Source: Opitutales bacterium (GTDB taxonomy: Bacteria; Verrucomicrobiota; Verrucomicrobiia; Opitutales; PNEW01). Taken from it: DNA of 64,000 nucleotides. Where the stretch lies: the NCBI GenBank assembly GCA_965197745.1, contig CBDANS010000007.1, positions 1,632,001 to 1,696,000 of the forward strand. The letters are read 5' to 3'. Position 1 is the first letter of the stretch; each line of letters starts with the position of its first letter. A program made the position numbers and the translations under genes. Under the pieces are notes generated by a model. The model was not told where the DNA came from. It saw nothing but the letters and a program-made list of their open reading frames with translations, and did no database searches. Below, one piece after another: positions 1-64,000 of the stretch.

Positions 1-1075
1 CGGTGATTAATTTAAAAGCTGATGCCGGCGGATAAAGTCCCTGTGTGGCCCGATTCATCCAGGCTCCTTTTTCACGAATCTCACGATCAATTTTATAGGA
101 AATGAAAGGAGACAAATCATTCAAATTAAAGTTCGGTTTACTGGCCAATGCATAGACTTCACCCGTTCTTACATCAATCGCGACAATTGCGCCAATTTTA
201 GAACCGAGCGCATTCTCAGCAATTACCTGTAAGTCGACATCAATGCTGGTATTTAGATCTTTGCCTCTGATCGGAAGTTTTTGAGAAACAAGTTCATATT
301 GAAAACCAAAAGGGTCGACGACCCAGATCTCGCTTCCACTGCTGCCCTGAAGTATATTATCAAAACTGTTTTCCAGTCCCGAACGGCCTATTTTTCCTTT
401 AAAAGTGAAGGTTGTAAGGTCTTTGCCGGGGACGCCCTCTCGAGAAACTTCATAGGTTGAAACGACAAAACCAAGCGTATGCACCGCGGCTGAATTGTAA
501 GGATAGTAGCGTGCACTGTCGGTATAAATTTGTATGAAGGATTCAACAGGGATATGCTCCGCTATCTTTGCGTATTCCTCGAAAGTGAGATCAGTCGCTA
601 ATTTATATGGCAAAAGAAGCTTTTGATGGAAATGTCGTTCGATATCATTCCGCTCAATCTTACGCTCAATTTCAAGAATAACATTTATTATTTGCAGGTA
701 TTTCTCCACGACATTTTTTCTGGCGGTAACCTGAATCTCTAAACTGTCGACATGCTGTTCGGTCTTTCGGTATTGCCTTACGAGCTTTATATATTCTTTA
801 CGAAATTCAGGGCGAAGCTCGTTCAAATATACAACCGCGGAAAATCTCGGGCGATTGCCTACCATCAGGCGTCCTTCCCGATCATAAATGTTTCCCCGTG
901 GTCCAGGCAGAAGAATGCGGCGCAAACTCTGTTTTTCCTCCTGTTCTCGATACCTGTGACTCTGGAATAACTGTCGGATCAATAAACCCGAGCCCAGGAC
1001 TAAAAACAACAATACGAATACGATGTAAAACAATCGCAATCGCGGATTAAAATTTCTATGAAATTCAAATTCCAT
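1..1075 (-). CDS. mrdA: Penicillin-binding protein 2 (5' part; runs off window start)
   Basis: Hand translation from ATG at 1075: MEFEFHRNFNPRLRLFY...TM helix...LRRILLPGPRGNIYDREG (PBP dimerisation start); follows mreBCD. Absent from ORF track because no stop in window. Confidence 0.9.
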   Translation of the reverse strand, partial: MEFEFHRNFNPRLRLFYIVFVLLFLVLGSGLLIRQLFQSHRYREQEEKQSLRRILLPGPRGNIYDREGRLMVGNRPRFSAVVYLNELRPEFRKEYIKLVRQYRKTEQHVDSLEIQVTARKNVVEKYLQIINVILEIERKIERNDIERHFHQKLLLPYKLATDLTFEEYAKIAEHIPVESFIQIYTDSARYYPYNSAAVHTLGFVVSTYEVSREGVPGKDLTTFTFKGKIGRSGLENSFDNILQGSSGSEIWVVDPFGFQYELVSQKLPIRGKDLNTSIDVDLQVIAENALGSKIGAIVAIDVRTGEVYALASKPNFNLNDLSPFISYKIDREIREKGAWMNRATQGLYPPASAFKLIT

Positions 1076-1091
1076 AATTAATTATATCCGA

Positions 1092-1619
1092 TTAATTATT
1101 TCCTGCGTCAACGACGAGGGGTTTACCGGATTTAAGCGCAAATAATTTCTGCATTTCAAGCGTTGCGGGAGCAATTATAAATAAAACCAGTCCGGAAAGA
1201 ACGAGATCTGTTAAGCATCTTGTCCAATAAGGATCTTCAAAAAAGACGCCTCTTCCCATAAGGAGAGTGACCACGAGCATATAAGCGCAGTTAAAATAGA
1301 GAGCGATGAGAACAATATGGTTACGATTTGTGGTCCTCAACCGTGATTCGAACTTTCGTATAAGAATATAGCCAGTGATAAATAATAAGAGCGATGTGCC
1401 ATAAGGTAAAGGGAGCAAGGCATCGAGAAGAAGAGCGATAAATGCGACGAGAAGTAATCCTGGCCAGAAAGCCATGTAAAGCGTGGGAAAAAGTAAATAC
1501 AAACTGACGAGAGTAAGAGAAATAGAAAAACGAGCTAAGGTATTGTTGAGGGAAACGATTACCATATAAAGCAAAAGAGAAAGTAAAAGAATAATCAGAA
1601 TTTGTCTTAACTGATTCAT
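1092..1619 (-). CDS. mreD: Rod shape-determining protein MreD
   Basis: 175-aa highly hydrophobic protein between mreC and mrdA. Confidence 0.75.
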   Translation of the reverse strand: MNQLRQILIILLLSLLLYMVIVSLNNTLARFSISLTLVSLYLLFPTLYMAFWPGLLLVAFIALLLDALLPLPYGTSLLLFITGYILIRKFESRLRTTNRNHIVLIALYFNCAYMLVVTLLMGRGVFFEDPYWTRCLTDLVLSGLVLFIIAPATLEMQKLFALKSGKPLVVDAGNN

Positions 1620-2461
1620 TGATCGATTATTCCCTCCTCGAAAATGGGATTTAAGACCGTAACTTCCTTTAAGCTGAGGAGGTCTTTGCTTAGGTCTACT
1701 TCACCGACTTGAAATAAACCGTTACTACTAGGCGCAAAGCTTTCTACCCAACCAATGGTAAGACCATCGGGAAAAACGCCACCGAGTCGAGAGGTCGCCA
1801 GACGAAGAGGTGTTGAGGGATTGATTGACACATCGACTTGCACATCTTTGATAATGCCGGAAGGTTCGGCCAATGTATTATTGAGATGGCCGTAAAAGGT
1901 AACCGGTCGCTCGTCCCCATCAAATTGCGCGGCGATACGGAAAGTGCGACTGCTCACTAATTCTACGACTGAGGTAAACTGCCGCACTTCTTTTATACGG
2001 CCGACTACGCCCCCGGAGTAAACGACTGCTGCCCCTTGGATTATATTATAATTCTTCCCTTTGCGAATGAGAACCTGCTGCCACCAGCTGTTTATATCAC
2101 GACGTATAACCCGAGAAACTTCATATCGATATTGGGGCAGCGATGGAAGTTGAAGCAATTTTTCGAGACGCCTCACTTCGGATTCGAGTGAATCGAACTG
2201 TTGCAGTCGCAATTCGTAAGCGGCATTTAAGCGAGCGAGGTCCTGACCGGCTTCGATAAGGTCAATTTTAGAATGACTTCGATTCGACCAGAAATCCTGG
2301 AGGTTGGTAAGGTAGGAAACAGCAGTCCAGGCAGGTGCTTGAAATTCAAAGAAACTGACACGTAATGTGGACTTGATAACAGTGGGAATCAACCACCATA
2401 AAATCAATACGAAGATAAGTATGGCTAGGGGCTTCCCGAGGAAAGTTAGCTTATTAGCCAA
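1616..2461 (-). CDS. mreC: Rod shape-determining protein MreC
   Basis: N-terminal TM, coiled coil, GVVGRI and TSxLGGVFPxGLxIG motifs; synteny. Confidence 0.92.
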   Translation of the reverse strand: MANKLTFLGKPLAILIFVLILWWLIPTVIKSTLRVSFFEFQAPAWTAVSYLTNLQDFWSNRSHSKIDLIEAGQDLARLNAAYELRLQQFDSLESEVRRLEKLLQLPSLPQYRYEVSRVIRRDINSWWQQVLIRKGKNYNIIQGAAVVYSGGVVGRIKEVRQFTSVVELVSSRTFRIAAQFDGDERPVTFYGHLNNTLAEPSGIIKDVQVDVSINPSTPLRLATSRLGGVFPDGLTIGWVESFAPSSNGLFQVGEVDLSKDLLSLKEVTVLNPIFEEGIIDQ

Positions 2462-2481
2462 GGGAAGGTTTCCTTTATTGA

Positions 2482-3519
2482 TTAACTGGTTCGGTGCTTA
2501 AGCAACCAGCTTAAATCCTGAAGAACGATGCCCGTTCCGTTCGCCACTGCACTGAGGGGGTCTTCGGCTACAATTACAGGAACTCCGGTTCCATCGCTTA
2601 ATAAACGGTCCAGCCCGCGGATGAGTGAACCACCGCCTCCGAGGATAAAACCGCGATCAACGAGATCTGCGGATAGTTCCGGGGGACATCGTTCCAGAGC
2701 ATTACGCACCAGTTCAGTTATCGAGTTTAAGGTATCGGCCAGCGCTTCACGAATTTCCTGAGATGTAATATGAAGTGTTTTAGGTAAGCCGGCTACAGTG
2801 TCGCGCCCCTTCACTTCAAACGTTAACTCTTCATCCAGGGAGACGGCCGACCCGATACGTATTTTAATTTCTTCGGCGGTACTTTCTCCAATCATAAGGT
2901 TATAAGCTCGCCGCATATAATTAGTAATTGAAAGATCCATTTCGTCGCCACCAACACGAATACTTCGAGTAAAAACAACACCTGAAAGTGAGATTATCGC
3001 GACTTCGGTCGTGCCACCACCAATATCAACAATCATGTTAGCCGTCGGTTCATCGATAGGCAAACCGACACCGATAGCGGCGGCCATGGGTTCTTGTAAG
3101 AGAACAACTCTACTTGCTCCAGCGTGAGTGGCTGATTCGCGAACCGCGCGTCGTTCCACTTCGGTAATACCACTGGGGACTGCTACGACAACTCTTGGCG
3201 GAACAAACTTAAAATTGACGTGCACCTTACTGATGAAGTAACGTAGCATGGCTTCAGTAATTTCAAAATTAGCGATGACACCATCTTTCATCGGGCGGAC
3301 AACCATGATATTTTCCGGAGTTCGCCCCAACATTCTTTTGGCATCGTTACCGACGGCAACAACCTCCCGTGTTTCGGTACGTATAGCAACGACGCTAGGT
3401 TCACGTAAGACGATACCTTTGTCTCTTACGTATACCAGCGTATTCGCTGTGCCTAGGTCTATCCCGATATCATTCGAAAAGAAACCTACAACATTCTTTA
3501 ACGTGTGAGCGTTCAACAT
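2482..3519 (-). CDS. mreB: Actin-like protein MreB
   Basis: DIGIDLGTANT, EPMAAAIG, DIGGGTT motifs. Confidence 0.97.
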   Translation of the reverse strand: MLNAHTLKNVVGFFSNDIGIDLGTANTLVYVRDKGIVLREPSVVAIRTETREVVAVGNDAKRMLGRTPENIMVVRPMKDGVIANFEITEAMLRYFISKVHVNFKFVPPRVVVAVPSGITEVERRAVRESATHAGASRVVLLQEPMAAAIGVGLPIDEPTANMIVDIGGGTTEVAIISLSGVVFTRSIRVGGDEMDLSITNYMRRAYNLMIGESTAEEIKIRIGSAVSLDEELTFEVKGRDTVAGLPKTLHITSQEIREALADTLNSITELVRNALERCPPELSADLVDRGFILGGGGSLIRGLDRLLSDGTGVPVIVAEDPLSAVANGTGIVLQDLSWLLKHRTS

Positions 3520-3753
3520 TGACGCTATGTTATTCAGAGGGGTTCTCTATAGGATAAGCAATAATGTCAAAGACATAATTTATTAATTGATAACTTTTTG
3601 TGAACCTTGATTAAATTTATTTACATTATCTACGCTCTTGGCAAGTCGATTCTTTAATTGATGAATTATACAGATTTCTTTTTTATCTTAGAGTGGACAT
3701 ATTTTGGCGTTTTATGATTTTACTTAGTTAAAAAGTTAAGCTCAGAAATTATA

Positions 3754-6105
3754 ATGTCTTTAATTTCCGTAAACACGGTAGCGGCTGTAATATCTAACCA
3801 ATACAGCATTATAAATGATTTGGGCGTGATCCTCGTTGGTATAGCGATCGCGGCTATCCTCTTTCATAAAATCCGGCAACCGGTTATTATTGGTTACGTT
3901 TTAGTCGGTCTGCTCCTGGGGCCGTATTTATTTTCGAATACGATTATTCATAGTTTTGATACGGTGCACGCTCTTGGTGAGCTGGGTATCGTTTTCCTTC
4001 TTTTTAATATTGGTTTAGAATTTGACCTGCGGCGTCTGCAACGTGTTTTAGGGCCGGCGACCCTTGCCATTATTTTACAGACAGCGGGCATGGTGATTCT
4101 CGGCATGCTTATCGCGCCCGTTTTAGGATGGGACACAACGCATGCGGTTTTTTTGGGAAGCCTTCTTGCCATCAGTTCCTCGATGGTCACTTATAAAATA
4201 TTACGCGATCAAGGTCGCATCAAACATCCGCATGCCCAACTGGCGATTGGAATCCTTATTCTCGAAGATCTCCTTGGTGTCGCCATTCTTGTTTTGCTGA
4301 CCGGGGTGGCCGTGACCGGACATTTTGCCTGGGGATCAGTATGGCAAGTAACTTTTTTCGTGGGAGTTTTTGTCGTCGTCGTTTATTTTTCAGGCAAGTT
4401 GATCGCGCCCGCGATTTTAAATTTTATCTACCGTTTTGGCAGCATAGAATTGATTACCCTATTTGCGGTTGGAATGGTTTTTGGAATCAGCGTGCTCGCG
4501 CAGGTTTTTCATTTCTCTGTCGCGCTCGGCGCATTTCTTGCAGGTTCTATATTTTCCCATACTGAGCATGTTGAGGAAATTGAAAATGCGATGCGTCCGA
4601 TGTACGATGTATTTTGCGCGATATTTTTCGTGTCCGTGGGCATGTTAATTAATCCCGTTCTTCTCATTGAAAACGGGGTGTGGATCATTTTTCTTTCGCT
4701 CCTGGTAATCGCCGGTAAAATCATTACTTGCTGGACTGGTTTATTTCTCGCGGGACAGCCATCACGAAGCAGCTTTCGAGCAGCTGTGGCCAAGTGCCAG
4801 ATTGCGGAATTCAGCTTCATCATCGCGGAATTAGGGCAGAGGCTTAATGTTACGGATCAAAACCTTACAACCGGTGCTATCGGTGTGGCTTTAATCACCA
4901 TAACATTAACGCCGCTCCTCAGTAATCACTCGGAGAAGATCTATAAAGCAATGGCCCGCAGATCGCCAGAACCGGTTCGAATTATCGGGCGATTTTATCA
5001 CAATCTGTTGGAGACTATTTTTACGGTAATCGGCCGCAACACCTTACTGCGTCTTATCAAAAGACCTATTCTGCACATATTGGGATACTTTTTTTTATTT
5101 AATGGGGTCGTTTTTATAAGCTATTTCGCGGCACTCTTTGTCGAGAAGCAAGGGCTGGGAGGCTCTTACCATTATTTAATATACAGTGGAATATGGTTAC
5201 TGGCAGCATTGGCGATGCTGCCTCCAATCGTAGCGATTATCCGCAATTCTGATGTTATTGTGATGTTGGTCTCGGAATCGGTTTTAGGATCCGGTGCCAC
5301 GAGCCAAACGTTTAAAGGACGTATGCGTAATATTTTTAACAACCTAATCCTCCTTTTAGTGTTAGTCTACGTGGGGGGTATTTACTTGTCAGCAGCAGCC
5401 AGATATTTCCCCAAGGGCCTGGCGTTGGTTCTTTTTTTTGGATTAATTTTCACGGTCGGATTTATTTTTTGGCGACATATGATTGCCCTTAATTCCCGAA
5501 TTGAAATTCTATTTATGAAAAGCCTTAACCAGCGCTCATACGATATGGATGAAAAACGGCGCTCAACGATAATGAGAGAGATCTCGAGTAAACACTCCTG
5601 GCCCGTTCATTTACAGGAGATGACCGTGAAAAGTGGGACCCTGGCCAATGGTAAACGGATACTTGATTTAAATCTGCGCAGACAAACAGGTTCGACCATT
5701 ATCGCAATGGGTCGAGGCAGCACTCACATCTTTGATCCCAGTCCCGACGCTCCCATTTTTGCCGGTGATCATCTTCTTCTTTTGGGGAGCGAGACGCAAA
5801 CTCAGAAAGCAGTCGATTTTCTTTCAGCAAAATCAAGGGATGAAAAGATTTCACCGCTAGCTTCATTTAAAACCGAACAGGTCTACTTAAATCCGGGATC
5901 AGAACTCGATGGTAACACGCTTGCCGGGGCTGACTTACGCCGTCGCTATGGTATCAATGTTGTCGGTTTACAGAGGGGGACCAAACGCATGACTTCACCG
6001 CCCGCTGATGAAATACTTCGCGCCGGTGATATTCTCCTGGTGGTATGTGAACCTGAAGCTTTAGCAGATTTCCAAAATAAGAGCAACCCGAAGCCCTCCT
6101 CATAG
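3754..6105 (+). CDS. CPA2 (Kef-type) cation:proton antiporter with two C-terminal TrkA-C/RCK domains
   Basis: LGIVFLLFNIGLEF, ILILEDL, ALGAFLAG motifs; two 'LRRxxGxxIV..RG' RCK_C repeats. Confidence 0.9.
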   Translation: MSLISVNTVAAVISNQYSIINDLGVILVGIAIAAILFHKIRQPVIIGYVLVGLLLGPYLFSNTIIHSFDTVHALGELGIVFLLFNIGLEFDLRRLQRVLGPATLAIILQTAGMVILGMLIAPVLGWDTTHAVFLGSLLAISSSMVTYKILRDQGRIKHPHAQLAIGILILEDLLGVAILVLLTGVAVTGHFAWGSVWQVTFFVGVFVVVVYFSGKLIAPAILNFIYRFGSIELITLFAVGMVFGISVLAQVFHFSVALGAFLAGSIFSHTEHVEEIENAMRPMYDVFCAIFFVSVGMLINPVLLIENGVWIIFLSLLVIAGKIITCWTGLFLAGQPSRSSFRAAVAKCQIAEFSFIIAELGQRLNVTDQNLTTGAIGVALITITLTPLLSNHSEKIYKAMARRSPEPVRIIGRFYHNLLETIFTVIGRNTLLRLIKRPILHILGYFFLFNGVVFISYFAALFVEKQGLGGSYHYLIYSGIWLLAALAMLPPIVAIIRNSDVIVMLVSESVLGSGATSQTFKGRMRNIFNNLILLLVLVYVGGIYLSAAARYFPKGLALVLFFGLIFTVGFIFWRHMIALNSRIEILFMKSLNQRSYDMDEKRRSTIMREISSKHSWPVHLQEMTVKSGTLANGKRILDLNLRRQTGSTIIAMGRGSTHIFDPSPDAPIFAGDHLLLLGSETQTQKAVDFLSAKSRDEKISPLASFKTEQVYLNPGSELDGNTLAGADLRRRYGINVVGLQRGTKRMTSPPADEILRAGDILLVVCEPEALADFQNKSNPKPSS

Positions 6106-6168
6106 ATTTCACATTGCTTATGAACCCAGTCTTTATTTATTTTTCTGAAGTAGAGTATCAAAAATAAT

Positions 6169-8376
6169 ATGGCCACAGAATCTATATGCGGTGTCTGGAT
6201 AAGTCCAACTGGAGAAGCGCATCTATCCATAGGCGAGGGCAAGAACAAGCGTGAGGAAGTAGTAGAAAAATGGACACCCTTCCTTTGGGCTGATTCATTG
6301 CCGATAGGTGGGAAAGTGAGCGAAGAAAGGTTGAACGGTGATGACCCTTTCAAACACCTCTTGTCTTTCGAGATGATGGAGGATTTGCGCGATGCGACGC
6401 AAAAATCGCAAAGAAATTTCGCGATGGAAATGGTCCGGCCCTATGAGTGTCAATTTCTTCTATACTGTCAGAAACGCCTTTATGCTGAATTAAGTTTCAA
6501 TGATCTTCATCGCTGTCAATGTGACATAGAAACGGCTTGTTCCGTGGAGGGAAGCTTCAGCGATGCAAAGAGGAAGGAGGATCGCGTATTGGCCATAGGG
6601 CTCCATTTTAATGATGAGAGAAAAAGTCATTTATTGACCCTGGAAAATATAAGTGATGAAGCCGAGAGGGAGTTATTGCAGTCATTTAATTCCATCCTTC
6701 TCGAAGAGGACCCTGATGTAATTGAAGGTCATAATATTCACAGTTTTGATTTTCAATACCTTCGCCAGCGCGGGAAACGATTAAAGGTGCCCTGTGCCTG
6801 GGGGCGATTTGGAAAAGAAGCAAACTTTCGCAACAGTCGATTACGCGTAGCCGAACGCTGGGTGGATTTTGCACGTTGCGATATACCGGGGCGGGCGATC
6901 TTCGATTCTTATTTAGCCATTCAATTATTTGATCTGACGACGCGCGATTTAATTTCATACGGGCTCAAGGATGTCGCCATCTATCTTGGAATTACTGGTG
7001 GTGACCGTTCCAGTCGCACCTATATTGCCGGTGATAAAATTCAGCACGCATTTTCCGAAGATCGGGATACCTTTCTCGCGTATCTTGCCGATGATCTAAG
7101 AGAGACAAAAGGGGTTGCTGATATTTTGTTACCTACGTATTTTGCGCAAGCTCGCATATTCCCCATGACTTTACAGGAGATTCTTCTTCGTGGCAGCGCA
7201 TACAAAGTTGACCTCCTCTTGCTTGAAAAATATTACCATGCGCGTCGGAGCCTGCCCGCGATGCCTGAAGTGGGTAGTTTTGAAGGTGGGTATACGCGAA
7301 GTTTTAAAACCGGTATTTTTCATCATGTATTGCATTTTGACGTAGCTTCGCTTTATCCGAGTCTGCTCATAATTATGGAGCGCAATCCGTGTAATGACTC
7401 GCTTGGCATATTTGTTCCGTTGCTCAAAGAATTGAGAGAGTATCGATTGAAATACAAAGTATTGGCGAGAGAAGCTGAAAGTGAAGAACTTCGTAAAGAA
7501 TATTCAGCACGACAAAATAGTTTTAAGATACTTATAAATTCTTTTTATGGTTATCTGGGATTTGGTAATGCGCGATTTGCGGACAGTGAACTCGCGGCCG
7601 AAGTGACCCGTCGCGGTCGAGAGATATTGCAGTCCTTGATTGATGAATTCGGAAAATTGGGTTGTGGGGTATTGGAAGCTGATACGGACGGTATATATCT
7701 CACCTCCGAGGAATATCATAATCATCCGGATCGGTTACTAGAGAAGGTCTACCCTATATTACCGGAAGGACTCGAGTTGGAATATGATGGCCGCTATGAA
7801 GCAATTTTCTGTTACAAATCGAAAAATTACGCATTATATGATGGGACTAAAGTGACAATTAGGGGCTCCGCGCTGCGATCGCGCGGGATTGAACCCTACC
7901 TTAAATTACTCACTGACCAGCTTATTCGCTATCTCCTCGGTGTAGAAAAAGAATCGCCATTAATACGGGCTGAAGGATTACGCGGGGAGATTGAAAGCAG
8001 TCAAATTGACATATCACTTATAGCTAAATCAGAATACCTGAGCCAGCAACCCGAAGCTTACAAAAAGGCGGTGACCCAAAGTAAAAAACCGCGACGGGCC
8101 TCCCTCGAAGTTGCCTTACAAACAGAACCCATTCCTAAAATGGGTGAGCGCGTAACTTATTACATACTTCCAAAAGAAAAGGGAAAGACATCTGATTGGC
8201 AGCGCGCTCGCAATATCGCTGATTTTGATCCCCGGCAATTTCCTTTCGACCCCAGCTATTACACTAAAAAAATTGATGCCTGGATAAAGCGTTATAGTGA
8301 ATTTCTGGAAACAGAACAAGGAGACGATGCGGGAAAAAGCAATGAACAGATATCCTTGTTGCCCATCGATGAATGA
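6169..8376 (+). CDS. polB: Family B DNA polymerase (Pol II-like)
   Basis: Exonuclease DIET and GHNxxxFD; polymerase motifs FDVASLYPS, KILINSFYGYLG, ADTDG. Confidence 0.92.
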   Translation: MATESICGVWISPTGEAHLSIGEGKNKREEVVEKWTPFLWADSLPIGGKVSEERLNGDDPFKHLLSFEMMEDLRDATQKSQRNFAMEMVRPYECQFLLYCQKRLYAELSFNDLHRCQCDIETACSVEGSFSDAKRKEDRVLAIGLHFNDERKSHLLTLENISDEAERELLQSFNSILLEEDPDVIEGHNIHSFDFQYLRQRGKRLKVPCAWGRFGKEANFRNSRLRVAERWVDFARCDIPGRAIFDSYLAIQLFDLTTRDLISYGLKDVAIYLGITGGDRSSRTYIAGDKIQHAFSEDRDTFLAYLADDLRETKGVADILLPTYFAQARIFPMTLQEILLRGSAYKVDLLLLEKYYHARRSLPAMPEVGSFEGGYTRSFKTGIFHHVLHFDVASLYPSLLIIMERNPCNDSLGIFVPLLKELREYRLKYKVLAREAESEELRKEYSARQNSFKILINSFYGYLGFGNARFADSELAAEVTRRGREILQSLIDEFGKLGCGVLEADTDGIYLTSEEYHNHPDRLLEKVYPILPEGLELEYDGRYEAIFCYKSKNYALYDGTKVTIRGSALRSRGIEPYLKLLTDQLIRYLLGVEKESPLIRAEGLRGEIESSQIDISLIAKSEYLSQQPEAYKKAVTQSKKPRRASLEVALQTEPIPKMGERVTYYILPKEKGKTSDWQRARNIADFDPRQFPFDPSYYTKKIDAWIKRYSEFLETEQGDDAGKSNEQISLLPIDE

Positions 8377-9336
8377 TTAAAGACCGCGCATGAATTGAAA
8401 GACATGATCGGAATTACCGGGAAAATTTTCATGTCTGAAGTCGGGATATAGAGTCATTTCTTTTGGAGATTTTATCTTATTGTAAACGGCAAACTGGGTC
8501 GACGGAGGGCAGATTTCATCCATGAGACCAGTTCCCATATGTACTTTGCCTTCTATGCGTGGAGCTAAGTGTTGAACGTCAATGTAACCGAGTCGAGTGA
8601 AGATTTCATCTTCACGCTTATGCATCGGATCAAAGAGGCGAAAATAAAGTCTTAATTCTTCGTAAGCTAAATTGGCTAAATCCATTTCCCAGACTCTTTT
8701 ATAGTCAGATAAAAAAGGAGCATCTGGAGCAGCCAATTTTATCCTTGGCTCCAGGGCCGCGCAAGCAAGGGTAAGTCCGCCCCCTTGTGACCCTCCCATG
8801 GCACCGACACGATTCTCATCTACATCATCCATGTCCATGATAATGCCGGCAAGTTGTGCCGTATCTAAAAAAATGTTTCTGAATAACAAGGCGTCAGGGT
8901 GATCATCAATGCCGCGAATGAAATGGCCACGATGGGTAGTCCCTTTTACTTTGCCACTGTCTTCCGAGCGTCCTCCCGGGCCGCGGCAATCCATAGCCGC
9001 GACGGTATAACCCAGGGCGACATAGCCGAGTTTATTATACCAATCACCGGCGTTACCTGAATAACCATGGAAGGTGACAAGAGCTGGGTGTTTGTCCTTT
9101 GCATGTGCGGGTCTAAGCAGTTGAACATGGATTCTAGCCCCACCAGTACCGTTAAAATAGAGATGGAAGCATTCAGCATAAGGAACTTCGAACGGGCTTT
9201 TTATAAGCTCAAAATCTCCTCTTAAAGCCTTCATTTCGGAAAGAGCTCGATCCCAATATTTATCAAAGTCATCCGGGCGGGGATTAGTTCCATGGTATTT
9301 TTTCAATTCATCCAGCGGCATATCAATAAGCGGCAT
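8377..9336 (-). CDS. Acetyl xylan esterase / cephalosporin-C deacetylase (CE7)
   Basis: MPLIDMPL...PDDFDxYW, FHGY, GGSQGG nucleophile, DEICPP. Confidence 0.9.
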   Translation of the reverse strand: MPLIDMPLDELKKYHGTNPRPDDFDKYWDRALSEMKALRGDFELIKSPFEVPYAECFHLYFNGTGGARIHVQLLRPAHAKDKHPALVTFHGYSGNAGDWYNKLGYVALGYTVAAMDCRGPGGRSEDSGKVKGTTHRGHFIRGIDDHPDALLFRNIFLDTAQLAGIIMDMDDVDENRVGAMGGSQGGGLTLACAALEPRIKLAAPDAPFLSDYKRVWEMDLANLAYEELRLYFRLFDPMHKREDEIFTRLGYIDVQHLAPRIEGKVHMGTGLMDEICPPSTQFAVYNKIKSPKEMTLYPDFRHENFPGNSDHVFQFMRGL

Positions 9337-9390
9337 CTTTACTTCTCCTTTACTGCTTTCAGGAAAAAAAAGAGGTGGCCTTAACCATTC

Positions 9391-10368
9391 CTAACCCTGA
9401 TAGAGAGGCTCAAGGCCTTCGGCAAAGCGGTCAATATTTTCCTTCAAAGCACCGATACGTCTTCGACAGGTAGCTACCGTGACTCCCGCAATATGTGGCG
9501 TGGTAATTACGTTGGGGAGTTGAAAAAGCGGGGATTCCGGGTCAGGGGGTTCAGGATCAAATACATCCAAACCCGCACCGGCAATGCGCTTATTTTTTAA
9601 TGCTTCAATTAAGGCCGGCTCATCGACAAGCCCGCCGCGGGCCACGTTGATGAGGATTGCGCTTTTCTTCATAAGCTCGATCCTCCGGCTGTCGATCAGT
9701 TTTTCGGTCTCTGGAAGGAGCGGGACATGGAGTGATATAATGTCAGCTTGGGCAACAAGCTCATCGGTTTTTTCAGTTGTTCCAAAAGAATCAACTCCAT
9801 ATTCATCGAGTAATGTTTGCTCCATGGGTAAGAGGTCAACAGCCATGATTCGCATGGCACAAGCTTTGGCGCGGCGAGCGAGTTCACGACCACTGGCGCC
9901 GAATCCTATTAAGCCGAGGGTCATCCCTCCTAAATCATCCCCAATCGGATCCCACATTTTCTGATTCCGCAATGCTATTTGGGTTTCCTCGAATCGGCGA
10001 GTGATCAATAAAATCATCATGAGGGCGCATTCGGCTAGAGAGGCTCCACTAAAAATGCCGGGGGTGTGCGCCACTTTAAACCCGCGCCGGTGCATGTCGT
10101 CGAGATCGATAGCGTCAAGACCGATAGAGGGGACAAGCCAAAGGCCGGCATTGCGGGCAGCGCTGTCTATAATTTCATCAGTGAGATTTTTGCCCAGGTT
10201 AATGACCACTTCCTGCCCGGTAAATTGTTCTGGGACAGGTTTATTATAATCGAATATGGTTAATTCATGAGTCACACCAATAGTTGCCTCAATTTCTTTA
10301 TGCAGATTGATATCCCAATCTATGAATGGAGTATTTTTTTGTATTAAGATAACTTTTACACGTTTCAT
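9391..10368 (-). CDS. D-isomer-specific 2-hydroxyacid dehydrogenase
   Basis: GLIGFGASG, INVARG, LDVFxxEP, TPHIAG. Confidence 0.9.
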   Translation of the reverse strand: MKRVKVILIQKNTPFIDWDINLHKEIEATIGVTHELTIFDYNKPVPEQFTGQEVVINLGKNLTDEIIDSAARNAGLWLVPSIGLDAIDLDDMHRRGFKVAHTPGIFSGASLAECALMMILLITRRFEETQIALRNQKMWDPIGDDLGGMTLGLIGFGASGRELARRAKACAMRIMAVDLLPMEQTLLDEYGVDSFGTTEKTDELVAQADIISLHVPLLPETEKLIDSRRIELMKKSAILINVARGGLVDEPALIEALKNKRIAGAGLDVFDPEPPDPESPLFQLPNVITTPHIAGVTVATCRRRIGALKENIDRFAEGLEPLYQG

Positions 10369-10479
10369 TTTATAATTTTTTATTTATATGTGATTATTAA
10401 AAATGAGGATCGCAAGAATATTTCCAGAGAGCCAGGATTTGGATTGATAATTATCCTGATTTTCAATTAAGGAAACATA

Positions 10480-11433
10480 GTGATGCCATACAAAGTTACA
10501 TGGGGCGTGGAATTTATTACAAGTGAAGCCAGAGATCATTTTAGTAAAATTGATTGTGAGATAATAAAGAGCAACCTGAATAACCTGGGAGAGGAAGCGT
10601 TGGGCGAAATATTACACGACGCAGATGCGGTCATCGCCGGGGGTGAATACTATACGGAAAAGGTATTTAAAGCGGCAGAAAAATTAAAGATTGTGGCACG
10701 GGTTGGAGCCGGTTACGATCATGTTGACCTGGAATCAGCAACAAGGAATGGGGTGTGGGTAACAACTACTCCGGGGGCGAATAGTAATGCCGTTGCCGAC
10801 TTTACTCTCGGGCTCATTCTTATGATTACAAGAAATATCCATGGAATGGCTGGGGATATGAAGGATGGAAACTGGAATCAGTTCAGAGGATTGGAGTTGG
10901 CAGAATCGACGTTGGGAATTATTGGAGCCGGTTTAATAGGCAAGGAAGTCATAAAAAGAGCGAGGGCTTTTGGCACTCACGTTCTCGCACACGATATAAA
11001 TACGGATAAAGCGTTTGCGGTAAAGTGGTCGATTAAATATGTGGATCTGGATGAATTAGTCACGAAATCGGATATCATCAGCATCCATACAGCGTATAAT
11101 GAAGGGACGCGACACCTGATTGATGAAAAGAGATTACAATTCATGAAGCCTGGTGCTTACTTGATAAACACAAGCAGACCCGGAGTAGTGGATAAAGATG
11201 CCCTGATTGAAGTTCTTAAATCAAAGAAAATCGCAGGTGCGGCCATCGATGTTCATGACTCATACCCTTGCCTTCCAGATGATCCATTGGTCCAACTTGA
11301 GAATGTCATTGCCACTCCCTGGTCAGCGTATAATACGAATGGATCGATTGAAAATATGTGCCTTGAAGCAACAAAAGACGCGGTATCCGTTTTACAAGGT
11401 AACAAACCAAGGTACCCTGTTAATAAGCTCTAA
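10480..11433 (+). CDS. D-2-hydroxyacid / phosphoglycerate dehydrogenase-like protein
   Basis: RVGAGYDHVD, GIIGAGLIG, INTSR; the catalytic-His position reads TPW. Confidence 0.85.
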   Translation: MMPYKVTWGVEFITSEARDHFSKIDCEIIKSNLNNLGEEALGEILHDADAVIAGGEYYTEKVFKAAEKLKIVARVGAGYDHVDLESATRNGVWVTTTPGANSNAVADFTLGLILMITRNIHGMAGDMKDGNWNQFRGLELAESTLGIIGAGLIGKEVIKRARAFGTHVLAHDINTDKAFAVKWSIKYVDLDELVTKSDIISIHTAYNEGTRHLIDEKRLQFMKPGAYLINTSRPGVVDKDALIEVLKSKKIAGAAIDVHDSYPCLPDDPLVQLENVIATPWSAYNTNGSIENMCLEATKDAVSVLQGNKPRYPVNKL

Positions 11434-11526
11434 GGAAAAACAATTTACGGCATGCACTCAATGGATGCCTTTATAAGAATAAAGGCCAGAATAAAGAATT
11501 CAAAAAAATATAAAAGAGAAAAGCTT

Positions 11527-12060
11527 TTAAGTCTTACTGGATCTGCTCCGTGAAGCTACCCAGTTTATTATAGCTTTTCTGTTATTATTGTATTTCCAAA
11601 CGATTCTCAGGAATTCCGCTGGATGAACATCGTTGGCTTTAAAAAACCGTCGATCCCCTCCACAGTCATACATGGTATCGGGATCGAGTTCACCGCGTAA
11701 TTTAGATTTTGCCTTTTCGATGATACGCGGGAGCCAGACAATTCCTCTGATTTTCTTTTCTTTGGGGGGAAGCTTCTCGGGGACAAGTTGGCGGCTTGAG
11801 GGTTTTCCTTTTTGCACTTCCAGATAATAGGAGCGACGGACGTCATGAATCATGGCCATGGTCGTAAAATTGGGCGCTCCGTCAGAGCAATAATCCTCGG
11901 CAAAATCATATATCTCCTGTGGGGTGGCACCAATTGAATCGAGAAAAGCGGCTTCTTTTTTGCTAAAGTAAGTACTAGCGTTACGTTTTTTCTTTTTGTA
12001 GAGCTTTACCGATTTTTCCCAGATTTTATATAGTTTCTCCTGATAGTCGTAATTGTTCAT
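11527..12060 (-). CDS. DUF5069-like protein
   Basis: GIVWLPRIIEKA...YxCGGD...F pattern. Confidence 0.7.
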   Translation of the reverse strand: MNNYDYQEKLYKIWEKSVKLYKKKKRNASTYFSKKEAAFLDSIGATPQEIYDFAEDYCSDGAPNFTTMAMIHDVRRSYYLEVQKGKPSSRQLVPEKLPPKEKKIRGIVWLPRIIEKAKSKLRGELDPDTMYDCGGDRRFFKANDVHPAEFLRIVWKYNNNRKAIINWVASRSRSSKT

Positions 12061-12220
12061 GATTAGCCTTTCTCATTGTCCATTATTCTAATTTAGAGCA
12101 AAATAATTAATTTCAAAGTTTCAAGTCAGAAACATGAATAGAAGAAGTGAACCATGAATTCGAGGCAGAATATGCGTCAAACACCTTCGCTCTAAATGTG
12201 TAGGATAAAGTCGAAATGAT

Positions 12221-14494
12221 TCAAGCGATACGGAAATCAATCTGCCTTTTAAAGCGGTCAATACGGTCCACTACTACTTTAACTTTCTGGCCAAGTGTAT
12301 ATTTTTTCTTTTTCCGCCTGCCGATGAGGACGGTACTGTCCGAGTTCAGAGTATAGAGGTCGTCACGAAGGGTGGATATATGGACAAGACCGAATGCCAT
12401 TGACGGGGTAAGTTCAATAAAAAACCCATGATTTTTAAGATCGACGATATACGCATCAAAAATAGTTTTTTTCTTTTTACTTAATTCCCGCTCGAAAAAT
12501 TCCATGAGTTTAACTTTGACGGAGGCGCGCTCGGCTTCGGTGCTGTTCTGTTCAGTAAGTGAAATATGCTGCGCTATTCCGATTAATCTACCCTTGGAAT
12601 AATTAGCATTTCTGTTTTTCGGACTCTCAGAATTAATATCGGGAGCGATGTGAGAATCGAGAATCCGATGCACGACTAAGTCTGAATAGCGACGGATAGG
12701 CGATGTGAAATGAGTATAATCAACCAAGTTCAAACCAAAATGGCCGTGCGGTTCAGCACGATAGCAAGCCTGTTTGAGACTTCTCAGAAATTGAATACGC
12801 AATGTGTGTCCTTGTGGGTGATCTTTAAGTTTTGGTAGTAGGGATACAATTTCTTTTCTTTGATTCAAATTTCCTGTTTCCAGACCATAAGTAGCAAGCA
12901 ATTCCCGAAATTCCTCCAATTTAACCGGATCGGGTTTATCATGGACACGATAAAGCAGAGGGACACCCGCGCGCCTTAAAGATTTTGCCACTTCACCATT
13001 GGCAGCGAGCATAAATTCTTCAATGAGTTGATGGCTTTCATCGTAGGCAATACTTTCAAGGCGATCAGCATAGCCCTTTTTATCTACAAATATTTTTATT
13101 TCCGGCATGTCAAAATCAAGACTCCCTTTGGCAAAACGCCTGGCACGCAAGGCCGCACCAATCTTCCATAGTTCTCTTATAGGGATCTGCAGATCCTTTA
13201 ATTCGCTATCGGCAAGTTTAGCGAAGGAACGACCGGTTGAACCGGTGAGGTGGGTTGGGGGCAGTGGTATTTTTCGAATAGTATTAAAATTATTTTCTTT
13301 GAGAAGACCTAATGCCTGGTGGTAAGTCATCCTTTTGCGACTGCAGATAAGAGTATTGGCAAAGGATGTTTTTCGCAATTGGCTTTTATTTGAAAATGTG
13401 AAAAAAACAGTTTTTGTCAGACGATCTTCACCTTCGACCAAGCTGCAAACGCCGTTTGATAATGCGGCGGGAAGCATGGGCACAACCTGACCCACGAGAT
13501 AGGTGGAATTGCCGCGTCTTTGTGCTTCTTTATCTAAAGCGCTGGAAGGCCTTACATAAGCGCTGACATCAGCAATGTGTACGCCTATACGCCTGTTTCC
13601 ATTCGACAACAGTTCAATAGATAAAGCATCATCAAAGTCTTTTGCGTCATCGGGATCAATGGTGAAGGTCAAAAGCTTGCGGAGATCGATCCTCCCTCTC
13701 CTTTGCGCGGGGGTGACTTTCTTAGGTATTTTATCAATTTCCCGCATAACTTCGTCTCTAAAATGTGGGTTGAGATCATAAAGACGGAGAATTGCTTTTT
13801 GTTCGGCCCAAGGTTCATGGGTTCTCCCGAGGATTTCGGTAATTTTACCTTCAGGGTTCAGGTGGCGCTGTTGCCATTCAGTTAATCGCACAACAACTTT
13901 ATCGTTAATCTTAGGAACTGGTTTAATCCCAGAACGCTTAGGGTCGTGAACGAGAATATCTTGAATAATACGGGGGTCATCCGGGATTATAAAATAGTAG
14001 AGATGGCTGCGTTTTAATGTCCCTGTGATCGTCTCACGCCCTCGTTCAAGGATGCGAATTACACGACAATTTTCGGTTGCCGCTTCCGGTAATAGATGTG
14101 CTTTTCTCTTTCGGTGATTCCGATTATTTCGGGTACTTAAATTTGTCTTGCGGGCAAGAACATGGTCTCCGTGCATGGCAACCCAAGTGTCTTCCGCTTT
14201 AATATTGATAGGGGATCTTTGTTCTTTCTCGGATTGGGAATCGGGGATGAGAAGCGCAGTGCCACTTTGTCTGAATTTGATAATACCGGATATCAGATCA
14301 GCATCAGCAGGCAGGCAGAGACGATCTTTTTTAAGTTTAACAATAATGCCATTTCGCAATAACGCTTTAATTTCTTCATAGAATTTAGTGCGTCGGCCGC
14401 CCTTGAGATTCAATTGATTAGCGATCTCGCTGGCTGTCTGGGGGACATAACCCCTCCGTTTCATCAAATTGGTAATTTTATTTATGTAAGTCAT
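12221..14494 (-). CDS. rnr: Ribonuclease R
   Basis: TIDPDDAKDFDDA, HFTSPIRRYSDL, C-terminal S1 domain. Confidence 0.95.
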   Translation of the reverse strand: MTYINKITNLMKRRGYVPQTASEIANQLNLKGGRRTKFYEEIKALLRNGIIVKLKKDRLCLPADADLISGIIKFRQSGTALLIPDSQSEKEQRSPINIKAEDTWVAMHGDHVLARKTNLSTRNNRNHRKRKAHLLPEAATENCRVIRILERGRETITGTLKRSHLYYFIIPDDPRIIQDILVHDPKRSGIKPVPKINDKVVVRLTEWQQRHLNPEGKITEILGRTHEPWAEQKAILRLYDLNPHFRDEVMREIDKIPKKVTPAQRRGRIDLRKLLTFTIDPDDAKDFDDALSIELLSNGNRRIGVHIADVSAYVRPSSALDKEAQRRGNSTYLVGQVVPMLPAALSNGVCSLVEGEDRLTKTVFFTFSNKSQLRKTSFANTLICSRKRMTYHQALGLLKENNFNTIRKIPLPPTHLTGSTGRSFAKLADSELKDLQIPIRELWKIGAALRARRFAKGSLDFDMPEIKIFVDKKGYADRLESIAYDESHQLIEEFMLAANGEVAKSLRRAGVPLLYRVHDKPDPVKLEEFRELLATYGLETGNLNQRKEIVSLLPKLKDHPQGHTLRIQFLRSLKQACYRAEPHGHFGLNLVDYTHFTSPIRRYSDLVVHRILDSHIAPDINSESPKNRNANYSKGRLIGIAQHISLTEQNSTEAERASVKVKLMEFFERELSKKKKTIFDAYIVDLKNHGFFIELTPSMAFGLVHISTLRDDLYTLNSDSTVLIGRRKKKKYTLGQKVKVVVDRIDRFKRQIDFRIA

Positions 14495-14697
14495 ATAAAT
14501 GCTCCAGTGGTCGAAGCCGTAGAAGGTGATTTATGCCTTTGGGTAAACAGGTGCAAACACGAATACTTATCACTAAAATTTTCGCACATCTTGCCAGGAT
14601 AAGGAAGGGGTTGTAGAGGTTTTACCCAGAATGCACAGATTTTATACTAATAGGGGTAGTCCTGAGCGCAATTGTATATTTTATCTAAAAATACTGA

Positions 14698-15426
14698 CTA
14701 TTGGCCTGGATCCTGGCCGGCGTGGGTAATCTCAAGAATATCGGCACTGGGGTTAAGTGATTCTTTTATATTTCTGGTCGCTGATTTATCTAAATAACGG
14801 ACAAGAAGGCCTTTCTCGTTTGGATCATCACCCACTAAATTGTGATACCATTCCACATGTCCATCGAGATAAGCAATATGCCCTCCTTTCCCCTCCCAAG
14901 GTGAATCATGATTCCAATAACCTTCGCTATTAAGCCCCCGGGTCCAGGCGATCGGTGTCGTTGACACCGGTGAACGCGGGCTAATTCCGGCAGCGAATGA
15001 CCAACTTACGGGGGTCCCAATAAGGTGATTTTCAATAAGCCTGCCTTCTGCGTCGCAAGTGCCTACCGTTTTCGGTAAATTGCTGAATTGTGCAACTGCC
15101 GGATCTGATCCGATATAATAAAGAGCAGCATCATTGAGACCGACTTTTTCAGCGAGGACGGCAGCCCATTCATAGGGTTCCTGCACCTTATCAGGATCTA
15201 TTGTCCGGGGCGTTGATTGATTATTGGCAAAGGCGGCATAGGCCAGGGCAATTTGACGGAGATTGTTAGCGGCTTGTGATTGATTTGCCCTATCGAGAAC
15301 TGAACCAACGGTAGGAATAAGTAATGCAGCCAATATGCCAATTATGGCGATAACCGTAAGTAATTCTATGAGGGTAAAAGCCGACGTGAATAAGGATAAG
15401 TCCTTTTTCACGAAACGCTCAGGCAT
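14698..15426 (-). CDS. Prepilin-type N-terminal methylation domain protein with H-X9-DG-like C-terminal motif
   Basis: AFTLIELLTVIAIIGILAA; GGHIAYLDGHV (PVC-typical). Confidence 0.85.
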   Translation of the reverse strand: MPERFVKKDLSLFTSAFTLIELLTVIAIIGILAALLIPTVGSVLDRANQSQAANNLRQIALAYAAFANNQSTPRTIDPDKVQEPYEWAAVLAEKVGLNDAALYYIGSDPAVAQFSNLPKTVGTCDAEGRLIENHLIGTPVSWSFAAGISPRSPVSTTPIAWTRGLNSEGYWNHDSPWEGKGGHIAYLDGHVEWYHNLVGDDPNEKGLLVRYLDKSATRNIKESLNPSADILEITHAGQDPGQ

Positions 15427-15455
15427 AAATCAATAACGACATGTTGCCCTGAAAA

Positions 15456-16724
15456 CTAATAGGGTAAGGGAAATTTTTGACAAAGTTCAATAGCTGCACT
15501 CCGGGCTTCAGCAATAACACTATCATTATCGGGGCTGGCGAGCACGCTATCGATAGCTCCGGCAATTGTCCTCATTTCTAATTCTCGCATACCGCGGCTG
15601 GTGACCGCAGGTGTCCCCAGGCGAATCCCGCTGGCCTGGAAAGGGCTGCGAGTTTCACCAGGAACGGTGTTTTTGTTAGTTGTGATATGTGCCTTATCGA
15701 GAGCTTTCTCTGCCTGTTTACCCGTCATTTCAGGATATTTTGGACGCAAGTCCATCAAAGCCAGATGATTATCCGTCCCGCCACTTAAAAGAAAATGGCC
15801 TTTCTCAGTAATAGCTTCAGCAAGCGCTTTGGCGTTGGCGATAACTTGTGCCTGGTATTCTTTGAAATCGGGTTTCAAGGCTTCGCCAAGGCATACTGCT
15901 TTAGCCGCTATCACATGCATGAGCGGTCCACCCTGAGTTCCAGGAAAGATTGCAGAATTTATAGCTTTAGCGTATTTTTCTTTACAGAGGATAAGTCCTC
16001 CTCGAGGTCCACGCAGTGTTTTATGAGTTGTTGTCGTTACGAAATCTGCGTGGGGTAGCGGTGAAGGATGTAATCCCGTTGCCACTAACCCGGCGATATG
16101 AGCAATGTCCGCGAAGAGGTAGGCTCCACAATCGCGAGCAATTTGTCCCATTCGCTCGAATTCTATAATCCGCGGGTAAGCAGAAGCACCGACGGTGATC
16201 ATTTTTGGTTTTTCGCGAATGGCAATTTCAGCTAGCTGATCGTAATCGATGCGCCCGTCTTTCTCACTGACACCATAGTTAACAGTCTCATAAAGCTTTC
16301 CGCTGAAATTAGCGGGGTGGCCATGCGTGAGATGTCCCCCATCTGCCAAATTCATGGTCAGAATTTTGTCCCCGGGTTTCAAGACCGAGAAATAAACACC
16401 CATATTAGCCTGGCTTCCGGAGTGTGGCTGAACGTTGGCAAATTCTGCTCCAAAAAGTTGAAGGGCACGATCAATAGCTAATTGTTCGACAATATCCACA
16501 TGTTGACACCCGCCATAATAGCGTTTTCCAGGATAACCTTCGGCATACTTATTGGTCATCACACAACCCACGGCTTCCATTACGGCGGGAAGGGTAAAAT
16601 TTTCCGAGGCAATGAGTTCTAAATGATTCTGTTGCCGTTCTGTTTCCTGCGCGATGGCTCGAGATACTTCCGGATCAAGCAATTTCAAGGATTCGCTTTT
16701 TAAAGTAGGGGTATCGGTAATCAT
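15456..16724 (-). CDS. glyA: Serine hydroxymethyltransferase
   Basis: [29 protein letters not shown]. Confidence 0.98.
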
Positions 16725-16864
16725 AAGACGGTTATTTTATTTTTAAGGAGTTATTTTTTTGGAAGTTTGAATAACAATTCTTTTATTTGCTCCTGATTGT
16801 CAATTTTGCATTGGAAAGAATAATGAAAAATGAAGTTCAGGTATGATCTCGAATATTAATCCTG

Positions 16865-17359
16865 TTATAGTTTATAATACTCTTTAAGGTACTTGATAAT
16901 AAAAGGAATAGCTTCGACGATACTGTCACGACAATTCTCATAAACGGCCAGGTTTGTCCCGAAGGGGTCGGGGATTTGCTGTTCAGCAGGATCTGGGATT
17001 TGTTCTCGAAAGAGACGTATAGGGGTTTTCAATGAAGGGAAATAATTCTGGAGTATGAGGCGATGCGATTCAGTCATACAGAAAATAACTAACGATTTTT
17101 CTATTAACTCTTTCGTAATTTGCTGACTGCGGTGATCAGAAAGATCAAGCCCCACTTTTTTCAGCGCTTTAACCGCGTTTAGAGAAGCTTTCTCTCCCCG
17201 CGCTGCTGATACTCCAGCAGAATTAACTTGCACAGAACGCCAGGGCTTATTTTCTGCCGATAAAGCGTGCTGGAGTAATTTTGCCGCCATGGGACTGCGA
17301 CAGATATTGCCCGTGCAGACACAAGTGATGATTGGGGCATTCTCAGCCATGGCAAACAT
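16865..17359 (-). CDS. Low-molecular-weight protein tyrosine/arginine phosphatase
   Basis: VCTGNICRSPMA P-loop, IPDPF. Confidence 0.92.
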   Translation of the reverse strand: MFAMAENAPIITCVCTGNICRSPMAAKLLQHALSAENKPWRSVQVNSAGVSAARGEKASLNAVKALKKVGLDLSDHRSQQITKELIEKSLVIFCMTESHRLILQNYFPSLKTPIRLFREQIPDPAEQQIPDPFGTNLAVYENCRDSIVEAIPFIIKYLKEYYKL

Positions 17360-17503
17360 AGGATTGTGACATCGCGCTAATTACATGTAAAGCTACAATG
17401 AATGCCGGGTTAGGTAACTGATTTTCGCTCAAAAAGATTAAGGTTTTCGGTTATAGAAAAAAAATTAAATCAGCTATTGTGAATGCGCTTTGTCCAAGCA
17501 ATT

Positions 17504-18778
17504 TTAATTTGACCGCTGTAATTCCCTCGCACCGATATCGCGGCGAAAATAGATAGAAGGATAGCGCACTTGATCACAGTAGGCGTATGCATCTCGCGCC
17601 GCGGTCACTAAATCCTTACCCAGGGCGGTAATGCCCAACACGCGACCACCATTAGATTGGATTTTGCCATCACTCCCTAATTTTGTCCCGGCATGAATGA
17701 CATGAATATTATCAGGAGTATTTATTGGGAAATCTATAAATTCTCCTTTAGGGTAGTTTTCCGGATAGCCCTGGCTTGCCAGCACAACGGTTAATGCGCT
17801 TTGATTTTTAAATTTAACTTCAGCGGGCTCCAATGAATCGGTCGCGCAAGCGTACATCATTTTCACCGGATCTGTATCGAGCAAGGGGAGTAAGACCTGT
17901 GTTTCGGGATCGCCAAAACGCACATTATATTCTATTACTTTAGGTCCATTGTTGGTGATCATAATATTGATATAAAGAACGCCATGATAGTCGATGGCTT
18001 CATTTATCATGCCCGATAGGGTAGGTTCTATTATTTCCTTATCTATCTGTCGTTGAAGCTTGTCAGAAACAACAGGGGCAGGCGCATAAGCTCCCATACC
18101 TCCGGTATTGAGGCCGGTGTCATTTTCACCGATACGCTTGTGGTCCTGGCTGGGAGGAAGGGCAACATACCGGGACCCCGAGACGATAAGATGGATTGAC
18201 GCTTCTTCTCCTTCCAGAAATTCCTCGATGACAATTTCATTTCCGCTGTCTCCAAATAAGTGACCCGAGAGCATATTCTGCACGGTGCTAGCGGCTTCCT
18301 CGTAATTTTGTGCAATAATTACTCCTTTTCCCGCGGCCAAACCGCTCGCTTTAATGACGATTGGAAATGAACGCTTCCGAAGGTATTCAAGCGCTGAATT
18401 GACTTGGGTAAAGGTTGCAGAATCCGCGGTTGGAATACGGTACTTTGAAAGGAATTGTTTAGTAAATGACTTGCTTCCTTCGAGGTGTGCCGCTTTCTGG
18501 TTGGGGCCGAATACGGGGGTGTTTAATTTACTCAGTTCATCGACAACACCCGAACATAAAGGACCCTCGGGACCGACAATAGTGAAGTCGATTTTTTCTC
18601 TTTTCACTAAATCTACAATGTTTTGAACGTCATTGACATCGATTGAATGGCAAGGTGCCTCTAAGGCCATGCCACCATTGCCCGGCGCTGCGATAACCCT
18701 ATTCACGAGAGGGCTTGCGAGGCATGCTTTGACAATTGTGTGCTCCCTCCCTCCTGATCCTATTACCAGAACTTTCAT
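17504..18778 (-). CDS. purD: Phosphoribosylamine-glycine ligase
   Basis: MKVLVIGSGGREH, GLAAGKGV, EYNVRFGDPETQ. Confidence 0.98.
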   Translation of the reverse strand: MKVLVIGSGGREHTIVKACLASPLVNRVIAAPGNGGMALEAPCHSIDVNDVQNIVDLVKREKIDFTIVGPEGPLCSGVVDELSKLNTPVFGPNQKAAHLEGSKSFTKQFLSKYRIPTADSATFTQVNSALEYLRKRSFPIVIKASGLAAGKGVIIAQNYEEAASTVQNMLSGHLFGDSGNEIVIEEFLEGEEASIHLIVSGSRYVALPPSQDHKRIGENDTGLNTGGMGAYAPAPVVSDKLQRQIDKEIIEPTLSGMINEAIDYHGVLYINIMITNNGPKVIEYNVRFGDPETQVLLPLLDTDPVKMMYACATDSLEPAEVKFKNQSALTVVLASQGYPENYPKGEFIDFPINTPDNIHVIHAGTKLGSDGKIQSNGGRVLGITALGKDLVTAARDAYAYCDQVRYPSIYFRRDIGARELQRSN

Positions 18779-18952
18779 AGATTATAAAACGGTTCTCTAT
18801 ACGGAATCATAGGTTGGCATTTTTTTGAACAGGGTAAAGATTTGAATTACTCTCATTCTTGGGATAATAGCAATTAAAGATATATTAAAATGTGATATTA
18901 AAGGGCATTATTGGTTTGTCTTAGTCACCTTATGAACTGATATCTAAGACTC

Positions 18953-20377
18953 ATGGTGATTTATTTTATGGGCATCTGTGGGACGGCGATGGGTAACACC
19001 GCTCTGATGTTAAAAAATCTTGGCCACGATGTTTGCGGAGCTGATTCCGGCATTTATCCTCCGATGTCAGATTTACTGGAAAATGCGGGGATATCGATCA
19101 CCGATGGTTTTAATCCCCACCATCTGGAAGCGCTGGATCCTGATTTAGTGGTGGTGGGAAATGCGATCTCCCGAGGTAATCCGGAAATAGAATGGTTACT
19201 CGACAGCAGGCGTTTCCCGTTTACCTCACTGCCCGCGCTTCTTCATGATTTTATCCTTAAGGATCACTTGAATATTGTTGTTACAGGGACCCACGGCAAA
19301 ACGACCACTAGCGCATTAACAGCATTTTTACTCAAGAAGGCCGGTTCCGAACCGGGATATCTAATAGGCGGAGTGCCGCGCGATTTGACCTATGGCGCAC
19401 ATGAAGGAAATAAAAATGGCCCTTTCGTAATTGAGGGAGATGAATACGACAGCGCTCTCTTTGATAAACGCAGTAAATTCATTCATTATTTGCCGACGAT
19501 TCTTATAATCAATAATATTGAATATGACCACAGTGATATTTTCAGAGATCTTTCCGATGTGCAGCGAAGTTTCAGCCATCTCTTGCGCACTGTTCCCTCA
19601 CAGGGGCGCGTTCTGGTCAATGGTGATGACCGTAACATTGCCGCGCTCCTACCTGTCCCCTGGACACGCGTCATCAGGGTAGGTTCAGGCACGGGAAACG
19701 ATTTACGAATTGGAGATTTTCAGGAGACTTCCAAGGGAAGCCGATTTAAACTCTACTGGCATGAAGAACTTTGGGGTGAAATTAACTGGAATCATACAGG
19801 CCTGTTTAATGCACGCAATGCGGCGATGGCGGCATTAGCGGCAGGATTCACCTTATACCCCGAAAATCCCATGCAGTTCACGCTTGGTGAATTCGAAGAC
19901 TTTAAGGGAGTGAAGCGCAGGCAGGAACTCCTCATCGCAAATAAATCAATAATAGTCTTAGAGGATTTTGCCCATCACCCAACGGCTATCGAGCAGACTA
20001 TCGAGTCGCTTCGCCACCGCTATCCTCAGCATAAAATTACCGCTGGTTTTGAGCCTCGCAGTAATACCGCTCGCACCCCTGTTTTTCAGGAAAAATTCGC
20101 GCAATCATTAAGTTTCGCGGATCAGGTAATGATTGGTCCTGTTCATCGGGCTGATAAATTACCCCCTGAAGGACGACTCGATACTGAGCAGCTCGCGCTC
20201 GCTCTGAGCAAAGCAAATGTAATGGCTAAATCGTTTGCCGACAATAAAGAGCTTCTGGAAGTGTTATGGCAAACAACGCTGGAAGGAAACGGACAGGACC
20301 ATGTTATAATATTTTTCACAAATGGCTCATTTGACGGTATCATTCAAACATTTGTTGAGCGGGTAAGCGCGATTTAA
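18953..20377 (+). CDS. mpl: Murein peptide ligase Mpl
   Basis: MGICGTAMG, GTHGKTTT, EGDEYDSALFDKRSKF, DFAHHP, FEPRSNT. Confidence 0.92.
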   Translation: MVIYFMGICGTAMGNTALMLKNLGHDVCGADSGIYPPMSDLLENAGISITDGFNPHHLEALDPDLVVVGNAISRGNPEIEWLLDSRRFPFTSLPALLHDFILKDHLNIVVTGTHGKTTTSALTAFLLKKAGSEPGYLIGGVPRDLTYGAHEGNKNGPFVIEGDEYDSALFDKRSKFIHYLPTILIINNIEYDHSDIFRDLSDVQRSFSHLLRTVPSQGRVLVNGDDRNIAALLPVPWTRVIRVGSGTGNDLRIGDFQETSKGSRFKLYWHEELWGEINWNHTGLFNARNAAMAALAAGFTLYPENPMQFTLGEFEDFKGVKRRQELLIANKSIIVLEDFAHHPTAIEQTIESLRHRYPQHKITAGFEPRSNTARTPVFQEKFAQSLSFADQVMIGPVHRADKLPPEGRLDTEQLALALSKANVMAKSFADNKELLEVLWQTTLEGNGQDHVIIFFTNGSFDGIIQTFVERVSAI

Positions 20378-20388
20378 TGGCGAGGTTA

Positions 20389-21693
20389 TTAAATGTTTTT
20401 AAAGAGAATTCTTGAATTGCGGTTGCTCTCGATCAGGGTTTTAAGACGATCCTCAGGCAAATCTTTTTTTGTCCCTTCGGTAAATCCGCAAACATCATGA
20501 AAGAATGAAAAACTTTGTGTCGTAAGTGCAAAAATCTTATTACGACCTTGATTCGCGGCTTCGAGACATGCGAATTCCACTAACTTTTTACCTACCCCCT
20601 TTCCCTGGTAAAAAGGGAGGACATTGACCGCAGCAAGTTCCACTACATTATTCTCAGGATAATCATTTAAACAAGCGCAAGCTACGATGCTTCCATCAAT
20701 TTCATAGACATAGAAACAATCAATTTCGGCATTAATAGTTTCATAGGATCTTGATTTTAATAGCTCATCTTTGGTCGCAGATTTGGTGATGTTAAAAATG
20801 AACTGAACGTCCTCAGACCGAGCCTTTCTGATTTGCTGATACTCATTGCCATGAATCATGGTCCCGATTCCGACGCTTGAGAAAATTTCTGTGAGCAGGC
20901 CGTCGTATAAGCGTCCATCAATTAGATGCGCGCGAGGAACTCCTCCTTCTATAGCCTTCATCGATTGATAGGTTTTGCTTCGCACTTTTTCTTCGATAGA
21001 AGTCTTATTGGTATCAAATATATTTTGTATCTCCTTGAGGGTAATATTACGGATAAATTGGCTATTGATACTAAGCCCGGAATTTAAGCTTATATAAATG
21101 AGTTTTGATGCCTCAAGGCTGATTGCTAATTCAGAAGCCAGCAAATCTGAGTTTATTCGTAATGTTTCCCCAATACGGCTGAAAGCGAGGGGCGATATTA
21201 CAGGCAGGACGCCTTTTTGCAGCTGATTTCTGATGAAATCCACGTCTATTCTGTCCACTTTTCCGCGGTTGATTTGATCAATACCTCCAATAATACCTAC
21301 TTCAGTGGCGCGTACTGCATTGCTGAGTGAACATTTAATGCCATTTTTACTAAGCCCCTGCATTAAACTATGGCTGACCTGCGCCGCGGATTTAACCGCC
21401 AACGCGAGTGTCTTATCATCTATTATTCCCTCACCGTAAGCATCGGAAATAGCCACCTTTTCATTTTCCCCTGATTGCCTGAGCTGTTTGCCTATACCAA
21501 AGACGATGGCAATCTGAATGTTAAGGCTGCGTAAAACAGCGATATCGAGCAGGAGATTTGAAAAATTGTTGTCGTCGATAACACTGCCATCTATGGCAAT
21601 GACAAAAACATGATCACGGAAAAGCGGTACATATTTAAGTATACCTCTTAAATCGACCGGTTTAATTTCCGCGATTCTATCGTCTTTTTTCAT
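20389..21693 (-). CDS. argA: Amino-acid N-acetyltransferase (kinase-like + GNAT domains)
   Basis: ArgA two-domain layout; probable start MKKDD at 21693 with an upstream GAGG. Confidence 0.9.
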   Translation of the reverse strand: MKKDDRIAEIKPVDLRGILKYVPLFRDHVFVIAIDGSVIDDNNFSNLLLDIAVLRSLNIQIAIVFGIGKQLRQSGENEKVAISDAYGEGIIDDKTLALAVKSAAQVSHSLMQGLSKNGIKCSLSNAVRATEVGIIGGIDQINRGKVDRIDVDFIRNQLQKGVLPVISPLAFSRIGETLRINSDLLASELAISLEASKLIYISLNSGLSINSQFIRNITLKEIQNIFDTNKTSIEEKVRSKTYQSMKAIEGGVPRAHLIDGRLYDGLLTEIFSSVGIGTMIHGNEYQQIRKARSEDVQFIFNITKSATKDELLKSRSYETINAEIDCFYVYEIDGSIVACACLNDYPENNVVELAAVNVLPFYQGKGVGKKLVEFACLEAANQGRNKIFALTTQSFSFFHDVCGFTEGTKKDLPEDRLKTLIESNRNSRILFKNI

Positions 21694-21850
21694 TGTTCCT
21701 CTTAAGTCACTCGCTAATGACTCTTTTCTATATCTACTCGTGGTGATAGATGCCTGAATGCGACGTGCTCTGGTAAATGTCGGGTTGTGCAAGTATGAGC
21801 CGGAAATCCATGCCGCCACCACAACCTGCTGAATTTAAAAGTAAATCCGA

Positions 21851-22246
21851 TCAGTTCGGCTCTTCGTCTTCTCCGAGAGGCTCTTCGAAGCACCATAAAG
21901 GATTAGTCCCGGGACGTGAATATTTCTCGGTGATAAGCTCCAGTCGCTGTGCTAAATCACGCATAAGGCGCCATGTAAGGTGGGGGCGAGTGCGTATAAT
22001 TTCTTCAATGCCCTGAGAGAGATGCACAACCTTACATTCTGTTTCAGCTTTGACATTGCAGCTTCGAGCTTTTCCCAGGATATCGCTCATTTCCCCAAAA
22101 ATAGTGCCGGGCTTACTTATGCTTGCGACAATTTTATTACCCTTAAGGACATTGAGAGTCCCGGAGCGAAGGATAAAAAACCCTTTTCCGTCTTCACCCT
22201 CTTCAATGATTAAATCTCCTGGATTATAGACAATTATATCACTCAT
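21851..22246 (-). CDS. Cyclic-nucleotide-binding domain protein
   Basis: GDLIIEEGE..FFILRSG..FGEM..RS cNMP-binding pattern. Confidence 0.85.
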   Translation of the reverse strand: MSDIIVYNPGDLIIEEGEDGKGFFILRSGTLNVLKGNKIVASISKPGTIFGEMSDILGKARSCNVKAETECKVVHLSQGIEEIIRTRPHLTWRLMRDLAQRLELITEKYSRPGTNPLWCFEEPLGEDEEPN

Positions 22247-22410
22247 GAGATCGTATTAAATTGCATTTTGCTTTTGCTTTCAAGCATTCTATTTAAAGAC
22301 AGATTTTATGAATTTGATTTTGATAGTAAATATAAATTGAGAGAAAAAAAACTATTAATAACGCTTCGGGACTAGAAGATAAAATTCAGGCATTTCTCGC
22401 TTATCTCGAA

Positions 22411-23274
22411 TTGGAGAAAGGAATGTCTGCCCATACCGCAGAAGGTTATTTCCGCGACCTGCGGCAGTGCATGGATTTTCTTCTAAGCTTAAAAATTGAG
22501 AACTGGCTGGAAGTCCGAGGGGAGCATATTTCATTATGGATCAGTTCGCTTTCGCGAAAAAAGTATGCGGTTGCCAGCATAGCGCGTAAATTAACCTCGG
22601 TTCGCATGATGGCGCGTTATCTGGTAAAAGAAGGTTATCGTCAGGATGATTTTACAGCGCTTATTTCAGGCCCCAAAATTACACGCAGACTCCCGGTGAC
22701 GCTAACTTTGGAAGAAATAAAAAAACTCTTTCAGGCGCCTGACACTAAAACACCTCAAGGGTTGAGAGATTGCGCAATATTGGAATTGCTTTACAGCAGT
22801 GGATTGCGTGTATCCGAGTTATCCGCATTGGCTTTACATGAAATAGATTTAGAAAATGATTTTCTAAGGGTAACCGCGGGAAAAGGTGATAAACAACGTG
22901 TCGTTCCCATTGGAAGCAAAGCAAAAGAAGCTGTCGATCGCTATATCAATTCAGCGCGGTCAAAATTGGTCAAAGCCAAAACCGGCAGCGCTCTTTTTCT
23001 AAGTAATCGCGGTCAACCTATTTCACGCAAAACTGTCTGGTTGCTGCTGAAAAATTACGCGATAAAAGCGGGGATTGAAAAGCCGATGAAACCTCATATT
23101 CTACGCCACTCTTTTGCCACCCATTTACTCAGCGGGGGCGCTGACTTACGAGCGATACAGGAAATGCTCGGGCATGCTGACATCGCCACTACTCAAATAT
23201 ATACGGCGGTGGAAAAAGAGCGCCTTATAGAGGGGCATGGAAATTTTCATCCCCGCGAAGATCAAACACTCTAG
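22411..23274 (+). CDS. xerD: Tyrosine recombinase XerD (true start probably upstream)
   Basis: RDxAILELLYSSGLRVSEL, GKGDKQR, HILRHSFATHLL, MLGHADIATTQIYT. Confidence 0.85.
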   Translation: MEKGMSAHTAEGYFRDLRQCMDFLLSLKIENWLEVRGEHISLWISSLSRKKYAVASIARKLTSVRMMARYLVKEGYRQDDFTALISGPKITRRLPVTLTLEEIKKLFQAPDTKTPQGLRDCAILELLYSSGLRVSELSALALHEIDLENDFLRVTAGKGDKQRVVPIGSKAKEAVDRYINSARSKLVKAKTGSALFLSNRGQPISRKTVWLLLKNYAIKAGIEKPMKPHILRHSFATHLLSGGADLRAIQEMLGHADIATTQIYTAVEKERLIEGHGNFHPREDQTL

Positions 23275-23307
23275 GCGGTATGTTTTCCAGGGCCTGGCCT
23301 GGAATTG

Positions 23308-23973
23308 CTAAAGATTGGCGTCATACTTTCTGCTGAGAAAGCTTATTACAAATACCACGCATACTGAAATACTCATTATTATTACCGATAAAAAGAATAC
23401 CTGTTTAATATCACCTGATTCCACCGCGAAAAATATAGCAATGGGGATGGTCTGCGTTTTGCCGGGAATATTACCCGCAATCATAAGCGTTGCCCCGAAC
23501 TCGCCGAGCGCTCGCATAAAACTCAGTATTATCGCGGCGGTAATACTCGCCCAGCATAATGGCACCATTACTTTCCAAATAATCCGCCATTCACTGTATC
23601 CGAAAATCCGTGCGGCGTCGAGCAGACTGGGTTCGATTTGCAAGAAAGCGGCACGTATCGTTTGATACATTAAAGGAAATGTAACTACGGTGGCGGCAAT
23701 CACCGCAGCAGGCCAGGAAAAGATTATAGATACCCCGATCGAAGAGAGGATCTCGCCAATGGGTGACTGTCTTCCAAAAATAATTAAAAGTAATAGCCCT
23801 ATTACGGTTGGAGGGAGGGCGAGGGGAAACATAAGGACACCATCGAGGATATCCAGACCCCGATGTTTATAACGCAAACGCCATCGAGCCGCAAGCACCC
23901 CTAAGACAAAGGTTATAGCGGTGGCCGTCGTTGCCGTTTTTAAAGATAACCACAAAGGGGTGAGGTCTATCAT
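23308..23973 (-). CDS. modB: Molybdate ABC transporter permease
   Basis: PLALPPTVIG, RALGEFGATLMIAGNIPGKTQT. Confidence 0.93.
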   Translation of the reverse strand: MIDLTPLWLSLKTATTATAITFVLGVLAARWRLRYKHRGLDILDGVLMFPLALPPTVIGLLLLIIFGRQSPIGEILSSIGVSIIFSWPAAVIAATVVTFPLMYQTIRAAFLQIEPSLLDAARIFGYSEWRIIWKVMVPLCWASITAAIILSFMRALGEFGATLMIAGNIPGKTQTIPIAIFFAVESGDIKQVFFLSVIIMSISVCVVFVISFLSRKYDANL

Positions 23974-24005
23974 GGTTGGGATGCTTACCCATTAAATGTT
24001 AGGGG

Positions 24006-24776
24006 TCAATCCTCCACCAGAAGGAAATCATAATGATGAAAGATCTCTTTCGCTTTATCACTTTCAAGGAAAAGCAAAAAAGCATTGGCTAACTCCGGGT
24101 GGGTGGTATTTCGGATGATCGCACCGGAGTATTTTATAGGGCGATGTGCAGATGCAGGAACTAAGGCTGCGATTCTTATATTCTTTGCCTGCTCTGCATC
24201 CGTTTTATAAACAATTCCTGCTTCGACATTTTCACTTTCCACATAGGCGACTGTCTGCAAAGCATTTTTGGCAAAGACCAGTTTGGGGTGGAGTTTTTCA
24301 AGCAACCCCATGGAGTGGAGAATATCCTCCGCATAGCGGCCTATGGGAACGGTTTTAAATTCTCCAACGGCAATCCGTTTAACACCTGGTTTCAGCAAAT
24401 CAGTGATGTCATTTAAGCTTTCATTCCTTTTATGTGTAATAAGAACAACTTTATTTGAAAGAATGTATCTATGAGAATTTCTATCGATAATATTCTCATT
24501 CAGCAATAGATCCATATGCTCACTGGCAGCTGAGAGAAAAATATCGACAGGAGCCCCATTTTGAATCTGATGACAGAGCGAACCTGAGCTTCCAAAGTTG
24601 AAGAATAAGTCGATGGCAGGATGGGTATTTTTAAAATGAGAGGAAATTTCAAGGAGGGGAGGGCGAAGGCTAATCGCGGTTGAGACCGTAATCGCTTCTC
24701 TTTTAGCGCATGCAGTGAAACCTGCGACAACGACAAGCAAGGCCAGACAAACAATAAATCCTGAATCAGATTTCAA
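24006..24776 (-). CDS. modA: Molybdate ABC transporter substrate-binding lipoprotein
   Basis: Lipobox-like FTAC, FGSSGSL..QIQNGAPVDIFLSA, GIVYKTDA. Confidence 0.92.
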   Translation of the reverse strand: MKSDSGFIVCLALLVVVAGFTACAKREAITVSTAISLRPPLLEISSHFKNTHPAIDLFFNFGSSGSLCHQIQNGAPVDIFLSAASEHMDLLLNENIIDRNSHRYILSNKVVLITHKRNESLNDITDLLKPGVKRIAVGEFKTVPIGRYAEDILHSMGLLEKLHPKLVFAKNALQTVAYVESENVEAGIVYKTDAEQAKNIRIAALVPASAHRPIKYSGAIIRNTTHPELANAFLLFLESDKAKEIFHHYDFLLVED

Positions 24777-25017
24777 TTTCTAATATTGTGGGAAGAAAGA
24801 GATATTAATAAGGGGTGATCGTATGCCTCTATAGTTAATAAGGATAATGCATTAAAGACCAACTTAAATGAGCCAAGTCTAAAATCAAATAAATGAAGCC
24901 GGAACAATTTTATTACTTGAAGGTGTGTTAGTTTAATATAAAGCCTTTTAAATCCAGAAGAAGTTTATAATCATTAAACGCTTAAGTTAAACTCAACCGT
25001 TGATCTGACAATTAGCA

Positions 25018-25797
25018 ATGGAAATCATTTTTATGGGAACGGGTACTTCCCAGGGAGTCCCCATGATCGCTCATGACCATGACGGAATTGATCTCGATAA
25101 TCCAAAAAACTGGAGGTCGAGAAGCAGTATTCACGTTATTATGGATGGGTGTCATATTCAAATAGACGCTGCCCAGGAATTCAGAATGCAATGTATTAAA
25201 AACAATATACGGGAGATTAACCTGTTCATCCTCACTCATAGCCATGCTGATCATATATTAGGGATGGATGATCTGCGACGCTTTTGCGATTTACTCGGTG
25301 GCAATTCAATTCCGGTATACAGTACCTCAATGGGTCTCGAGCGAGTGCGGGAAATCTATCCTTATGCGATTCGGAGTAAACCTGAGTTTCGTGGTTATCC
25401 GGCCTTTAATTTAATGGAAATGCCATCTGTGTTGGAACTGGACGCGGGGCGAGTATATTCCACATCTCTACCTCACGGTCGGATGGAAGTTCTGGGACTG
25501 TTGTTTGAAGAACGCAGCAGTGGTAAAAAAGTCGCTTACTATACAGATTGCAAAGAAGTTGGCGTGGAGCAGCGCAATCTAGCTCGTGGAGCCGATGTTG
25601 TTATTCTGGATGCACTCCGACCCGATCCTCATCCCACCCATATGTCAATTGATGAAGCCCTGGAAACAGCTCAAGATATTGGCGCTCCACATACTTATTT
25701 TACACACATGACATTTATGGTGGACCACGAGACCTACAACAGCAAATTCCCCGACAAGATTTCTCTTGCCTACGACGGATTGAGGATAGCTTTATAA
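25018..25797 (+). CDS. MBL-fold metallo-hydrolase (PhnP/YycJ-like)
   Basis: GTGTSQGVP, THSHADHILGMDDLR. Confidence 0.9.
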   Translation: MEIIFMGTGTSQGVPMIAHDHDGIDLDNPKNWRSRSSIHVIMDGCHIQIDAAQEFRMQCIKNNIREINLFILTHSHADHILGMDDLRRFCDLLGGNSIPVYSTSMGLERVREIYPYAIRSKPEFRGYPAFNLMEMPSVLELDAGRVYSTSLPHGRMEVLGLLFEERSSGKKVAYYTDCKEVGVEQRNLARGADVVILDALRPDPHPTHMSIDEALETAQDIGAPHTYFTHMTFMVDHETYNSKFPDKISLAYDGLRIAL

Positions 25798-25850
25798 ATC
25801 CAGTATTTTAGAAAATGTAGCGACAGTCGGAAAGGAGTGATTCCCGCAAT

Positions 25851-26849
25851 TTACGCTTCTTTTCGATCGCTCTTTTTTGCGGGAATTAATTCCTCGAATT
25901 CTCCCATTGCGCGATACTTTTGATAGCGGGATTCAAGCAAATCTTTAACAGATTTGGTTTTAAGTTCTTTAAGATGACGAAGCATCGCATTTTTCACATA
26001 TTCAGCCGCTAATTCGTGATCGCAATGGGCTCCCCCATAGGGTTCTTCAATAATTTCGTCAGCAATACCGAGTTTTATCAGTTCCTTTGAGTTTAATTTA
26101 AGCGCTTCAGCGGCTTTAACCGTATGTTCTCGGTTGCGCCAGAGTATGGCCGCACAAGCCTCTGGAGGGCTTACTGAGTAATAGGCATATTGCATGATCA
26201 GAATACGGTCCGATACTCCGATTCCCAACGCTCCTCCGGAGCTGCCTTCACCGAGAACAATGGAAATAAAAGGGACCGGCAATCGGCTCATTTCCCGTAA
26301 ATTAACGGCGATAGCCTCCGCGACATGGCGCTCTTCAGACCCCACGCCGGCATAGGCTGCCTTGGTATCAATGAAAGCGAAAATCGGCATTTTAAATTTT
26401 ACGGCCATCTTCATTAAGCGTAATGCTTTGCGGTAACCTTCCGGTAGAGGCATTCCAAAATTACGCGCAATATTCTCTTTGGTATCACGCCCTTTTTGCT
26501 GGGCGATAATCATTACCGGTTTACCTTCAAAAAAAGCAGTGCCACCAATTAATGCTTTATCATCACCAAAACGTCTATCGCCATGTAATTCCTGGAAATC
26601 AGTAAATATGGTGTTTATATAATTAAGAGCATAAGGGCGTTTGGGGTGTCGCGCAAGTTGGATGATTTGCCAGGAGGTCAAGTTTGAATAAATCTCAAGC
26701 TTTGTGGCTTCGATCTTTTTTTCTATGGCTTCAGTTTCACCCGATAAATCAAGGTTGCTGGCCATTGAATTTCTTCTGAGTTCATCGAGTTGTTTCTCCA
26801 AGTCACGGAGTGGCTTTTCGAATTCTAGCATAAATTGGGAGTTTTCCAT
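25851..26849 (-). CDS. accA: Acetyl-CoA carboxylase carboxyltransferase alpha
   Basis: LEFEKP, ARHPKRP, ELHGDR, NFGMPLPEGYRKALR. Confidence 0.96.
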   Translation of the reverse strand: MENSQFMLEFEKPLRDLEKQLDELRRNSMASNLDLSGETEAIEKKIEATKLEIYSNLTSWQIIQLARHPKRPYALNYINTIFTDFQELHGDRRFGDDKALIGGTAFFEGKPVMIIAQQKGRDTKENIARNFGMPLPEGYRKALRLMKMAVKFKMPIFAFIDTKAAYAGVGSEERHVAEAIAVNLREMSRLPVPFISIVLGEGSSGGALGIGVSDRILIMQYAYYSVSPPEACAAILWRNREHTVKAAEALKLNSKELIKLGIADEIIEEPYGGAHCDHELAAEYVKNAMLRHLKELKTKSVKDLLESRYQKYRAMGEFEELIPAKKSDRKEA

Positions 26850-26940
26850 AAAAGGGGATGATTGATACTTTAATTTGAAATAAATACCCGTAATTGCACG
26901 GGAAAATTAAAGGATAAAAAATATAACTTTAATATTTAAA

Positions 26941-27288
26941 TTAATCTTTACGAGAAGATTTTAATTCGTCTTTCCAACTCAGCTGACGCGCCTGTGCCCC
27001 GAATTTCTCCGCCGTGGATTTATCACCACGCTCCATCCATATCCTTGAGAGACTGGTATTAATGTGAATATCGTCGGGACATAGAGCGTAAGCTTTTTCG
27101 GCGGCATCCAGCGCCTGATCAAGATTTTTTTCCGAAAAATAAACTTCAGTTAAAGCGTGCCAGGCGGCAAAACAATCAGGCTCAGCTTGGATCGCTTCTT
27201 CAAGTTTTTTAATCGCTTTCTCATTTTCGCCCAAGGTGTAATCGAGGGTAGCGTCTTCTACGAGTATTTGCACATCATCGTGACTCAT
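26941..27288 (-). CDS. Tetratricopeptide-repeat protein
   Basis: Two TPR-like helical repeats (AI..LE.AI..EP..AW..L). Confidence 0.75.
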   Translation of the reverse strand: MSHDDVQILVEDATLDYTLGENEKAIKKLEEAIQAEPDCFAAWHALTEVYFSEKNLDQALDAAEKAYALCPDDIHINTSLSRIWMERGDKSTAEKFGAQARQLSWKDELKSSRKD

Positions 27289-27559
27289 ACTGGATATTAT
27301 ATTTTATAATGAGTTATTCGATAAGAGTTGACGAAAAAAATAATAAGATTGAACTTCGAATTTTAAAGGTGAATTTATTTAGACTTAAGACGAATCTTTC
27401 TTCAATAGTTATCCTCAAGATCAGGTTAATAGCAACTAATACTGAGTATTTATTATGATACTTTTTATGAGCGTTATATCAATTATTTTATACATCTAAA
27501 ATAGCTGAACACACATAAATGGAGGCAAATCATAACTTAAAATATTTAATATTCAATAT

Positions 27560-28072
27560 ATGGGAAAAAATAATACAAAGAAACAGTATATAATTCGCAA
27601 ATCTTCTATTCACAATAAAGGGGCGTTTGCCATCGAAGAGATTGAAAAAGGGACGCGAATTATTGAATACGTAGGAGATAAGGTCACGAAGGCCGAATCT
27701 GAAAAGCGTAGCATTAAAATGATCAATAAAGCAGAACGAACGGGTGGAGGCGCGGTCTATATTTTTGAATTAACAAAACGCCACGATATAGATGGGAGTA
27801 TCCCCCGGAATATCGCTCGTTTTGTTAACCATTCCTGCAAACCCAATTGCGAGACAGATATTATTCGGGGTCATATTTGGATTATAGCAAAGAGAAATAT
27901 TAAGAAGGGAGAAGAGCTTTCCTATGACTACGGCTATGACATAGACAATTTTCGTGATCATCCATGCCATTGTGGCAACGACAACTGTGTCGGGTACATA
28001 GTGGACAGAGAGCAGTGGCCAAAATTAAAACGTATTCTTAAGAAAGAATCGAAGAGTAAAAATAAAAAGTAA
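27560..28072 (+). CDS. SET-domain protein with post-SET Cys cluster
   Basis: ARFVNHSCKPNC, GEELSYDY, CHCG..NC. Confidence 0.92.
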   Translation: MGKNNTKKQYIIRKSSIHNKGAFAIEEIEKGTRIIEYVGDKVTKAESEKRSIKMINKAERTGGGAVYIFELTKRHDIDGSIPRNIARFVNHSCKPNCETDIIRGHIWIIAKRNIKKGEELSYDYGYDIDNFRDHPCHCGNDNCVGYIVDREQWPKLKRILKKESKSKNKK

Positions 28073-28153
28073 AGAGGTGAACCGAGCTTGGAACATCCGG
28101 TTTTTTGATGAACGATTTCTGGGAAAGTGCAATCCCGAGGCCTTGATGCATAG

Positions 28154-28909
28154 ATGAAAATTATTTCATGGAACGTAAACGGGATTCGTGCCGCTCTGAA
28201 AAAAGGGTTGCTCGATTTTTTTAAAAAATCGAATCCTGATATAATCTGTCTCCAGGAAATAAAAGCAGCGCCAGACCAGGTAGATATAAAATTAAAATCC
28301 GAATTTAAGCAATATTGGAACCCGGCAGAGAAAAAAGGTTACTCGGGAACAGCCGTTTTCAGTAAAATTATCCCCGAGGAGATTAGATACGGGATTGGTG
28401 TTAAAGAGGGTGATAGTGAGGGGCGAGTCACAACTTTAAGCTTTCAGGATTATTTTCTGGTGAACGTCTATACCCCTAATGCCAAGAATGATCTATCCCG
28501 ATTGAAGTTCCGGGAAAAAACCTGGGACCCTTCATTTTTAAAATATCTCAAAAAGCTTGAGAAGAAAAAACCTGTGGTATTTTGCGGGGATTTGAATGTT
28601 GCCCACCAGGAAATCGATCTCGCTAACCCAAAAAGCAACCGGCATAACGCTGGATTTACCGCGGAAGAACGGAAAGGGTTTGAGAATATAATCAAGGCAG
28701 GATTTATAGATACTTTTCGTGAATTTGAGACTGGTCCAAACCATTACACCTGGTGGTCATATCGGACTAATGCGCGCGATCGCAATATCGGATGGCGGAT
28801 TGATTATTTTGGTATATCTCCCCATTTAAAACCTCGATTGAAAAAAGCTTATATTATGCCAGAGGTCCTGGGATCAGATCATTGCCCTGTTGGAATAATT
28901 CTGAAATAA
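28154..28909 (+). CDS. xth: Exodeoxyribonuclease III
   Basis: SWNVNGIRA, LQEIK, GDLNVAH, GWRIDYF, GSDHCP. Confidence 0.95.
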   Translation: MKIISWNVNGIRAALKKGLLDFFKKSNPDIICLQEIKAAPDQVDIKLKSEFKQYWNPAEKKGYSGTAVFSKIIPEEIRYGIGVKEGDSEGRVTTLSFQDYFLVNVYTPNAKNDLSRLKFREKTWDPSFLKYLKKLEKKKPVVFCGDLNVAHQEIDLANPKSNRHNAGFTAEERKGFENIIKAGFIDTFREFETGPNHYTWWSYRTNARDRNIGWRIDYFGISPHLKPRLKKAYIMPEVLGSDHCPVGIILK

Positions 28910-29081
28910 GGGCTATGGTGTGCAAAGGCTGAAATATAGGGGTATTCTCTATAATGCTGAGGGTAACTTTTAAGGTATAGAAAACCTTATAAGTGAAGAT
29001 GGAAATATGCTTCAACATTTATTAATCTTTATTTAATCATATATAATTGACCGCTCCCCCAATACTCCCCACTTTTCGGGT

Positions 29082-30230
29082 ATGAAAGCGTCTTTTACCC
29101 TGACTAAAAAGTTAAACCGAAGTGGCACTTATTCTTATCGTGTTCGCGGGCTTTTAAAGCGTAAGAGAATCGAAAAGAGTTTTAAGCATAAAGACCAGGC
29201 AAAACGCTGGATGGAAGCCAAAGAGTTGGAAGCCAAGTCCGATTCTTTAAAAACACAGATTACCCCGTTGACTGAAAATGAGCTGCGTGAAGCCGAGGTC
29301 GCTTACCATATGCTCAAAGGTAAATCGTTATTCAGCGCTGTGGATTATTATCTTAAAACCCATAGTGATACTTTAAACGTAAAAAACTTATACGATGCGT
29401 ATATAGAATTTTTAGGATCAAAAGAACAGGCCAATGCCCGTCCCCTGACGATTATAGATTTACGGGTGAAGGTGGGGGCTTTTGTCAATGGTTATCGAGA
29501 GAGGCAAGTCAACGAGGTAACCGACCATGAACTACGAAGCTTTTTACACAAACCGGGCTTATCGGGAGTAAGTATTAATAATTACCGTCGAGCCCTCATG
29601 GGTTTTTTCAATTGGTGTAAAAAACAGGAGTATCGATTGGATAACCCGGTAGAGAAAATAGAGATCATTAAAGTTGATCGGAAGCTACCTGAAATCTTTT
29701 CGTTAAAAGAGGTAACGCAATTGATTAATGAAGCTTTAAAGATAGAGGACGGGGCCCTGATACCTTATATTAGTATCGGGTTGTTTGCGGGGCTTCGTCC
29801 CTTTGAAATGCAACGGATCAGCTGGGCAGAGATCGATCTTGATGAAAGGTTAATCACCCTCCAGGGCAAGCACACCAAAAACAGGAATCATACAAGACAT
29901 GTCGACATCTCAGAGAACCTGTTCGAGTGGTTATTACCGGCAAGAGCGAGGATTTCAGCCATTTATCCCTCCCATTGGCACAAGCTTTTTAAGGAACTTA
30001 AAGATAAATGCAAAATAAAGAAGTGGCCCGTTGACATCATGCGCCACACCTATGGATCCATCCATTACCGTCATTATAATGATATCGGACTGACTGCCGC
30101 GCAGATGGGCAATTCACCGGACATTATTTTCAAACACTACAGGAATCTTGTTAAACCCAAGGAGGCTGCACTCTACTGGGAAGTACGCCCGAACCCTAAG
30201 GAGGCAACCCGCTTTAAGCAGGTATCTTAA
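29082..30230 (+). CDS. Phage-type tyrosine integrase
   Basis: FAGLRPFE (R), KHTK, MRHTYGS, QMGNSPDIIFKHY. Confidence 0.92.
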   Translation: MKASFTLTKKLNRSGTYSYRVRGLLKRKRIEKSFKHKDQAKRWMEAKELEAKSDSLKTQITPLTENELREAEVAYHMLKGKSLFSAVDYYLKTHSDTLNVKNLYDAYIEFLGSKEQANARPLTIIDLRVKVGAFVNGYRERQVNEVTDHELRSFLHKPGLSGVSINNYRRALMGFFNWCKKQEYRLDNPVEKIEIIKVDRKLPEIFSLKEVTQLINEALKIEDGALIPYISIGLFAGLRPFEMQRISWAEIDLDERLITLQGKHTKNRNHTRHVDISENLFEWLLPARARISAIYPSHWHKLFKELKDKCKIKKWPVDIMRHTYGSIHYRHYNDIGLTAAQMGNSPDIIFKHYRNLVKPKEAALYWEVRPNPKEATRFKQVS

Positions 30231-30480
30231 TCAGACTAACCGGTAAGCATTCCGACAAACTGAACTACTTTTTTGGGGATGTTTAATTGTACAGTGCCCC
30301 ATAGTTTGTCACCACGTCCAGGTTGAAGATAATAAGCTCATCTAAAGTTCTGGCACTTAGTTTTATCGTTCAGTGTAGATTAATGATTATCGTGGGCTTC
30401 ATCCTAATCTACATTTCAGGTCGATTATGTTTATACACCTCATTTCCCGTGGCTGGGGAATGGGATTTTATATTAGTTAA

Positions 30481-30570
30481 TTAGGTCTAATTAGGTCTAT
30501 TTAGGTCTAGTTAGGTCTAGTTAGGTCTAATTAGATCTAGTTAGGTCTAGTTAGGTCTAGTTAGACCCAG
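30481..30570. repeat. 10-bp tandem repeat TTAGGTCTAG x9
   Basis: ttaggtctaa ttaggtctat ttaggtctag ... ttagacccag read directly. Confidence 0.95.
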
Positions 30571-30691
30571 TCTGACATACACAGGCTTTACAGGTAGACA
30601 CGGTGTAATATTTGTACGGGTAAACATGGGGTTTTTCTTTGCTTTTCGCTGCCCTTAAGCGGAGCGAAGGATTCCTCAAGTCAAGATATTA

Positions 30692-30904
30692 ATGCCCGAA
30701 AATAAATACGTAGACATTCGTGGCCTAAGTGAGGCGTTATGGGAGCCAAAAGCAAGACCTCATCCGGTGACGATTAGGAATTGGTGCCGTCAGCGGAAAA
30801 TTCCTTACTTCAAAGTAGGTTCGGGTAAAGGGGGGCGAGTCTATTTCGATGTTGATTTAGTGAGAGAACATTTAAAGCAACATCACTTAATTTCACCCTA
30901 CTGA
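30692..30904 (+). CDS. Excisionase-like helix-turn-helix protein
   Basis: 70 aa; TIRNWCRQRKIPYFKVG...RVYFD (HTH_17/MerR-like). Confidence 0.8.
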   Translation: MPENKYVDIRGLSEALWEPKARPHPVTIRNWCRQRKIPYFKVGSGKGGRVYFDVDLVREHLKQHHLISPY

Positions 30905-31008
30905 CTAAAAAATAAGGATGAACAGATTTATAAAATTTAGCATGTTCCAGTCGAATTCAAACTTGAAGATTCTGGATAAACGCTAAATCCAATCAACAGG
31001 AGTAGCTT

Positions 31009-31749
31009 ATGACAAAACCAAATATCGCCGGTGACCGTTGGGTAGCCATTTATCAATCGTTTTGTTCATCCAGTATTTGGACCGACACAACACCTATTGG
31101 AAAGAACCTTGCTCTTTGGTTAATTATTCACGCCAACCACACGACAAAGAATTGGTGTGGCATAAAAATAAATAGAGGCCAGCAATTCAGATCGATTTGC
31201 AACCTTGCAGAGGATCTTTATTGCAGCAGAAAATCATTGGGTCAAAATTTGCGTGAACTCGAAAAACTTGGATTCATTTCATTATCTGAACCGCTTGGAA
31301 AGAACCGGGGGTTTCTAATCACGATAAAAAATTACTGTACATATCAATTCGATAGCGAAACTGACCACGAAAGTGATGATGATGATGATGAATTAATAAA
31401 AGGTCCAGCTCCAGGTATATTTACGAATGGTGCTATAAATGTTAGCCCAAGAATTCTTCATCACTGGAAAAGAACTTTATTAGAAAATTACTTAAAAGCA
31501 CTTTCACACGAAAACAGTGGTCGAAATTCTAACAGAGCTCTTACGGGTCTTACAGCTTTATGGCTTCATTGTGGGATGCAACAAAAAGTTGAATTTGAGG
31601 ATATGACACCAGAGAAATTTAAGGCGATTGTCGAATCAGATCTTGATCCTAACGATGTGTGGAACGCTTATATCAAAGCCGAATTCATAAAAGAAACCGA
31701 TAATGGAATTATCGTCTTAACGGAAGGATTTTTGGAATCCTTAGATTAG
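31009..31749 (+). CDS. Phage replication-initiator-like winged-HTH protein
   Basis: LWLIIHANH...INRGQ..RS...LAEDL...L..L...GFI...ITIKNY..YQ N-terminus typical of phage replisome organisers. Confidence 0.6.
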   Translation: MTKPNIAGDRWVAIYQSFCSSSIWTDTTPIGKNLALWLIIHANHTTKNWCGIKINRGQQFRSICNLAEDLYCSRKSLGQNLRELEKLGFISLSEPLGKNRGFLITIKNYCTYQFDSETDHESDDDDDELIKGPAPGIFTNGAINVSPRILHHWKRTLLENYLKALSHENSGRNSNRALTGLTALWLHCGMQQKVEFEDMTPEKFKAIVESDLDPNDVWNAYIKAEFIKETDNGIIVLTEGFLESLD

Positions 31750-32087
31750 ATCACTACTTAAAACGGAAAAAGTGGATGGGTAAAAATTACCCATTAAAGG
31801 TATCAATAGATGACTCATCAATGTTCGCTTTGTTGTATTCAACCAAGGCGCATAAACAAGAAGGAAAAGAATTGTAAGAAGGAAAAGAAAGAAAAGAATT
31901 GTACCCCCATAATCCCCCTAAAAAAGGGGGATATATATTTTAAAATTTATTTTTATAAGTGGGAGTGGCTTTACAATAGCTATTACACTCCAGAAATCTC
32001 TATCGTTAAGTATGAATTAAAGTTATCTGTTTTCTGAAATGCTATTCCCTATTAAAAAGCTAAGTAGTAAGTTTTTTTCTTTGAGAT

Positions 32088-32253
32088 GATTTTATGAAGC
32101 TTCGAAGCTTAATTTGATTTGCCCGTGAAGGTATCTGAGAGCCTCGAGAAAGGGCGTTTGCATCTTAAGGCAGGTAAGTTTCATAACGATGGGTGATCGT
32201 ACATTTTAGAGCCAATAAAATGCGTTTCGTTTTAAATCATTGTTGCTGCCAAT
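32088..32253 (+). repeat. ~165-bp imperfect direct repeat, copy 1
   Basis: Shares ttgcccgtgaagg..tctgag.gcctcgagaa.ggg.gtttgcatcttaaggcagg and gtgatcgtacattttagagccaa with 33528-33695. Confidence 0.85.
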
Positions 32254-32451
32254 TCTTACGATCACCAAGCCCATGTATTTATCGTACGCTTTCCCGATCA
32301 CTGTCTATCTCAGGAGTTGTAGATTGCTTTACCCAAGCTTCCGGGGTACGTCTAAGTTTGAAACTTTTTTGGCCCCATTGACAGATTTTATCAAATCATA
32401 CAATATGATTTCCCGTTGTTTCCAAAAGCGAACTACCCCGAATATTTTTAA

Positions 32452-33423
32452 ATGATGAACCGAAGTGTCTTACCCTTTCTGATTGCGCTAATCTCAATGT
32501 GCGCGGTGTCGTCAACGTTCGGCACTGCTGAAGTTCTGTCTTGTGAAGACCACTCTATCAAAGCTCGTGCCGTACGCACACCGGAAGACATTCAGGCGTT
32601 CGTGCAATGTGCTTACGAGTTTGTCCAGGAAGTGGGATTTGATGAAGCCCGTCGGGCCTTTCACGAGGACGTTCGTTGGAAAAGCGGTCCAATCTATGTT
32701 TTTGTCGACGAAGTGACAGTGGTGAGCGATCAGCCTCGAAGCTTTGTCTTCCCGCCCGACCCTTCGAGAGAAGGGCAGCCTTTGGGCTTTTTCATCGACT
32801 CCTTCGGTAACAACATCGACCTGGAAGCCTATCGTATCGCGACCCACTTCGGTGAGGGTTGGCTCTACTACTCCTTCCGCAATCCGGACACCGGCTACGA
32901 TGAGCCGAAGGCTTCCTACGTCAAGAGCATAGACTGGAACGGGACTCCCGCTGTAATTGGCGCGGGGATCTACCGGCGCGACATCCCGGGCACGTGCAAC
33001 AGTGAAGAGGTCAACGCCATGTTGCTCGATAACGATCCATCCAACGAGAGACTCAAGGAGTTTGTTCGCTGCGCCGCGATGGAGCTTGAAATGAAAGGCT
33101 ATTTTGCGATCAACACTTTGACCACGGATCCGCGATGGAAACACGAATCAATCTACTTATTTGCCATTGATACTTATGGCTACACGCTGTTTAGCGGAGA
33201 TCCATACAGCCAGGGGTCGGGTGTATCTGAATTGAAAGGAACGGTCGAAGAGCATGATTTAGTGAGCGTTGCAGAGGCTTTCGGAGAAAGCTTCCTGTAT
33301 TACACGAAACGCAATCCGGCGAGTGCAATGGAGGAGCGCAAGGTGACTTTCGTTAAAAGGATCGTATCCTTTGGACTGCCGATTCTGATCGGGGCGGGCT
33401 ATTACCTGGATGAGGGTCCGTAA
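32452..33423 (+). CDS. Secreted tandem Cache-domain protein with no signalling output domain
   Basis: Signal peptide; two internal repeats (FVxCA..; IYxF; YxxxNP..ExKxxxV; IGAGxY). Confidence 0.8.
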   Translation: MMNRSVLPFLIALISMCAVSSTFGTAEVLSCEDHSIKARAVRTPEDIQAFVQCAYEFVQEVGFDEARRAFHEDVRWKSGPIYVFVDEVTVVSDQPRSFVFPPDPSREGQPLGFFIDSFGNNIDLEAYRIATHFGEGWLYYSFRNPDTGYDEPKASYVKSIDWNGTPAVIGAGIYRRDIPGTCNSEEVNAMLLDNDPSNERLKEFVRCAAMELEMKGYFAINTLTTDPRWKHESIYLFAIDTYGYTLFSGDPYSQGSGVSELKGTVEEHDLVSVAEAFGESFLYYTKRNPASAMEERKVTFVKRIVSFGLPILIGAGYYLDEGP

Positions 33424-33527
33424 GAGGCCGGGCAAGCTTGCGCGATAACACCGGGAACTCATAAACTCTCCCTGAGAACAATTGAGAGCCCTGTCATGAT
33501 GTTGACGGGGTGGCTCTTTGCGGGGTG

Positions 33528-33695
33528 GATTTTTTGAAGCATCACCAATGATTTGAATTGCCCGTGAAGGGGTCTGAGCGCCTCGAGAAAGGGTGTTTGC
33601 ATCTTAAGGCAGGGAATGGTTGTTTCTAACGAAGAGTGATCGTACATTTTAGAGCCAAATTAAGCAGGGTCTTTTAAAATTATTTTTGCTGCCAA
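33528..33695 (+). repeat. ~165-bp imperfect direct repeat, copy 2
   Basis: See copy 1. Confidence 0.85.
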
Positions 33696-34030
33696 ACTTT
33701 GCCCTTTGCAAAAATATTTTCCGGTGAGTAAATCGATATATGGACTAGGGAGTTGGTCTTCTGATCGCACCCCCCCCGCCCCCTGTAACCTGATTTGCTC
33801 CCAGATTGGTTTATTCCCAAATTAGCGGAAACCTGCGATGTCAGACGGCGAACGTTTTCTTGATAGGGATACTCTGAATTATGGGGCGCAGTGCGTGTCG
33901 CAATAGTATGTCAACCCCGGCTTAATCAGGGTTTTAAACTGGGGCTTACCCCTTAATTAGCGTCGTTCTAAGACCGTTAGGAATTTTATGTTTAAATTTA
34001 ATATGTTGAATATCAATTATTTACAAATCA

Positions 34031-34058
34031 ACTGGACATAATATCGATTGTGCGGTTC
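34031..34058 (-). other. dif-like XerCD site
   Basis: Minus strand GAACCGCACAA-TCGATA-TTATGTCCAGT; 11-6-11 layout resembling E. coli dif GGTGCGCATAA-TGTATA-TTATGTTAAAT. Confidence 0.6.
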
Positions 34059-34546
34059 ACCTTCTAAGACTTCCTTTTAGGGCCGTCCCTTTTTGTCCGC
34101 GCACACTGCCGCCAATAACGGTCTGCTCAGGCAACCCAGCAACGACAAATCACCTTTTTTTATGTGTCCACAGGTTGGCCTTCATTGTGGACAACCTAAA
34201 ACAACCCTTAATCGATGGGCATATCGGTAAGAGAGGATCGTGTCGATTTCCCTTCTCTTTTTTAAGTGTGTCTACAGATAAGATTGAAGTCCTGTTTTTA
34301 CCACTTGCGCGCGCAAACAACAAACAAAAGAAAAGTTATAAATTTATATATTGAAGGCATCATGATGGCGTCAACCTAACGCAAAAAAAACCGCCCCCTC
34401 TGTCCCGCTCTTAGATTCAGGAAGCTCGAGATCTCCCTGTCCATGTCTCGCAATAGAAATCTGTCATGAGAAACTGTAAAATACAGTTGCGAGGTAATGA
34501 TTTGTCCAGGAGCCATCCTTATACTCGATAAATTTGTCTCGTCATA

Positions 34547-34642
34547 CACGACAAGATTCTATTAAATGAAGACGAAAGTAAACTGCTTGCTTAATCTAGA
34601 AACGCACTGCTGCCTAAACTCGTTTCAGGGAAAGTAAGGTGA
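34547..34642 (+). pseudogene. Type I RM specificity subunit (HsdS) C-terminal remnant
   Basis: Translates HDKILLNEDESKLLA*SRNALLPKLVSGKVR, matching the HsdS 'RDxLLPKLxSG' tail. Confidence 0.65.
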
Positions 34643-34672
34643 AGGTAGTGGAGCGATGGGAGCTGTGAACCG

Positions 34673-35235
34673 ATGAATACACTTCAAGAGATATTGAATT
34701 CCGTTTTAGCAGATTCCGACCATGACGAGTACTCTGATGATCTGCAAGCAGCATCAACCGATATTATTCTTAGTTATGCCGACCCAATTGCCGACTCTAT
34801 ATTAGCCAGACTAAAGCAGAATTCACAATCTATGTTGAAACAAAAGTGGCGGGACCAACGACAATTTGAGAAGAGGTTGAAGAAGCGTTGGAGGAGGCCG
34901 CTAGATCTCCTTAACCTGTTTATATCAATAGCTATAGAAGCCGGTGACGATTTTAACCGTGAGTTCCGCAACGCCGCCGCTCGGTCAAGTGATACTGTAT
35001 TTGAGGCACTTACCAGGATGCACGCCAGAGCGTGCCAGGTATCATCTGCCATTCTCGTCCTACTGCGCTCCGGTTATGCAGACGACGCACACGCCCGGTG
35101 GCGAACTCTGCATGAGATTTCGGTGATAAGCTCTTTCATTAGTGAGCATGGTCAGGAACTAGCAGAAAGATATCTGCTACACGATACCATACAGCGATAT
35201 AAGATGGCATGTCAGCACCAAAAATATAAAGAGCG
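34673..35235 (+). pseudogene. DUF5677-like protein, 3'-truncated by IS
   Basis: LLRSGYADDAHARWRTLHE motif; frame runs into the IS inverted repeat at 35236. Confidence 0.65.
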
Positions 35236-36553
35236 TGGTCGTGACCACGAAAACTGGTCCACTTGAAAAGTTAGTCTGGTCCAACTAGAAAGGACACAGA
35301 CAATGAAAGGCAAAAGATACACGACCGAAGAGAAAATACGGATGCTGCGCCAGGCGGACAAAGGGAAAACGATCCTGGAAGCATGCCGCGAGAACAACAT
35401 AAGCGAACAGACCTTCCACCGCTGGAAACGTGAGTTTGGGATGATTGATGTCAACCAGGCCAAGCGGATGAAGGAGCTCTTTGAAGGAGAACGCGCGGTT
35501 AAAACGGATGCTGGCGGACAAGATGCTGGGGATAGAGATCCTGCAGGAGACCCTCGAAAAAAAACTGTAAGCCCTGGGCACAAGCGGCAAGTGGCAGAGA
35601 GACTTGTGACTCGGGGCCAGTGTTCGATGCGAGCGGGGTGCCGGTACTTTCGGCTGCACCGTTCCACCTATGCGTATAGGGCCAAGCATCCGGATGCCTG
35701 GCTAACGAAACTAAAAGCGGCAGTAAGGCGGTTATCACGGCAATACGCGAGGTGGGGCTATCCCAAGATCACGAAGCTGTTGAAGGACGAAGGCTGGCAG
35801 GTGGGTAAACGTCTCGTGCAACGTCTGCGACGTGAACTGGGTCTGGCGATCCCCCCACGCAAGCCAAGACGCCGGCGCAGGGATGTCTGCACCGGGCTAC
35901 CGACAAAGGCCGAACATCCCGACCATGTTTGGACCTGGGATTTTATCCACGATAAGACGGTTCGCGGCGGCAGTCTAAAAATGCTGACCGTGCTCGATGA
36001 GTACACCCGCGAGTGCCGGGTGATCCATGTTGATCGCCATATCAATGCGGAAACGGTGCGCGGTATCATGCAAAAACTGCTCGACCGGCATGGGCCGCCA
36101 AAATATATTCGTAGCGACAACGGTTCCGTTCCGAGGAGCGAAGCGACGACATGCAAAGCCATTCATTGAAAGCCAATTGAGAGCCTGGCTAACTGCGATG
36201 AAAATCAAAACCCTCTATATCGAACCAGCAAGCCCTTGGCAGAACGGATACATTGAATCGTTCCATGCCCGTTTTCGCGAGGAGTGTTTAAACCGTGAAC
36301 AGTTATGGACTTTGACCGAAGCCCGCGTGGTCATCGAAGATTGGCGCTGGCTTTACAATCATGTCCGACCCCACCGCAGCCTCGGCAACATCACTCCACG
36401 GCACTTCACTGAAAACCTCAATACCGAAGGCTCGGGCTCCATTCGGGCTACGCCCTCATTGCGCCCAAGCCTTGACTTCCTCTACCAACTTAACTTCAAC
36501 ATTAACCTCTCCAGACTAACTCTCCCGGTGGACCAGTTTGTGTAACCCGACCA
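35236..36553 (+). mobile_element. IS3-family element (type A), inactivated
   Basis: IRL TGGTCGTGACCACGAAAACTGGTCCAC / IRR TGGTCGGGTTACACAAACTGGTCCAC; orfA HTH, A-run frameshift site, WTWDF, SDNG, PWQNGYIES; 32-nt insert at 36129. Confidence 0.93.
36129..36160 (+). repeat. Hairpin mini-insert (SDNGS-E-F class, 32 nt)
   Basis: tcc g[ttccgaggagcgaagcgacgacatgcaaagcc]a ttc; near-identical at 41744-41775 and 54724-54755. Confidence 0.9.
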
Positions 36554-37917
36554 GCCTGCTGACCCCAATCGGTATAGCGACAGACAAAACATCGGCCCCT
36601 TTCTTCGCGGAACGGATTCGTGCTTGTTCTGTGAAGGCATTCCTTGCGTTCGAAAACCGGCGGGGATGGCTTTTCCCTGATATTCATCATGAAGAACAGC
36701 CGTCCATAATTGTGTTCACACTGTCCCAGCATCAATTTACTGACTTCGAATTCTGTGTCCGTATCTCGTCATGGGAACAGTTCAACGACTCCAATCGACG
36801 CTTCCGGGTATCCGCGAACCTCTTGAGTGAGGTTAATCGGAATACTGTAACCGTACCGTTGTTCCGTACCATGCGCGACGCTGAACTGACCACAGCGATT
36901 TACAGCCGCCTGCCGGTGTTGGTCGATCGATCATCGGGCGAGGAAGTTAAGGCATGGCCGGTGAAATACTCGACAATGTTCCATATGACCAACGACTCCG
37001 GCCTGTTCCGCACGCGCGAGGAGCTTGAGGAAAAGGAAGGTGCATATCACGTCGGTAGTAACCGCTTTGCCAGTCCGTCCGGAGACTGGGTGCCGCTCTA
37101 TGAAGGCAAGATGATACAGATTTACAATCACCGCTACGCGAGTGTTCGTGTCAATCCCAAAAACATCAGTGGGCAAGGGGTGTCCGAAAAAACGGGGGCT
37201 GCGACACTTCAAGACCCCACATTCGTACCTGATCCGAGGTATTGGGTCAACACGATGCATATTTCAGAAGACGATCGTGAAAGATGGCGAATCGGTTTCA
37301 ATGACGTCTGTAATACGAACAACGCGCGAAGTGTTATTGCGTGCGTTGTTCCACATGCTGGATTCGGTAATACGCTACCGATCCTTTCTCTTGAGGAGAA
37401 GGCACCTGATTTAGATCTTGTTCTGTTGGTTGCGAACCTCTGTGCACTTGTTTTCGATTATGTCGCCAGACAAAAAATCCAATCACGGCACCTGAACAAG
37501 TACATCCTGGAGCAACTCCCGGTCGTCCAGTCCACCCGCTACAAAGCTGTCCACTTTGGAAAGAAGACCACCGCCGAAATTGTCCAAGAGGCCGTTCTTG
37601 AATTGACCTACACCTCTGATGATATGGTCCAATTCGCTCACGATATGGGCTATGTCGATGAGGCGGGTGCAGTAAAACAGCCATTTTCCTGGAATAAAGA
37701 TCGCCGTCTTCACCTACGCGCCAAGCTAGACGCCGTGTTCTTCCATCTTTACGGTGTCACAGACCGCGATGACATCCGCTATATCTATTCAACCTTCCCG
37801 ATCGTTGAACGCAAAGAGAAGGCAACTTATCGTGGCGTGTACCGTTCCTGCGAACTTTGCCTTGCCTATATGAACGCTCTTGCCCATGGAAAACCGGACG
37901 CGGAGGTAAAGCTTTGA
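36554..37917 (+). pseudogene. Type IIG (Eco57I-like) restriction-modification enzyme, C-terminal part only
   Basis: FENRRGWLFPDIH, VPLFR..RDA, MFHMTNDS, PLYEGKMI, FDYVARQK, RAKLDA..FHLYG; 5' end replaced by IS. Confidence 0.8.
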
Positions 37918-38551
37918 CGTAGGACAGGAATATCCGGCTCTGCACTCTCTAATCGGAACTGATGTGTAGTTGGCGTGAGCTCCGAGGATAGGACCGTTGT
38001 CCGTGAGAGTCTTTCCGTAAATAAGAACGGAAAGACAAATGAAACAGAAGAGATGCACCACCGAGGAGATGCTCAACAATCGTGTATGGAGGAAGAGAAT
38101 AGAAATACCGAGTCGCATAACGACGACATCTTCCAATAGTAAGCTCGTGGCATAAGAAAGAAGCGGTAAAGCAAGTGGTAGCACAAGGGGGTTTCTCGCT
38201 GGATCGAGCGTGCTGGTATCTTCGAGCTGCATCGCTGAACTCATCTCTATGAGCACAGGCAGGAATCTTGTTATACTTAGCCCATGGTGAGCGGGTCATA
38301 AGACTTTCAAAGGCACATTTGCATTACGGTTATCGTCGTATTCATGCGCTGTTGAATAAAGAAAAGTGGAAGGCAAGGCGCAAAATCATGCAAAAAGGGT
38401 AAGAGCGTTGAAGGACTTGAGTGTTAAACCCTTTCGTCGCCTTCAGAGACGCCGAGGGCACTTTACTGGGCTTTCTACTAAAGCAGTAAGGCTGAACCAT
38501 GTATGGAGTTGAGATTTAGTTGCGAGCGCAATACATCCGCTCCGATTACGT

Positions 38552-38675
38552 TTACAAATCGGTATATGATATTACGGACAGTGTCAGATTCAAGAGCAGC
38601 TTGTACGTATGTTTCTTCCCTAGCAGAGTTTCGATTTGATCCAGCAGTGTCAATTAGATCAAGTCGCAGCACGTA
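38552..38675 (+). repeat. Dispersed repeat (acagtgtcagattcaagag...gcagtgtc..tagatc.agtcg family), short copy
   Basis: Matches both ends of 57697-57890. Confidence 0.75.
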
Positions 38676-38696
38676 TCAAACGGTTTGTAGCACAAA

Positions 38697-39083
38697 CAGT
38701 GAGAGAAGTACTCCTCAACAAGCGATAGCGAGAATAACAAATGTCCATGGTGCGTCTTTTTATCTTCCACTGCGTAACGTACCAAGGAGCGCAGTGACGA
38801 CATAGCAAAACACTCATGCTTAAATCAAGAATGGTTCCTAAGCGTTACCGAAGGGCGTGTTGTTATTGAAGCGTGGAAGCAAAACTAAAATGCCCAATAT
38901 CCTCATAGTCGTTTAGGCTTCCTCTCTGCCAATGCTTTTGCCAAACTCTGGCACCAACTCGATCCTACAAGTGCTGGCTCCACGAGCCCTACGGCCTATC
39001 TTCGCCAGCATCTCTTAAACCAATTATAGATAACCCATCGAATGGCTCTCACTCAACTTGGGTGTAATTATGAAGTCCAATCA
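38697..39083 (+). mobile_element. Decayed IS3 3' remnant with two mini-inserts
   Basis: LRN[insert 38780-38815]CLNQEWFLSVTEGRVVIE; degenerate insert ~38697-38738; end ...gtccaatca. Confidence 0.75.
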
Positions 39084-39084
39084 T

Positions 39085-39283
39085 TGGTACAAAGGATATG
39101 CGGAAAGCTTCAATAATCATTTAAGAACTGAGTGCCTTGAGCACAAGTTACTATACACCCTGACTGAATCCCACGTGGTAATCGAACAATGGCGTCATAC
39201 CTACAATCATGAACATTCCCACCGTCGTTTAGGCTTTAAAAGCCCACTAACGTTTGTCAGTTTCTTTTCCGATCCTGAAATTA
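39085..39283 (+). mobile_element. IS3 transposase C-terminal fragment
   Basis: GYAESFNNHLRTECL...IEQWRHTYNHEHSHRRLG. Confidence 0.8.
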
Positions 39284-39287
39284 GGTA

Positions 39288-40142
39288 ATGAAAGATGAAT
39301 CAAGAATACTTACTATTGATGTCGCAGACTCAATCTGTGATGCGTCGATTGCATTATCGAACCAGACAACAGATGTTAAAACAGATTCTTGGCATCATAT
39401 TAAAGGTTCGGTTATATATGAAAAAATAGTAATCAGTTATCTGCGTGTTCTGCGATTTATACCCAATAGTAAATACTATAGTCCAATTGGTAAATTCAAA
39501 GTCTGGGACTTTTCATCAACAGCATCGATTACAAGAAGTATTATTGAAGCATACTTCTGTTTGTTTTACATATGCATTGAAAATGTAAGTAATAAAGAAA
39601 AAGAGAAGAGAAAGCTTCTTTGGCTATACCATGAGAAAAATGAGAGACACAAAATGCTTAAGATAGCTTTGCCCAATTCGAAATATGTTGGTAAATTATA
39701 TGATAAAAAAGAACGTCTTAGAAAAAAATTAGTAACCCACACTTGGTTCCTGAAACTTAAACCAGGACGACAAGAAGAACTATTAAAAAAAGATGTAAGC
39801 AAATTGGATGGAAATATAGAGATATGCAAAAAAGCAGGAATCAATCAAAATTATTACCAACCAACCTTTAAGTTTCTATCAAATTTTGCACACACTTCAC
39901 CATTTTCAATTTATCATATAGACTCAAAGTACATTACTGAAAAGAAAGCGAAGTTATTATTCGGCCACATTGCTAACATTGCATCTGGCTTCTCTGTGAT
40001 TGCTCTAGAAGATTACGCTAAGCTCTTTCCAGAGCAATCCCTTGATAACTCAGAGATTAATGAATATATTAATATTTGGAGAGAAATAATGCAGTGGGAG
40101 AAGTCTGAATATTTTGATAAATCTGAGGTTGACTCTAATTGA
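39288..40142 (+). CDS. DUF5677-like (putative HEPN-related) protein
   Basis: Low GC; TRSIIE and FKFLSNFAH motifs. Confidence 0.6.
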   Translation: MKDESRILTIDVADSICDASIALSNQTTDVKTDSWHHIKGSVIYEKIVISYLRVLRFIPNSKYYSPIGKFKVWDFSSTASITRSIIEAYFCLFYICIENVSNKEKEKRKLLWLYHEKNERHKMLKIALPNSKYVGKLYDKKERLRKKLVTHTWFLKLKPGRQEELLKKDVSKLDGNIEICKKAGINQNYYQPTFKFLSNFAHTSPFSIYHIDSKYITEKKAKLLFGHIANIASGFSVIALEDYAKLFPEQSLDNSEINEYINIWREIMQWEKSEYFDKSEVDSN

Positions 40143-40159
40143 TGAGCATGCTTGTCAAT

Positions 40160-40352
40160 GCCTGGCCATAAAGGTATCGTGTTCGCTAAAAGCGAAGACG
40201 TGGTACAAGTCCTAGTCGAAGCTATTGAAGAGTATGGCAGAGCCCAATGCATCCGCTCCGATAATGGTTCGCAGTTCGTAGCACAAAAAGTCACAGAAGC
40301 ATTCCTCAAGAGCCAGATCGACATTATCTCCATCACCCTTGGTAGTCCTCGG
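40160..40352 (+). mobile_element. IS3 transposase central fragment
   Basis: SEDVVQVL..AIEEYG..CIRSDNGSQFVA...GSP; similar to 45080-45240 on the minus strand. Confidence 0.8.
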
Positions 40353-40368
40353 TGGTTATGCCACTTAA

Positions 40369-41217
40369 TTATGCTACTTTAATAAATGTGAGATTCGGAC
40401 CCATATCGTAGTCACACAGTTCGAGGCACCACCCTTCAGAGCTCTGATTATATGGTTCCCTTGCTTTCATTCTTCTCTGAATAAAGGAAATATTATCCTC
40501 AGGTATTTCGTCACAAAAGTAAACGGAGTTGATGCAATTTTCAATCTCGTAAATGTTGATGGTATGTGAATCTTCCATTGAACCTATTTGTATATTTAGT
40601 TTGTAGTAATCTCTATGTACACCAATAAAACAATATTTTGGAGTTATCGGTAGTAATACACCCTTCAGTTCGTTCTTGTTATGCTTTGACCCGAGCCAGA
40701 TTGATGGACAATCTGATGTAAGTAGTAATCCGTCTTCTGAAAATGGAATAATGGCAAAATCCCAATTTTCTTCTATATAGGCTCTAATTTCGCTGTCACT
40801 CGAATTCGATAGTTCACTGCTGATAAGAGATTCCTTGAAGATTTGAATACGTTTAAGGTAGAATTGAAATTCCTCTTCTATCGTATTGAACTTAAATTTG
40901 AAATTTCTTGCATAGAAATCTACAGCACAGAGGAAAAAATGAAACATAGACTTCTTTGATACTACATTACCCCTCAATAAAGATGTCATACATGATCTAT
41001 ATTTACTCTCTGTTACACCAAAATATTTTTCACATAGTTCAGCTCGCTTCTGAGAGTAGAAATAGTCTTTCTGGCATTGATTCCGCACTGGAACGTATTC
41101 AGCAGAATTTAAACCAACTCTCCAGATTCGGCACTTTTTTAGGTCTACACCTGGCGGTATTGCGAACTGCCTTAGGTATATAATTGGCAGGTAATGTTGT
41201 TTCTTGTATTTCGGCAA
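40369..41217 (-). CDS. DUF4238-domain protein
   Basis: N-terminal KKQHYLP..YLRQF, DYFY, LLTSDCP, LPITP. Confidence 0.75.
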   Translation of the reverse strand: MPKYKKQHYLPIIYLRQFAIPPGVDLKKCRIWRVGLNSAEYVPVRNQCQKDYFYSQKRAELCEKYFGVTESKYRSCMTSLLRGNVVSKKSMFHFFLCAVDFYARNFKFKFNTIEEEFQFYLKRIQIFKESLISSELSNSSDSEIRAYIEENWDFAIIPFSEDGLLLTSDCPSIWLGSKHNKNELKGVLLPITPKYCFIGVHRDYYKLNIQIGSMEDSHTINIYEIENCINSVYFCDEIPEDNISFIQRRMKAREPYNQSSEGWCLELCDYDMGPNLTFIKVA

Positions 41218-41279
41218 ATGTATTTGATGTTATACTCCTAATGCGGACTCGCATGTATTAGGTGTGAGATTGATCGGAC

Positions 41280-42707
41280 TGGTTGGACCCCGTATTTCGT
41301 ACCAATTTTTAAGTGAGAGAACTACCGGGTGTTAATGGTATTAGGATTGATGTATATGAGAGATCTTGGCGCAGTGAGGGCGTAGCCCGAACGCGGCCAG
41401 GATCTGAAAGGAATCAGACAAACTCTTGTGGGCTTTGAAAGCCTAATCGACTGTGAGGATGTTCATTGTTATAGGTCTGACGCCATTGTTCGATTAGAAC
41501 TTGCGCTTCAGCCACGCTGAGCAACACTTCAGGGTTCAAACATGAGCGCTTCGCTATGTCGTCACTACGTTCCTCGGTACATCGCGTAAGCGGTTGTGAA
41601 ACGACTCGATGAAACCGTTTGTTATTCTCGCTTTGGCTCGTTGAGGTGTCGCTTCGCTCGGTAGCCAGGGACTGCCTGGTTGGATATAGAGGGTTTTGAT
41701 TTTCATCGCTGTTAGCCAGGCTCTCAATTCCTTTTCAATGAATGGCTTCGCATGTCGTCGCTTCGCTCCTCGGAACACTGCCATTATCACTGTGGATATA
41801 GCTGGGAGCTCCCTCCTTTTCAATGGCCTCGCTAAGCACAGAGAGGACATCGGTTGAGGTGAGCTGTCGAGCTACCCGGATGCGTAAACATTTACGCGTA
41901 TATGTCTTCGCTTCGCTTGAGTGTCGTCGCTTTCAGCTCCTCGGTACATCGATCAAGGTCATCATCTTTAGCATACCGCCATTGTCTGTACGATCATGGA
42001 CAAAGTCCCAGGACCAGACGTGATTGCGACCGGTTGCTTTAGTAGGGAGCCCAGTAGAGATCCCCTGACGGTGTCTACGCTTTTTCGGGGGCTTTACCTG
42101 TAAGCCCGAAGAACGTCGCACTGCCTGTACAAATTTCCTGCTTGCCGCCCAACCTTCCTTCACCAGCAGGGCACGAATGCGCCGGTAACCGTAACGGGGA
42201 TGTTCCCAGGACAAGGTCAAAATCCGCTCGGCCAATTGCTGAGCCTTCTTACTGGCCTGCTTGGGTCGGTAGCTGTACGTTGACCAACTGAGGCTGAGAT
42301 AAGCACAAGCCCTCCGAAACGAGCACAGCCCCTTCTCAGCCGCATCTTTTACTGCTCGCTTCTTCTGCTTTGGGCTCACCATTTTTTTGAGAGCGTTTCC
42401 TCCAACACCCGAAGCTTGAGCATTTGATCAGCGAGCATCTTCTTCAGCTCCGTGTTCTCCTTTTCCAGTTCTTTAAATCGCTTCGCATCAGCCAGCTCCA
42501 AGTTGCCATACTTTTTGCGCCAGCGATAGAAGGTCTGTTCACTTAGGTTGTTGCCGTGGCAGACTTCCTGCACGGTTTTGCCCGTATCGGGCTGCCGGAG
42601 TATTGCTATGATCTGTTCTGTTGTATATCTTTTTCTTTTCATTGAGGTTATCTGTTTATCCCGATAACCTCTCTCTGTTAATGATACCATTTTTTGGGGT
42701 CACTCCA
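41280..42707 (-). mobile_element. IS3-family element (type B1) disrupted by four mini-inserts
   Basis: IRL TGGAGTGACCCCAAAAAATGGTATCA, IRR TGGTTGGACCCCGTATTTCGTACCA; orfA/orfB; inserts 41544-41579, 41621-41663, 41744-41775, 41904-41946. Confidence 0.93.
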
Positions 42708-42901
42708 CAACCATTTCCCACCTTATTGACGTAGCCCATATGCGGGGCAAAGGGGGCCACGTCATGAGACGTGTAGGTCAACTCAAGAACGGACACTAGG
42801 ACAATCTCCCGAGCTCACTTCGAGCCGAAGCGGACAGCCGCGCAGAGTTTCGGCGACAAAACGTGGAGTTGCTCGACGATGAACCAGTTGAGGTGTTGGC
42901 C
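42708..42901 (-). pseudogene. Second fragment of a type IIG RM gene
   Basis: Translates GQHLNWFIVEQLHVL...VRFGSK*AREIV..SVLELTYTSHDVAPFAPHMGYV, paralogous to 37480-37660. Confidence 0.8.
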
Positions 42902-43296
42902 TTCTTAAGTCTTCCCACAAGGGATCACTGTGGAGGGAGCACCAGCACCCCTTTTGTGCGGCGCGCCGCCGCGCCGGGCGAGGAGGGGACACGCGAGCCG
43001 CAGCCTCGCTTCGATTTGTCGCAGCGGACGCGGGCAACTCCTTTTGTCCTGCGTCTTATGTGGCGTTTCGGCGAAGTCCCACACCACAACGGCGGGGGCT
43101 CTGCCCTCTGAGGGAAAAGCGTTGTGGTTGTCGAAATCATGTCCACCCCTCCCCGTCTGAAAGGGGACACCCATCTGACGGCATATGCGTGACCCCCGAA
43201 GACGGAAATCGTCGATCATTCCTGCCCCGGACAAGGCAGCCATGGCGTTCAACAGCGGTCCGGTGACTTCCGTTTTCCTACCCGCTGGGGGCACGT

Positions 43297-43821
43297 TTAG
43301 CCTCCTTGATCTTCTTGGTAATTTGCGAGGGAATCTTCGTACGCTTCGCGCCTCGTGTCCCACGGCACATCTGTGAACCCGTCGATGATGTTGAGGGAAA
43401 GTTGGGCTTCCGCCATGTACCCGCGACGTTCATTCTGGTTCGTCAGGATCAACTGAACCAAGCGAACGCGGTCTGGATAGCGAATCCACCCCTCAACCTC
43501 CCGGCGCAGCCAGTCAAGCCAGAGCCTTGGGGTCTCGTCAAGCGGTTCCTTTCGCATGAACGGCAGCGCCAACTGCCGATAGTCATGCCGGAAGCGCCAG
43601 ACTGCAGCCAAAAGGTCGTGAGCATGCTGCAGTGTTCTGTGATCGAAACTATCAATCCTGCCCCATTCTCGGTGATCGGTATCGTCCAGAACAATTCGGG
43701 CAAACTCCGCGTACAGGTTACATCGCGAAACAATGATCCCTTGTGCTTGTGGATACACGTCGTGTTGTTTCCCGGCCACTTCCATGTCCACGTCACCTTC
43801 AAAAAAGGACCCGACAATCAC
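43297..43821 (-). CDS. Hypothetical protein
   Basis: 174-aa ORF with natural composition; no motif recognised. Confidence 0.55.
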   Translation of the reverse strand: MIVGSFFEGDVDMEVAGKQHDVYPQAQGIIVSRCNLYAEFARIVLDDTDHREWGRIDSFDHRTLQHAHDLLAAVWRFRHDYRQLALPFMRKEPLDETPRLWLDWLRREVEGWIRYPDRVRLVQLILTNQNERRGYMAEAQLSLNIIDGFTDVPWDTRREAYEDSLANYQEDQGG

Positions 43822-43983
43822 TTGGTCTCTCCAGCAAATTTCGGCCGGTGGGTGCTATACCGCAAGCACTGCGACCGCCAATTGCGTTCCGCAATCGCCT
43901 CACCGGCGCGGAAGTGTCGGTCGATTACCATCTCTGCACACCCATATTACACAGTTGTTCGCGCGGCAGCTCTCTGTATAGGC

Positions 43984-44703
43984 TTATCGGAGCCCAACCT
44001 CCACCAACGTCCTCAGTCGTTGCTTCTCCTTGTGAATACGCTGTTCCTTTTCGCTTTCTCGACGGCCTTCGTTAAGTGTATGAACATGGCCAGCGCATTG
44101 CGCACCAATTTCCAGCAATGCAATCAGATCGTTTCTTATCTGTTCATTATTGTGAATAACTGCTCCATATTCGTTTGACCATCCCATCCACACACTTCTT
44201 GCAGCCATATGAACCGAATCATTCCACCAATCCTTCTTTCCTCTCATCCAGCTCACGGTTGTTCTCATGATATTTTGCTTGTTCAGATCATTCCACATTC
44301 TATCTAGGCTTGGAGACTTCCTCTTACTTAACAGGGTCTTCCATGCCCTTGCCGCATCTCCAGAACTTCTAAACAAGAAATTTTCCGCATATTCTTCTTT
44401 CGCGACGAATTCGAGCCAAATCCCTCTAGTGTAACTCTCAAACATCGGCCTCTTAGTCAATCCGAATAACAGTCCATCTTGCCGATTCTTCAAACTGGAT
44501 CCTAGTAATTGTGCACCCAGGCTAGCTATTCTTATCGCTGCGTTGTATTGCAATATGGCTCCCATACCTTTCCAACCAATTGTTTCGACATATACTGATG
44601 GACGCTTCTTCGTACGCTCAACCCCGGCCTCCCAAGCCGAAAGATTACGAGAAACTTCACCTACTAATTCTTCCAGTCCCGGCTTAAGAGATTTTTCTTG
44701 CAT
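43984..44703 (-). CDS. Hypothetical protein, DUF5677/DUF6988-like
   Basis: RPMFESYTRGIWL and W.NDSVH motifs resemble the RxxxE / SxxxH pattern. Confidence 0.5.
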   Translation of the reverse strand: MQEKSLKPGLEELVGEVSRNLSAWEAGVERTKKRPSVYVETIGWKGMGAILQYNAAIRIASLGAQLLGSSLKNRQDGLLFGLTKRPMFESYTRGIWLEFVAKEEYAENFLFRSSGDAARAWKTLLSKRKSPSLDRMWNDLNKQNIMRTTVSWMRGKKDWWNDSVHMAARSVWMGWSNEYGAVIHNNEQIRNDLIALLEIGAQCAGHVHTLNEGRRESEKEQRIHKEKQRLRTLVEVGLR

Positions 44704-44726
44704 GCTTGCTCTTCTCCAATCGAGTA

Positions 44727-46087
44727 TGATTAGACCCCATAATTACTACCAAGTTAAGTGAGAGCCATTCCGTGGGTTATCTGTTGTTGGTTTAGCAGAT
44801 GCTGGCGGAGGGAGGCCGGAGGCCGAGTGGAGCCAGCACCTGTTGGATTGAGTTGCTGCCAGAGTTTGGCAAAAGCGTTGGAGAGAGAAAGCCTAAACGA
44901 CTATGAGGGTGATGGGTATTGTATTTTTGCTTCCCCGCATGGATGACAACACGCGCTTCGGTAACGCTTAGAAACCACTCTTGGTTTAAGCATGAGTGCT
45001 TCGCTATGTCGTCACTACGTTCCTCGGTACGTCACGCAGTCGATTGTGAAAGGATTCAACATGGCCGTTCTGCCAAGGACTGCCAGGGTCGATGTAGATA
45101 ATGTCGATCTGGCGCTTGAGGAGTGCTTCTCTGACTTTTTGTGCTACGAACTCCGAACCGTTATCGGAGCGGATGCATTGGGGTCTGCCATACTCTTCAA
45201 TAGCTTCGACTAAGACCTTGCACCACGTCTTCGCTTTTGAGCGAACGAGATACCTTTATGGCCAGGCATTGACGGGTATACTGATCGACACGGTGAGAAT
45301 GCGGAAAGGGCGGCCGTTGACCAGCCGATCGCTCATAAAGTCCATCGACCAGCGTTCCTGGGCAGCTGAAGCCGCGGGCAGTGAGACCCGCCTTTGCGCG
45401 GCACGCTTCTTACGTTTCTTCGTGCGCACTTCCAGCCCTTCGGCCTTGTAGATCCGATAGACGCGTTTCTTTCCTACCGACCAGCCCTCCCGCTTTAATA
45501 ACACCGTGATTCGCCTATACCCGTAGCGCACACGCGCGGCGGCGAGGTCTCGTATGCGCACAATCAGCGCGCGTTCGTCCCTCATCACCGGCTGATAGTT
45601 ATAACTCGACCAATACAACTGCATCAGCCTGTACGCCCGGCGTTTGCTAACTTCATAAGCTTCCACTAACCACTCAGCAATCACCTTCTTGCCCACTGGC
45701 TTTACAACTTTTTTGAGATAACTTCCTGCACCATGTGCTTGTCCAGGCTCAGATCAGCGACCAGCTTCTTCAAACTGGCGTTCTCTTCGTCGAGTTGCTT
45801 CAGCCGTCTTAATTCACTGATTCCCATGCCCGTGTATTTACCCTTCCAACGGTGGTAGGTCTGTTCGCTCACCCCTAACTCCCGGCACCCTTCGGCGATC
45901 CTTCGACCACCTTCTACCTGCCTTAGGGCATAGATGATTTGTTCTTTATTATAGCGTTTGTCAGGCCTTCTCGGCTGCGCCTCGTTTTCCTTTGCTTTTC
46001 ATGGATCGTTCTTTCTCCTATTTTTATTAGCTTTTCTACCCACGCCAGACTAAATCTTTCCTGGTCCAGTTTTACGGGGACAGGTCA
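44727..46087 (-). mobile_element. IS3-family element (type C), decayed and probably mosaic
   Basis: Ends TGACCTGTCCCCGTAAAACTGGACCA / TGATTAGACCCC; RYGYRR, WSMDF, SDNGSEF, PWQNGHVES; mini-insert 44994-45029. Confidence 0.85.
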
Positions 46088-46089
46088 AT

Positions 46090-48663
46090 ATGAGTTCGCA
46101 CCTATTTTTTACCAAAATATTTAGATTAAACTGCTTGAAGTACTTTCTGGTGCTGAGTTTTGTGTTTTCGCTGTTCGCCTACCCGCGTGTCTTGGCTCAG
46201 GATGAGGAGATTGTGGAACTTGAAGAATTGGCAGTGGTCGGTTCGCGCAGTCCGTTCCGCACGGTTGCTGATTCTCCAGTGCCGGTAGATGTGATCGAAG
46301 CCGAGATTTTCATCAACCTGCCCGATACGGATATGGACGATATGCTAAGAGCGATCATTCCCTCTTACAACGTCAACCAGCAACCCATCAGTGATGCCGC
46401 CACACTGATGCGTCCGGCCAATCTTCGAGGGCTGCCCCCGGACGACACCCTGGTCTTAATCAATGGCAAACGGCGTCATCGAGGCAGCGTGATTACTTTT
46501 GGAGGAAGAGGTATTTCGGATGGGGCACAGGGACCTGATCTTTCTGTTATCCCCGCCATTGCTCTTGATCGTGTGGAAGTCTTACACGACGGGGCATCAG
46601 CTCAGTACGGCTCTGACGCCATCGCCGGAGTGATTAATTTCGTGCTCAAGGACAATCCCGATGGAGGGATGCTTAAAGCCCAATGGGGAGAGACCTACGT
46701 GGGCGACGGTGATACTTTCACCATGGCCACGAACATGGGCCTGCCCTTGACCGACACAGGTTTTGCGAACTTCAGTCTCGAATACAAAGAAGCCCAACCG
46801 ACCAGCCGCAGCGTTCAGCGTGCCGACGCCCAGGTGCTGATCGACGCGGGCAACACTGCGGTGCGCACCCCTGCAGCCCAGATCTGGGGAGCTCCGGAGA
46901 TTAAATACGACTTTAAATTCTTTGCCAATATGGGCCTCGACCTGGGCAACAGCGAAGTCTACTCCTTTGCCAACTGGGCAAAACGGGAGATCGAAGGAGG
47001 CTTCTTTTTCCGTAATCCCAACACCCGCGACGGGGTGTTCAGAGGGCCGGTGGTAGAGGGCTCCCCCACCATCTTAGTGGCTGATTTTACAGGTAACAAC
47101 TCTCCTCCCATGGTCAAAGTTATCGACAACGTGCCCGATGCGGCCGCTCTAGACGCAGTCGCTGCCAACCCCAACTACTTTGCCTTTAACGAGCGCTTTC
47201 CCGGTGGGTTTACCCCTCAGTTTGGCGGCACCATCACCGACGTGAGTCTCGCTTTCGGACTCCGCGGGGAGTCGGACAGCAACTGGTTCTATGACTTGAG
47301 CGCTGTTTTCGGCCGAAACAATGTGGAATTTTACATGGAAAACACGATCAATCCACAACTGGCCACCCAAAAAAACAACATCCCCACCCAATACAAACCC
47401 GGCGCCTACACCGAGACCGATCGCGTTGTCAATTTAGACCTCTCCAGGCAATTCGACAATGATATTTTCCATTCCCCTCTCAATGTCGCTTTTGGATTGG
47501 AGTATCGCGGCGAAAATTTCAAGATCGAAAACGGGGATCTTAATTCTTTCTTTATCGACCCCATCCTCGCCGCCCAGGGTTTCGGGATTGGCTCCAACGG
47601 CTTTCCGGGGTTCAAGCCGGAGGATGCGGGGGAGGCTGACAGGGTCAGTTACGCCGCCTACCTCGACTTCGAAGCCGACGTGGTCAAGAATCTTTTAGTC
47701 GGTGCAGCGGTTCGCTATGAGGACTATGAAGACTTCGGCAACGCCTTAAACGGCAAGATAACCGCTCGCAGACAGCTGACCGATAACTTTGCCCTGCGCG
47801 GCTCGTTGAGCACCGGGTTCCGCGCCCCGACGGTAGGTCAATCGAGCGTTCGCAATGTGAACACTTCCTTCACCAATGGAAGGTTGGCAGATCAGGCGAC
47901 CCTGCCGCCCACCAATCCCATTTCGGTGCAAAAGGGTGGCAGGTTGCTGGAGCCGGAAACCTCCACTAATGTTGCCCTCGGCACAGTGTTCAACCTTGGG
48001 GAACTCGACTTGAGCGTCGACTATTACAACATCACGTTGGAAGACCGGATCGCGCTCACCAGTGTCCAGATTTTAACCCAGGAAGATATTGACGCGCTGC
48101 TGGCTCAGGGAGTCGCCGATGCCTCCAGTTTCACCGGAATAAGATTCTTTACCAACGATTTTGATACCACCACCCAGGGAATTGACATCGTGGCCTCTTA
48201 CTCCACAGATCGATTTGGCGGCGACAATACGCTCTTCAGCTTCGCGGCGAACTGGACGGAGACCAAGGTTGACAGGTTCAATCCGGAGATCATCGATCCG
48301 CTGGTGCGGGTAGGACAACTGGAAAAATCCCTGCCGGAAGTCCGCTTCTCCATGACCGCTAACCACTACCAAGGGCCTTGGCGCTTCCTCGGACGCGTCC
48401 AATACTATGACGACTTCCTGGAGTTCCATGGGAATCAGGCTTCCCTGCCCATCAACGCCACTGCCAAGTGGCTTTTTGACGCGGAGGTGGCATACACTTT
48501 CAACGAGAGGGTAACCTTTGTGGCGGGCGCGCAGAACCTTTTTGACAATTATCCGACCGAGAATCCCCATGCGGAGATTCTGGGGGCGAAATATCCTAGG
48601 GTTTCGCCCTATGGATTTAACGGCGGATTCTATTACTTCAAGGCCATTTGGAAATTCCGTTAA
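46090..48663 (+). CDS. TonB-dependent receptor
   Basis: Signal peptide, VVGSR, SPVPVDVI, TLVLINGKRRH, GASAQYGSDAIAGVINF, aromatic C-terminus. Confidence 0.93.
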   Translation: MSSHLFFTKIFRLNCLKYFLVLSFVFSLFAYPRVLAQDEEIVELEELAVVGSRSPFRTVADSPVPVDVIEAEIFINLPDTDMDDMLRAIIPSYNVNQQPISDAATLMRPANLRGLPPDDTLVLINGKRRHRGSVITFGGRGISDGAQGPDLSVIPAIALDRVEVLHDGASAQYGSDAIAGVINFVLKDNPDGGMLKAQWGETYVGDGDTFTMATNMGLPLTDTGFANFSLEYKEAQPTSRSVQRADAQVLIDAGNTAVRTPAAQIWGAPEIKYDFKFFANMGLDLGNSEVYSFANWAKREIEGGFFFRNPNTRDGVFRGPVVEGSPTILVADFTGNNSPPMVKVIDNVPDAAALDAVAANPNYFAFNERFPGGFTPQFGGTITDVSLAFGLRGESDSNWFYDLSAVFGRNNVEFYMENTINPQLATQKNNIPTQYKPGAYTETDRVVNLDLSRQFDNDIFHSPLNVAFGLEYRGENFKIENGDLNSFFIDPILAAQGFGIGSNGFPGFKPEDAGEADRVSYAAYLDFEADVVKNLLVGAAVRYEDYEDFGNALNGKITARRQLTDNFALRGSLSTGFRAPTVGQSSVRNVNTSFTNGRLADQATLPPTNPISVQKGGRLLEPETSTNVALGTVFNLGELDLSVDYYNITLEDRIALTSVQILTQEDIDALLAQGVADASSFTGIRFFTNDFDTTTQGIDIVASYSTDRFGGDNTLFSFAANWTETKVDRFNPEIIDPLVRVGQLEKSLPEVRFSMTANHYQGPWRFLGRVQYYDDFLEFHGNQASLPINATAKWLFDAEVAYTFNERVTFVAGAQNLFDNYPTENPHAEILGAKYPRVSPYGFNGGFYYFKAIWKFR

Positions 48664-48761
48664 CTTTTCCCCCTATTGTTCCCACTCTCCATCGATATCT
48701 CAACGCCCTAAAAAGGCGCCAGAGGAACGCACGGTTCAAAGATGGTACCTTTTGCAGGGTG

Positions 48762-50255
48762 TGATATGCTCCCATTTACTAGACCAAGCTCAGTGTTAGG
48801 ATTTGCTGGTTGGAGGGGGGCGGTTATCAGTTTGCATATGGCTTGCTGGGCGTATTCGGCCGGAGGTCGCCGGAGGCCGATAGCCCAGCGAGCTGCGTAG
48901 TCTTTGAGTATTATAATCGAGGCGGTATGGTGTAAGCTTTTCCCGTGCCTCAGTCAGGGAAAAGAAGATCTCTGGGTTAAGGAGTTCGTCGCGTAGCTTG
49001 CCATTGAAGAACTCAATGTAAGCGTTCTCTGGTCGGTCTACCTGAGAACTCGGGCCCGCTATCGACGGTGATGGCCTTGGGTAAACCACCGGTGTTTACC
49101 GATGCTCTCTCCAGCACCTCGATGACTTTGCCGGCGTCGATGGACTGATCGGCGTAGAGCACCGGGCAGAGCGGTCATAGCGATCCACTACTGTAAGCAC
49201 CCGGAAACACCGCCCATCCGCCAACTTACCCTCCATGAAGTCCATGCTCCTGTGTTGGCGTGAGGCTCGGGCTTGAGCCAACTGCACCTGTGGCAGGGAA
49301 GCCCACTTCTTACGTTTTTGGATGCGCACTTCCAGCCCCCTCGGCCTTGTAGGTGACGTAGACACGCTTTGTGGCCCACCCGGCCAGCATCTCGCTTTAG
49401 CAAACACTGTCGGACGCCGATAACCGTAACGCATGCGCAATGCTGCCAGATCGCCGATACGCACGGACAGAGCTCGATCGTCCGGTTTTGGCTTGGGCCA
49501 ACACATAAAGCTTGACCCGTTAAGTTGCAGCAGCCTGAACCCGCAACGGTAGCTGATCTCGAAGACCTCAGCGGCCTTACCCACCAGCTGCACCTTGCGT
49601 ACAGGCTTCAGAGCTATATTGAGACGATCTCCTGCAGGATATGTTTGTCCAGGTTCAGGTCGACCACCAGCTTACGTAAGCTGTTGTTCTCGTCTTCCGG
49701 CTTCTTCAACCGGGGTAGCTCGCTTACGCCTATGCCGCATACTGCTTCTTCCAGCGGTAGTAGGTCTGCTCCGAGACTCCTGGCTCGCGACACACATCGG
49801 CGATCCTGCGACCGCTGTCTGCTTGCCGCAAAGCGTAGATGATTTGTTCTTCTTTATAGTCTTTATAGCGTTTACCTTTGCTTTTCATAATGGACCGGGT
49901 TCCATTCTATGAACCCCGATCCAACCCAATGGGATCAACCTGCATACCCGGCGTTTGCTTACCTCATAAGCTTCCATTATCCACTTAGCTATCGACTTTT
50001 TGCGCAAAGGATTAATTTGCTGATTCCTAAACCTGTATATTTACACTTCCAACGGGGGTAAAGGCCTTGTTCGCACAACTCGGACCTTCGGTATCCCTTC
50101 GTCCGCCTTCTGCCTGCTTTATGAAATAGATCATTTGCTCTTTATGATAACGCATGCCTTTTCTACTGATGGGTGGTTTTTATCCTGTCTTTTATCAGGT
50201 TTTCCTCCCATGAAAGACTAAATCTTTGCTCGTCCAGTTTAATGGGGTCAGGTCA
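48762..50255 (-). mobile_element. Heavily decayed IS3-family DNA (two orfA remnants, frameshifted orfB)
   Basis: RYGYRR, SMDF, ENAYIEFFNGKLRDELLN; end ...ggggtcaggtca. Confidence 0.8.
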
Positions 50256-50290
50256 CAGTCCCTCTATTTTATTAAGCTTACTTAACTGAT

Positions 50291-50700
50291 TCATCCCCGA
50301 GGGACTATTCGCCAGAAACGATCTGCTTCCTCAGTAGTTACCAGGTCGAGATAGTAATTACGGATCACGGATTCAGAGTTGCTTGCCTGAGGTGCAGCGT
50401 CTCCTACCGAGCGGAAGGACCCCACCGTCATCGAAATATAGGTATGCCGTAGGGCATTAGGTGGAGTTTGCGCTATTTACGGACATTAGCCTACATGTCG
50501 CGGAATCTCCTTGTTGGTATGGTGAGGTAGCTGCCAGGAGGATACTTCTCCAACCAGAGGCTACGGGTGGGCTGGATTTTAACGGATCGCTTATCCTTTA
50601 CTTTGGAGACATCCGGTTCGATAAGGATAACCCCGCTATCCCTATGGATGTGTTTAGGTTTGAGTTTGCTCATTTTACCGTGTTTCCAGTCAAGTCTGTA
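50291..50700 (-). pseudogene. Tyrosine integrase C-terminal remnant
   Basis: Translates ...IEPDVSKVKDKRSVKIQP... and NALRHTYISMTVGSFRSVGDAAPQASNSESVIRNYYLDL..FWRIVP*. Confidence 0.8.
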
Positions 50701-50835
50701 AACAAAGTTTTTCTTAATCTACTTCATAGGGAAATCTGGAGGTGCCATTACAGGTTCTGGTGCGATTAAACTTGTCTCCACCGGGCGCATAAATTTATTG
50801 TTTTGCCTCACAAGGGTCTGTTAATCGAGATTATT

Positions 50836-51032
50836 AAATTCACTCAAAAATTATTGACCGATTCCTGGCTGAACCTTACCAAAAAAGTATTCCTGCCCAT
50901 TCCTGCCAAACATTTTGAGGCAAGGTCAGGAAATTAGAGGAAAATATAAATTATTATTGTGCCGTTATTTAAGTATAACTAATTGTTAATAAGCAGTTTA
51001 TAAGGCATTATTGAGTCCCGTTCATAGTCGGT
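50836..51032. repeat. ~200-bp att-like repeat, copy 1
   Basis: ATTCCTGCC tandem, AT-rich core, ends ttattgagtcccgttcatagtcggt; near copies at 57400 and 60836. Confidence 0.9.
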
Positions 51033-51366
51033 TTCATCGAGTCGTTTCACAACCGCTTACGCGATGTACCGAGGAACGTAGTGACGACATAGCGAAGCGC
51101 TCATGTTTGAACCCTGAAGTGTTGCTCAGCGTGGCTGAAGCGCAAGTTCTAATCGAACAATGGCGTCAGACCTATAACAATGAACATCCCCACCGTCGAT
51201 CAGGCTTTCAAAGCCCACAAGAGTTTGTCACATTCCTTTCAGATCTTGGCCGCGTTCGGGCTACGCCCTCACTTCGCCAAGATCTCTCATATACATCAAT
51301 CCTAAAACCATTAACACCCGGTAGCTCTCTCACTTAATAATTGGTACGAAAAACGGGGTCCAATCA
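51033..51366 (+). mobile_element. IS3 type B 3' half starting at FIESF, with mini-insert 51067-51102
   Basis: Near-identical to reverse complement of 41280-41615; ends ggggtccaatca. Confidence 0.9.
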
Positions 51367-51559
51367 GTTTTTTAGAATATAAATTTAAAAAAGCGGTAAG
51401 GATCAGCTGAAGCTCAGCCACTGCTGAGCTATTGCGATTAAGCACCGTGTTTCACCTAACTTATATCCTATGTATACTCTGCGCTCTCTGCGTCTCCGCG
51501 GGAAAACATTTGCTGAACTGAATGTTGTATATTTAGATGTAACCCTATTAATCTAAGGC

Positions 51560-53158
51560 ATGATGGATCAACCGTTTCGACTGATATGGGAGGCTGAATG
51601 GAACGACATCGCGTGCGTGGATTACCCGCTAACGCCGGAGCAATGGCTGGGCGAATGCATACGCCCGCTAGAGGGGACGCAGGTAGACTGCCTGCTCTAC
51701 AACCTGTGCTCGTCGGACGCATACTGCTGTGACCTGGAGAGCGGCGAGATCCTGGGCGATGAGTTCGAGCAATTCCCGGATGCATGGGTTTGGCGCTATC
51801 GAGAGAATACCAAGAAGCTGATCGAGGCGAACGCGAACCCGCCAAAGCTTGCGTGTGAGTACGGGCGCCGCATGGGATTGAAGCTGATACCGGTCGTTCG
51901 CATGAATGATCCACACGACCAGGCTTACAAGTACGAGGTCAGCCGGTTCAAAATGGCCAACCTGCATCTGCTCTTGGGTTACACCGGACCGGATTGGCAG
52001 CCGCCTTGGGGGACTTGGTGGCGAGCGCACCCCAATCCCGAGAGTATGGACGCCACCAATTGGGGACTGTTTGATTTTGCGCACAAAGAGGTCCGCGACC
52101 ACAAAATGGCCATCATCGAGGAGTTCATCACCCGATGGGACAACGACGGCATCGCGCTTGATTTCGAACGCGATCCTCGCTACTTCAAAGAGTTCGGCAA
52201 GGCGGAAAACGCCGTGCTTATCACGGACATAGTGCGGCAAACGCGCGAGCTTCTGGACCGCGTGAGCTGCGAACGTAGTCGACCCATGTACCTGCATGTG
52301 CGTGTCGTGGCGGATATCGACACGTGCTGGCAACGAGGACTGGACGTGCACACGTGGGTGAAAGAGGGATTGGTCGACGTCGTTGTGCCTGGCGCCGGAT
52401 ACATGTTATTCGATATGGACCTTGGTCCGTGGTTGGAACTGGTCGAAGGGCATGACTGCTGGATATTCCCCTGCGTGAACCACTGGAGAAAGACGGAAGT
52501 GACCCGCGCCTGGGCCAAGTTGATGTATCAACGGGGAGCGCATGGGCTGCAACTGTTCAACTTCGGGCACTTGCTCTACGGACACGGTATAGATACGCCA
52601 CCGCAATCCGAACGGACAGGGACGGTCTGGTACGACGATCTGCACCCGGAGTATTACCGTGTGCTGCACGAGATCCACGATCCGGGCGTGATTGCCTTTC
52701 TCAACTGCGATTACGATCTCGATTCACATCCGCGCGCACCAAACCAGGGAGCTCATTCGGGACAGAACCACAGGACCTACCGGGGTATCGACGCGATCGT
52801 GCTCCCTGTGGAGCTGTCGGTTGGGTCACACGTCATCCCGTTCGGGATTGCCGATGATCTGGAAGCGGCGCGGCAACGGGCGCTGTCGCCGAGAGTCACC
52901 TTGCACTTGCAGGTACACAACTTCACGCGGCCCGATGAGTATAAGGTCTCAGTTAACGGAAGCTTATTGCCGGGAGATGCTCGGAGCACTCGGGCGCAGT
53001 TTATCATGGACAATTTTACCCGAATGACTTATCTCCTGCCGCCCGATGTCTTGAGGCTCGGTCAGAATGAATTGAAGATCGAAGTGGAACGCCTCAACCC
53101 GGCAATTTGCGTGACTCCGCGGCTGGATCACGTCGAGATTCTCGTGCAATATGCCTGA
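51560..53158 (+). CDS. Glycoside-hydrolase-like TIM-barrel protein (GHL10/DUF187-like)
   Basis: VRMNDPH, FDFAHKEVRD, DGIALDFER, TWVKEGLVD; higher GC than the core genes. Confidence 0.7.
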   Translation: MMDQPFRLIWEAEWNDIACVDYPLTPEQWLGECIRPLEGTQVDCLLYNLCSSDAYCCDLESGEILGDEFEQFPDAWVWRYRENTKKLIEANANPPKLACEYGRRMGLKLIPVVRMNDPHDQAYKYEVSRFKMANLHLLLGYTGPDWQPPWGTWWRAHPNPESMDATNWGLFDFAHKEVRDHKMAIIEEFITRWDNDGIALDFERDPRYFKEFGKAENAVLITDIVRQTRELLDRVSCERSRPMYLHVRVVADIDTCWQRGLDVHTWVKEGLVDVVVPGAGYMLFDMDLGPWLELVEGHDCWIFPCVNHWRKTEVTRAWAKLMYQRGAHGLQLFNFGHLLYGHGIDTPPQSERTGTVWYDDLHPEYYRVLHEIHDPGVIAFLNCDYDLDSHPRAPNQGAHSGQNHRTYRGIDAIVLPVELSVGSHVIPFGIADDLEAARQRALSPRVTLHLQVHNFTRPDEYKVSVNGSLLPGDARSTRAQFIMDNFTRMTYLLPPDVLRLGQNELKIEVERLNPAICVTPRLDHVEILVQYA

Positions 53159-53263
53159 GCGCACCCGTTTAGTGTGCTACATGCACAATTCAGAACAGAT
53201 CAGAATATTACTTCCGCGCTCTGGGTGTCAATCAGGCCGTCTCAATTGCGGATTGATTCCATT

Positions 53264-53418
53264 TGTCATCGCGAAGGAAGCGTAGCTGACTGTGGCTACC
53301 GAGCGTGAAACGCGACATCTTCTATTCCAGGGGGCTGTCAATACGTGACCGACATCCTCCTGGAGTGGAAGATGTCGCTGAGCTCGGTAGCTTCGTCGCA
53401 TTGCTCCTCGCAATGACA
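53264..53418. repeat. Palindromic REP/RPE-like element (TGTCAT.GCGA...TCGCAATGACA), both arms carrying mini-inserts
   Basis: Terminal inverted arms; inserts 53297-53316 (+) and 53374-53389 (-). Confidence 0.85.
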
Positions 53419-53466
53419 AGAGGATAATTACGAAGATAAGGATTATATTCGATAACCGTTAGACAC

Positions 53467-53550
53467 AATCCGTAATCCGTACCGAGAGCTAAGCGCGACA
53501 TCCCTCATTCCGCATTCCGTACCGAGGGCGAAGACCGACATCCATAATCG
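53467..53550 (+). repeat. 7-bp (ATCCGNA/TTCCGCA) tandem tract with two 20-nt mini-inserts
   Basis: Inserts taccgagagctaagcgcgac 53480-53499 and taccgagggcgaagaccgac 53520-53539. Confidence 0.8.
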
Positions 53551-53552
53551 TC

Positions 53553-54259
53553 TCACTCGATCGTTACCTCATCGACAGCAATGGTGATCTCATCACCCTC
53601 TTCATTAACGAAGGTTGCATTGATATTTTGAGTCGGTTGAGGAGTGTTGTCAGATTTAAAATTGTTCTGCGTAATCAAGGTATCAAATTCTCGCGTCGTC
53701 GATCCGCTCTCCGCGACTACGATCGAAGCTCCATTTGTCTGTGCCAGGTCTCCTCCAGTGATCCGCAACCCGGGGTTGCTGGCCGGCACCGTGAAGGAAC
53801 CTTCTCCAAACAGCAAATGTGGTACTGCATCGTCACTGGCATCGATGTCACCTACGGTTAAGCGTACTGCTATCGGTACTCCGCGTGCATCGACGCCTAC
53901 TTTGCCGGTGTCTCCACTGAAGACAGTATTCGACAACTGAATCCCTCCCATCCCCGTGGAGTTGATCACTTCCACCAAGGTGACGTCGGCTTGCGCGTCA
54001 TAAACCTGTCCCTCGGGGAAGAGCGCCTGGTTCACCGCGTTGATCGATCCCACCGTAAAGATACTGAAGAAGGTACTGGAGTCAGCTCCATCGATGACTA
54101 CGCTCGGCTTACCGGTCACGTACTCGACGGCCTGGTTGTAGCGTAGGGGTGGAGCCGGAGGCAGGAAGGTGGCCGGGTCCAAGATTACAGTAAAGGTCCC
54201 TGCGCCCGAGAACTCTACCTGCACAATGTCCTCATTTTCGTCCATGAAGGAGACCCGTG
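53553..54259 (-). pseudogene. C-terminal domain of a large secreted protein, 5'-truncated by IS
   Basis: TRVSFMDENEDIVQVEFSGAG... closely paralogous to 63345-64000; cut by the IS end at 54260. Confidence 0.85.
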
Positions 54260-55687
54260 TGATCGGACCCCGTTATTCGTACCAATTATTAAGTGAGAGA
54301 GTTACCGGGTGTTAATGGTTTTAGGATTGATGTATATGAGAGATCCTGGCGCAGTGAGGGCGTAGCCCGAACGCGGCCAGGATCGGAAAGGAATCTGACA
54401 AACTCTTGTGGGCTTTTAAAGCCTAAACGACTGTGGGGATGTTCATTGTTATAGGTCTGACGCCATTGTTCGATTAGAACTTGCGCTTCAGCCACGCTGA
54501 GCAACACATCAGGGTTCAAACATGAGCGCTTCGCTATGTCGTCACTACGTTCCTCGGTACATCGCGTAAGCGGTTGTGAAACGACTCGATGAAACCGTTT
54601 GTTATTCTCGCTTTGGCTCGTTGAGGTGTCGCTTCGCTCGGTAGCCAGGGACTACCCGGATCGATATATATCGCCTTGATGTTTTTTTCACGCAACCACC
54701 GCTGTACTTGATGAGCGATAAATGGCTTCGCATGTCGTCGCTTTGCTCCTCGGAACACTGCCATTATCACTGCGGATATAGCTGGGAGCTCCCTCCTTTT
54801 CAATGGCCTCGCTAAGCACAGAGAGGACATCCGATGAGGTGAGTTGACGAGCTACCCGGATATCCAGACATTCACGCGTATATGGCTTCGCTTCGCTTGA
54901 GTGTCGTCGCTTTCAGCTCCTCGGTACATCGATCAGAGTCATCATCTTTAATGGACCGCCATTGTCTGTGCGATCATGGACAAAGTCCCAGGACCAAAGG
55001 TGATTGCGACCGGTTGCTTTAGGAGGCGACCCTGTAGAGACTCCTTGACGGTGTCTGCGCTTTTTTGGTGGCTTTACCTGTAAGCCCGAAGAACGTCGCA
55101 CTGCCTGTACAAATTTCCTGCTCGCCGCCCAGCCTTCCTTCACCAGCAAGGCACGGATGCGCCGGTAACCGTAGCGGGGATGTTCCCAGGACAGGGTTAC
55201 AATCCGCTCGGCCAACCGCTGAGCTTTCTTACTGGTCTGCCTGGGCCGGTAGCTGTACGTTGACCAACTGAGGCTGAGATAAGCACAAGCCCTCTAAAAC
55301 GAGCACAGCCCTCTCTCAGCCGCATCTTTTACTGCTCGCTTCTTCTGCTTGGGGCTCACCATTTTTTTGAGAGCGTTTCCTCCAACACCCGAAGCTTGAG
55401 CATTTGATCAGCGAGCATCTTCTTCAGCTCCGTATTCTCCTTTTCCAGCTCTTTAAATCGCTTCGCATCAGCCAGCTCCAAGGTGCCATACTTTTTGCCC
55501 CAGCGATAGAAGGTCTGTTCACTTAGGTTGTTGCCGCGGCAGACTTCCTGCACGGTTTTGCCCGTATCGGGCTGCCGGAGTATTGCTATGATCTGTTCTG
55601 TTGTATATCCTTTTCTTTTCATTGAGGTTATCGGGTTATCCCCATAACCTCTCTCTGTTAATGATACCATTTTTGGGGGTCACTCCA
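54260..55687 (-). mobile_element. IS3-family element (type B2) disrupted by the same four mini-inserts
   Basis: Paralog of B1; inserts 54524-54559, 54601-54643, 54724-54755, 54884-54926. Confidence 0.93.
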
Positions 55688-55689
55688 TT

Positions 55690-56229
55690 TTGCCTCGGGA
55701 GTTCATCGAAACGTTTATCGAGGCCTCCTCAAAGTATGCGGAAGTCACCGACGAATTAAACAACTTCATCGATCGGCTCAACCAGGTAAAATCAGCTGAG
55801 ACCGATAACCTGACTGAGGTCGAGATTGATTCCATGTTTTATTTTGACCCGAAATTTGTGGACGAGGTGGACGAGGCAGGACTCGAACTGAAAAAGCTAT
55901 ATCTAAAAGAATTTGCAGTAGATATGCACTACCAATCGACCAATGTTTTCTGGATTGGAGAAGGGACTGAAAAAGAACTTTATCCTGAAGGAGATGATAC
56001 AAAACCTGTCTTTGGGGGAAACGCGATCTATTACAGAAGTAAGGACAATTTACCTTCATGGATTCCAGACGATAAAGTAAATCTTGAGTTGCCTCCCCCA
56101 TCGAATTTTAATCCCCGTTTGCATACCGACCCGGATACAGAACCCTTTATCTGGGTTCCTGCTGGAACATGGGGATTCTTTTGTATTGATCGACAATGGA
56201 AGATAGCGATCATCCGTTCTGGAACATAA
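55690..56229 (+). CDS. Acidic hypothetical protein, probably 5'-truncated by IS
   Basis: ORF begins 2 nt after the IS end at a TTG. Confidence 0.5.
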   Translation: MPREFIETFIEASSKYAEVTDELNNFIDRLNQVKSAETDNLTEVEIDSMFYFDPKFVDEVDEAGLELKKLYLKEFAVDMHYQSTNVFWIGEGTEKELYPEGDDTKPVFGGNAIYYRSKDNLPSWIPDDKVNLELPPPSNFNPRLHTDPDTEPFIWVPAGTWGFFCIDRQWKIAIIRSGT

Positions 56230-56438
56230 TTCGATCGACTGGGATGAAACAGTTTAGCCGAGTAAACGAGCGAAGACAGCCATTGGCAAAGGAAGAGAAG
56301 TCAAAGGATGATGGGATTAATCATGCCTAATCCTCGTGCTTCAGTATTGAGTCGGCATTCCCCAACCTTACAAAGTACATCCGTCATTTTGAATGGTTGA
56401 CACTGTCGCAATTTCCAGTCACCTCGACACTTGAATAG

Positions 56439-56470
56439 TGATCGGACCCCATTATTCGCACCAGTTTAAG
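56439..56470 (-). mobile_element. Orphan IS3 type B right end
   Basis: TGATCGGACCCCATTATTCGCACCAGTT resembles the end at 54260. Confidence 0.65.
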
Positions 56471-56673
56471 TAAGGGAGCAAGGGAAATCAAAGATGGCCT
56501 AAGCACATTGTCGACCTGTTACCGGATTCGTTCGAGGAGTCGGAGTAATGACTGAGCTGAACTAAGTGAAGCACCAACCCATAACCCTCAAAGTCATTAC
56601 GATTTACGAACTGCCTTTCGACTGCGCCAGCCAGAGACAACGAATAACTCCATGGTGATGTACCCACGAGCCG

Positions 56674-57138
56674 TTACCGGGCGGGGGCATCCACAGCCAA
56701 ATCGGTGGTGATGAGGGCGAAAATGCCCTCTATATCGCGCGCCGGGACAGAGCGGGTGATCATCCAAATCTCACCGCCACCCGCATCAAAGTAAGGGGCT
56801 GTCCAGACGCCCGTATTCGCTGCCAATGGCGCTGTAACCCAGACCTGAGTCTCAATGTTGTAGGTGGGTGTGGCGAGGTCGTGGGTGGCGTAGCCGTCGG
56901 CGGTGCGATAGACATAGGGGCAAGTGGTGACCACACCAGCATGATCGAGCAGCGCAGCGGCACTGCCGTGGAACGCGGGGTTGGCCTCCAAGTAGGCCCG
57001 TAAGCGCTCCGTATACGCGGCTGGATTGGCTGGTCGTTCCACCTCCAACTCTGCCACCAAGGTGTCGAGGGCGGCAACCACCGCAGTCTTCAAGCCCTCC
57101 TGAGTGGGCGCGCTAGGACTACAGCCTTGGGCAGTCAA
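56674..57138 (-). CDS. Stand-alone dCache/PDC sensor-like protein (start uncertain)
   Basis: PYVYR..; W...P....GVWTAPYFDAGGGEIWMITRSVP. Confidence 0.75.
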   Translation of the reverse strand: MTAQGCSPSAPTQEGLKTAVVAALDTLVAELEVERPANPAAYTERLRAYLEANPAFHGSAAALLDHAGVVTTCPYVYRTADGYATHDLATPTYNIETQVWVTAPLAANTGVWTAPYFDAGGGEIWMITRSVPARDIEGIFALITTDLAVDAPAR

Positions 57139-57261
57139 GAAGGTAAGCAGCAGCAGAGACAGGGCCGCTGCTCGAACATGAGGTGATGGGTTTGGAACCT
57201 AGGGGCGATGTATTGCCATGGAGCGTAAACGAGACGGGTTGGTTTAGGGACTGATATACAC

Positions 57262-57386
57262 AACTGTACTTGTTGCCTTGTTGCAACTTGATCTAACAGA
57301 CACTGTTTTATCAAATCGCAACTCTTCCAGAGAATAACATTGATTGTTTTCTTCTCAACTTCCAATCAAATAATAAGTTATCGTCG
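57262..57386 (-). repeat. Dispersed repeat, inverted copy of 57772-57890
   Basis: gatctaacagacactg...aaatcgcaactcttccagagaataacattgattgttttcttctcaacttcc is the near reverse complement. Confidence 0.85.
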
Positions 57387-57399
57387 TGGAGTGCCCCAA

Positions 57400-57588
57400 A
57401 AATCCACTCGAAAATTCTTGGCCGATTCCTGGTCGAATATCATCAAAAAATATGATTCCTGCCAAACATTTAGAGGCAAGGTCAGGAAGTTAGAGGAAAA
57501 TATAAATTATTATTGAATCGTTATTTACGTGTAACTAATTGTTATTAAGCAGCTTAAAAATCATTATTGAGTCCCGTTCATAGTCGGT
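57400..57588. repeat. ~200-bp att-like repeat, copy 2
   Basis: Same sequence as copy 1; preceded by an IS left-end stub TGGAGTGCCCCAAAAA. Confidence 0.9.
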
Positions 57589-58119
57589 ACATCGAGTCGT
57601 TCCACAACCTCTCACCCGATGTACCTAGGAACGTAGTGACGACATAGCGAAGCGCTCATGTTTGAACCGTGAAGTGTGCTCAGTGTGGCTGAAGTGTACA
57701 AAACGGTATTTGATATTAGGGACAGTGTCAGATTCAAGAGCCGCTTGTACGAATATTTTCTTCTCAACTTCTGACGATAACTTTTTGGTTGATCGGAAGT
57801 TGAGAAGAAAACAATCAATGTTATTCTCTGGAAGAGTTGCGATTTGATCAAGCAGTGTCTGATAGATCTAGTCGTAACAAGTACAGCCTGAAGCTCAAGG
57901 GGTAATCGAACCATGCCGTCATACCTACAACCATGAACATTCCCACAGTCGTTTAGTCTTTAAAAGCTCGCAAGAGTTTGTCAGTTTCCTCTCCGACCTT
58001 GGCCACGTTCGGGCTGCGCCCTCACTTCGCCAGGATCTCTCATATACATCACTCCTTAAACCATTAACACCCCGTAACTCTCTCTCTTAATAATTGATTC
58101 GAATAACGGGGTCCAATCA
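57589..58119 (+). mobile_element. IS3 type B 3' half (mini-insert 57622-57657), interrupted by a dispersed repeat at ~57697-57890
   Basis: atcgagtcgttccacaacc...; ends ggggtccaatca. Confidence 0.8.
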
Positions 58120-58130
58120 GGTTAATTAGG

Positions 58131-60206
58131 TCAAAAACTTAAACGTATACCGGTAGTAATATTCCACCCCGGCAGCGGAGCAACATCTTTCAAAACTGAG
58201 GAGTGTACGCGGCCTTCTGCATCTGTTAAATTTTTGCCGATGACGAAGACTTCCCATTCGACACTTCTGAATTGCAAGCGGTAGGCAAAGTCGGCATTGA
58301 GGAAAGTGTAACTGTCGGTGAGAAATTCTCCGGGTGCCACACGGTCCTGCTCTCCGTGGTGGCTAACGGCAATACCTGCTGTCCAGGTTGGCGTTTCCTG
58401 CTCCAGTCGCGTGCCGAAACGCCAGGGCGGTATACGCGGAAGCGGAGTATCAATAGACTCATTCGTCGCGCGCACAAAATCAGAGGTCATGATGAGGTGA
58501 AGGCGTTTGCTTTCGGTATCGATAAAATGGAGCGTCGCTTCCGCTTCCAGACCGTAAAACGTGGCTTCGCTTTCCGTGTATTCGAATATCCCGAAACCTT
58601 CTGCCTCTAGCTCTCCGAAGCGGGTTTCTGCTTCCTCAAGTTCGAGTTCGTTTAGATAGATGAAGTTGTCGAAAGCGTTGTAATAAAAATTGACTGATCC
58701 AGTTATAAATCCCGTCATTTTCCTTAGAGAGAGATCAAGACCGAATGCTTCCTCAAGGTTCAACGTCATATTCCCTATCTCAAAAGACTGTGTCGCGACG
58801 TGGGGTCCAAAAGCCAGCAATTCCGTGGCGCTCGGGGCGCGTTGGGAGAAGGTGATTGAGGACGCCGCTGCCCATTCGTCGGCGGGATTATAAACCAGTC
58901 CAGTTGAAACGTTAAGCGTGGATTCATCGCCCTTACGAAAAACAGTCTCGCCAGGGTCGATTTCCTGATTCTCATAGCGAAAACCGAACTCCCAAGATCC
59001 CCAGTCAAACTCCGCACGCTCAACAATGAATAGTGCCCAATTCAAAGTCTCATTTGAGGGGATGAAAGCCTCATCACCGATGGCAGCGAAGTCATCATGC
59101 TTGAAGTTAAATCCTAGAACACCATTAAATCCCACCATGGGCTGGTGCACTGCGAGAATACGCGCTTCGACTCCATCTCGATCAAACTGGGTGCCGACTG
59201 CGTCGCCTTCCAGCTCGGTATGCATGTAATCCACTACCCCGAGACGAAATTCAGTGCTTTCCAAAAAAAGGACCGGTTCACGGATTTCTGCTCTCAGGTC
59301 AAAACGATATTGCTCGAGGTCGATGGAAACCAATTCCTCTTCACCCTCTTCTTCATGTCCATGGCTTCGGGGCACACCATACAGGCTGTTATAGGTGGAG
59401 ACCGAGGCGCCGAAGGTTCCTTTGTCCCAAAACCAGGCAAAACCCGCAGTTCCGCTCTCAGTTTCAACTGCGCTGTTTTCCAGCACACCAGAAACTTCAT
59501 CTTCTACTTCCCTTTCAGCTTCTTCCAACGCGCGAAACCGGGCCGACTCGGCAAAACCGGGTATCTCCACATCTTCAGACTCTCGGATAGCGCCGCCGAC
59601 ATGCCAGGCGAAATTACCTGCCGCTCCTTCAATCGAGACAACGCCACTGACCTCATCCGCCGCCGTGCCAAAGCGAAATTCTCCATTCCCACTTAAGGGT
59701 GCTTCGGGCTTCTCGCGGGGAATATCCTTACCTATCACATTGACGATTCCCCCGATGGCTGAATTGCCGTAAAGCAAAGTAGCTGCCCCGCGCACGATTT
59801 CCACCCGTTCGGTCAACAGGGGTTCAATACCCACAGCGTGGTCGGGACTGGTGTTGGAGACGTCGAAACTGTCGATATCACTGGTCAATACGCGCACGCG
59901 TTCGCCATCGAAACCGCGGATAATGGGTCGACTCGCACCCGGCCCAAAGTAACTCGAATTGATCCCTGGCTGGTTGCTTAATGTCTCTCCCAGGGTGGAC
60001 TGAGCACTACGCTTTAGGTTACTTTTATCAAGGACGGTTGCCGGAAGGGCTATATCTTTTAAATCATCTACGAGTGGACCTGCTGAAACGATATACTGTT
60101 TGAGTTCAACGACACTTTCATCGCTGTCTTCAGCTTGAACGTAAAGCTGAGAAATTACTAAGGCAGGTATTAAACCTGTGAGTATAACTCTTTTTAGCAC
60201 GTTCAT
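58131..60206 (-). CDS. TonB-dependent receptor, ZnuD-like metal uptake type
   Basis: STLGETL..PG..SSYFGPGASRPIIRG, SPDHAV, HGHEEE loop, GPHVAT, C-terminal F. Confidence 0.88.
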   Translation of the reverse strand: MNVLKRVILTGLIPALVISQLYVQAEDSDESVVELKQYIVSAGPLVDDLKDIALPATVLDKSNLKRSAQSTLGETLSNQPGINSSYFGPGASRPIIRGFDGERVRVLTSDIDSFDVSNTSPDHAVGIEPLLTERVEIVRGAATLLYGNSAIGGIVNVIGKDIPREKPEAPLSGNGEFRFGTAADEVSGVVSIEGAAGNFAWHVGGAIRESEDVEIPGFAESARFRALEEAEREVEDEVSGVLENSAVETESGTAGFAWFWDKGTFGASVSTYNSLYGVPRSHGHEEEGEEELVSIDLEQYRFDLRAEIREPVLFLESTEFRLGVVDYMHTELEGDAVGTQFDRDGVEARILAVHQPMVGFNGVLGFNFKHDDFAAIGDEAFIPSNETLNWALFIVERAEFDWGSWEFGFRYENQEIDPGETVFRKGDESTLNVSTGLVYNPADEWAAASSITFSQRAPSATELLAFGPHVATQSFEIGNMTLNLEEAFGLDLSLRKMTGFITGSVNFYYNAFDNFIYLNELELEEAETRFGELEAEGFGIFEYTESEATFYGLEAEATLHFIDTESKRLHLIMTSDFVRATNESIDTPLPRIPPWRFGTRLEQETPTWTAGIAVSHHGEQDRVAPGEFLTDSYTFLNADFAYRLQFRSVEWEVFVIGKNLTDAEGRVHSSVLKDVAPLPGWNITTGIRLSF

Positions 60207-60274
60207 AGGAAAAAATTAACCCTCTAAATCGTTCTTGAGAATCGAAGCAAGCTATGTATGTAAAGTCAACCTGA

Positions 60275-60295
60275 TAATGCAAGTTACTTGCATTA
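60275..60295. promoter_or_regulatory. Perfect 10-1-10 palindrome, candidate Fur-family (Zur-like) operator
   Basis: TAATGCAAGT-T-ACTTGCATTA about 70 bp upstream of the receptor start. Confidence 0.65.
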
Positions 60296-60319
60296 GTGTA
60301 TTTATCGTTAAACAACAAT

Positions 60320-60781
60320 CTCACCATTGTCGATCAATACACTCGAGCTTGCCCACTGCTTCTGGCCGATACGTCCATCGGTGGGCACAAAACCGCCGCA
60401 GGAATCGGTCTTCCCCAAGCCATTACCGTCGATAATGGGCCCAAGTTTGTCGGCAAAGTACTGAATCAGTGAGCTTATGGCCACGGCATCGAGATGGATT
60501 TTATTCGCCCAGGCAAACCCGTAGAGAATGGTTATATTGAGAGCTTCAATGGACGCTTACGCGATGAACTTCTTAACACGGCGCTATTTTATACGCTGGC
60601 TGAAGCGAAAGAAAAACTTGAAGCTTGGCGACTTGATTATAATACTCAAGGATCACACAGCTCTCTGAGCTATCGGCCTCCAGCGCGAATACGCATAGAG
60701 AGCCGTGTATAATCAAATCAAAACTCTTACCACTCTGCCGGAATTAACACTGGCTCTGATACAGTAACCGGAAGCAGATCA
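60320..60781 (+). mobile_element. Decayed IS3 3' fragment
   Basis: [33 protein letters not shown]. Confidence 0.8.
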
Positions 60782-60835
60782 TATCCCGATAACCTCTCTC
60801 TTTAAATGATTCGATTTTTGGGGGTTACCCCCGTT

Positions 60836-61034
60836 AAATCCACTCGAAAATTCTTGGCCGATTCCTGGTCGAATATCATCAAAAAATATGATTCCTGCCC
60901 ATTCCTGCCAAACATTTAGAGGCAAGGTCAGGAAATTAGAGGAAAATATAAATTATTATTGTATCGTTATTTAAGTGTAACTAATTGTTAATAAGTAGCT
61001 TATAAGGTATTATTGAGTCCCGTTCATAGTCGGT
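60836..61034. repeat. ~200-bp att-like repeat, copy 3
   Basis: Same as copies 1 and 2; preceded by an IS type B left-end stub at 60785-60832. Confidence 0.9.
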
Positions 61035-61339
61035 TACATCGAATCATTGCATGCCCGTTTTCGCGAGGAGTGTCTAAATCGTGAACAGCTGTGGACTTTG
61101 ACCGAAGCCCGCGTGGTGATCGAAGATTGGCGCTGGCTTTACAATCATGTTCGACCCCACCGCAGCCTCGGCAATATTACTCCACAACGTTTCGCTGAAA
61201 ACCTCTAGACCGAAGGCTCGGGCTCCATTCGGGCTACGCCCTCATTGCGCCCAAGTCTTGACTTCCTCTACCAACTTAACTTCAACATTAACCTCTCCAG
61301 ACTAACTCTCACAGTGGACCAGTTTGTGTAACCCGACCA
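61035..61339 (+). mobile_element. IS3 type A 3' half starting at YIES
   Basis: Near-identical to 36249-36553, ending gtgtaacccgacca. Confidence 0.9.
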
Positions 61340-61340
61340 G

Positions 61341-61562
61341 CTGGAAGCCGATTATTTTGGATTCTATCATGCTTCACGAGCTGGATATAACGTCAATATA
61401 GCTGTAGAACTTTTCCGCAGCAATGCAGGAAAGACTTCAATTGGTGATTTTAGAGGAAGCGTGACTCATCCAAATAATGTTAGAAGGTTTTTGAAGCTTA
61501 ACGAAGCTATAGACGAGATGAAAAGAAAACAGGCCAATGGACAGGACCTTATTCCTAATTAA
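61341..61562 (+). pseudogene. M48 metallopeptidase C-terminal remnant
   Basis: LEADYFG....RAGY...VTHPNNVRR; starts at the IS end. Confidence 0.7.
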
Positions 61563-61652
61563 TAAGAAATAACTGAAAAAGGAAATAAGAAACATGAACT
61601 TACTAAAGCTTTCTACAAAGCGCCCAGAAGGTCTGTGCAACCTTTTTTAGAG

Positions 61653-64000
61653 ATGCTCAAAAATCGAAAGCTCATATTCCTTGCGGTGACTGCTTTAATG
61701 TTAAGCAGTTTCCAGTGTCTTTACGCACATAATGCATCTTTTCCTTTACCCAGTGATAAGATCAATGAATTCCCTTTTAATATGGTAGGAATGGTTTCTT
61801 CGGGAGATATCGGAGAAGATTATATATGGACCGGTTCTGGTACAGCAATATCAGAAAAGGTCGTTCTTTCTGCTGCTCATGTATTTTTTGACGAAAAACG
61901 TTCACGTTGGTGGCCAGGACCTTTTGAATGGAACTTGCGCCATTCTCCAACCAATCAAAATTTTGATATGAAAGCACGATCTTACAAGCATCTTGACGAT
62001 TATGCAGAAGCCACACGCCGTTTCTTACCTGATGACGGAACCAATTCATTGGAACAGTTTCAACGCGATGCTATTACTCTTATATTTTACGAGGATGTGG
62101 CTCATGGTGGATGGGCGGGATGGTGGAAATATAGCCTTACAGGCAGGTCTGATAGGATGATCGTTGGCTACCCTAATTTAGGTTATAGCGACTCGGATCC
62201 TAGAAATGATAGAATGCATTCAACAAGTTTGTCTGGCAGTCTTGTTGAATTTACCTATGTAGACCATACTGACAGATTGAAACCCACTGCCAGTCGACTT
62301 TTTATATCTTACGATTTATCTACAGGACCAGGAAACAGCGGAGGTCCGGTTTTTGGTTTACTTGACTATAATGATGGTTCTACAGATTGGAGCGTAGTGG
62401 GTATTGATGTGGGTGGCACTACAGGTGAGAATACTTTGGCTGTTGGAATTGACCGAGCTGTTTACGATTTAATTCAAACATCAATATCTGAGTCAGGTGA
62501 ACCTACTCTATCAGACGACCATGGAGATACCCGTAATACAGCAACTAAGATAGAACTCAATCACTCTGTTTCAGGCAACTTAGAGACAGCAGGAGATATT
62601 GATTATTTTAGGTTTTCTCTACGAGAGGAAGGAACAACAACTATTTCCACTACAGGCAGTACCGATACTCTTGGAACACTGAGAAATAATTCAGGAAATT
62701 ATATTATATCAAATGATGACAGCGGCCCAGGAGAAAATTTCTCAATCGCAAGGAAACTTAATCCAGGAACATACTATATCGTTGTCAATGGTTCATCTAA
62801 TAAAGAGACAGGTAAATATTCTCTGCATGTTAATTTTACTAAGACAATTAAATTACCTGACCTAGTAGTTGATTCTGTTAGAGTAAGTAAAAATACAATA
62901 AAAGCAGGTGAGTCGGTTTACTTTACACTTAAAAGAAGTAACAAGGGAGAAAATAATTCCGGTACATTTGATCACGGTATCTATTTATCTAAAGACAGAA
63001 CTATAACTACCGGAGACAGGCAGCTAGCAAACCTCTCAAGAACAAGCATGAGTGCAGTGGTTTCGAGAACATTTTCTCAGGAAGTAACTATACCCCAAAA
63101 TGTAGCTTCGGGCACCTATTATATAGGATATATTCTTGATATTGGGGATATAATCAGAGAGACAAATGAAAGTAATAATACAGGATATACTCAAATTGAA
63201 GTAATAAACCCTGCTTCAGACTTGATCCTTGAAGGTTCAGGTTTTGTAGCTGGAGAAAACATCCAACATCCCAATGGTAATACTTTTGATCAGGTATTAC
63301 TTTCTGGAAGAAGTATTAAGCTTAAAGCCAGGCCGAGTCAAATCACCCGGGTTTCTTTCATGGATGAAGACGAAGATATTGTTCAGGTAGAGTTTTCAGG
63401 TGCAGGCACCTTTACTGTAACCCTTGATTCAGTCACCTTTAAGCCTCCGGCCTATCCATCTCGCTATAATCAGTTGACCAGATATGTTACGGGCAAGCCA
63501 AGCATAGTTATTGAAGGGGCCGACTCCAGCACCTTCTTTAGTATATTCACGGTGGGAAGGATTAATGCAGTAAATCAGGCTCTCTTTCCAAGGAATCAAA
63601 CTTATGATGCAATAGCTGACGTAAAACTGATGGAAGTGATTAATTCTTCAGGAATAGGGGGAATGCAATTATCAAACGCGGTGTTCAGTGGAAGCACTGG
63701 TAAAGTTGGTGTGGATGCTAGAGACGTTCCCATAGCGGTGCGCTTAACGATTGGAGATATAGATGCAAGTGGTAATGCAACACCATACTTATTATTTGGC
63801 AAAGGCTCGTTTACTGTTCCAGCCAGCAACTCTGGGTTACGAATTACAGGAGGGGATCTTTATCAAAGTAACCATGCTAAGATAGTTGCAATCTCTGAAG
63901 CTGAAAATCCAATCTTCCAGGGCAATGTTAGGTCTGATGGGACAGAGATACGAGCCAGGACAATGCAGGGGTCCTTTGATTTTATAGATCGGGTAGTGCA
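61653..64000 (+). CDS. Secreted trypsin-like serine protease with PPC and CARDB domains and a conserved C-terminal domain (runs off window end)
   Basis: Hand translation: signal peptide, GSGTAI..VLSAAH, GNSGGPV, DDHGD..GDIDYF..NDDSG, PDLVV..ETNESNN. Not in ORF track (no stop in window). Confidence 0.88.
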   Translation, partial: MLKNRKLIFLAVTALMLSSFQCLYAHNASFPLPSDKINEFPFNMVGMVSSGDIGEDYIWTGSGTAISEKVVLSAAHVFFDEKRSRWWPGPFEWNLRHSPTNQNFDMKARSYKHLDDYAEATRRFLPDDGTNSLEQFQRDAITLIFYEDVAHGGWAGWWKYSLTGRSDRMIVGYPNLGYSDSDPRNDRMHSTSLSGSLVEFTYVDHTDRLKPTASRLFISYDLSTGPGNSGGPVFGLLDYNDGSTDWSVVGIDVGGTTGENTLAVGIDRAVYDLIQTSISESGEPTLSDDHGDTRNTATKIELNHSVSGNLETAGDIDYFRFSLREEGTTTISTTGSTDTLGTLRNNSGNYIISNDDSGPGENFSIARKLNPGTYYIVVNGSSNKETGKYSLHVNFTKTIKLPDLVVDSVRVSKNTIKAGESVYFTLKRSNKGENNSGTFDHGIYLSKDRTITTGDRQLANLSRTSMSAVVSRTFSQEVTIPQNVASGTYYIGYILDIGDIIRETNESNNTGYTQIEVINPASDLILEGSGFVAGENIQHPNGNTFDQVLLSGRSIKLKARPSQITRVSFMDEDEDIVQVEFSGAGTFTVTLDSVTFKPPAYPSRYNQLTRYVTGKPSIVIEGADSSTFFSIFTVGRINAVNQALFPRNQTYDAIADVKLMEVINSSGIGGMQLSNAVFSGSTGKVGVDARDVPIAVRLTIGDIDASGNATPYLLFGKGSFTVPASNSGLRITGGDLYQSNHAKIVAISEAENPIFQGNVRSDGTEIRARTMQGSFDFIDRVV

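Follow-up and report, generated by a model that had tools for sequence, protein, structure and literature searches.

Very small hairpin modules in IS3-family transposase genes and other repeats of an Opitutales bacterium, a candidate family of non-autonomous mobile DNA

Small dispersed repeats, SDR1–8, were reportedly described by Elhai and colleagues in 2008 from Nostoc punctiforme and its relatives. SDRs are non-coding and very small, in some cases contain inverted repeats, and lie within other repeats, MITEs and tandem heptamers; we know of no enzyme that mobilises them. IS200/IS605 elements move as single strands by 'peel and paste', have hairpin ends and leave no target duplication. Homing introns and inteins occupy the most conserved codons of conserved enzymes, and a given element is found at one site across divergent hosts. 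Short hairpin-prone mobile inserts also occur in coding genes, such as those of Magnusiomyces mitochondria ('byp'), T4 gene 60 and the Rickettsia palindromic elements, and are tolerated, being either bypassed or translated in frame. One report places SDR5 between nucleotides 3 and 4 of the HIP1 octamer (PMC4390886), and in another, SDRs are reported only in Nostocaceae (PMC5861425). REP/REPIN sequences, which go with RAYT (Y1 HUH) transposases, are presented by Bertels and Rainey 2011 (PMC3116915) as short palindromic, non-autonomous units whose inverted doublets form long hairpins. Among the titles found in our literature searches, neither SDR-like elements outside cyanobacteria nor, for Opitutales insertion sequences and repeats, elements of the present kind were described.

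The modules reported here resemble SDRs in that they are also very small (tens of nucleotides), dispersed and precisely inserted into other repeats. The window is a 64,000-nt stretch of an Opitutales genome (contig CBDANS010000007.1, positions 1,632,001 to 1,696,000), in which a preliminary description had noted tiny hairpin inserts at conserved motifs of IS3 transposases and in other repeats. The pattern T[AT]CCGAG.{3,30}CGAC (regex) had 17 matches in the window, 6 on + and 11 on −, and blastn-short with the four inserts as queries recovered every coordinate listed in that description. One regex match, at 59202–59220 (−), falls within an ORF of 691 aa, has no family tail and is probably fortuitous. 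The IS-borne inserts number 14, and non-IS modules start at 38106, 53297, 53374 (−), 53480 and 53520. The features are as follows:

35236–36553, +, IS3-family copy of superclade I, cluster 18, with ends TGGTCGTGACCACG...AACCCGACCA
36129–36160, +, site-2 insert, 32 nt, at the E codon of SDNGS-E-F (regex, blastn-short)
38106–38135, +, generic module of the form TACCGAG-hairpin-CGAC(GAC)ATCTTCCAA, not at any of the four orfB sites
38697–38738, +, degenerate copy of the site-3 insert within a decayed IS3 fragment (88% over 26 nt)
38780–38815, +, degenerate copy of the site-4 insert, in the decayed fragment that also holds 38697–38738 (89% over 27 nt)
41420–42301, −, chimeric IS3 orfB core with all four sites filled, starting as superclade II, switching to superclade I over the stretch from site 2 to site 3, and then returning to superclade II
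41544–41579, −, site-4 insert, 36 nt, in LRD-E-C
41621–41663, −, site-3 insert, 43 nt, in PW-Q-NG, in frame and without a stop
41744–41775, −, site-2 insert, 32 nt
41904–41946, −, site-1 insert, 43 nt, in LID-E-Y, in frame but with a TGA
44879–45624, −, orfB core belonging to a divergent IS3 copy, filled at site 4 alone
44994–45029, −, site-4 insert (regex, blastn-short)
51067–51102, +, site-4 insert in an IS3 fragment (regex, blastn-short)
53270–53420, no strand, palindromic REPIN-like element with one module per arm (53297–53316 on +, 53374–53389 on −)
53480–53539, +, two generic modules (53480–53499 and 53520–53539) within a heptamer-like array (attccgc/aatccg)
54400–55281, −, IS3 orfB core of superclade II with all four sites filled
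54524–54559, −, site-4 insert (regex, blastn-short)
54601–54643, −, site-3 insert (regex, blastn-short)
54724–54755, −, site-2 insert (regex, blastn-short)
54884–54926, −, site-1 insert (regex, blastn-short)
57622–57657, +, site-4 insert with one mismatch in an IS3 fragment (blastn-short)

The module core consists of T(A/T)CCGAG, a hairpin (stem 2–7 bp, loop usually 3–4 nt) and CGAC, after which comes a tail, for instance either ATCTTCCA(T) or else ACCTCAACGA joined through a second hairpin to GAGAATAAC. The four IS3 inserts are members of a wider family, TACCGAG-hairpin-CGACATC, of about 20–45 nt, whose modules stand singly, as inverted doublets or in tandem at 24–25 nt spacing; they also lie in palindromic doublets and heptamer arrays. 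The two module ends (TACCGAG... and ...CA) do not form an inverted repeat. MFE folds, as DNA or as RNA, gave no common fold of insert plus flanks, and the window contained no Rfam match at gathering score. Strict modules occurred 118 times in the genome versus 27 times in the reversed genome, and the flank pattern matched 86 times versus 0 with the pattern reversed. An interior stem of at least 2 pairs was present in 63% of 134 flank-defined matches, compared to 9% after shuffling. A looser flank pattern matched a hairpin-less, conserved coding motif of a paralogous secreted-protein family and was dropped from the reading. The inserts were also found in two other public assemblies, in a second genome (G060) and also among run contigs from several studies. 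The insert family in IS3 genes and other repeats is thus confirmed as real and more than chance.

Across the genome, the cognate codons of IS3-family orfB were filled in 32/85, 68/81, 13/81 and 11/81 cases for sites 1–4, respectively. In near-identical filled and empty IS copies, one A was exchanged for 32–43 nt. Alignment of such alleles, as proposed in the preliminary description, gave three pairs with otherwise identical flanks in which the exchange of one A was exact. For site 1, loci L058 and L033 of G060 differed by one A versus 43 nt and by one further SNP over about 1470 nt; the empty alleles of sites 2 and 3 read ggcagtg-A-attcat and tggc-A-aaacgg. Most empty alleles read GAG rather than GAA, and the filled codon was always N1+insert+A. 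On insertion the 5' junction is clean and one target purine is lost, N-R-A(T) becoming N-module-A(T); the 3' junction is fuzzy, with 1–3 nt replaced. A few filled/empty pairs underlie this target rule. As previously noted, the filled/empty comparisons showed no target duplication; one to three target bases were lost instead. Outside IS3, ggc-GA-tccagg or ggc-AA-tccagg became ggc-module-tccagg, and gcttac-CG-tttttttt became gcttac-module+CA-tttttttt. Besides those in IS genes, empty counterparts were found in palindromic repeats and also in heptamer arrays. At locus L057 of G060, a generic module stands in place of AAC one codon past site 3, and is an independent event beside that site. Where modules with a hairpin lay in long open frames, these were IS3 genes, except for four in frames of 98–187 codons, which agrees, as far as tested, with the reported absence from core genes.

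The inserts were far more uniform than the IS copies that carry them. Between IS clusters, the 120-nt flanks diverged by 0.341 compared to 0.020 for the insert (1822 pairs of 66 copies), and an identical 32-nt insert was present in two IS superclades about 44% apart. The bases directly 5' of this identical insert differed between superclades (ggttccg versus ggcagtg). On a tree of 73 IS cores, inferred with the insert columns left out, sites 1–4 required at least 6, 6, 5 and 6 state changes, respectively. Five to six changes per site could also be recombination rather than new insertions. In cluster 18, 3 empty copies stood against 9 near-identical filled copies, in which the insert was accompanied by 2 substitutions just 3' of it, and all four allele combinations occurred between unlinked polymorphisms. 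Several chimeric IS copies were joined exactly at inserts. These patterns agree with the homing or gene conversion put forward in the preliminary description, although spread within a family needs no dedicated homing, because IS copies undergo gene conversion in any case, as cluster 18 demonstrates. Defective IS copies have multiplied: a premature TAG together with two inserts was common to 14/14 copies of cluster 3. Sites 1 and 2 were filled in 23/23 type-A copies of this genome. Three uninterrupted superclade-I copies are left. Two of the inserts shift the frame (net +31 and +35 nt).

A scan of the genome and its relatives revealed the family genome-wide and across the order. Flank-defined copies numbered 86 here and 41–142 in several other Opitutales families, compared to 0–3 in most of 201 genomes. 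G060 had 137 modules; G038 had 142 with 2 IS matches, and G012 (41 modules) and G057 (21 modules) had 0 IS matches. The modules therefore do not depend on this IS3 family. The TACCGAG and CGACATC flanks were kept across Opitutales families, whereas the hairpin sequence varied with its stem preserved. A site-3-type two-hairpin module occurred in another context in G038, and many modules sat in plain intergenic repeats.

No mobilising enzyme, autonomous partner or transposition intermediate was found. The RT- or HUH-based mechanism proposed earlier was not supported: PF00078 reverse transcriptase had 0 matches in both this genome (G000, 92% complete) and G060 (94% complete), and the sole PF01797 Y1/HUH gene of this genome (C6:163380–163706), which looks split, had no modules within 3 kb, the nearest strict match being 19 kb off and probably due to chance. 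PF01797 matches, with subfamilies lumped, were present in all five module-rich genomes tested, and Y1 gene counts did not appear to follow module counts; G107, for example, had 13 Y1 matches and 2 modules. In G057, two modules lay about 200–300 nt from IS200 copies, and the IS200 ends were unrelated to the module. A link between the modules and Y1/HUH is not supported by the surroundings of the gene or by the IS200 ends. Nor were template copies located: all copies of the site 1, 2 and 4 inserts in this genome lay within IS3 genes, with none free-standing. Clustering of ORFs no more than 400 nt from 95 modules, as a search for an autonomous partner, yielded IS3 pieces and a paralogous secreted-protein family alone. 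No replication-strand bias was seen: along single replichores, both in C6 and in C7, + and − copies were intermingled.

On balance, we regard the inserts as probably mobile DNA modules of very small size, non-coding and non-autonomous, that form a family resembling the small dispersed repeats of Nostoc. Among the options offered in the preliminary description, an 'unusually small site-specific parasite' fits best, and the enzymology suggested there for templated writing is not supported. On this reading, four conserved GAR/CAR codons in IS3-family orfB would each have come to hold a fixed variant. The variants may have spread by copying from filled to empty cognate sites, through short-patch, homing-like conversion and recombination at inserts, and also by carriage on defective IS copies mobilised in trans, with the knockout of most IS3 copies as the presumed outcome. 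The putative mobilising enzyme would be trans-acting and other than the IS3 transposase. De novo insertion of the exact site 1, 2 and 4 variants into unrelated DNA was not seen. A stronger version, in which trans-acting machinery would remove one purine and install a templated 20–45-nt hairpin cassette, with non-coding, site-dedicated cassettes homing to conserved catalytic-core codons of IS3 transposases from IS families 44% apart, is conceivable but doubtful.

Several alternatives were weighed against this reading. Four old single-origin indels without present mobility could have been spread by ordinary recombination or gene conversion and IS transposition, with descent from a REP-like repeat accounting for their shared motif. 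IS copies evidently recombine, the inserts are 32–43-nt islands of identity that could seed it, and defective copies have multiplied. Nevertheless, a homology-driven tract cannot have carried the insert across superclades, because the adjoining 5' bases differ. Modules with different hairpins also occupy many unrelated contexts with empty counterparts and extend to distant Opitutales families, and a generic module inserted independently one codon from site 3; we therefore consider this explanation unlikely. Slightly less plausible still is a host-encoded, templated 'writing' defence that places site-specific cassettes into conserved IS3 codons to inactivate transposases, with modules elsewhere as by-products or templates. 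All four sites do lie in the conserved DDE core, each with its own cassette reused in IS clades 44% apart; the majority of IS copies are hit (at site 2 above all), and the 3' flank is co-converted. Against this stand the lack of reverse transcriptase matches in G000 and G060 and of free-standing site 1, 2 and 4 templates, the unlinked and seemingly split Y1/HUH gene, the abundance of modules where this IS3 family is almost absent, and the many modules in plain intergenic repeats.

The inserts might also be functional IS parts (tiny introns, bypassed gaps or switches), removed so that transposase is still made. This would suit both the multiplication of IS families with inserts in all copies, such as type A, and the far stronger conservation of the insert than of its flanks. 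Precise removal, which the preliminary description had suggested looking for in RNA, was assessed using contigs rather than raw reads, from two RNA-library and two DNA runs over positions 40900–43200 of the window; the RNA may contain DNA. RNA-library contigs retained the inserts at sites 1, 2 and 3, and the sole insert-skipping form (site 4, reading GAG) was in both DNA runs too. Splicing or RNA removal is not supported, because the inserts persist in these contigs and the form without the insert exists as DNA; rare forms could be missed. The frame shifts, the in-frame TGA at site 1, the plain nonsense codon of cluster 3, the lack of matching take-off and landing codons on inspection and the absence of Rfam matches in the window likewise make a functional part very improbable. 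Finally, nothing was found in favour of an assembly or sequencing artefact, which is dismissed as a practically negligible explanation because the inserts recur in other public assemblies, G060 and several studies' contigs; moreover, both site-4 alleles are present among the run contigs.

If mobile, the modules would be among the smallest mobile DNAs known, and the unexplained 'very small mobile repeat' phenomenon, so far tied to one cyanobacterial family, would have a second case unrelated to the first. If the homing-cassette version were true, no smaller homing elements would be known, and the modules would in practice act as hyperparasites or as a natural 'vaccination' silencing insertion sequences. 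The filled and empty alleles of otherwise identical IS copies, the one-base rule, the conserved flanks with free hairpin and the patchy abundance within one order provide unusually clean material for working out the mechanism. Both mobile-DNA biologists and builders of genome-writing tools would have an interest in an enzyme that puts a defined cassette in place of a single base and leaves no duplication. The inserts also illustrate how mass inactivation of transposase genes can come about in symbiont-type genomes, and how identity islands of 32–43 nt allow recombination between otherwise unrelated IS elements.

Compared with known systems, the modules are set apart from SDRs, by description, through their occurrence in Opitutales (Verrucomicrobiota) and seemingly different sequence, the loss of one target purine, the site-dedicated two-hairpin variants in four conserved IS3 transposase codons, and conserved flanks around a free hairpin sequence. 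Like REPINs they are non-autonomous, form inverted doublets (53270–53420, and many arms of the form ...ggc TACCGAG..CGAC atcttccattccagg) and share a genome with a PF01797 gene; unlike REPINs they also occur singly, in tandem or at fixed codons in IS genes, and the Y1 gene is neither flanked by modules nor apparently matched to them in number. Hairpins and the lack of target duplication recall IS200/IS605, as do the two hairpins of IS-borne variants, which resemble left and right ends. However, module left flanks vary (GATG, TCCG, AGTG, TCGG, TGGC, CGGC, CCAC, TTAC) with no constant 4–5 nt target, replichore strand bias is absent, one target base is lost, and the module shows no relation to the ends of IS200, which is abundant in G057. 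MITEs of DDE transposons differ in having terminal inverted repeats and target-site duplications. As with homing introns and inteins, conserved codons are occupied, the same site is used in divergent IS and adjacent sequence is co-converted, but the 32–43 nt inserts have no ribozyme, ORF or sign of RNA removal and inactivate the host gene. The absence of PF00078 matches in G000 and G060 distinguishes them from retron- or DGR-like systems. Finally, they share with byp, gene 60 and the Rickettsia elements the character of short hairpin-prone inserts within protein-coding genes, and differ in that two of the four inserts shift the frame, one carries a stop, and the targets are selfish genes rather than host genes.

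Seventeen matches to T[AT]CCGAG.{3,30}CGAC were found in the window, reproducing the insert pattern of the preliminary description, and blastn-short searches with four inserts recovered every reported insert position, among them the three imperfect copies, at 38697 and 38780 (degenerate) and at 57622 (one mismatch). The inserts interrupt four codons of IS3-family orfB genes (site 1, LID-E-Y; site 2, SDNGS-E-F; site 3, PW-Q-NG; site 4, LRD-E-C), and each module comprises T(A/T)CCGAG, a hairpin, CGAC and a tail. One match at 59202-59220 (- strand) was rejected as probably due to chance, lying within a 691-aa ORF and missing the family tail. The features are as follows.

35236-36553, + strand, IS3-family orfB gene or fragment with inserts
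about 38289-38939, + strand, IS3-family orfB gene or fragment with inserts
41420-42301, - strand, IS3-family orfB gene or fragment with inserts
44879-45624, - strand, IS3-family orfB gene or fragment with inserts
51067-51226, + strand, IS3-family orfB gene or fragment with inserts
54400-55281, - strand, IS3-family orfB gene or fragment with inserts
57622-57979, + strand, IS3-family orfB gene or fragment with inserts
38106, additional module outside the listed orfB inserts
53270-53420, palindromic element, each arm with one module
53480-53539, heptamer-like array with two modules

The window corresponds to C7:1632001-1696000 of genome G000 (4.45 Mb, 7 contigs, G+C 45%). Across that whole genome, the same expression gave 302 matches, the five commonest exact cores occurring 63, 30, 17, 12 and 11 times. 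Occupancy of the four codons was scored at junctions defined by chained tblastn matches to four insert-free protein segments. Inserts filled 32/85 junctions at site 1, 68/81 at site 2, 13/81 at site 3 and 11/81 at site 4. Empty codons at site 1 read GAG (39) or GAA (11); those at site 2 read GAG (8), GAA (2), CAG (2) or TAG (1); at site 3 they were CAA or CAG. Filled codons consisted, with no exceptions, of the first base, the insert and A. Counting one A as replaced, the inserts at sites 1–4 measured 43, 32, 43 and 36 nt, so those of 32 and 36 nt shift the frame at sites 2 and 4; the site 1 insert places a TGA in frame, and that at site 3 adds 14 codons in an open frame. Among 75 full-length cores, site 2 alone was filled in 31, sites 1 and 2 in 25, all four in five and none in five; the remainder had sites 2 and 3 (three), 3 and 4 (three), 2 and 4 (one), 1–3 (one) or 4 alone (one) filled.

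Alignment of filled and empty alleles, as proposed in the preliminary description, revealed a polymorphism within near-identical IS backbones. In the Opitutales genome G060, copy L058 is uninterrupted and copy L033 filled; the two were identical over ~1470 nt except for one SNP and the exchange of A for 43 nt. The claim that each insert replaces one adenine proved exact in filled/empty pairs at three sites, namely site 1 (this pair), site 2 and site 3. Cluster 18, a 1.34-kb IS with 14 copies, contained three empty copies that differed from nine near-identical filled copies solely by the insert and two substitutions directly 3' of it (empty, G AG TTT; filled, G[insert]A TTC), which is the product that a short templated patch from a GAATTC-type donor would give. 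At L057, a generic module stood in place of AAC, one codon past site 3.

The same insert was present in two IS superclades ~44% apart at the DNA level, bearing out its proposed reuse across divergent IS types. Between clusters, 120 flanking nt diverged by 34.1% versus 2.0% for the site 2 insert (1822 pairs, 66 copies). A homology-driven tract cannot account for this transfer, because the bases immediately 5' of the insert differ (ggttccg versus ggcagtg). On a tree of 73 cores with inserts masked, which left out two cores bearing large nested insertions, at least 6, 6, 5 and 6 state changes were required at sites 1–4, respectively. Several IS copies were chimeras with joints exactly at inserts, which thus act as portable identity islands. 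The copy at 41420-42301 (- strand) in the window belongs to superclade II on either side of the segment between sites 2 and 3, which is of superclade I; it looks as if this inter-insert segment had been swapped. All 14 copies of cluster 3 carried a premature TAG and two inserts, with a mean divergence of 0.009; as these copies with a common TAG sit at different loci, defective IS copies have multiplied. The stop reads LCSF*RACAYL in orfB, e.g. at C6:174700-176400 (- strand). Three uninterrupted superclade I copies had frames of 354-415 aa across the DDE core. Sites 1 and 2 were both filled in 23/23 type-A copies in G000, where no uninterrupted type-A copy was found; in the 27 sampled copies of the abundant type-A IS of G060, site 1 carried its insert and site 2 was empty.

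Modules also occurred outside these codons. A strict search for TACCGA, hairpin and GAC gave 118 matches in G000 versus 27 in the reversed genome. Contexts included palindromic doublets of the form '...ggc TACCGAG-hp-CGAC atcttccattccagg...', arrays of tandem heptamers, the repeat 'gatagccac...caaaggcac' and a second IS3 type, in which modules lie in antisense immediately 3' of the A-run frameshift site and could change both frameshifting and the reading frame. These antisense modules (20-25 nt) were located at C1:9388, C6:553716, C6:1392779, C7:1061679 and C7:1466990. Empty counterparts existed for modules outside IS3 orfB, including ggc|GA or AA|tccagg and gcttac|CG|tttttttt, among others; in such comparisons the 5' junction was clean and 1-3 nt were replaced or overlapping at the 3' junction. 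Outer stems of at least 2 and at least 4 pairs were present in 63% and 25% of 134 flank-only hits, versus 9% and 0.4% after shuffling their interiors. Judged from these figures, pairing in the hairpin is kept and its sequence is free. This looser flank-only pattern also matched a coding motif that lacks the hairpin and recurs in a family of paralogous proteins; it was set aside. This motif (TACCGA-23 nt-GACATC), a mimic of the module flanks, occurs at about 17 places in G000 (e.g. C4:26490, C5:167684, C7:59252) in paralogous frames of ~650-775 codons, probably a secreted-protein family.

We surveyed 201 Opitutales genomes with the pattern TACCGAG N3-16 CGACATC, and the reversed control pattern gave 0-3 hits per genome throughout.

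Hits to the survey pattern among Opitutales genomes
G000, 86 hits, family f1, genus g1
G032, 127 hits, family f1, genus g2
G060, 137 hits, family f1, genus g2
G038, 142 hits, family f38
G087, 64 hits, family f38
G012, 41 hits, family f13
G057, 21 hits, family f26
few further genomes, 8-14 hits
remaining genomes, 0-5 hits, mostly 0-3

Counts varied widely within genus g39, at 142, 64, 11, 10 and 2 modules. The order-wide distribution was accompanied by lineage-specific hairpins (GTTGAAAAC in G012, GCGAA[CT]GC in G038) and lineage-specific larger repeats holding the modules. The two-hairpin module of the site 3 type recurred in G038 in another context. The studied IS3 family had two matches in G038 and none in G012 or G057; the modules are independent of it and, since these module-bearing genomes nearly lack that family, its transposase is the victim and not the driver. 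Some G038 modules were in tandem at 24-25 nt spacing. Head-to-tail modules were seen in G038:C1 at 587411-587479, 2829616-2829659 and 2982836-2982879, and four modules ~135 nt apart lay within a longer tandem repeat at 2052715-2053147.

Precise removal from RNA restoring the A, proposed earlier as a check, was not supported by the RNA-library contigs, which may hide rare forms: in run X20, record 18 spans sites 3 and 2 and record 20 spans site 1, and both retain the inserts. The sole insert-skipping joint, at site 4, read GAG and was also present in both DNA runs (depths 640 and 500), so filled and empty site 4 alleles both exist as DNA in several studies' samples. The anticipated tie to a reverse transcriptase or HUH/RAYT gene likewise did not emerge. 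No PF00078 reverse transcriptase was found in G000 or G060, and no modules were found near the one PF01797 (Y1/HUH) gene of G000. The frame of this gene has 198 aa and another frame comes after it, whereas relatives have ~330 aa. Y1 matches were common across Opitutales, including in module-poor G107. At this locus (L013, G000:C6:161880-165206) the sole Y1_Tnp gene appears split into 198-aa and 171-aa frames, and a second frame nearby has a similar C-terminal helix-turn-helix-like segment. G057 (7.2 Mb) carries ~70 near-identical IS200-type copies (L024-L027; TnpA, 156 aa); two TACCGAG modules were located 200-300 nt away from copies of this element, whose ends are unrelated to the module. The modules had no replichore bias, an Rfam search of the window returned no matches and folding of inserts with their flanks found no common structure.

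The best-supported reading is that the inserts are very small mobile modules, non-autonomous and hairpin-bearing, and that the target loses one purine on insertion. The four variants may circulate among IS3 genes via homing-like copying, and could also spread by recombination at inserts and hitch-hike on defective IS copies. The nearest known phenomenon is the 'small dispersed repeats' (SDRs) of Nostoc. The SDR5 account in PMC4390886 describes precise insertion within the HIP1 octamer, and the relevant statement in PMC5861425 is that no SDRs are known beyond Nostocaceae. Host range therefore differs as far as that statement goes, SDRs belonging to Nostocaceae (PMC5861425) whereas the modules described here belong to Opitutales.

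Follow-up and report, generated by a model that had tools for sequence, protein, structure and literature searches.

Three repeats joined to IS3 remnants

The window (the whole stretch of DNA analysed, 64,000 nt from the genome of a marine Opitutales bacterium, here G000, with the related genomes G001 and G002) contains three direct copies of a ~200-bp repeat at positions 50836-51032, 57400-57588 and 60836-61034, which were recognized by repeat search and by reading the sequence by eye. The first two copies have 89-90% identity to the third, all three close with the same sequence (...GAGTCCCGTTCATAGTCGGT), and each continues directly into the 3' part of an IS3 orfB, between the codons for NG and those for (F/Y)IES. 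These fusions, two to IS type B and one to type A, had been reported in a preliminary description of this DNA, and they are real: copy 1 passes into TTC ATC GAG TCG (F I E S) of type B, copy 2 into (T)AC ATC GAG TCG of type B with one T missing, and copy 3 into TAC ATC GAA TCA (Y I E S) of type A, and the IS parts behind them extend to the right end of the IS, at positions 51366, 58119 and 61339, respectively. Copies 1 and 3 contain the tandem ATTCCTGCC boxes ascribed to the repeat, but copy 2 has a single box. We refer to the repeat as the P arm, in anticipation of the reading developed below.

Upstream of copy 1, on the minus strand (50291..50700), lies the decayed C-terminal half of a tyrosine integrase of a 409-aa type, its DNA ~82% identical to the intact 409-aa integrase genes at C5:6565-7791 and C7:1464784-1466010. 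The preliminary description had correctly seen a decayed integrase here, but it is not the cognate one: its family has 23-25% identity to int428, the integrase treated below, and it was fused by rearrangement to the left extension of the arm. That extension (50696..50835, plus strand) belongs natively to the P arm and continues it leftward; 8 of the 15 copies share it, and in some it reaches ~-290 or beyond. Arm copy 1 itself (50836..51032, plus strand) carries TTCCTG boxes and ends in CATAGTCGGT; behind it, the type B 3' part (51033..51366, plus strand) comprises the core overlap TTCATCGA, the right arm GTCGTT and the sequence up to the IS right end, and it has 97% identity to full-length IS-B copies with the same 37-nt mini-insert (here at 51067-51103). 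Such mini-inserts are less likely to be recoding or bypass signals because insert-free IS copies exist.

Between copies 1 and 2 there is a full-length IS3 type B copy with mini-inserts (54260..55690, minus strand), which is a potential attB because its NGFIES site is unoccupied, and a 179-aa ORF without a Pfam family (55690..56229, plus strand), a member of an island right-end module whose gene family is also found 1.2-1.5 kb left of the arm in an island on C4 and in one relative. Copy 2 (57400..57588, plus strand), with one ATTCCTGCC box missing, is enclosed by a unit at 57277..57881 (no strand assigned) with 109-nt inverted arms (57277-57385, 57773-57881), which also splits the type B 3' part (57589..58119, plus strand) into two pieces (57589-57677, 57888-58119), with one T absent at the joint to the arm; the left joint of this unit recurs at C6:659041. 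The 3' end of a third IS3-family element (60494..60835, plus strand) has its terminus abutting the first base of arm copy 3, a joint seen in 3 of 15 copies, and copy 3 (60836..61034, plus strand) is followed by a type A 3' part (61035..61339, plus strand) that corresponds to positions 1010-1318 of the 1318-nt IS-A from the overlap TACATCGA onwards and shares 98% identity with a full-length copy (C1:8406-8705). None of the three window copies has an integrase partner.

A family of arms with one sharp end

At E<=3e-25, G000 has 15 copies of the repeat. In eight, ...CATAGTCGGT runs straight into the 3' third of an IS3 orfB, precisely between NG and (F/Y)IES, and seven lie at other sites. All 13 arms counted carry 2-3 forward and 0-1 reverse TTCCTG boxes (0.08 expected per 200 nt), and one TTCCT(G/T) box occurs in four of five arms of the opposite kind (P'), a distribution that points to these boxes as putative arm-type repeated sites of attP arms. 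Occurrence is narrow: a DNA search of 40 relatives recovered the arm in only two, both of the same family, and a 25-nt degenerate arm pattern matched only the G001 record, in two places, in genome_contigs and gave just one chance match, inside a large ORF, in metagenome_contigs.

The arm has one sharp end, and its other side is ragged, which turned out to result from later IS insertions and rearrangements. Left of the arm, no ORF of at least 90 aa is common to the copies and no long ORF occurs within 1.4 kb; a short ORF of ~40 aa (MKNNKFMRPVETS..) is conserved. We rejected a gene at this position, since the 1.4 kb compared between two loci show frequent 1-nt indels and lack codon periodicity, and likewise a structured RNA, group II intron or retroelement end, as Rfam searches (E<=1-5) of part of the window and five loci returned only chance-level matches. 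An IS3-derived MITE made of a left and a right end does not fit, the left border of the repeat being unlike an IS left end. A link to a cassette-bounding repeat was discarded after the comparison of three right flanks with a 13-kb region yielded one 41-nt BLAST match (E 3.5e-4), and an integron attI was discarded with the cognate integrase at the far end of the island and no attC-like array downstream of the arm.

Islands with int428 at one end and the arm at the other

In two regions of G000, C7:150384-166160 and C4:135231-166211, the repeat lies at one end of an insertion relative to both G001 and G002, and at the other end, in the same orientation and with 14-29 kb between, lies a gene for a 428-aa tyrosine integrase, int428. 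The empty sites are directly visible: the flanks of the two islands are 350-450 nt apart in G001 and G002. The island ends share a pattern in which a left arm ..ACGG(N) is followed by ~8 nt common to both ends and by a right arm (Y)CGTCT. The C7 island has GAAGACGGG, TCTGCCTC and CCCGTCTT in succession at attL and ATAGTCGGT, TCTGCCTC and TTCGTCTTC at attR; the C4 island has ..ATCGG, TATCAGCT and CCCGTCT at one end and ..AGTCGA, TATCAGCT and TCCGTTG at the other; and an island in G002 has CATACGGT, AGAGATCA and CCGTCAT against TAGTCGAT, AGAGATCA and CCGTCTTG. A direct core repeat is accordingly found at both ends of all three islands (TCTGCCTC, TATCAGCT and AGAGATCA(CCGTC)), and the overlap sequence varies between islands.

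int428 matches PF00589 (43.3 bits, with the cut-off at 27.1; E 4.5e-11), has weak SAM-like N-domain matches, and in NCBIfam finds distant Xer-type matches only, below their cut-offs; its PDB match is limited to residues 211-327. Candidate catalytic motifs, read by eye in the translation, are ..AGLRSTE.., ..AMRHSFGSY.. and ..LGHRS..FDHYRSL. The close clade (at least 83% identity) comprises nine copies in the three genomes, none at a tRNA gene: four sit in IS3 transposase genes, three in an intergenic repeat and two at other sites. By comparison, relatives with 33-53% identity adjoin a tRNA or tmRNA gene in 21 of 25 loci examined, and one of them in G000 (50% identical) lies at tRNA-Asp, with the repeated tRNA 3' end on a diverged arm 66 kb away. 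The cargo consists of transport and enzyme genes, with no phage link seen, and the single island annotated has no conjugation genes. Assembled contigs from four public runs (three studies), compared with the 19-kb C7 island locus, gave no circle or cross-island joint among 15 of 56 joints listed, which supports excision neither way.

The repeat is probably the distal P arm, on the attR side, of integrative genomic islands of ~16-45 kb driven by int428. This agrees with the preliminary proposal of an att arm belonging to an integrative element with a tyrosine integrase, given the int428 islands, their empty sites and their end repeats, but places the cognate integrase at the opposite island end, beside the P' arm, and not beside copy 1. 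In the order we propose, an island would run from attL (B, overlap, P' arm) through the integrase gene reading inward and the cargo to the P arm and attR (P, overlap, B'). While this architecture is read directly from the three related genomes on which our account of islands and joints is based, we infer the acting protein, the cleavage positions and the origin of arms that lack an island.

Probable attachment sites inside and outside IS3

The IS3 elements (IS-A, 1318 nt, and IS-B, by translation and alignment) contain orfA, AAAAAAA, SDNG.. and ..NG(F/Y)IES.. and have ends TGG..ATCA; orfA/orfB, an A-rich slippery site, a DDE core and terminal inverted repeats TG..CA, all features of the IS3 family, are thus present, and Pfam scored the rve domain in the third IS3-type element only. 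We take the E of (F/Y)IES to be the glutamate of the IS3 DDE triad. The site at which the arms are joined (AAAACGGT, TTCATCGA and GTCGTTTC in succession) matches the island ends in its arms and spacing; it encodes Q-N-G-F/Y-I-E-S-F, as (A/G)AACGG(T/A) T(T/A)CATCGA (G/A)TCGTT, and is present in ~70 copies per genome. Judging from these alignments, int428 appears to recognise two inverted half-sites, ~A-N-A-C-G-G and C-G-T-C/T-T, 12 nt apart. IS3 DNA, which offers this pair of half-sites, equally spaced, ~70 times per genome, is therefore likely to be a recurrent attB, as had been proposed for this conserved stretch of orfB and as both kinds of joint in two IS types bear out, though not the sole one.

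The joint reciprocal to those in the window, an IS3 5' part ending in ..PWQNG(Y/F)IE and joined to foreign DNA, would be expected on the preliminary reading and occurs in all three genomes: the IS3 5' part runs to ..AACGG(A/T) T(A/T)CATCGA and is followed by the P' arm and then an intact int428, the integrase homolog that this reading called for. Such attL-type joints are found in both IS types, at one of five int428 copies in G000 (where, of 76 IS3 5'-side sites, only this one continues into foreign DNA), at both copies in G001 (one in IS-A, one in IS-B) and at one of two close copies in G002. attR-type joints are found at the eight G000 arms already described and at several more in G002, and the orientation is the same in all 12 IS3 joints counted (8 attR-type in G000, 4 attL-type). 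In G002, an IS-A 5' part (1-1026) with P' and integrase lies 45 kb from a P arm that leads into an IS-A 3' part (1010-1318), in the same orientation. The 4-bp target duplications of paired IS3 halves do not match, and for no island do both halves demonstrably stem from one IS copy; this mismatch is uninformative in G000, as matching duplications are also absent in four of six intact IS-A copies.

Outside IS3, attachment is seen in an intergenic repeat and in a transporter gene and, for the 50%-identical relative, at tRNA-Asp. G001 and G002 have the transporter (SBP) gene intact, and G000 has it broken precisely where the arm ends, with an attB that reads TTAGATGA, TTATACGG, TTCGTTAC. In three non-IS3 sites the right half-site is displaced by 1 nt, and in three to four others it is poor. 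IS3 as the only target, as originally supposed, does not hold, with 7 of 15 G000 arms and 5 of 9 close int428 copies elsewhere.

Alternative origins of the joints

Could the joints descend from one old accidental repeat-IS3 fusion, spread by segmental duplication, with the A and B versions arising through recombination or gene conversion and no site-specific enzyme involved? Full-length B/A chimeric IS copies (C6:1443261 and C6:1313831) cross over in the same conserved stretch, so some of the A/B differences among joints may stem from gene conversion or homologous recombination; C6:1180324 is itself a joint of this chimeric B/A kind, copies 1 and 3 have their right flanks exchanged between G000 and G002 within ~27 nt of the joint, and IS-IS recombination is evidently common because four of six IS-A copies have lost matching target duplications. 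Some joints, for instance the IS-A attL, may thus be a single inherited event. As the sole cause, an accidental fusion is nevertheless largely refuted, and we consider it very unlikely, since it fails on the reciprocal joints of IS3 5' part, P' arm and integrase in three genomes, on equally precise arm joints to at least five unrelated sequences (including a gene intact in relatives), on the common half-sites at equal spacing, and on the joint at C6:1451150, where an arm only 82-83% identical to other arms is attached to a young IS-B part with 99.7% identity to full-length IS-B. The IS parts at other joints are nearest (97-98%) to different full-length subfamilies, and by this comparison the IS3 joints are not one inherited fusion.

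Nor does the repeat behave as the constant terminus of an element that moves by a transposase or in the manner of retroelements, be it rolling-circle, IS605-like, IS110-like with guide RNA or a retroelement truncated at its 5' end, although its single sharp end and ragged side, and the 1.4 kb to its left without long ORF or codon periodicity, might suggest this: Rfam, group II intron and other models included, gave no match, neither a transposase nor a reverse transcriptase accompanies the repeat, and it pairs with int428 across islands with empty sites and end direct repeats, which together leave such an origin extremely improbable. A less remote but still doubtful explanation is that the IS3 joints are rare secondary-site accidents without preference, ~70 IS3 copies dominating the core-like sequences of the genome. 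IS3 indeed accounts for 70 of the 259 ACGG-N10-YCGT sites in G000 and for 32 of the 72 sites of the form ACGG-N10-YCGTYT, and the complete islands with empty sites in relatives occupy non-IS3 sites. Against this, 8 of 15 G000 arms and 4 of 9 close int428 attL joints exceed the 27% share of IS3 among the loose sites, a soft count given the kinship among joints.

A model for landing in IS3

On the recurrent-attB reading, the P arm would terminate in a core-type half-site (..AGTCGGT) with strand exchange immediately behind it, and the attB rule would be ACGG-N10-YCGT with exchange right behind ACGG+1. An island landing in IS3 would part the E of the DDE triad from both D residues and place the integrase gene immediately behind the truncated transposase gene, co-oriented with it. 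Only one of the eight IS3-joined G000 arms (C7:981669) has int428 within 60 kb upstream, and the three window copies are probably orphan attR-type right-end remnants, P arm plus IS3 3' part, of islands otherwise lost. Such orphans might be left when islands integrated in IS3 decay, or when the integrase deletes the DNA between attR and a downstream IS3 site in the same orientation.

A more speculative extension, which we regard as rather unlikely, is that a tRNA-type integrase lineage switched to the DNA encoding NG(F/Y)IES in IS3, with homing through the overlap, coupling of the integrase to IS3, and islands acting as IS3 parasites or silencers. If this were true, selection on the transposase would hold the landing sequence constant and each IS3 burst would add landing pads; attP would gain an IS3 overlap upon first landing and later prefer any IS3 copy; every landing would break the DDE triad and leave a dead IS copy; and the integrase gene, with the promoter and frameshift signal of IS3 ahead of it, would tie island mobility to IS3 expression. 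The islands would then be dedicated IS3 parasites or, from the host's view, IS3 silencers. The preliminary term "hyperparasite", which implies that the islands depend on active IS3 or harm it, is unsupported.

Relation to known integrative elements

Integrase-driven islands are usually described in tRNA genes or in few single-copy host genes. The int428 clade stands among tRNA/tmRNA-targeting relatives, yet docks where the coding sequence of a multi-copy IS is most conserved, in two IS types and three genomes, and would represent a concrete case of target specificity that has moved from tRNA-like symmetry to a motif coding for protein. One mobile element, the island, here uses another, IS3, as a landing pad; expansion of an IS can thereby offer large cargo islands dozens of places to land, and docking in IS3 would partly account for why these symbiont-type genomes have a scrambled architecture rich in ISs.

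Like tRNA/tmRNA islands and prophages with lambda-type integrases, the int428 islands have a PF00589 integrase by attL, short end repeats, arm boxes and presence/absence polymorphism with empty sites, and the relatives of int428 share their tRNA/tmRNA sites; the int428 clade differs in its non-tRNA sites and in an overlap that changes from island to island, a variation that may reflect either tolerance of overlap heterology by int428 or a separate overlap in each island lineage. Lambda-like integrases also use secondary att sites, which Rutkai et al. in 2006 reportedly described, and Tn916 and CTnDOT are coupling-sequence elements. The use of core-like sites despite a differing overlap, with the target overlap retained in the product, is common to these systems and ours, whereas the one int428 island annotated differs from Tn916 and CTnDOT in lacking recognizable conjugation genes. 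IS110/IS1111-family elements take the repeats or termini of other mobile elements as insertion sites, as IS4321/IS5075 do with Tn21-type inverted repeats. Insertion into another mobile element's conserved sequence is likewise site-specific there, but IS4321/IS5075 are small ISs with another class of enzyme, in contrast to islands with a tyrosine integrase, arm sites and 16-45 kb of cargo.

The only precedent in the limited literature collection searched is a one-line mention of the PICI EcCIDi14, which sits in an IS110 transposase gene (PMC10111431). Helper-embedded PICIs sit in prophage late genes (PMC10111431), and they resemble the int428 islands as integrase islands that sit inside, and co-oriented with, another mobile element's gene. 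Compared with PICIs as described there (PMC10111431), the int428 islands show no phage link, carry transport and enzyme genes as cargo, and target IS3 DNA that codes for the DDE motif and is present in ~70 copies of two IS types.

Copies of the repeat in the window and beyond

Three direct copies of the repeat, located by repeat search and direct reading, lie on the forward strand of the window (copy 1, 50836-51032; copy 2, 57400-57588; copy 3, 60836-61034). As the preliminary description had it, all three ~200-bp copies terminate ...CCCGTTCATAGTCGGT and are immediately followed by the 3' third of an IS3-family orfB, broken between NG and (F/Y)IES, with two joints to IS type B and one to type A (types that are ~65% alike); the ATTCCTGCC boxes are also present, and the decayed integrase at 50291-50700 was confirmed. 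On its left side, copy 1 is fused mid-gene to a non-cognate integrase, only 23-25% identical to int428, the 428-aa tyrosine integrase described below, and no int428 occurs near any of the three window copies. Copy 2 retains ~1.7 kb of the usual right-end module of the islands (ORF 55690-56229), and copy 3 is truncated leftward by the end of another IS3-type element.

Two further features of the window were observed. Inverted repeats of 109 nt (57277-57385 and 57773-57881, 91% complementary) surround copy 2 and interrupt its IS-B part; because the left joint of this unit is seen again at C6:659041, the unit (57277-57881) may be a foldback or MITE-like element. Another tyrosine integrase gene (29085-30209, forward strand) is 32-33% identical to int428 and scores 27.0 bits for PF00589 against a cut-off of 27.1.

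The whole assembly (G000), of which the window is C7:1632001-1696000, contains 15 copies of the repeat, 76-100% identical to copy 3. Eight join IS3 at one and the same nucleotide (five type B, two type A and one B/A chimera), three continue into TCTG(C/T)CTC..TCGTCT, one into TATCAGCT, one into the middle of a substrate-binding-protein (SBP) gene and one, a diverged copy, into the 3' end of a tRNA; the last has no clear right-hand class. Leftward of the repeat, conserved non-coding DNA is found in eight copies, and the remainder are cut by IS ends. Among 40 relatives searched at the DNA level, only two (G001 and G002, both of the same family) possess the repeat, and a pattern scan of two large collections yielded no further occurrences.

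Islands and their integrase

One end of a 15.8-kb segment (C7:150384-166160) holds a copy of the repeat, at C7:150510 and 125 nt in from the boundary. The flanks of this segment are 350 nt apart in both G001 and G002, and at its opposite end is an inward-reading 428-aa ORF, int428, with a tyrosine-recombinase match (PF00589, E 4.5e-11). One end of this island reads ..GAAGACGGG-TCTGCCTC-CCCGTCTT.., after which come an AT-rich arm and the integrase, and the other reads ..CATAGTCGGT-TCTGCCTC-TTCGTCTTC..; the ends thus form two inverted half-sites, 12 nt apart, that flank a common 8-mer. A second island (C4:135231-166211), absent from both related genomes, has int428 on the left, the repeat on the right and TATCAGCT as its common 8-mer, and the ends of a third, in G002, have AGAGATCA(CCGTC) in common. 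There are five int428 copies in G000 (mutual identity 84-100%), and each of the four repeats not joined to IS3 or to the split gene has an int428 on the same strand 14-43 kb upstream. Given these island ends and the upstream integrases, the repeat is the distal (P) arm of an att site, and its terminal AGTCGGT serves as the left half-site of the core. Each of the 13 arms counted is ~30-fold enriched in TTCCTG boxes, and one box occurs in four of five P' arms, those at the opposite island end beside int428. The assignment of int428 to the site, the cleavage positions and a tolerance of overlap differences are inferred. Annotation of one island identified transport, peptidase, sensor and outer-membrane genes, and none of phage or conjugation type.

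The IS3 transposase gene as a docking site

Intact copies read CAAAACGGT TTCATCGA GTCGTTTC (IS-B) and CAGAACGGA TACATCGA ATCGTTGC (IS-A) at the joint. Both contain AACGG and TCGTT, whose 12-nt spacing is that of AAGACG..CGTCTT in the island ends, and the arm joint falls exactly at the start of the overlap. The split SBP gene, with attB TTAGATGA-TTATACGG-TTCGTTAC, represents an independent attB, since G001 and G002 each have this gene unbroken. The pattern ACGG-N10-YCGT matches 259 sites in the genome, 70 of which are the IS3 site.

Reciprocal joints, in which a 5' part of IS3 leads into the P' arm and the integrase, were also present. Among 76 IS3 copies in G000 with the 5' side of the site, one continues into foreign DNA; at C7:1066376, an IS-A 5' part (1-1027) is followed, across ..CAGAACGGAT-CATCGAATCGTTT, by the P' arm and an intact int428. 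Both int428 copies of G001 lie behind IS3 5' parts (one IS-A, one IS-B), as does one of the two close copies in G002, where a P arm with the complementary IS-A 3' part (1010-1318) lies 45 kb farther downstream and points the same way, as would be expected if one IS copy contained a whole island. In all four of these attL-type joints, the integrase and the transposase gene have the same orientation, and the eight attR-type joints of G000 all have the IS part in sense orientation. As the three genomes are kin, joint counts are not independent. Among the joints listed from contigs of four public runs, none was an excision joint.

The likeliest reading of the three window copies is as orphan attR-type remnants, which would have arisen either from the decay of IS3-integrated islands or from integrase-mediated deletion between attR and a downstream IS3 site.

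Elsewhere in G000, an apparently unoccupied site (C7:997531, outside the window) is a good fit to the canonical island core, reading GAAGACGGG TCTGCCTA CTCGTCTTC. Between the halves of the split SBP gene, immediately left of the arm copy, sits an 8-kb one-strand row of genes for small-molecule-modifying enzymes (3893-10593 of locus L033, G000:C6:1186001-1200500): two APH-type kinases, two methyltransferases, a HIT protein and a beta-lactamase-fold protein.

The transposase core also carries inserts of 31-43 nt, found genome-wide in IS-A and IS-B, with ..CCGAGGAGC..GCGACGACA..GCGAAGC.. in common and always in sense orientation; the window has examples at 51067-51103 and in the IS-B copy at 54260-55690 (reverse strand). 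They occupy four sites (slash, insertion point): LID/YTR, SDNGS/EF, PW/QNG and RLRD/ECLN. An identical 31-nt net insert is shared by the two IS types at an identical site and disrupts the reading frame of ~68 G000 copies; copies lacking it there number eight in G000, four in G001 and 57 in G002, and both forms are found as DNA in contigs of public runs.

One event or several

Sequence comparisons indicate that the IS3 joints have been formed or remade several times, because the C6:1451150 arm shares only 82-83% identity with other arms, yet full-length IS-B copies match its IS-B part at 99.7%; because copies 1 and 3 have IS parts whose closest full-length subfamilies differ (97-98%); and because copy 1 and its 99%-identical G002 counterpart are joined to different IS types, the same being true of copy 3 and its counterpart. 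Between these counterparts, the exchange of IS type maps to within ~27 nt of the joint, and full-length B/A chimeric IS copies have their crossover in the same stretch. Only two of six full-length IS-A copies in G000 keep a matching 4-bp target duplication, which is missing in the other four, a sign that IS copies often recombine with one another. Homologous recombination among them also contributes to the joints.

Relation to other integrative elements

Of 198 other Opitutales genomes sampled, in addition to the three discussed here, 18 encode homologues of int428 (33-53% identical). A tRNA or tmRNA gene lies beside the integrase in 21 of the 25 homologue loci examined, the IS3 motif is absent from all 25, and a 50% relative in G000 itself is located at tRNA-Asp. 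As homologue loci are mostly at tRNA or tmRNA genes and none has the IS3 motif, IS3 targeting is a derived habit of the close int428 clade. The tyrosine-integrase island is in itself a standard mechanism; what is unusual is a docking site that is multi-copy and codes for a protein motif. The nearest precedent from a full-text literature search is a PICI located in an IS110 transposase gene, mentioned in a paper that also describes integrative elements as able to target other mobile elements (PMC10111431).
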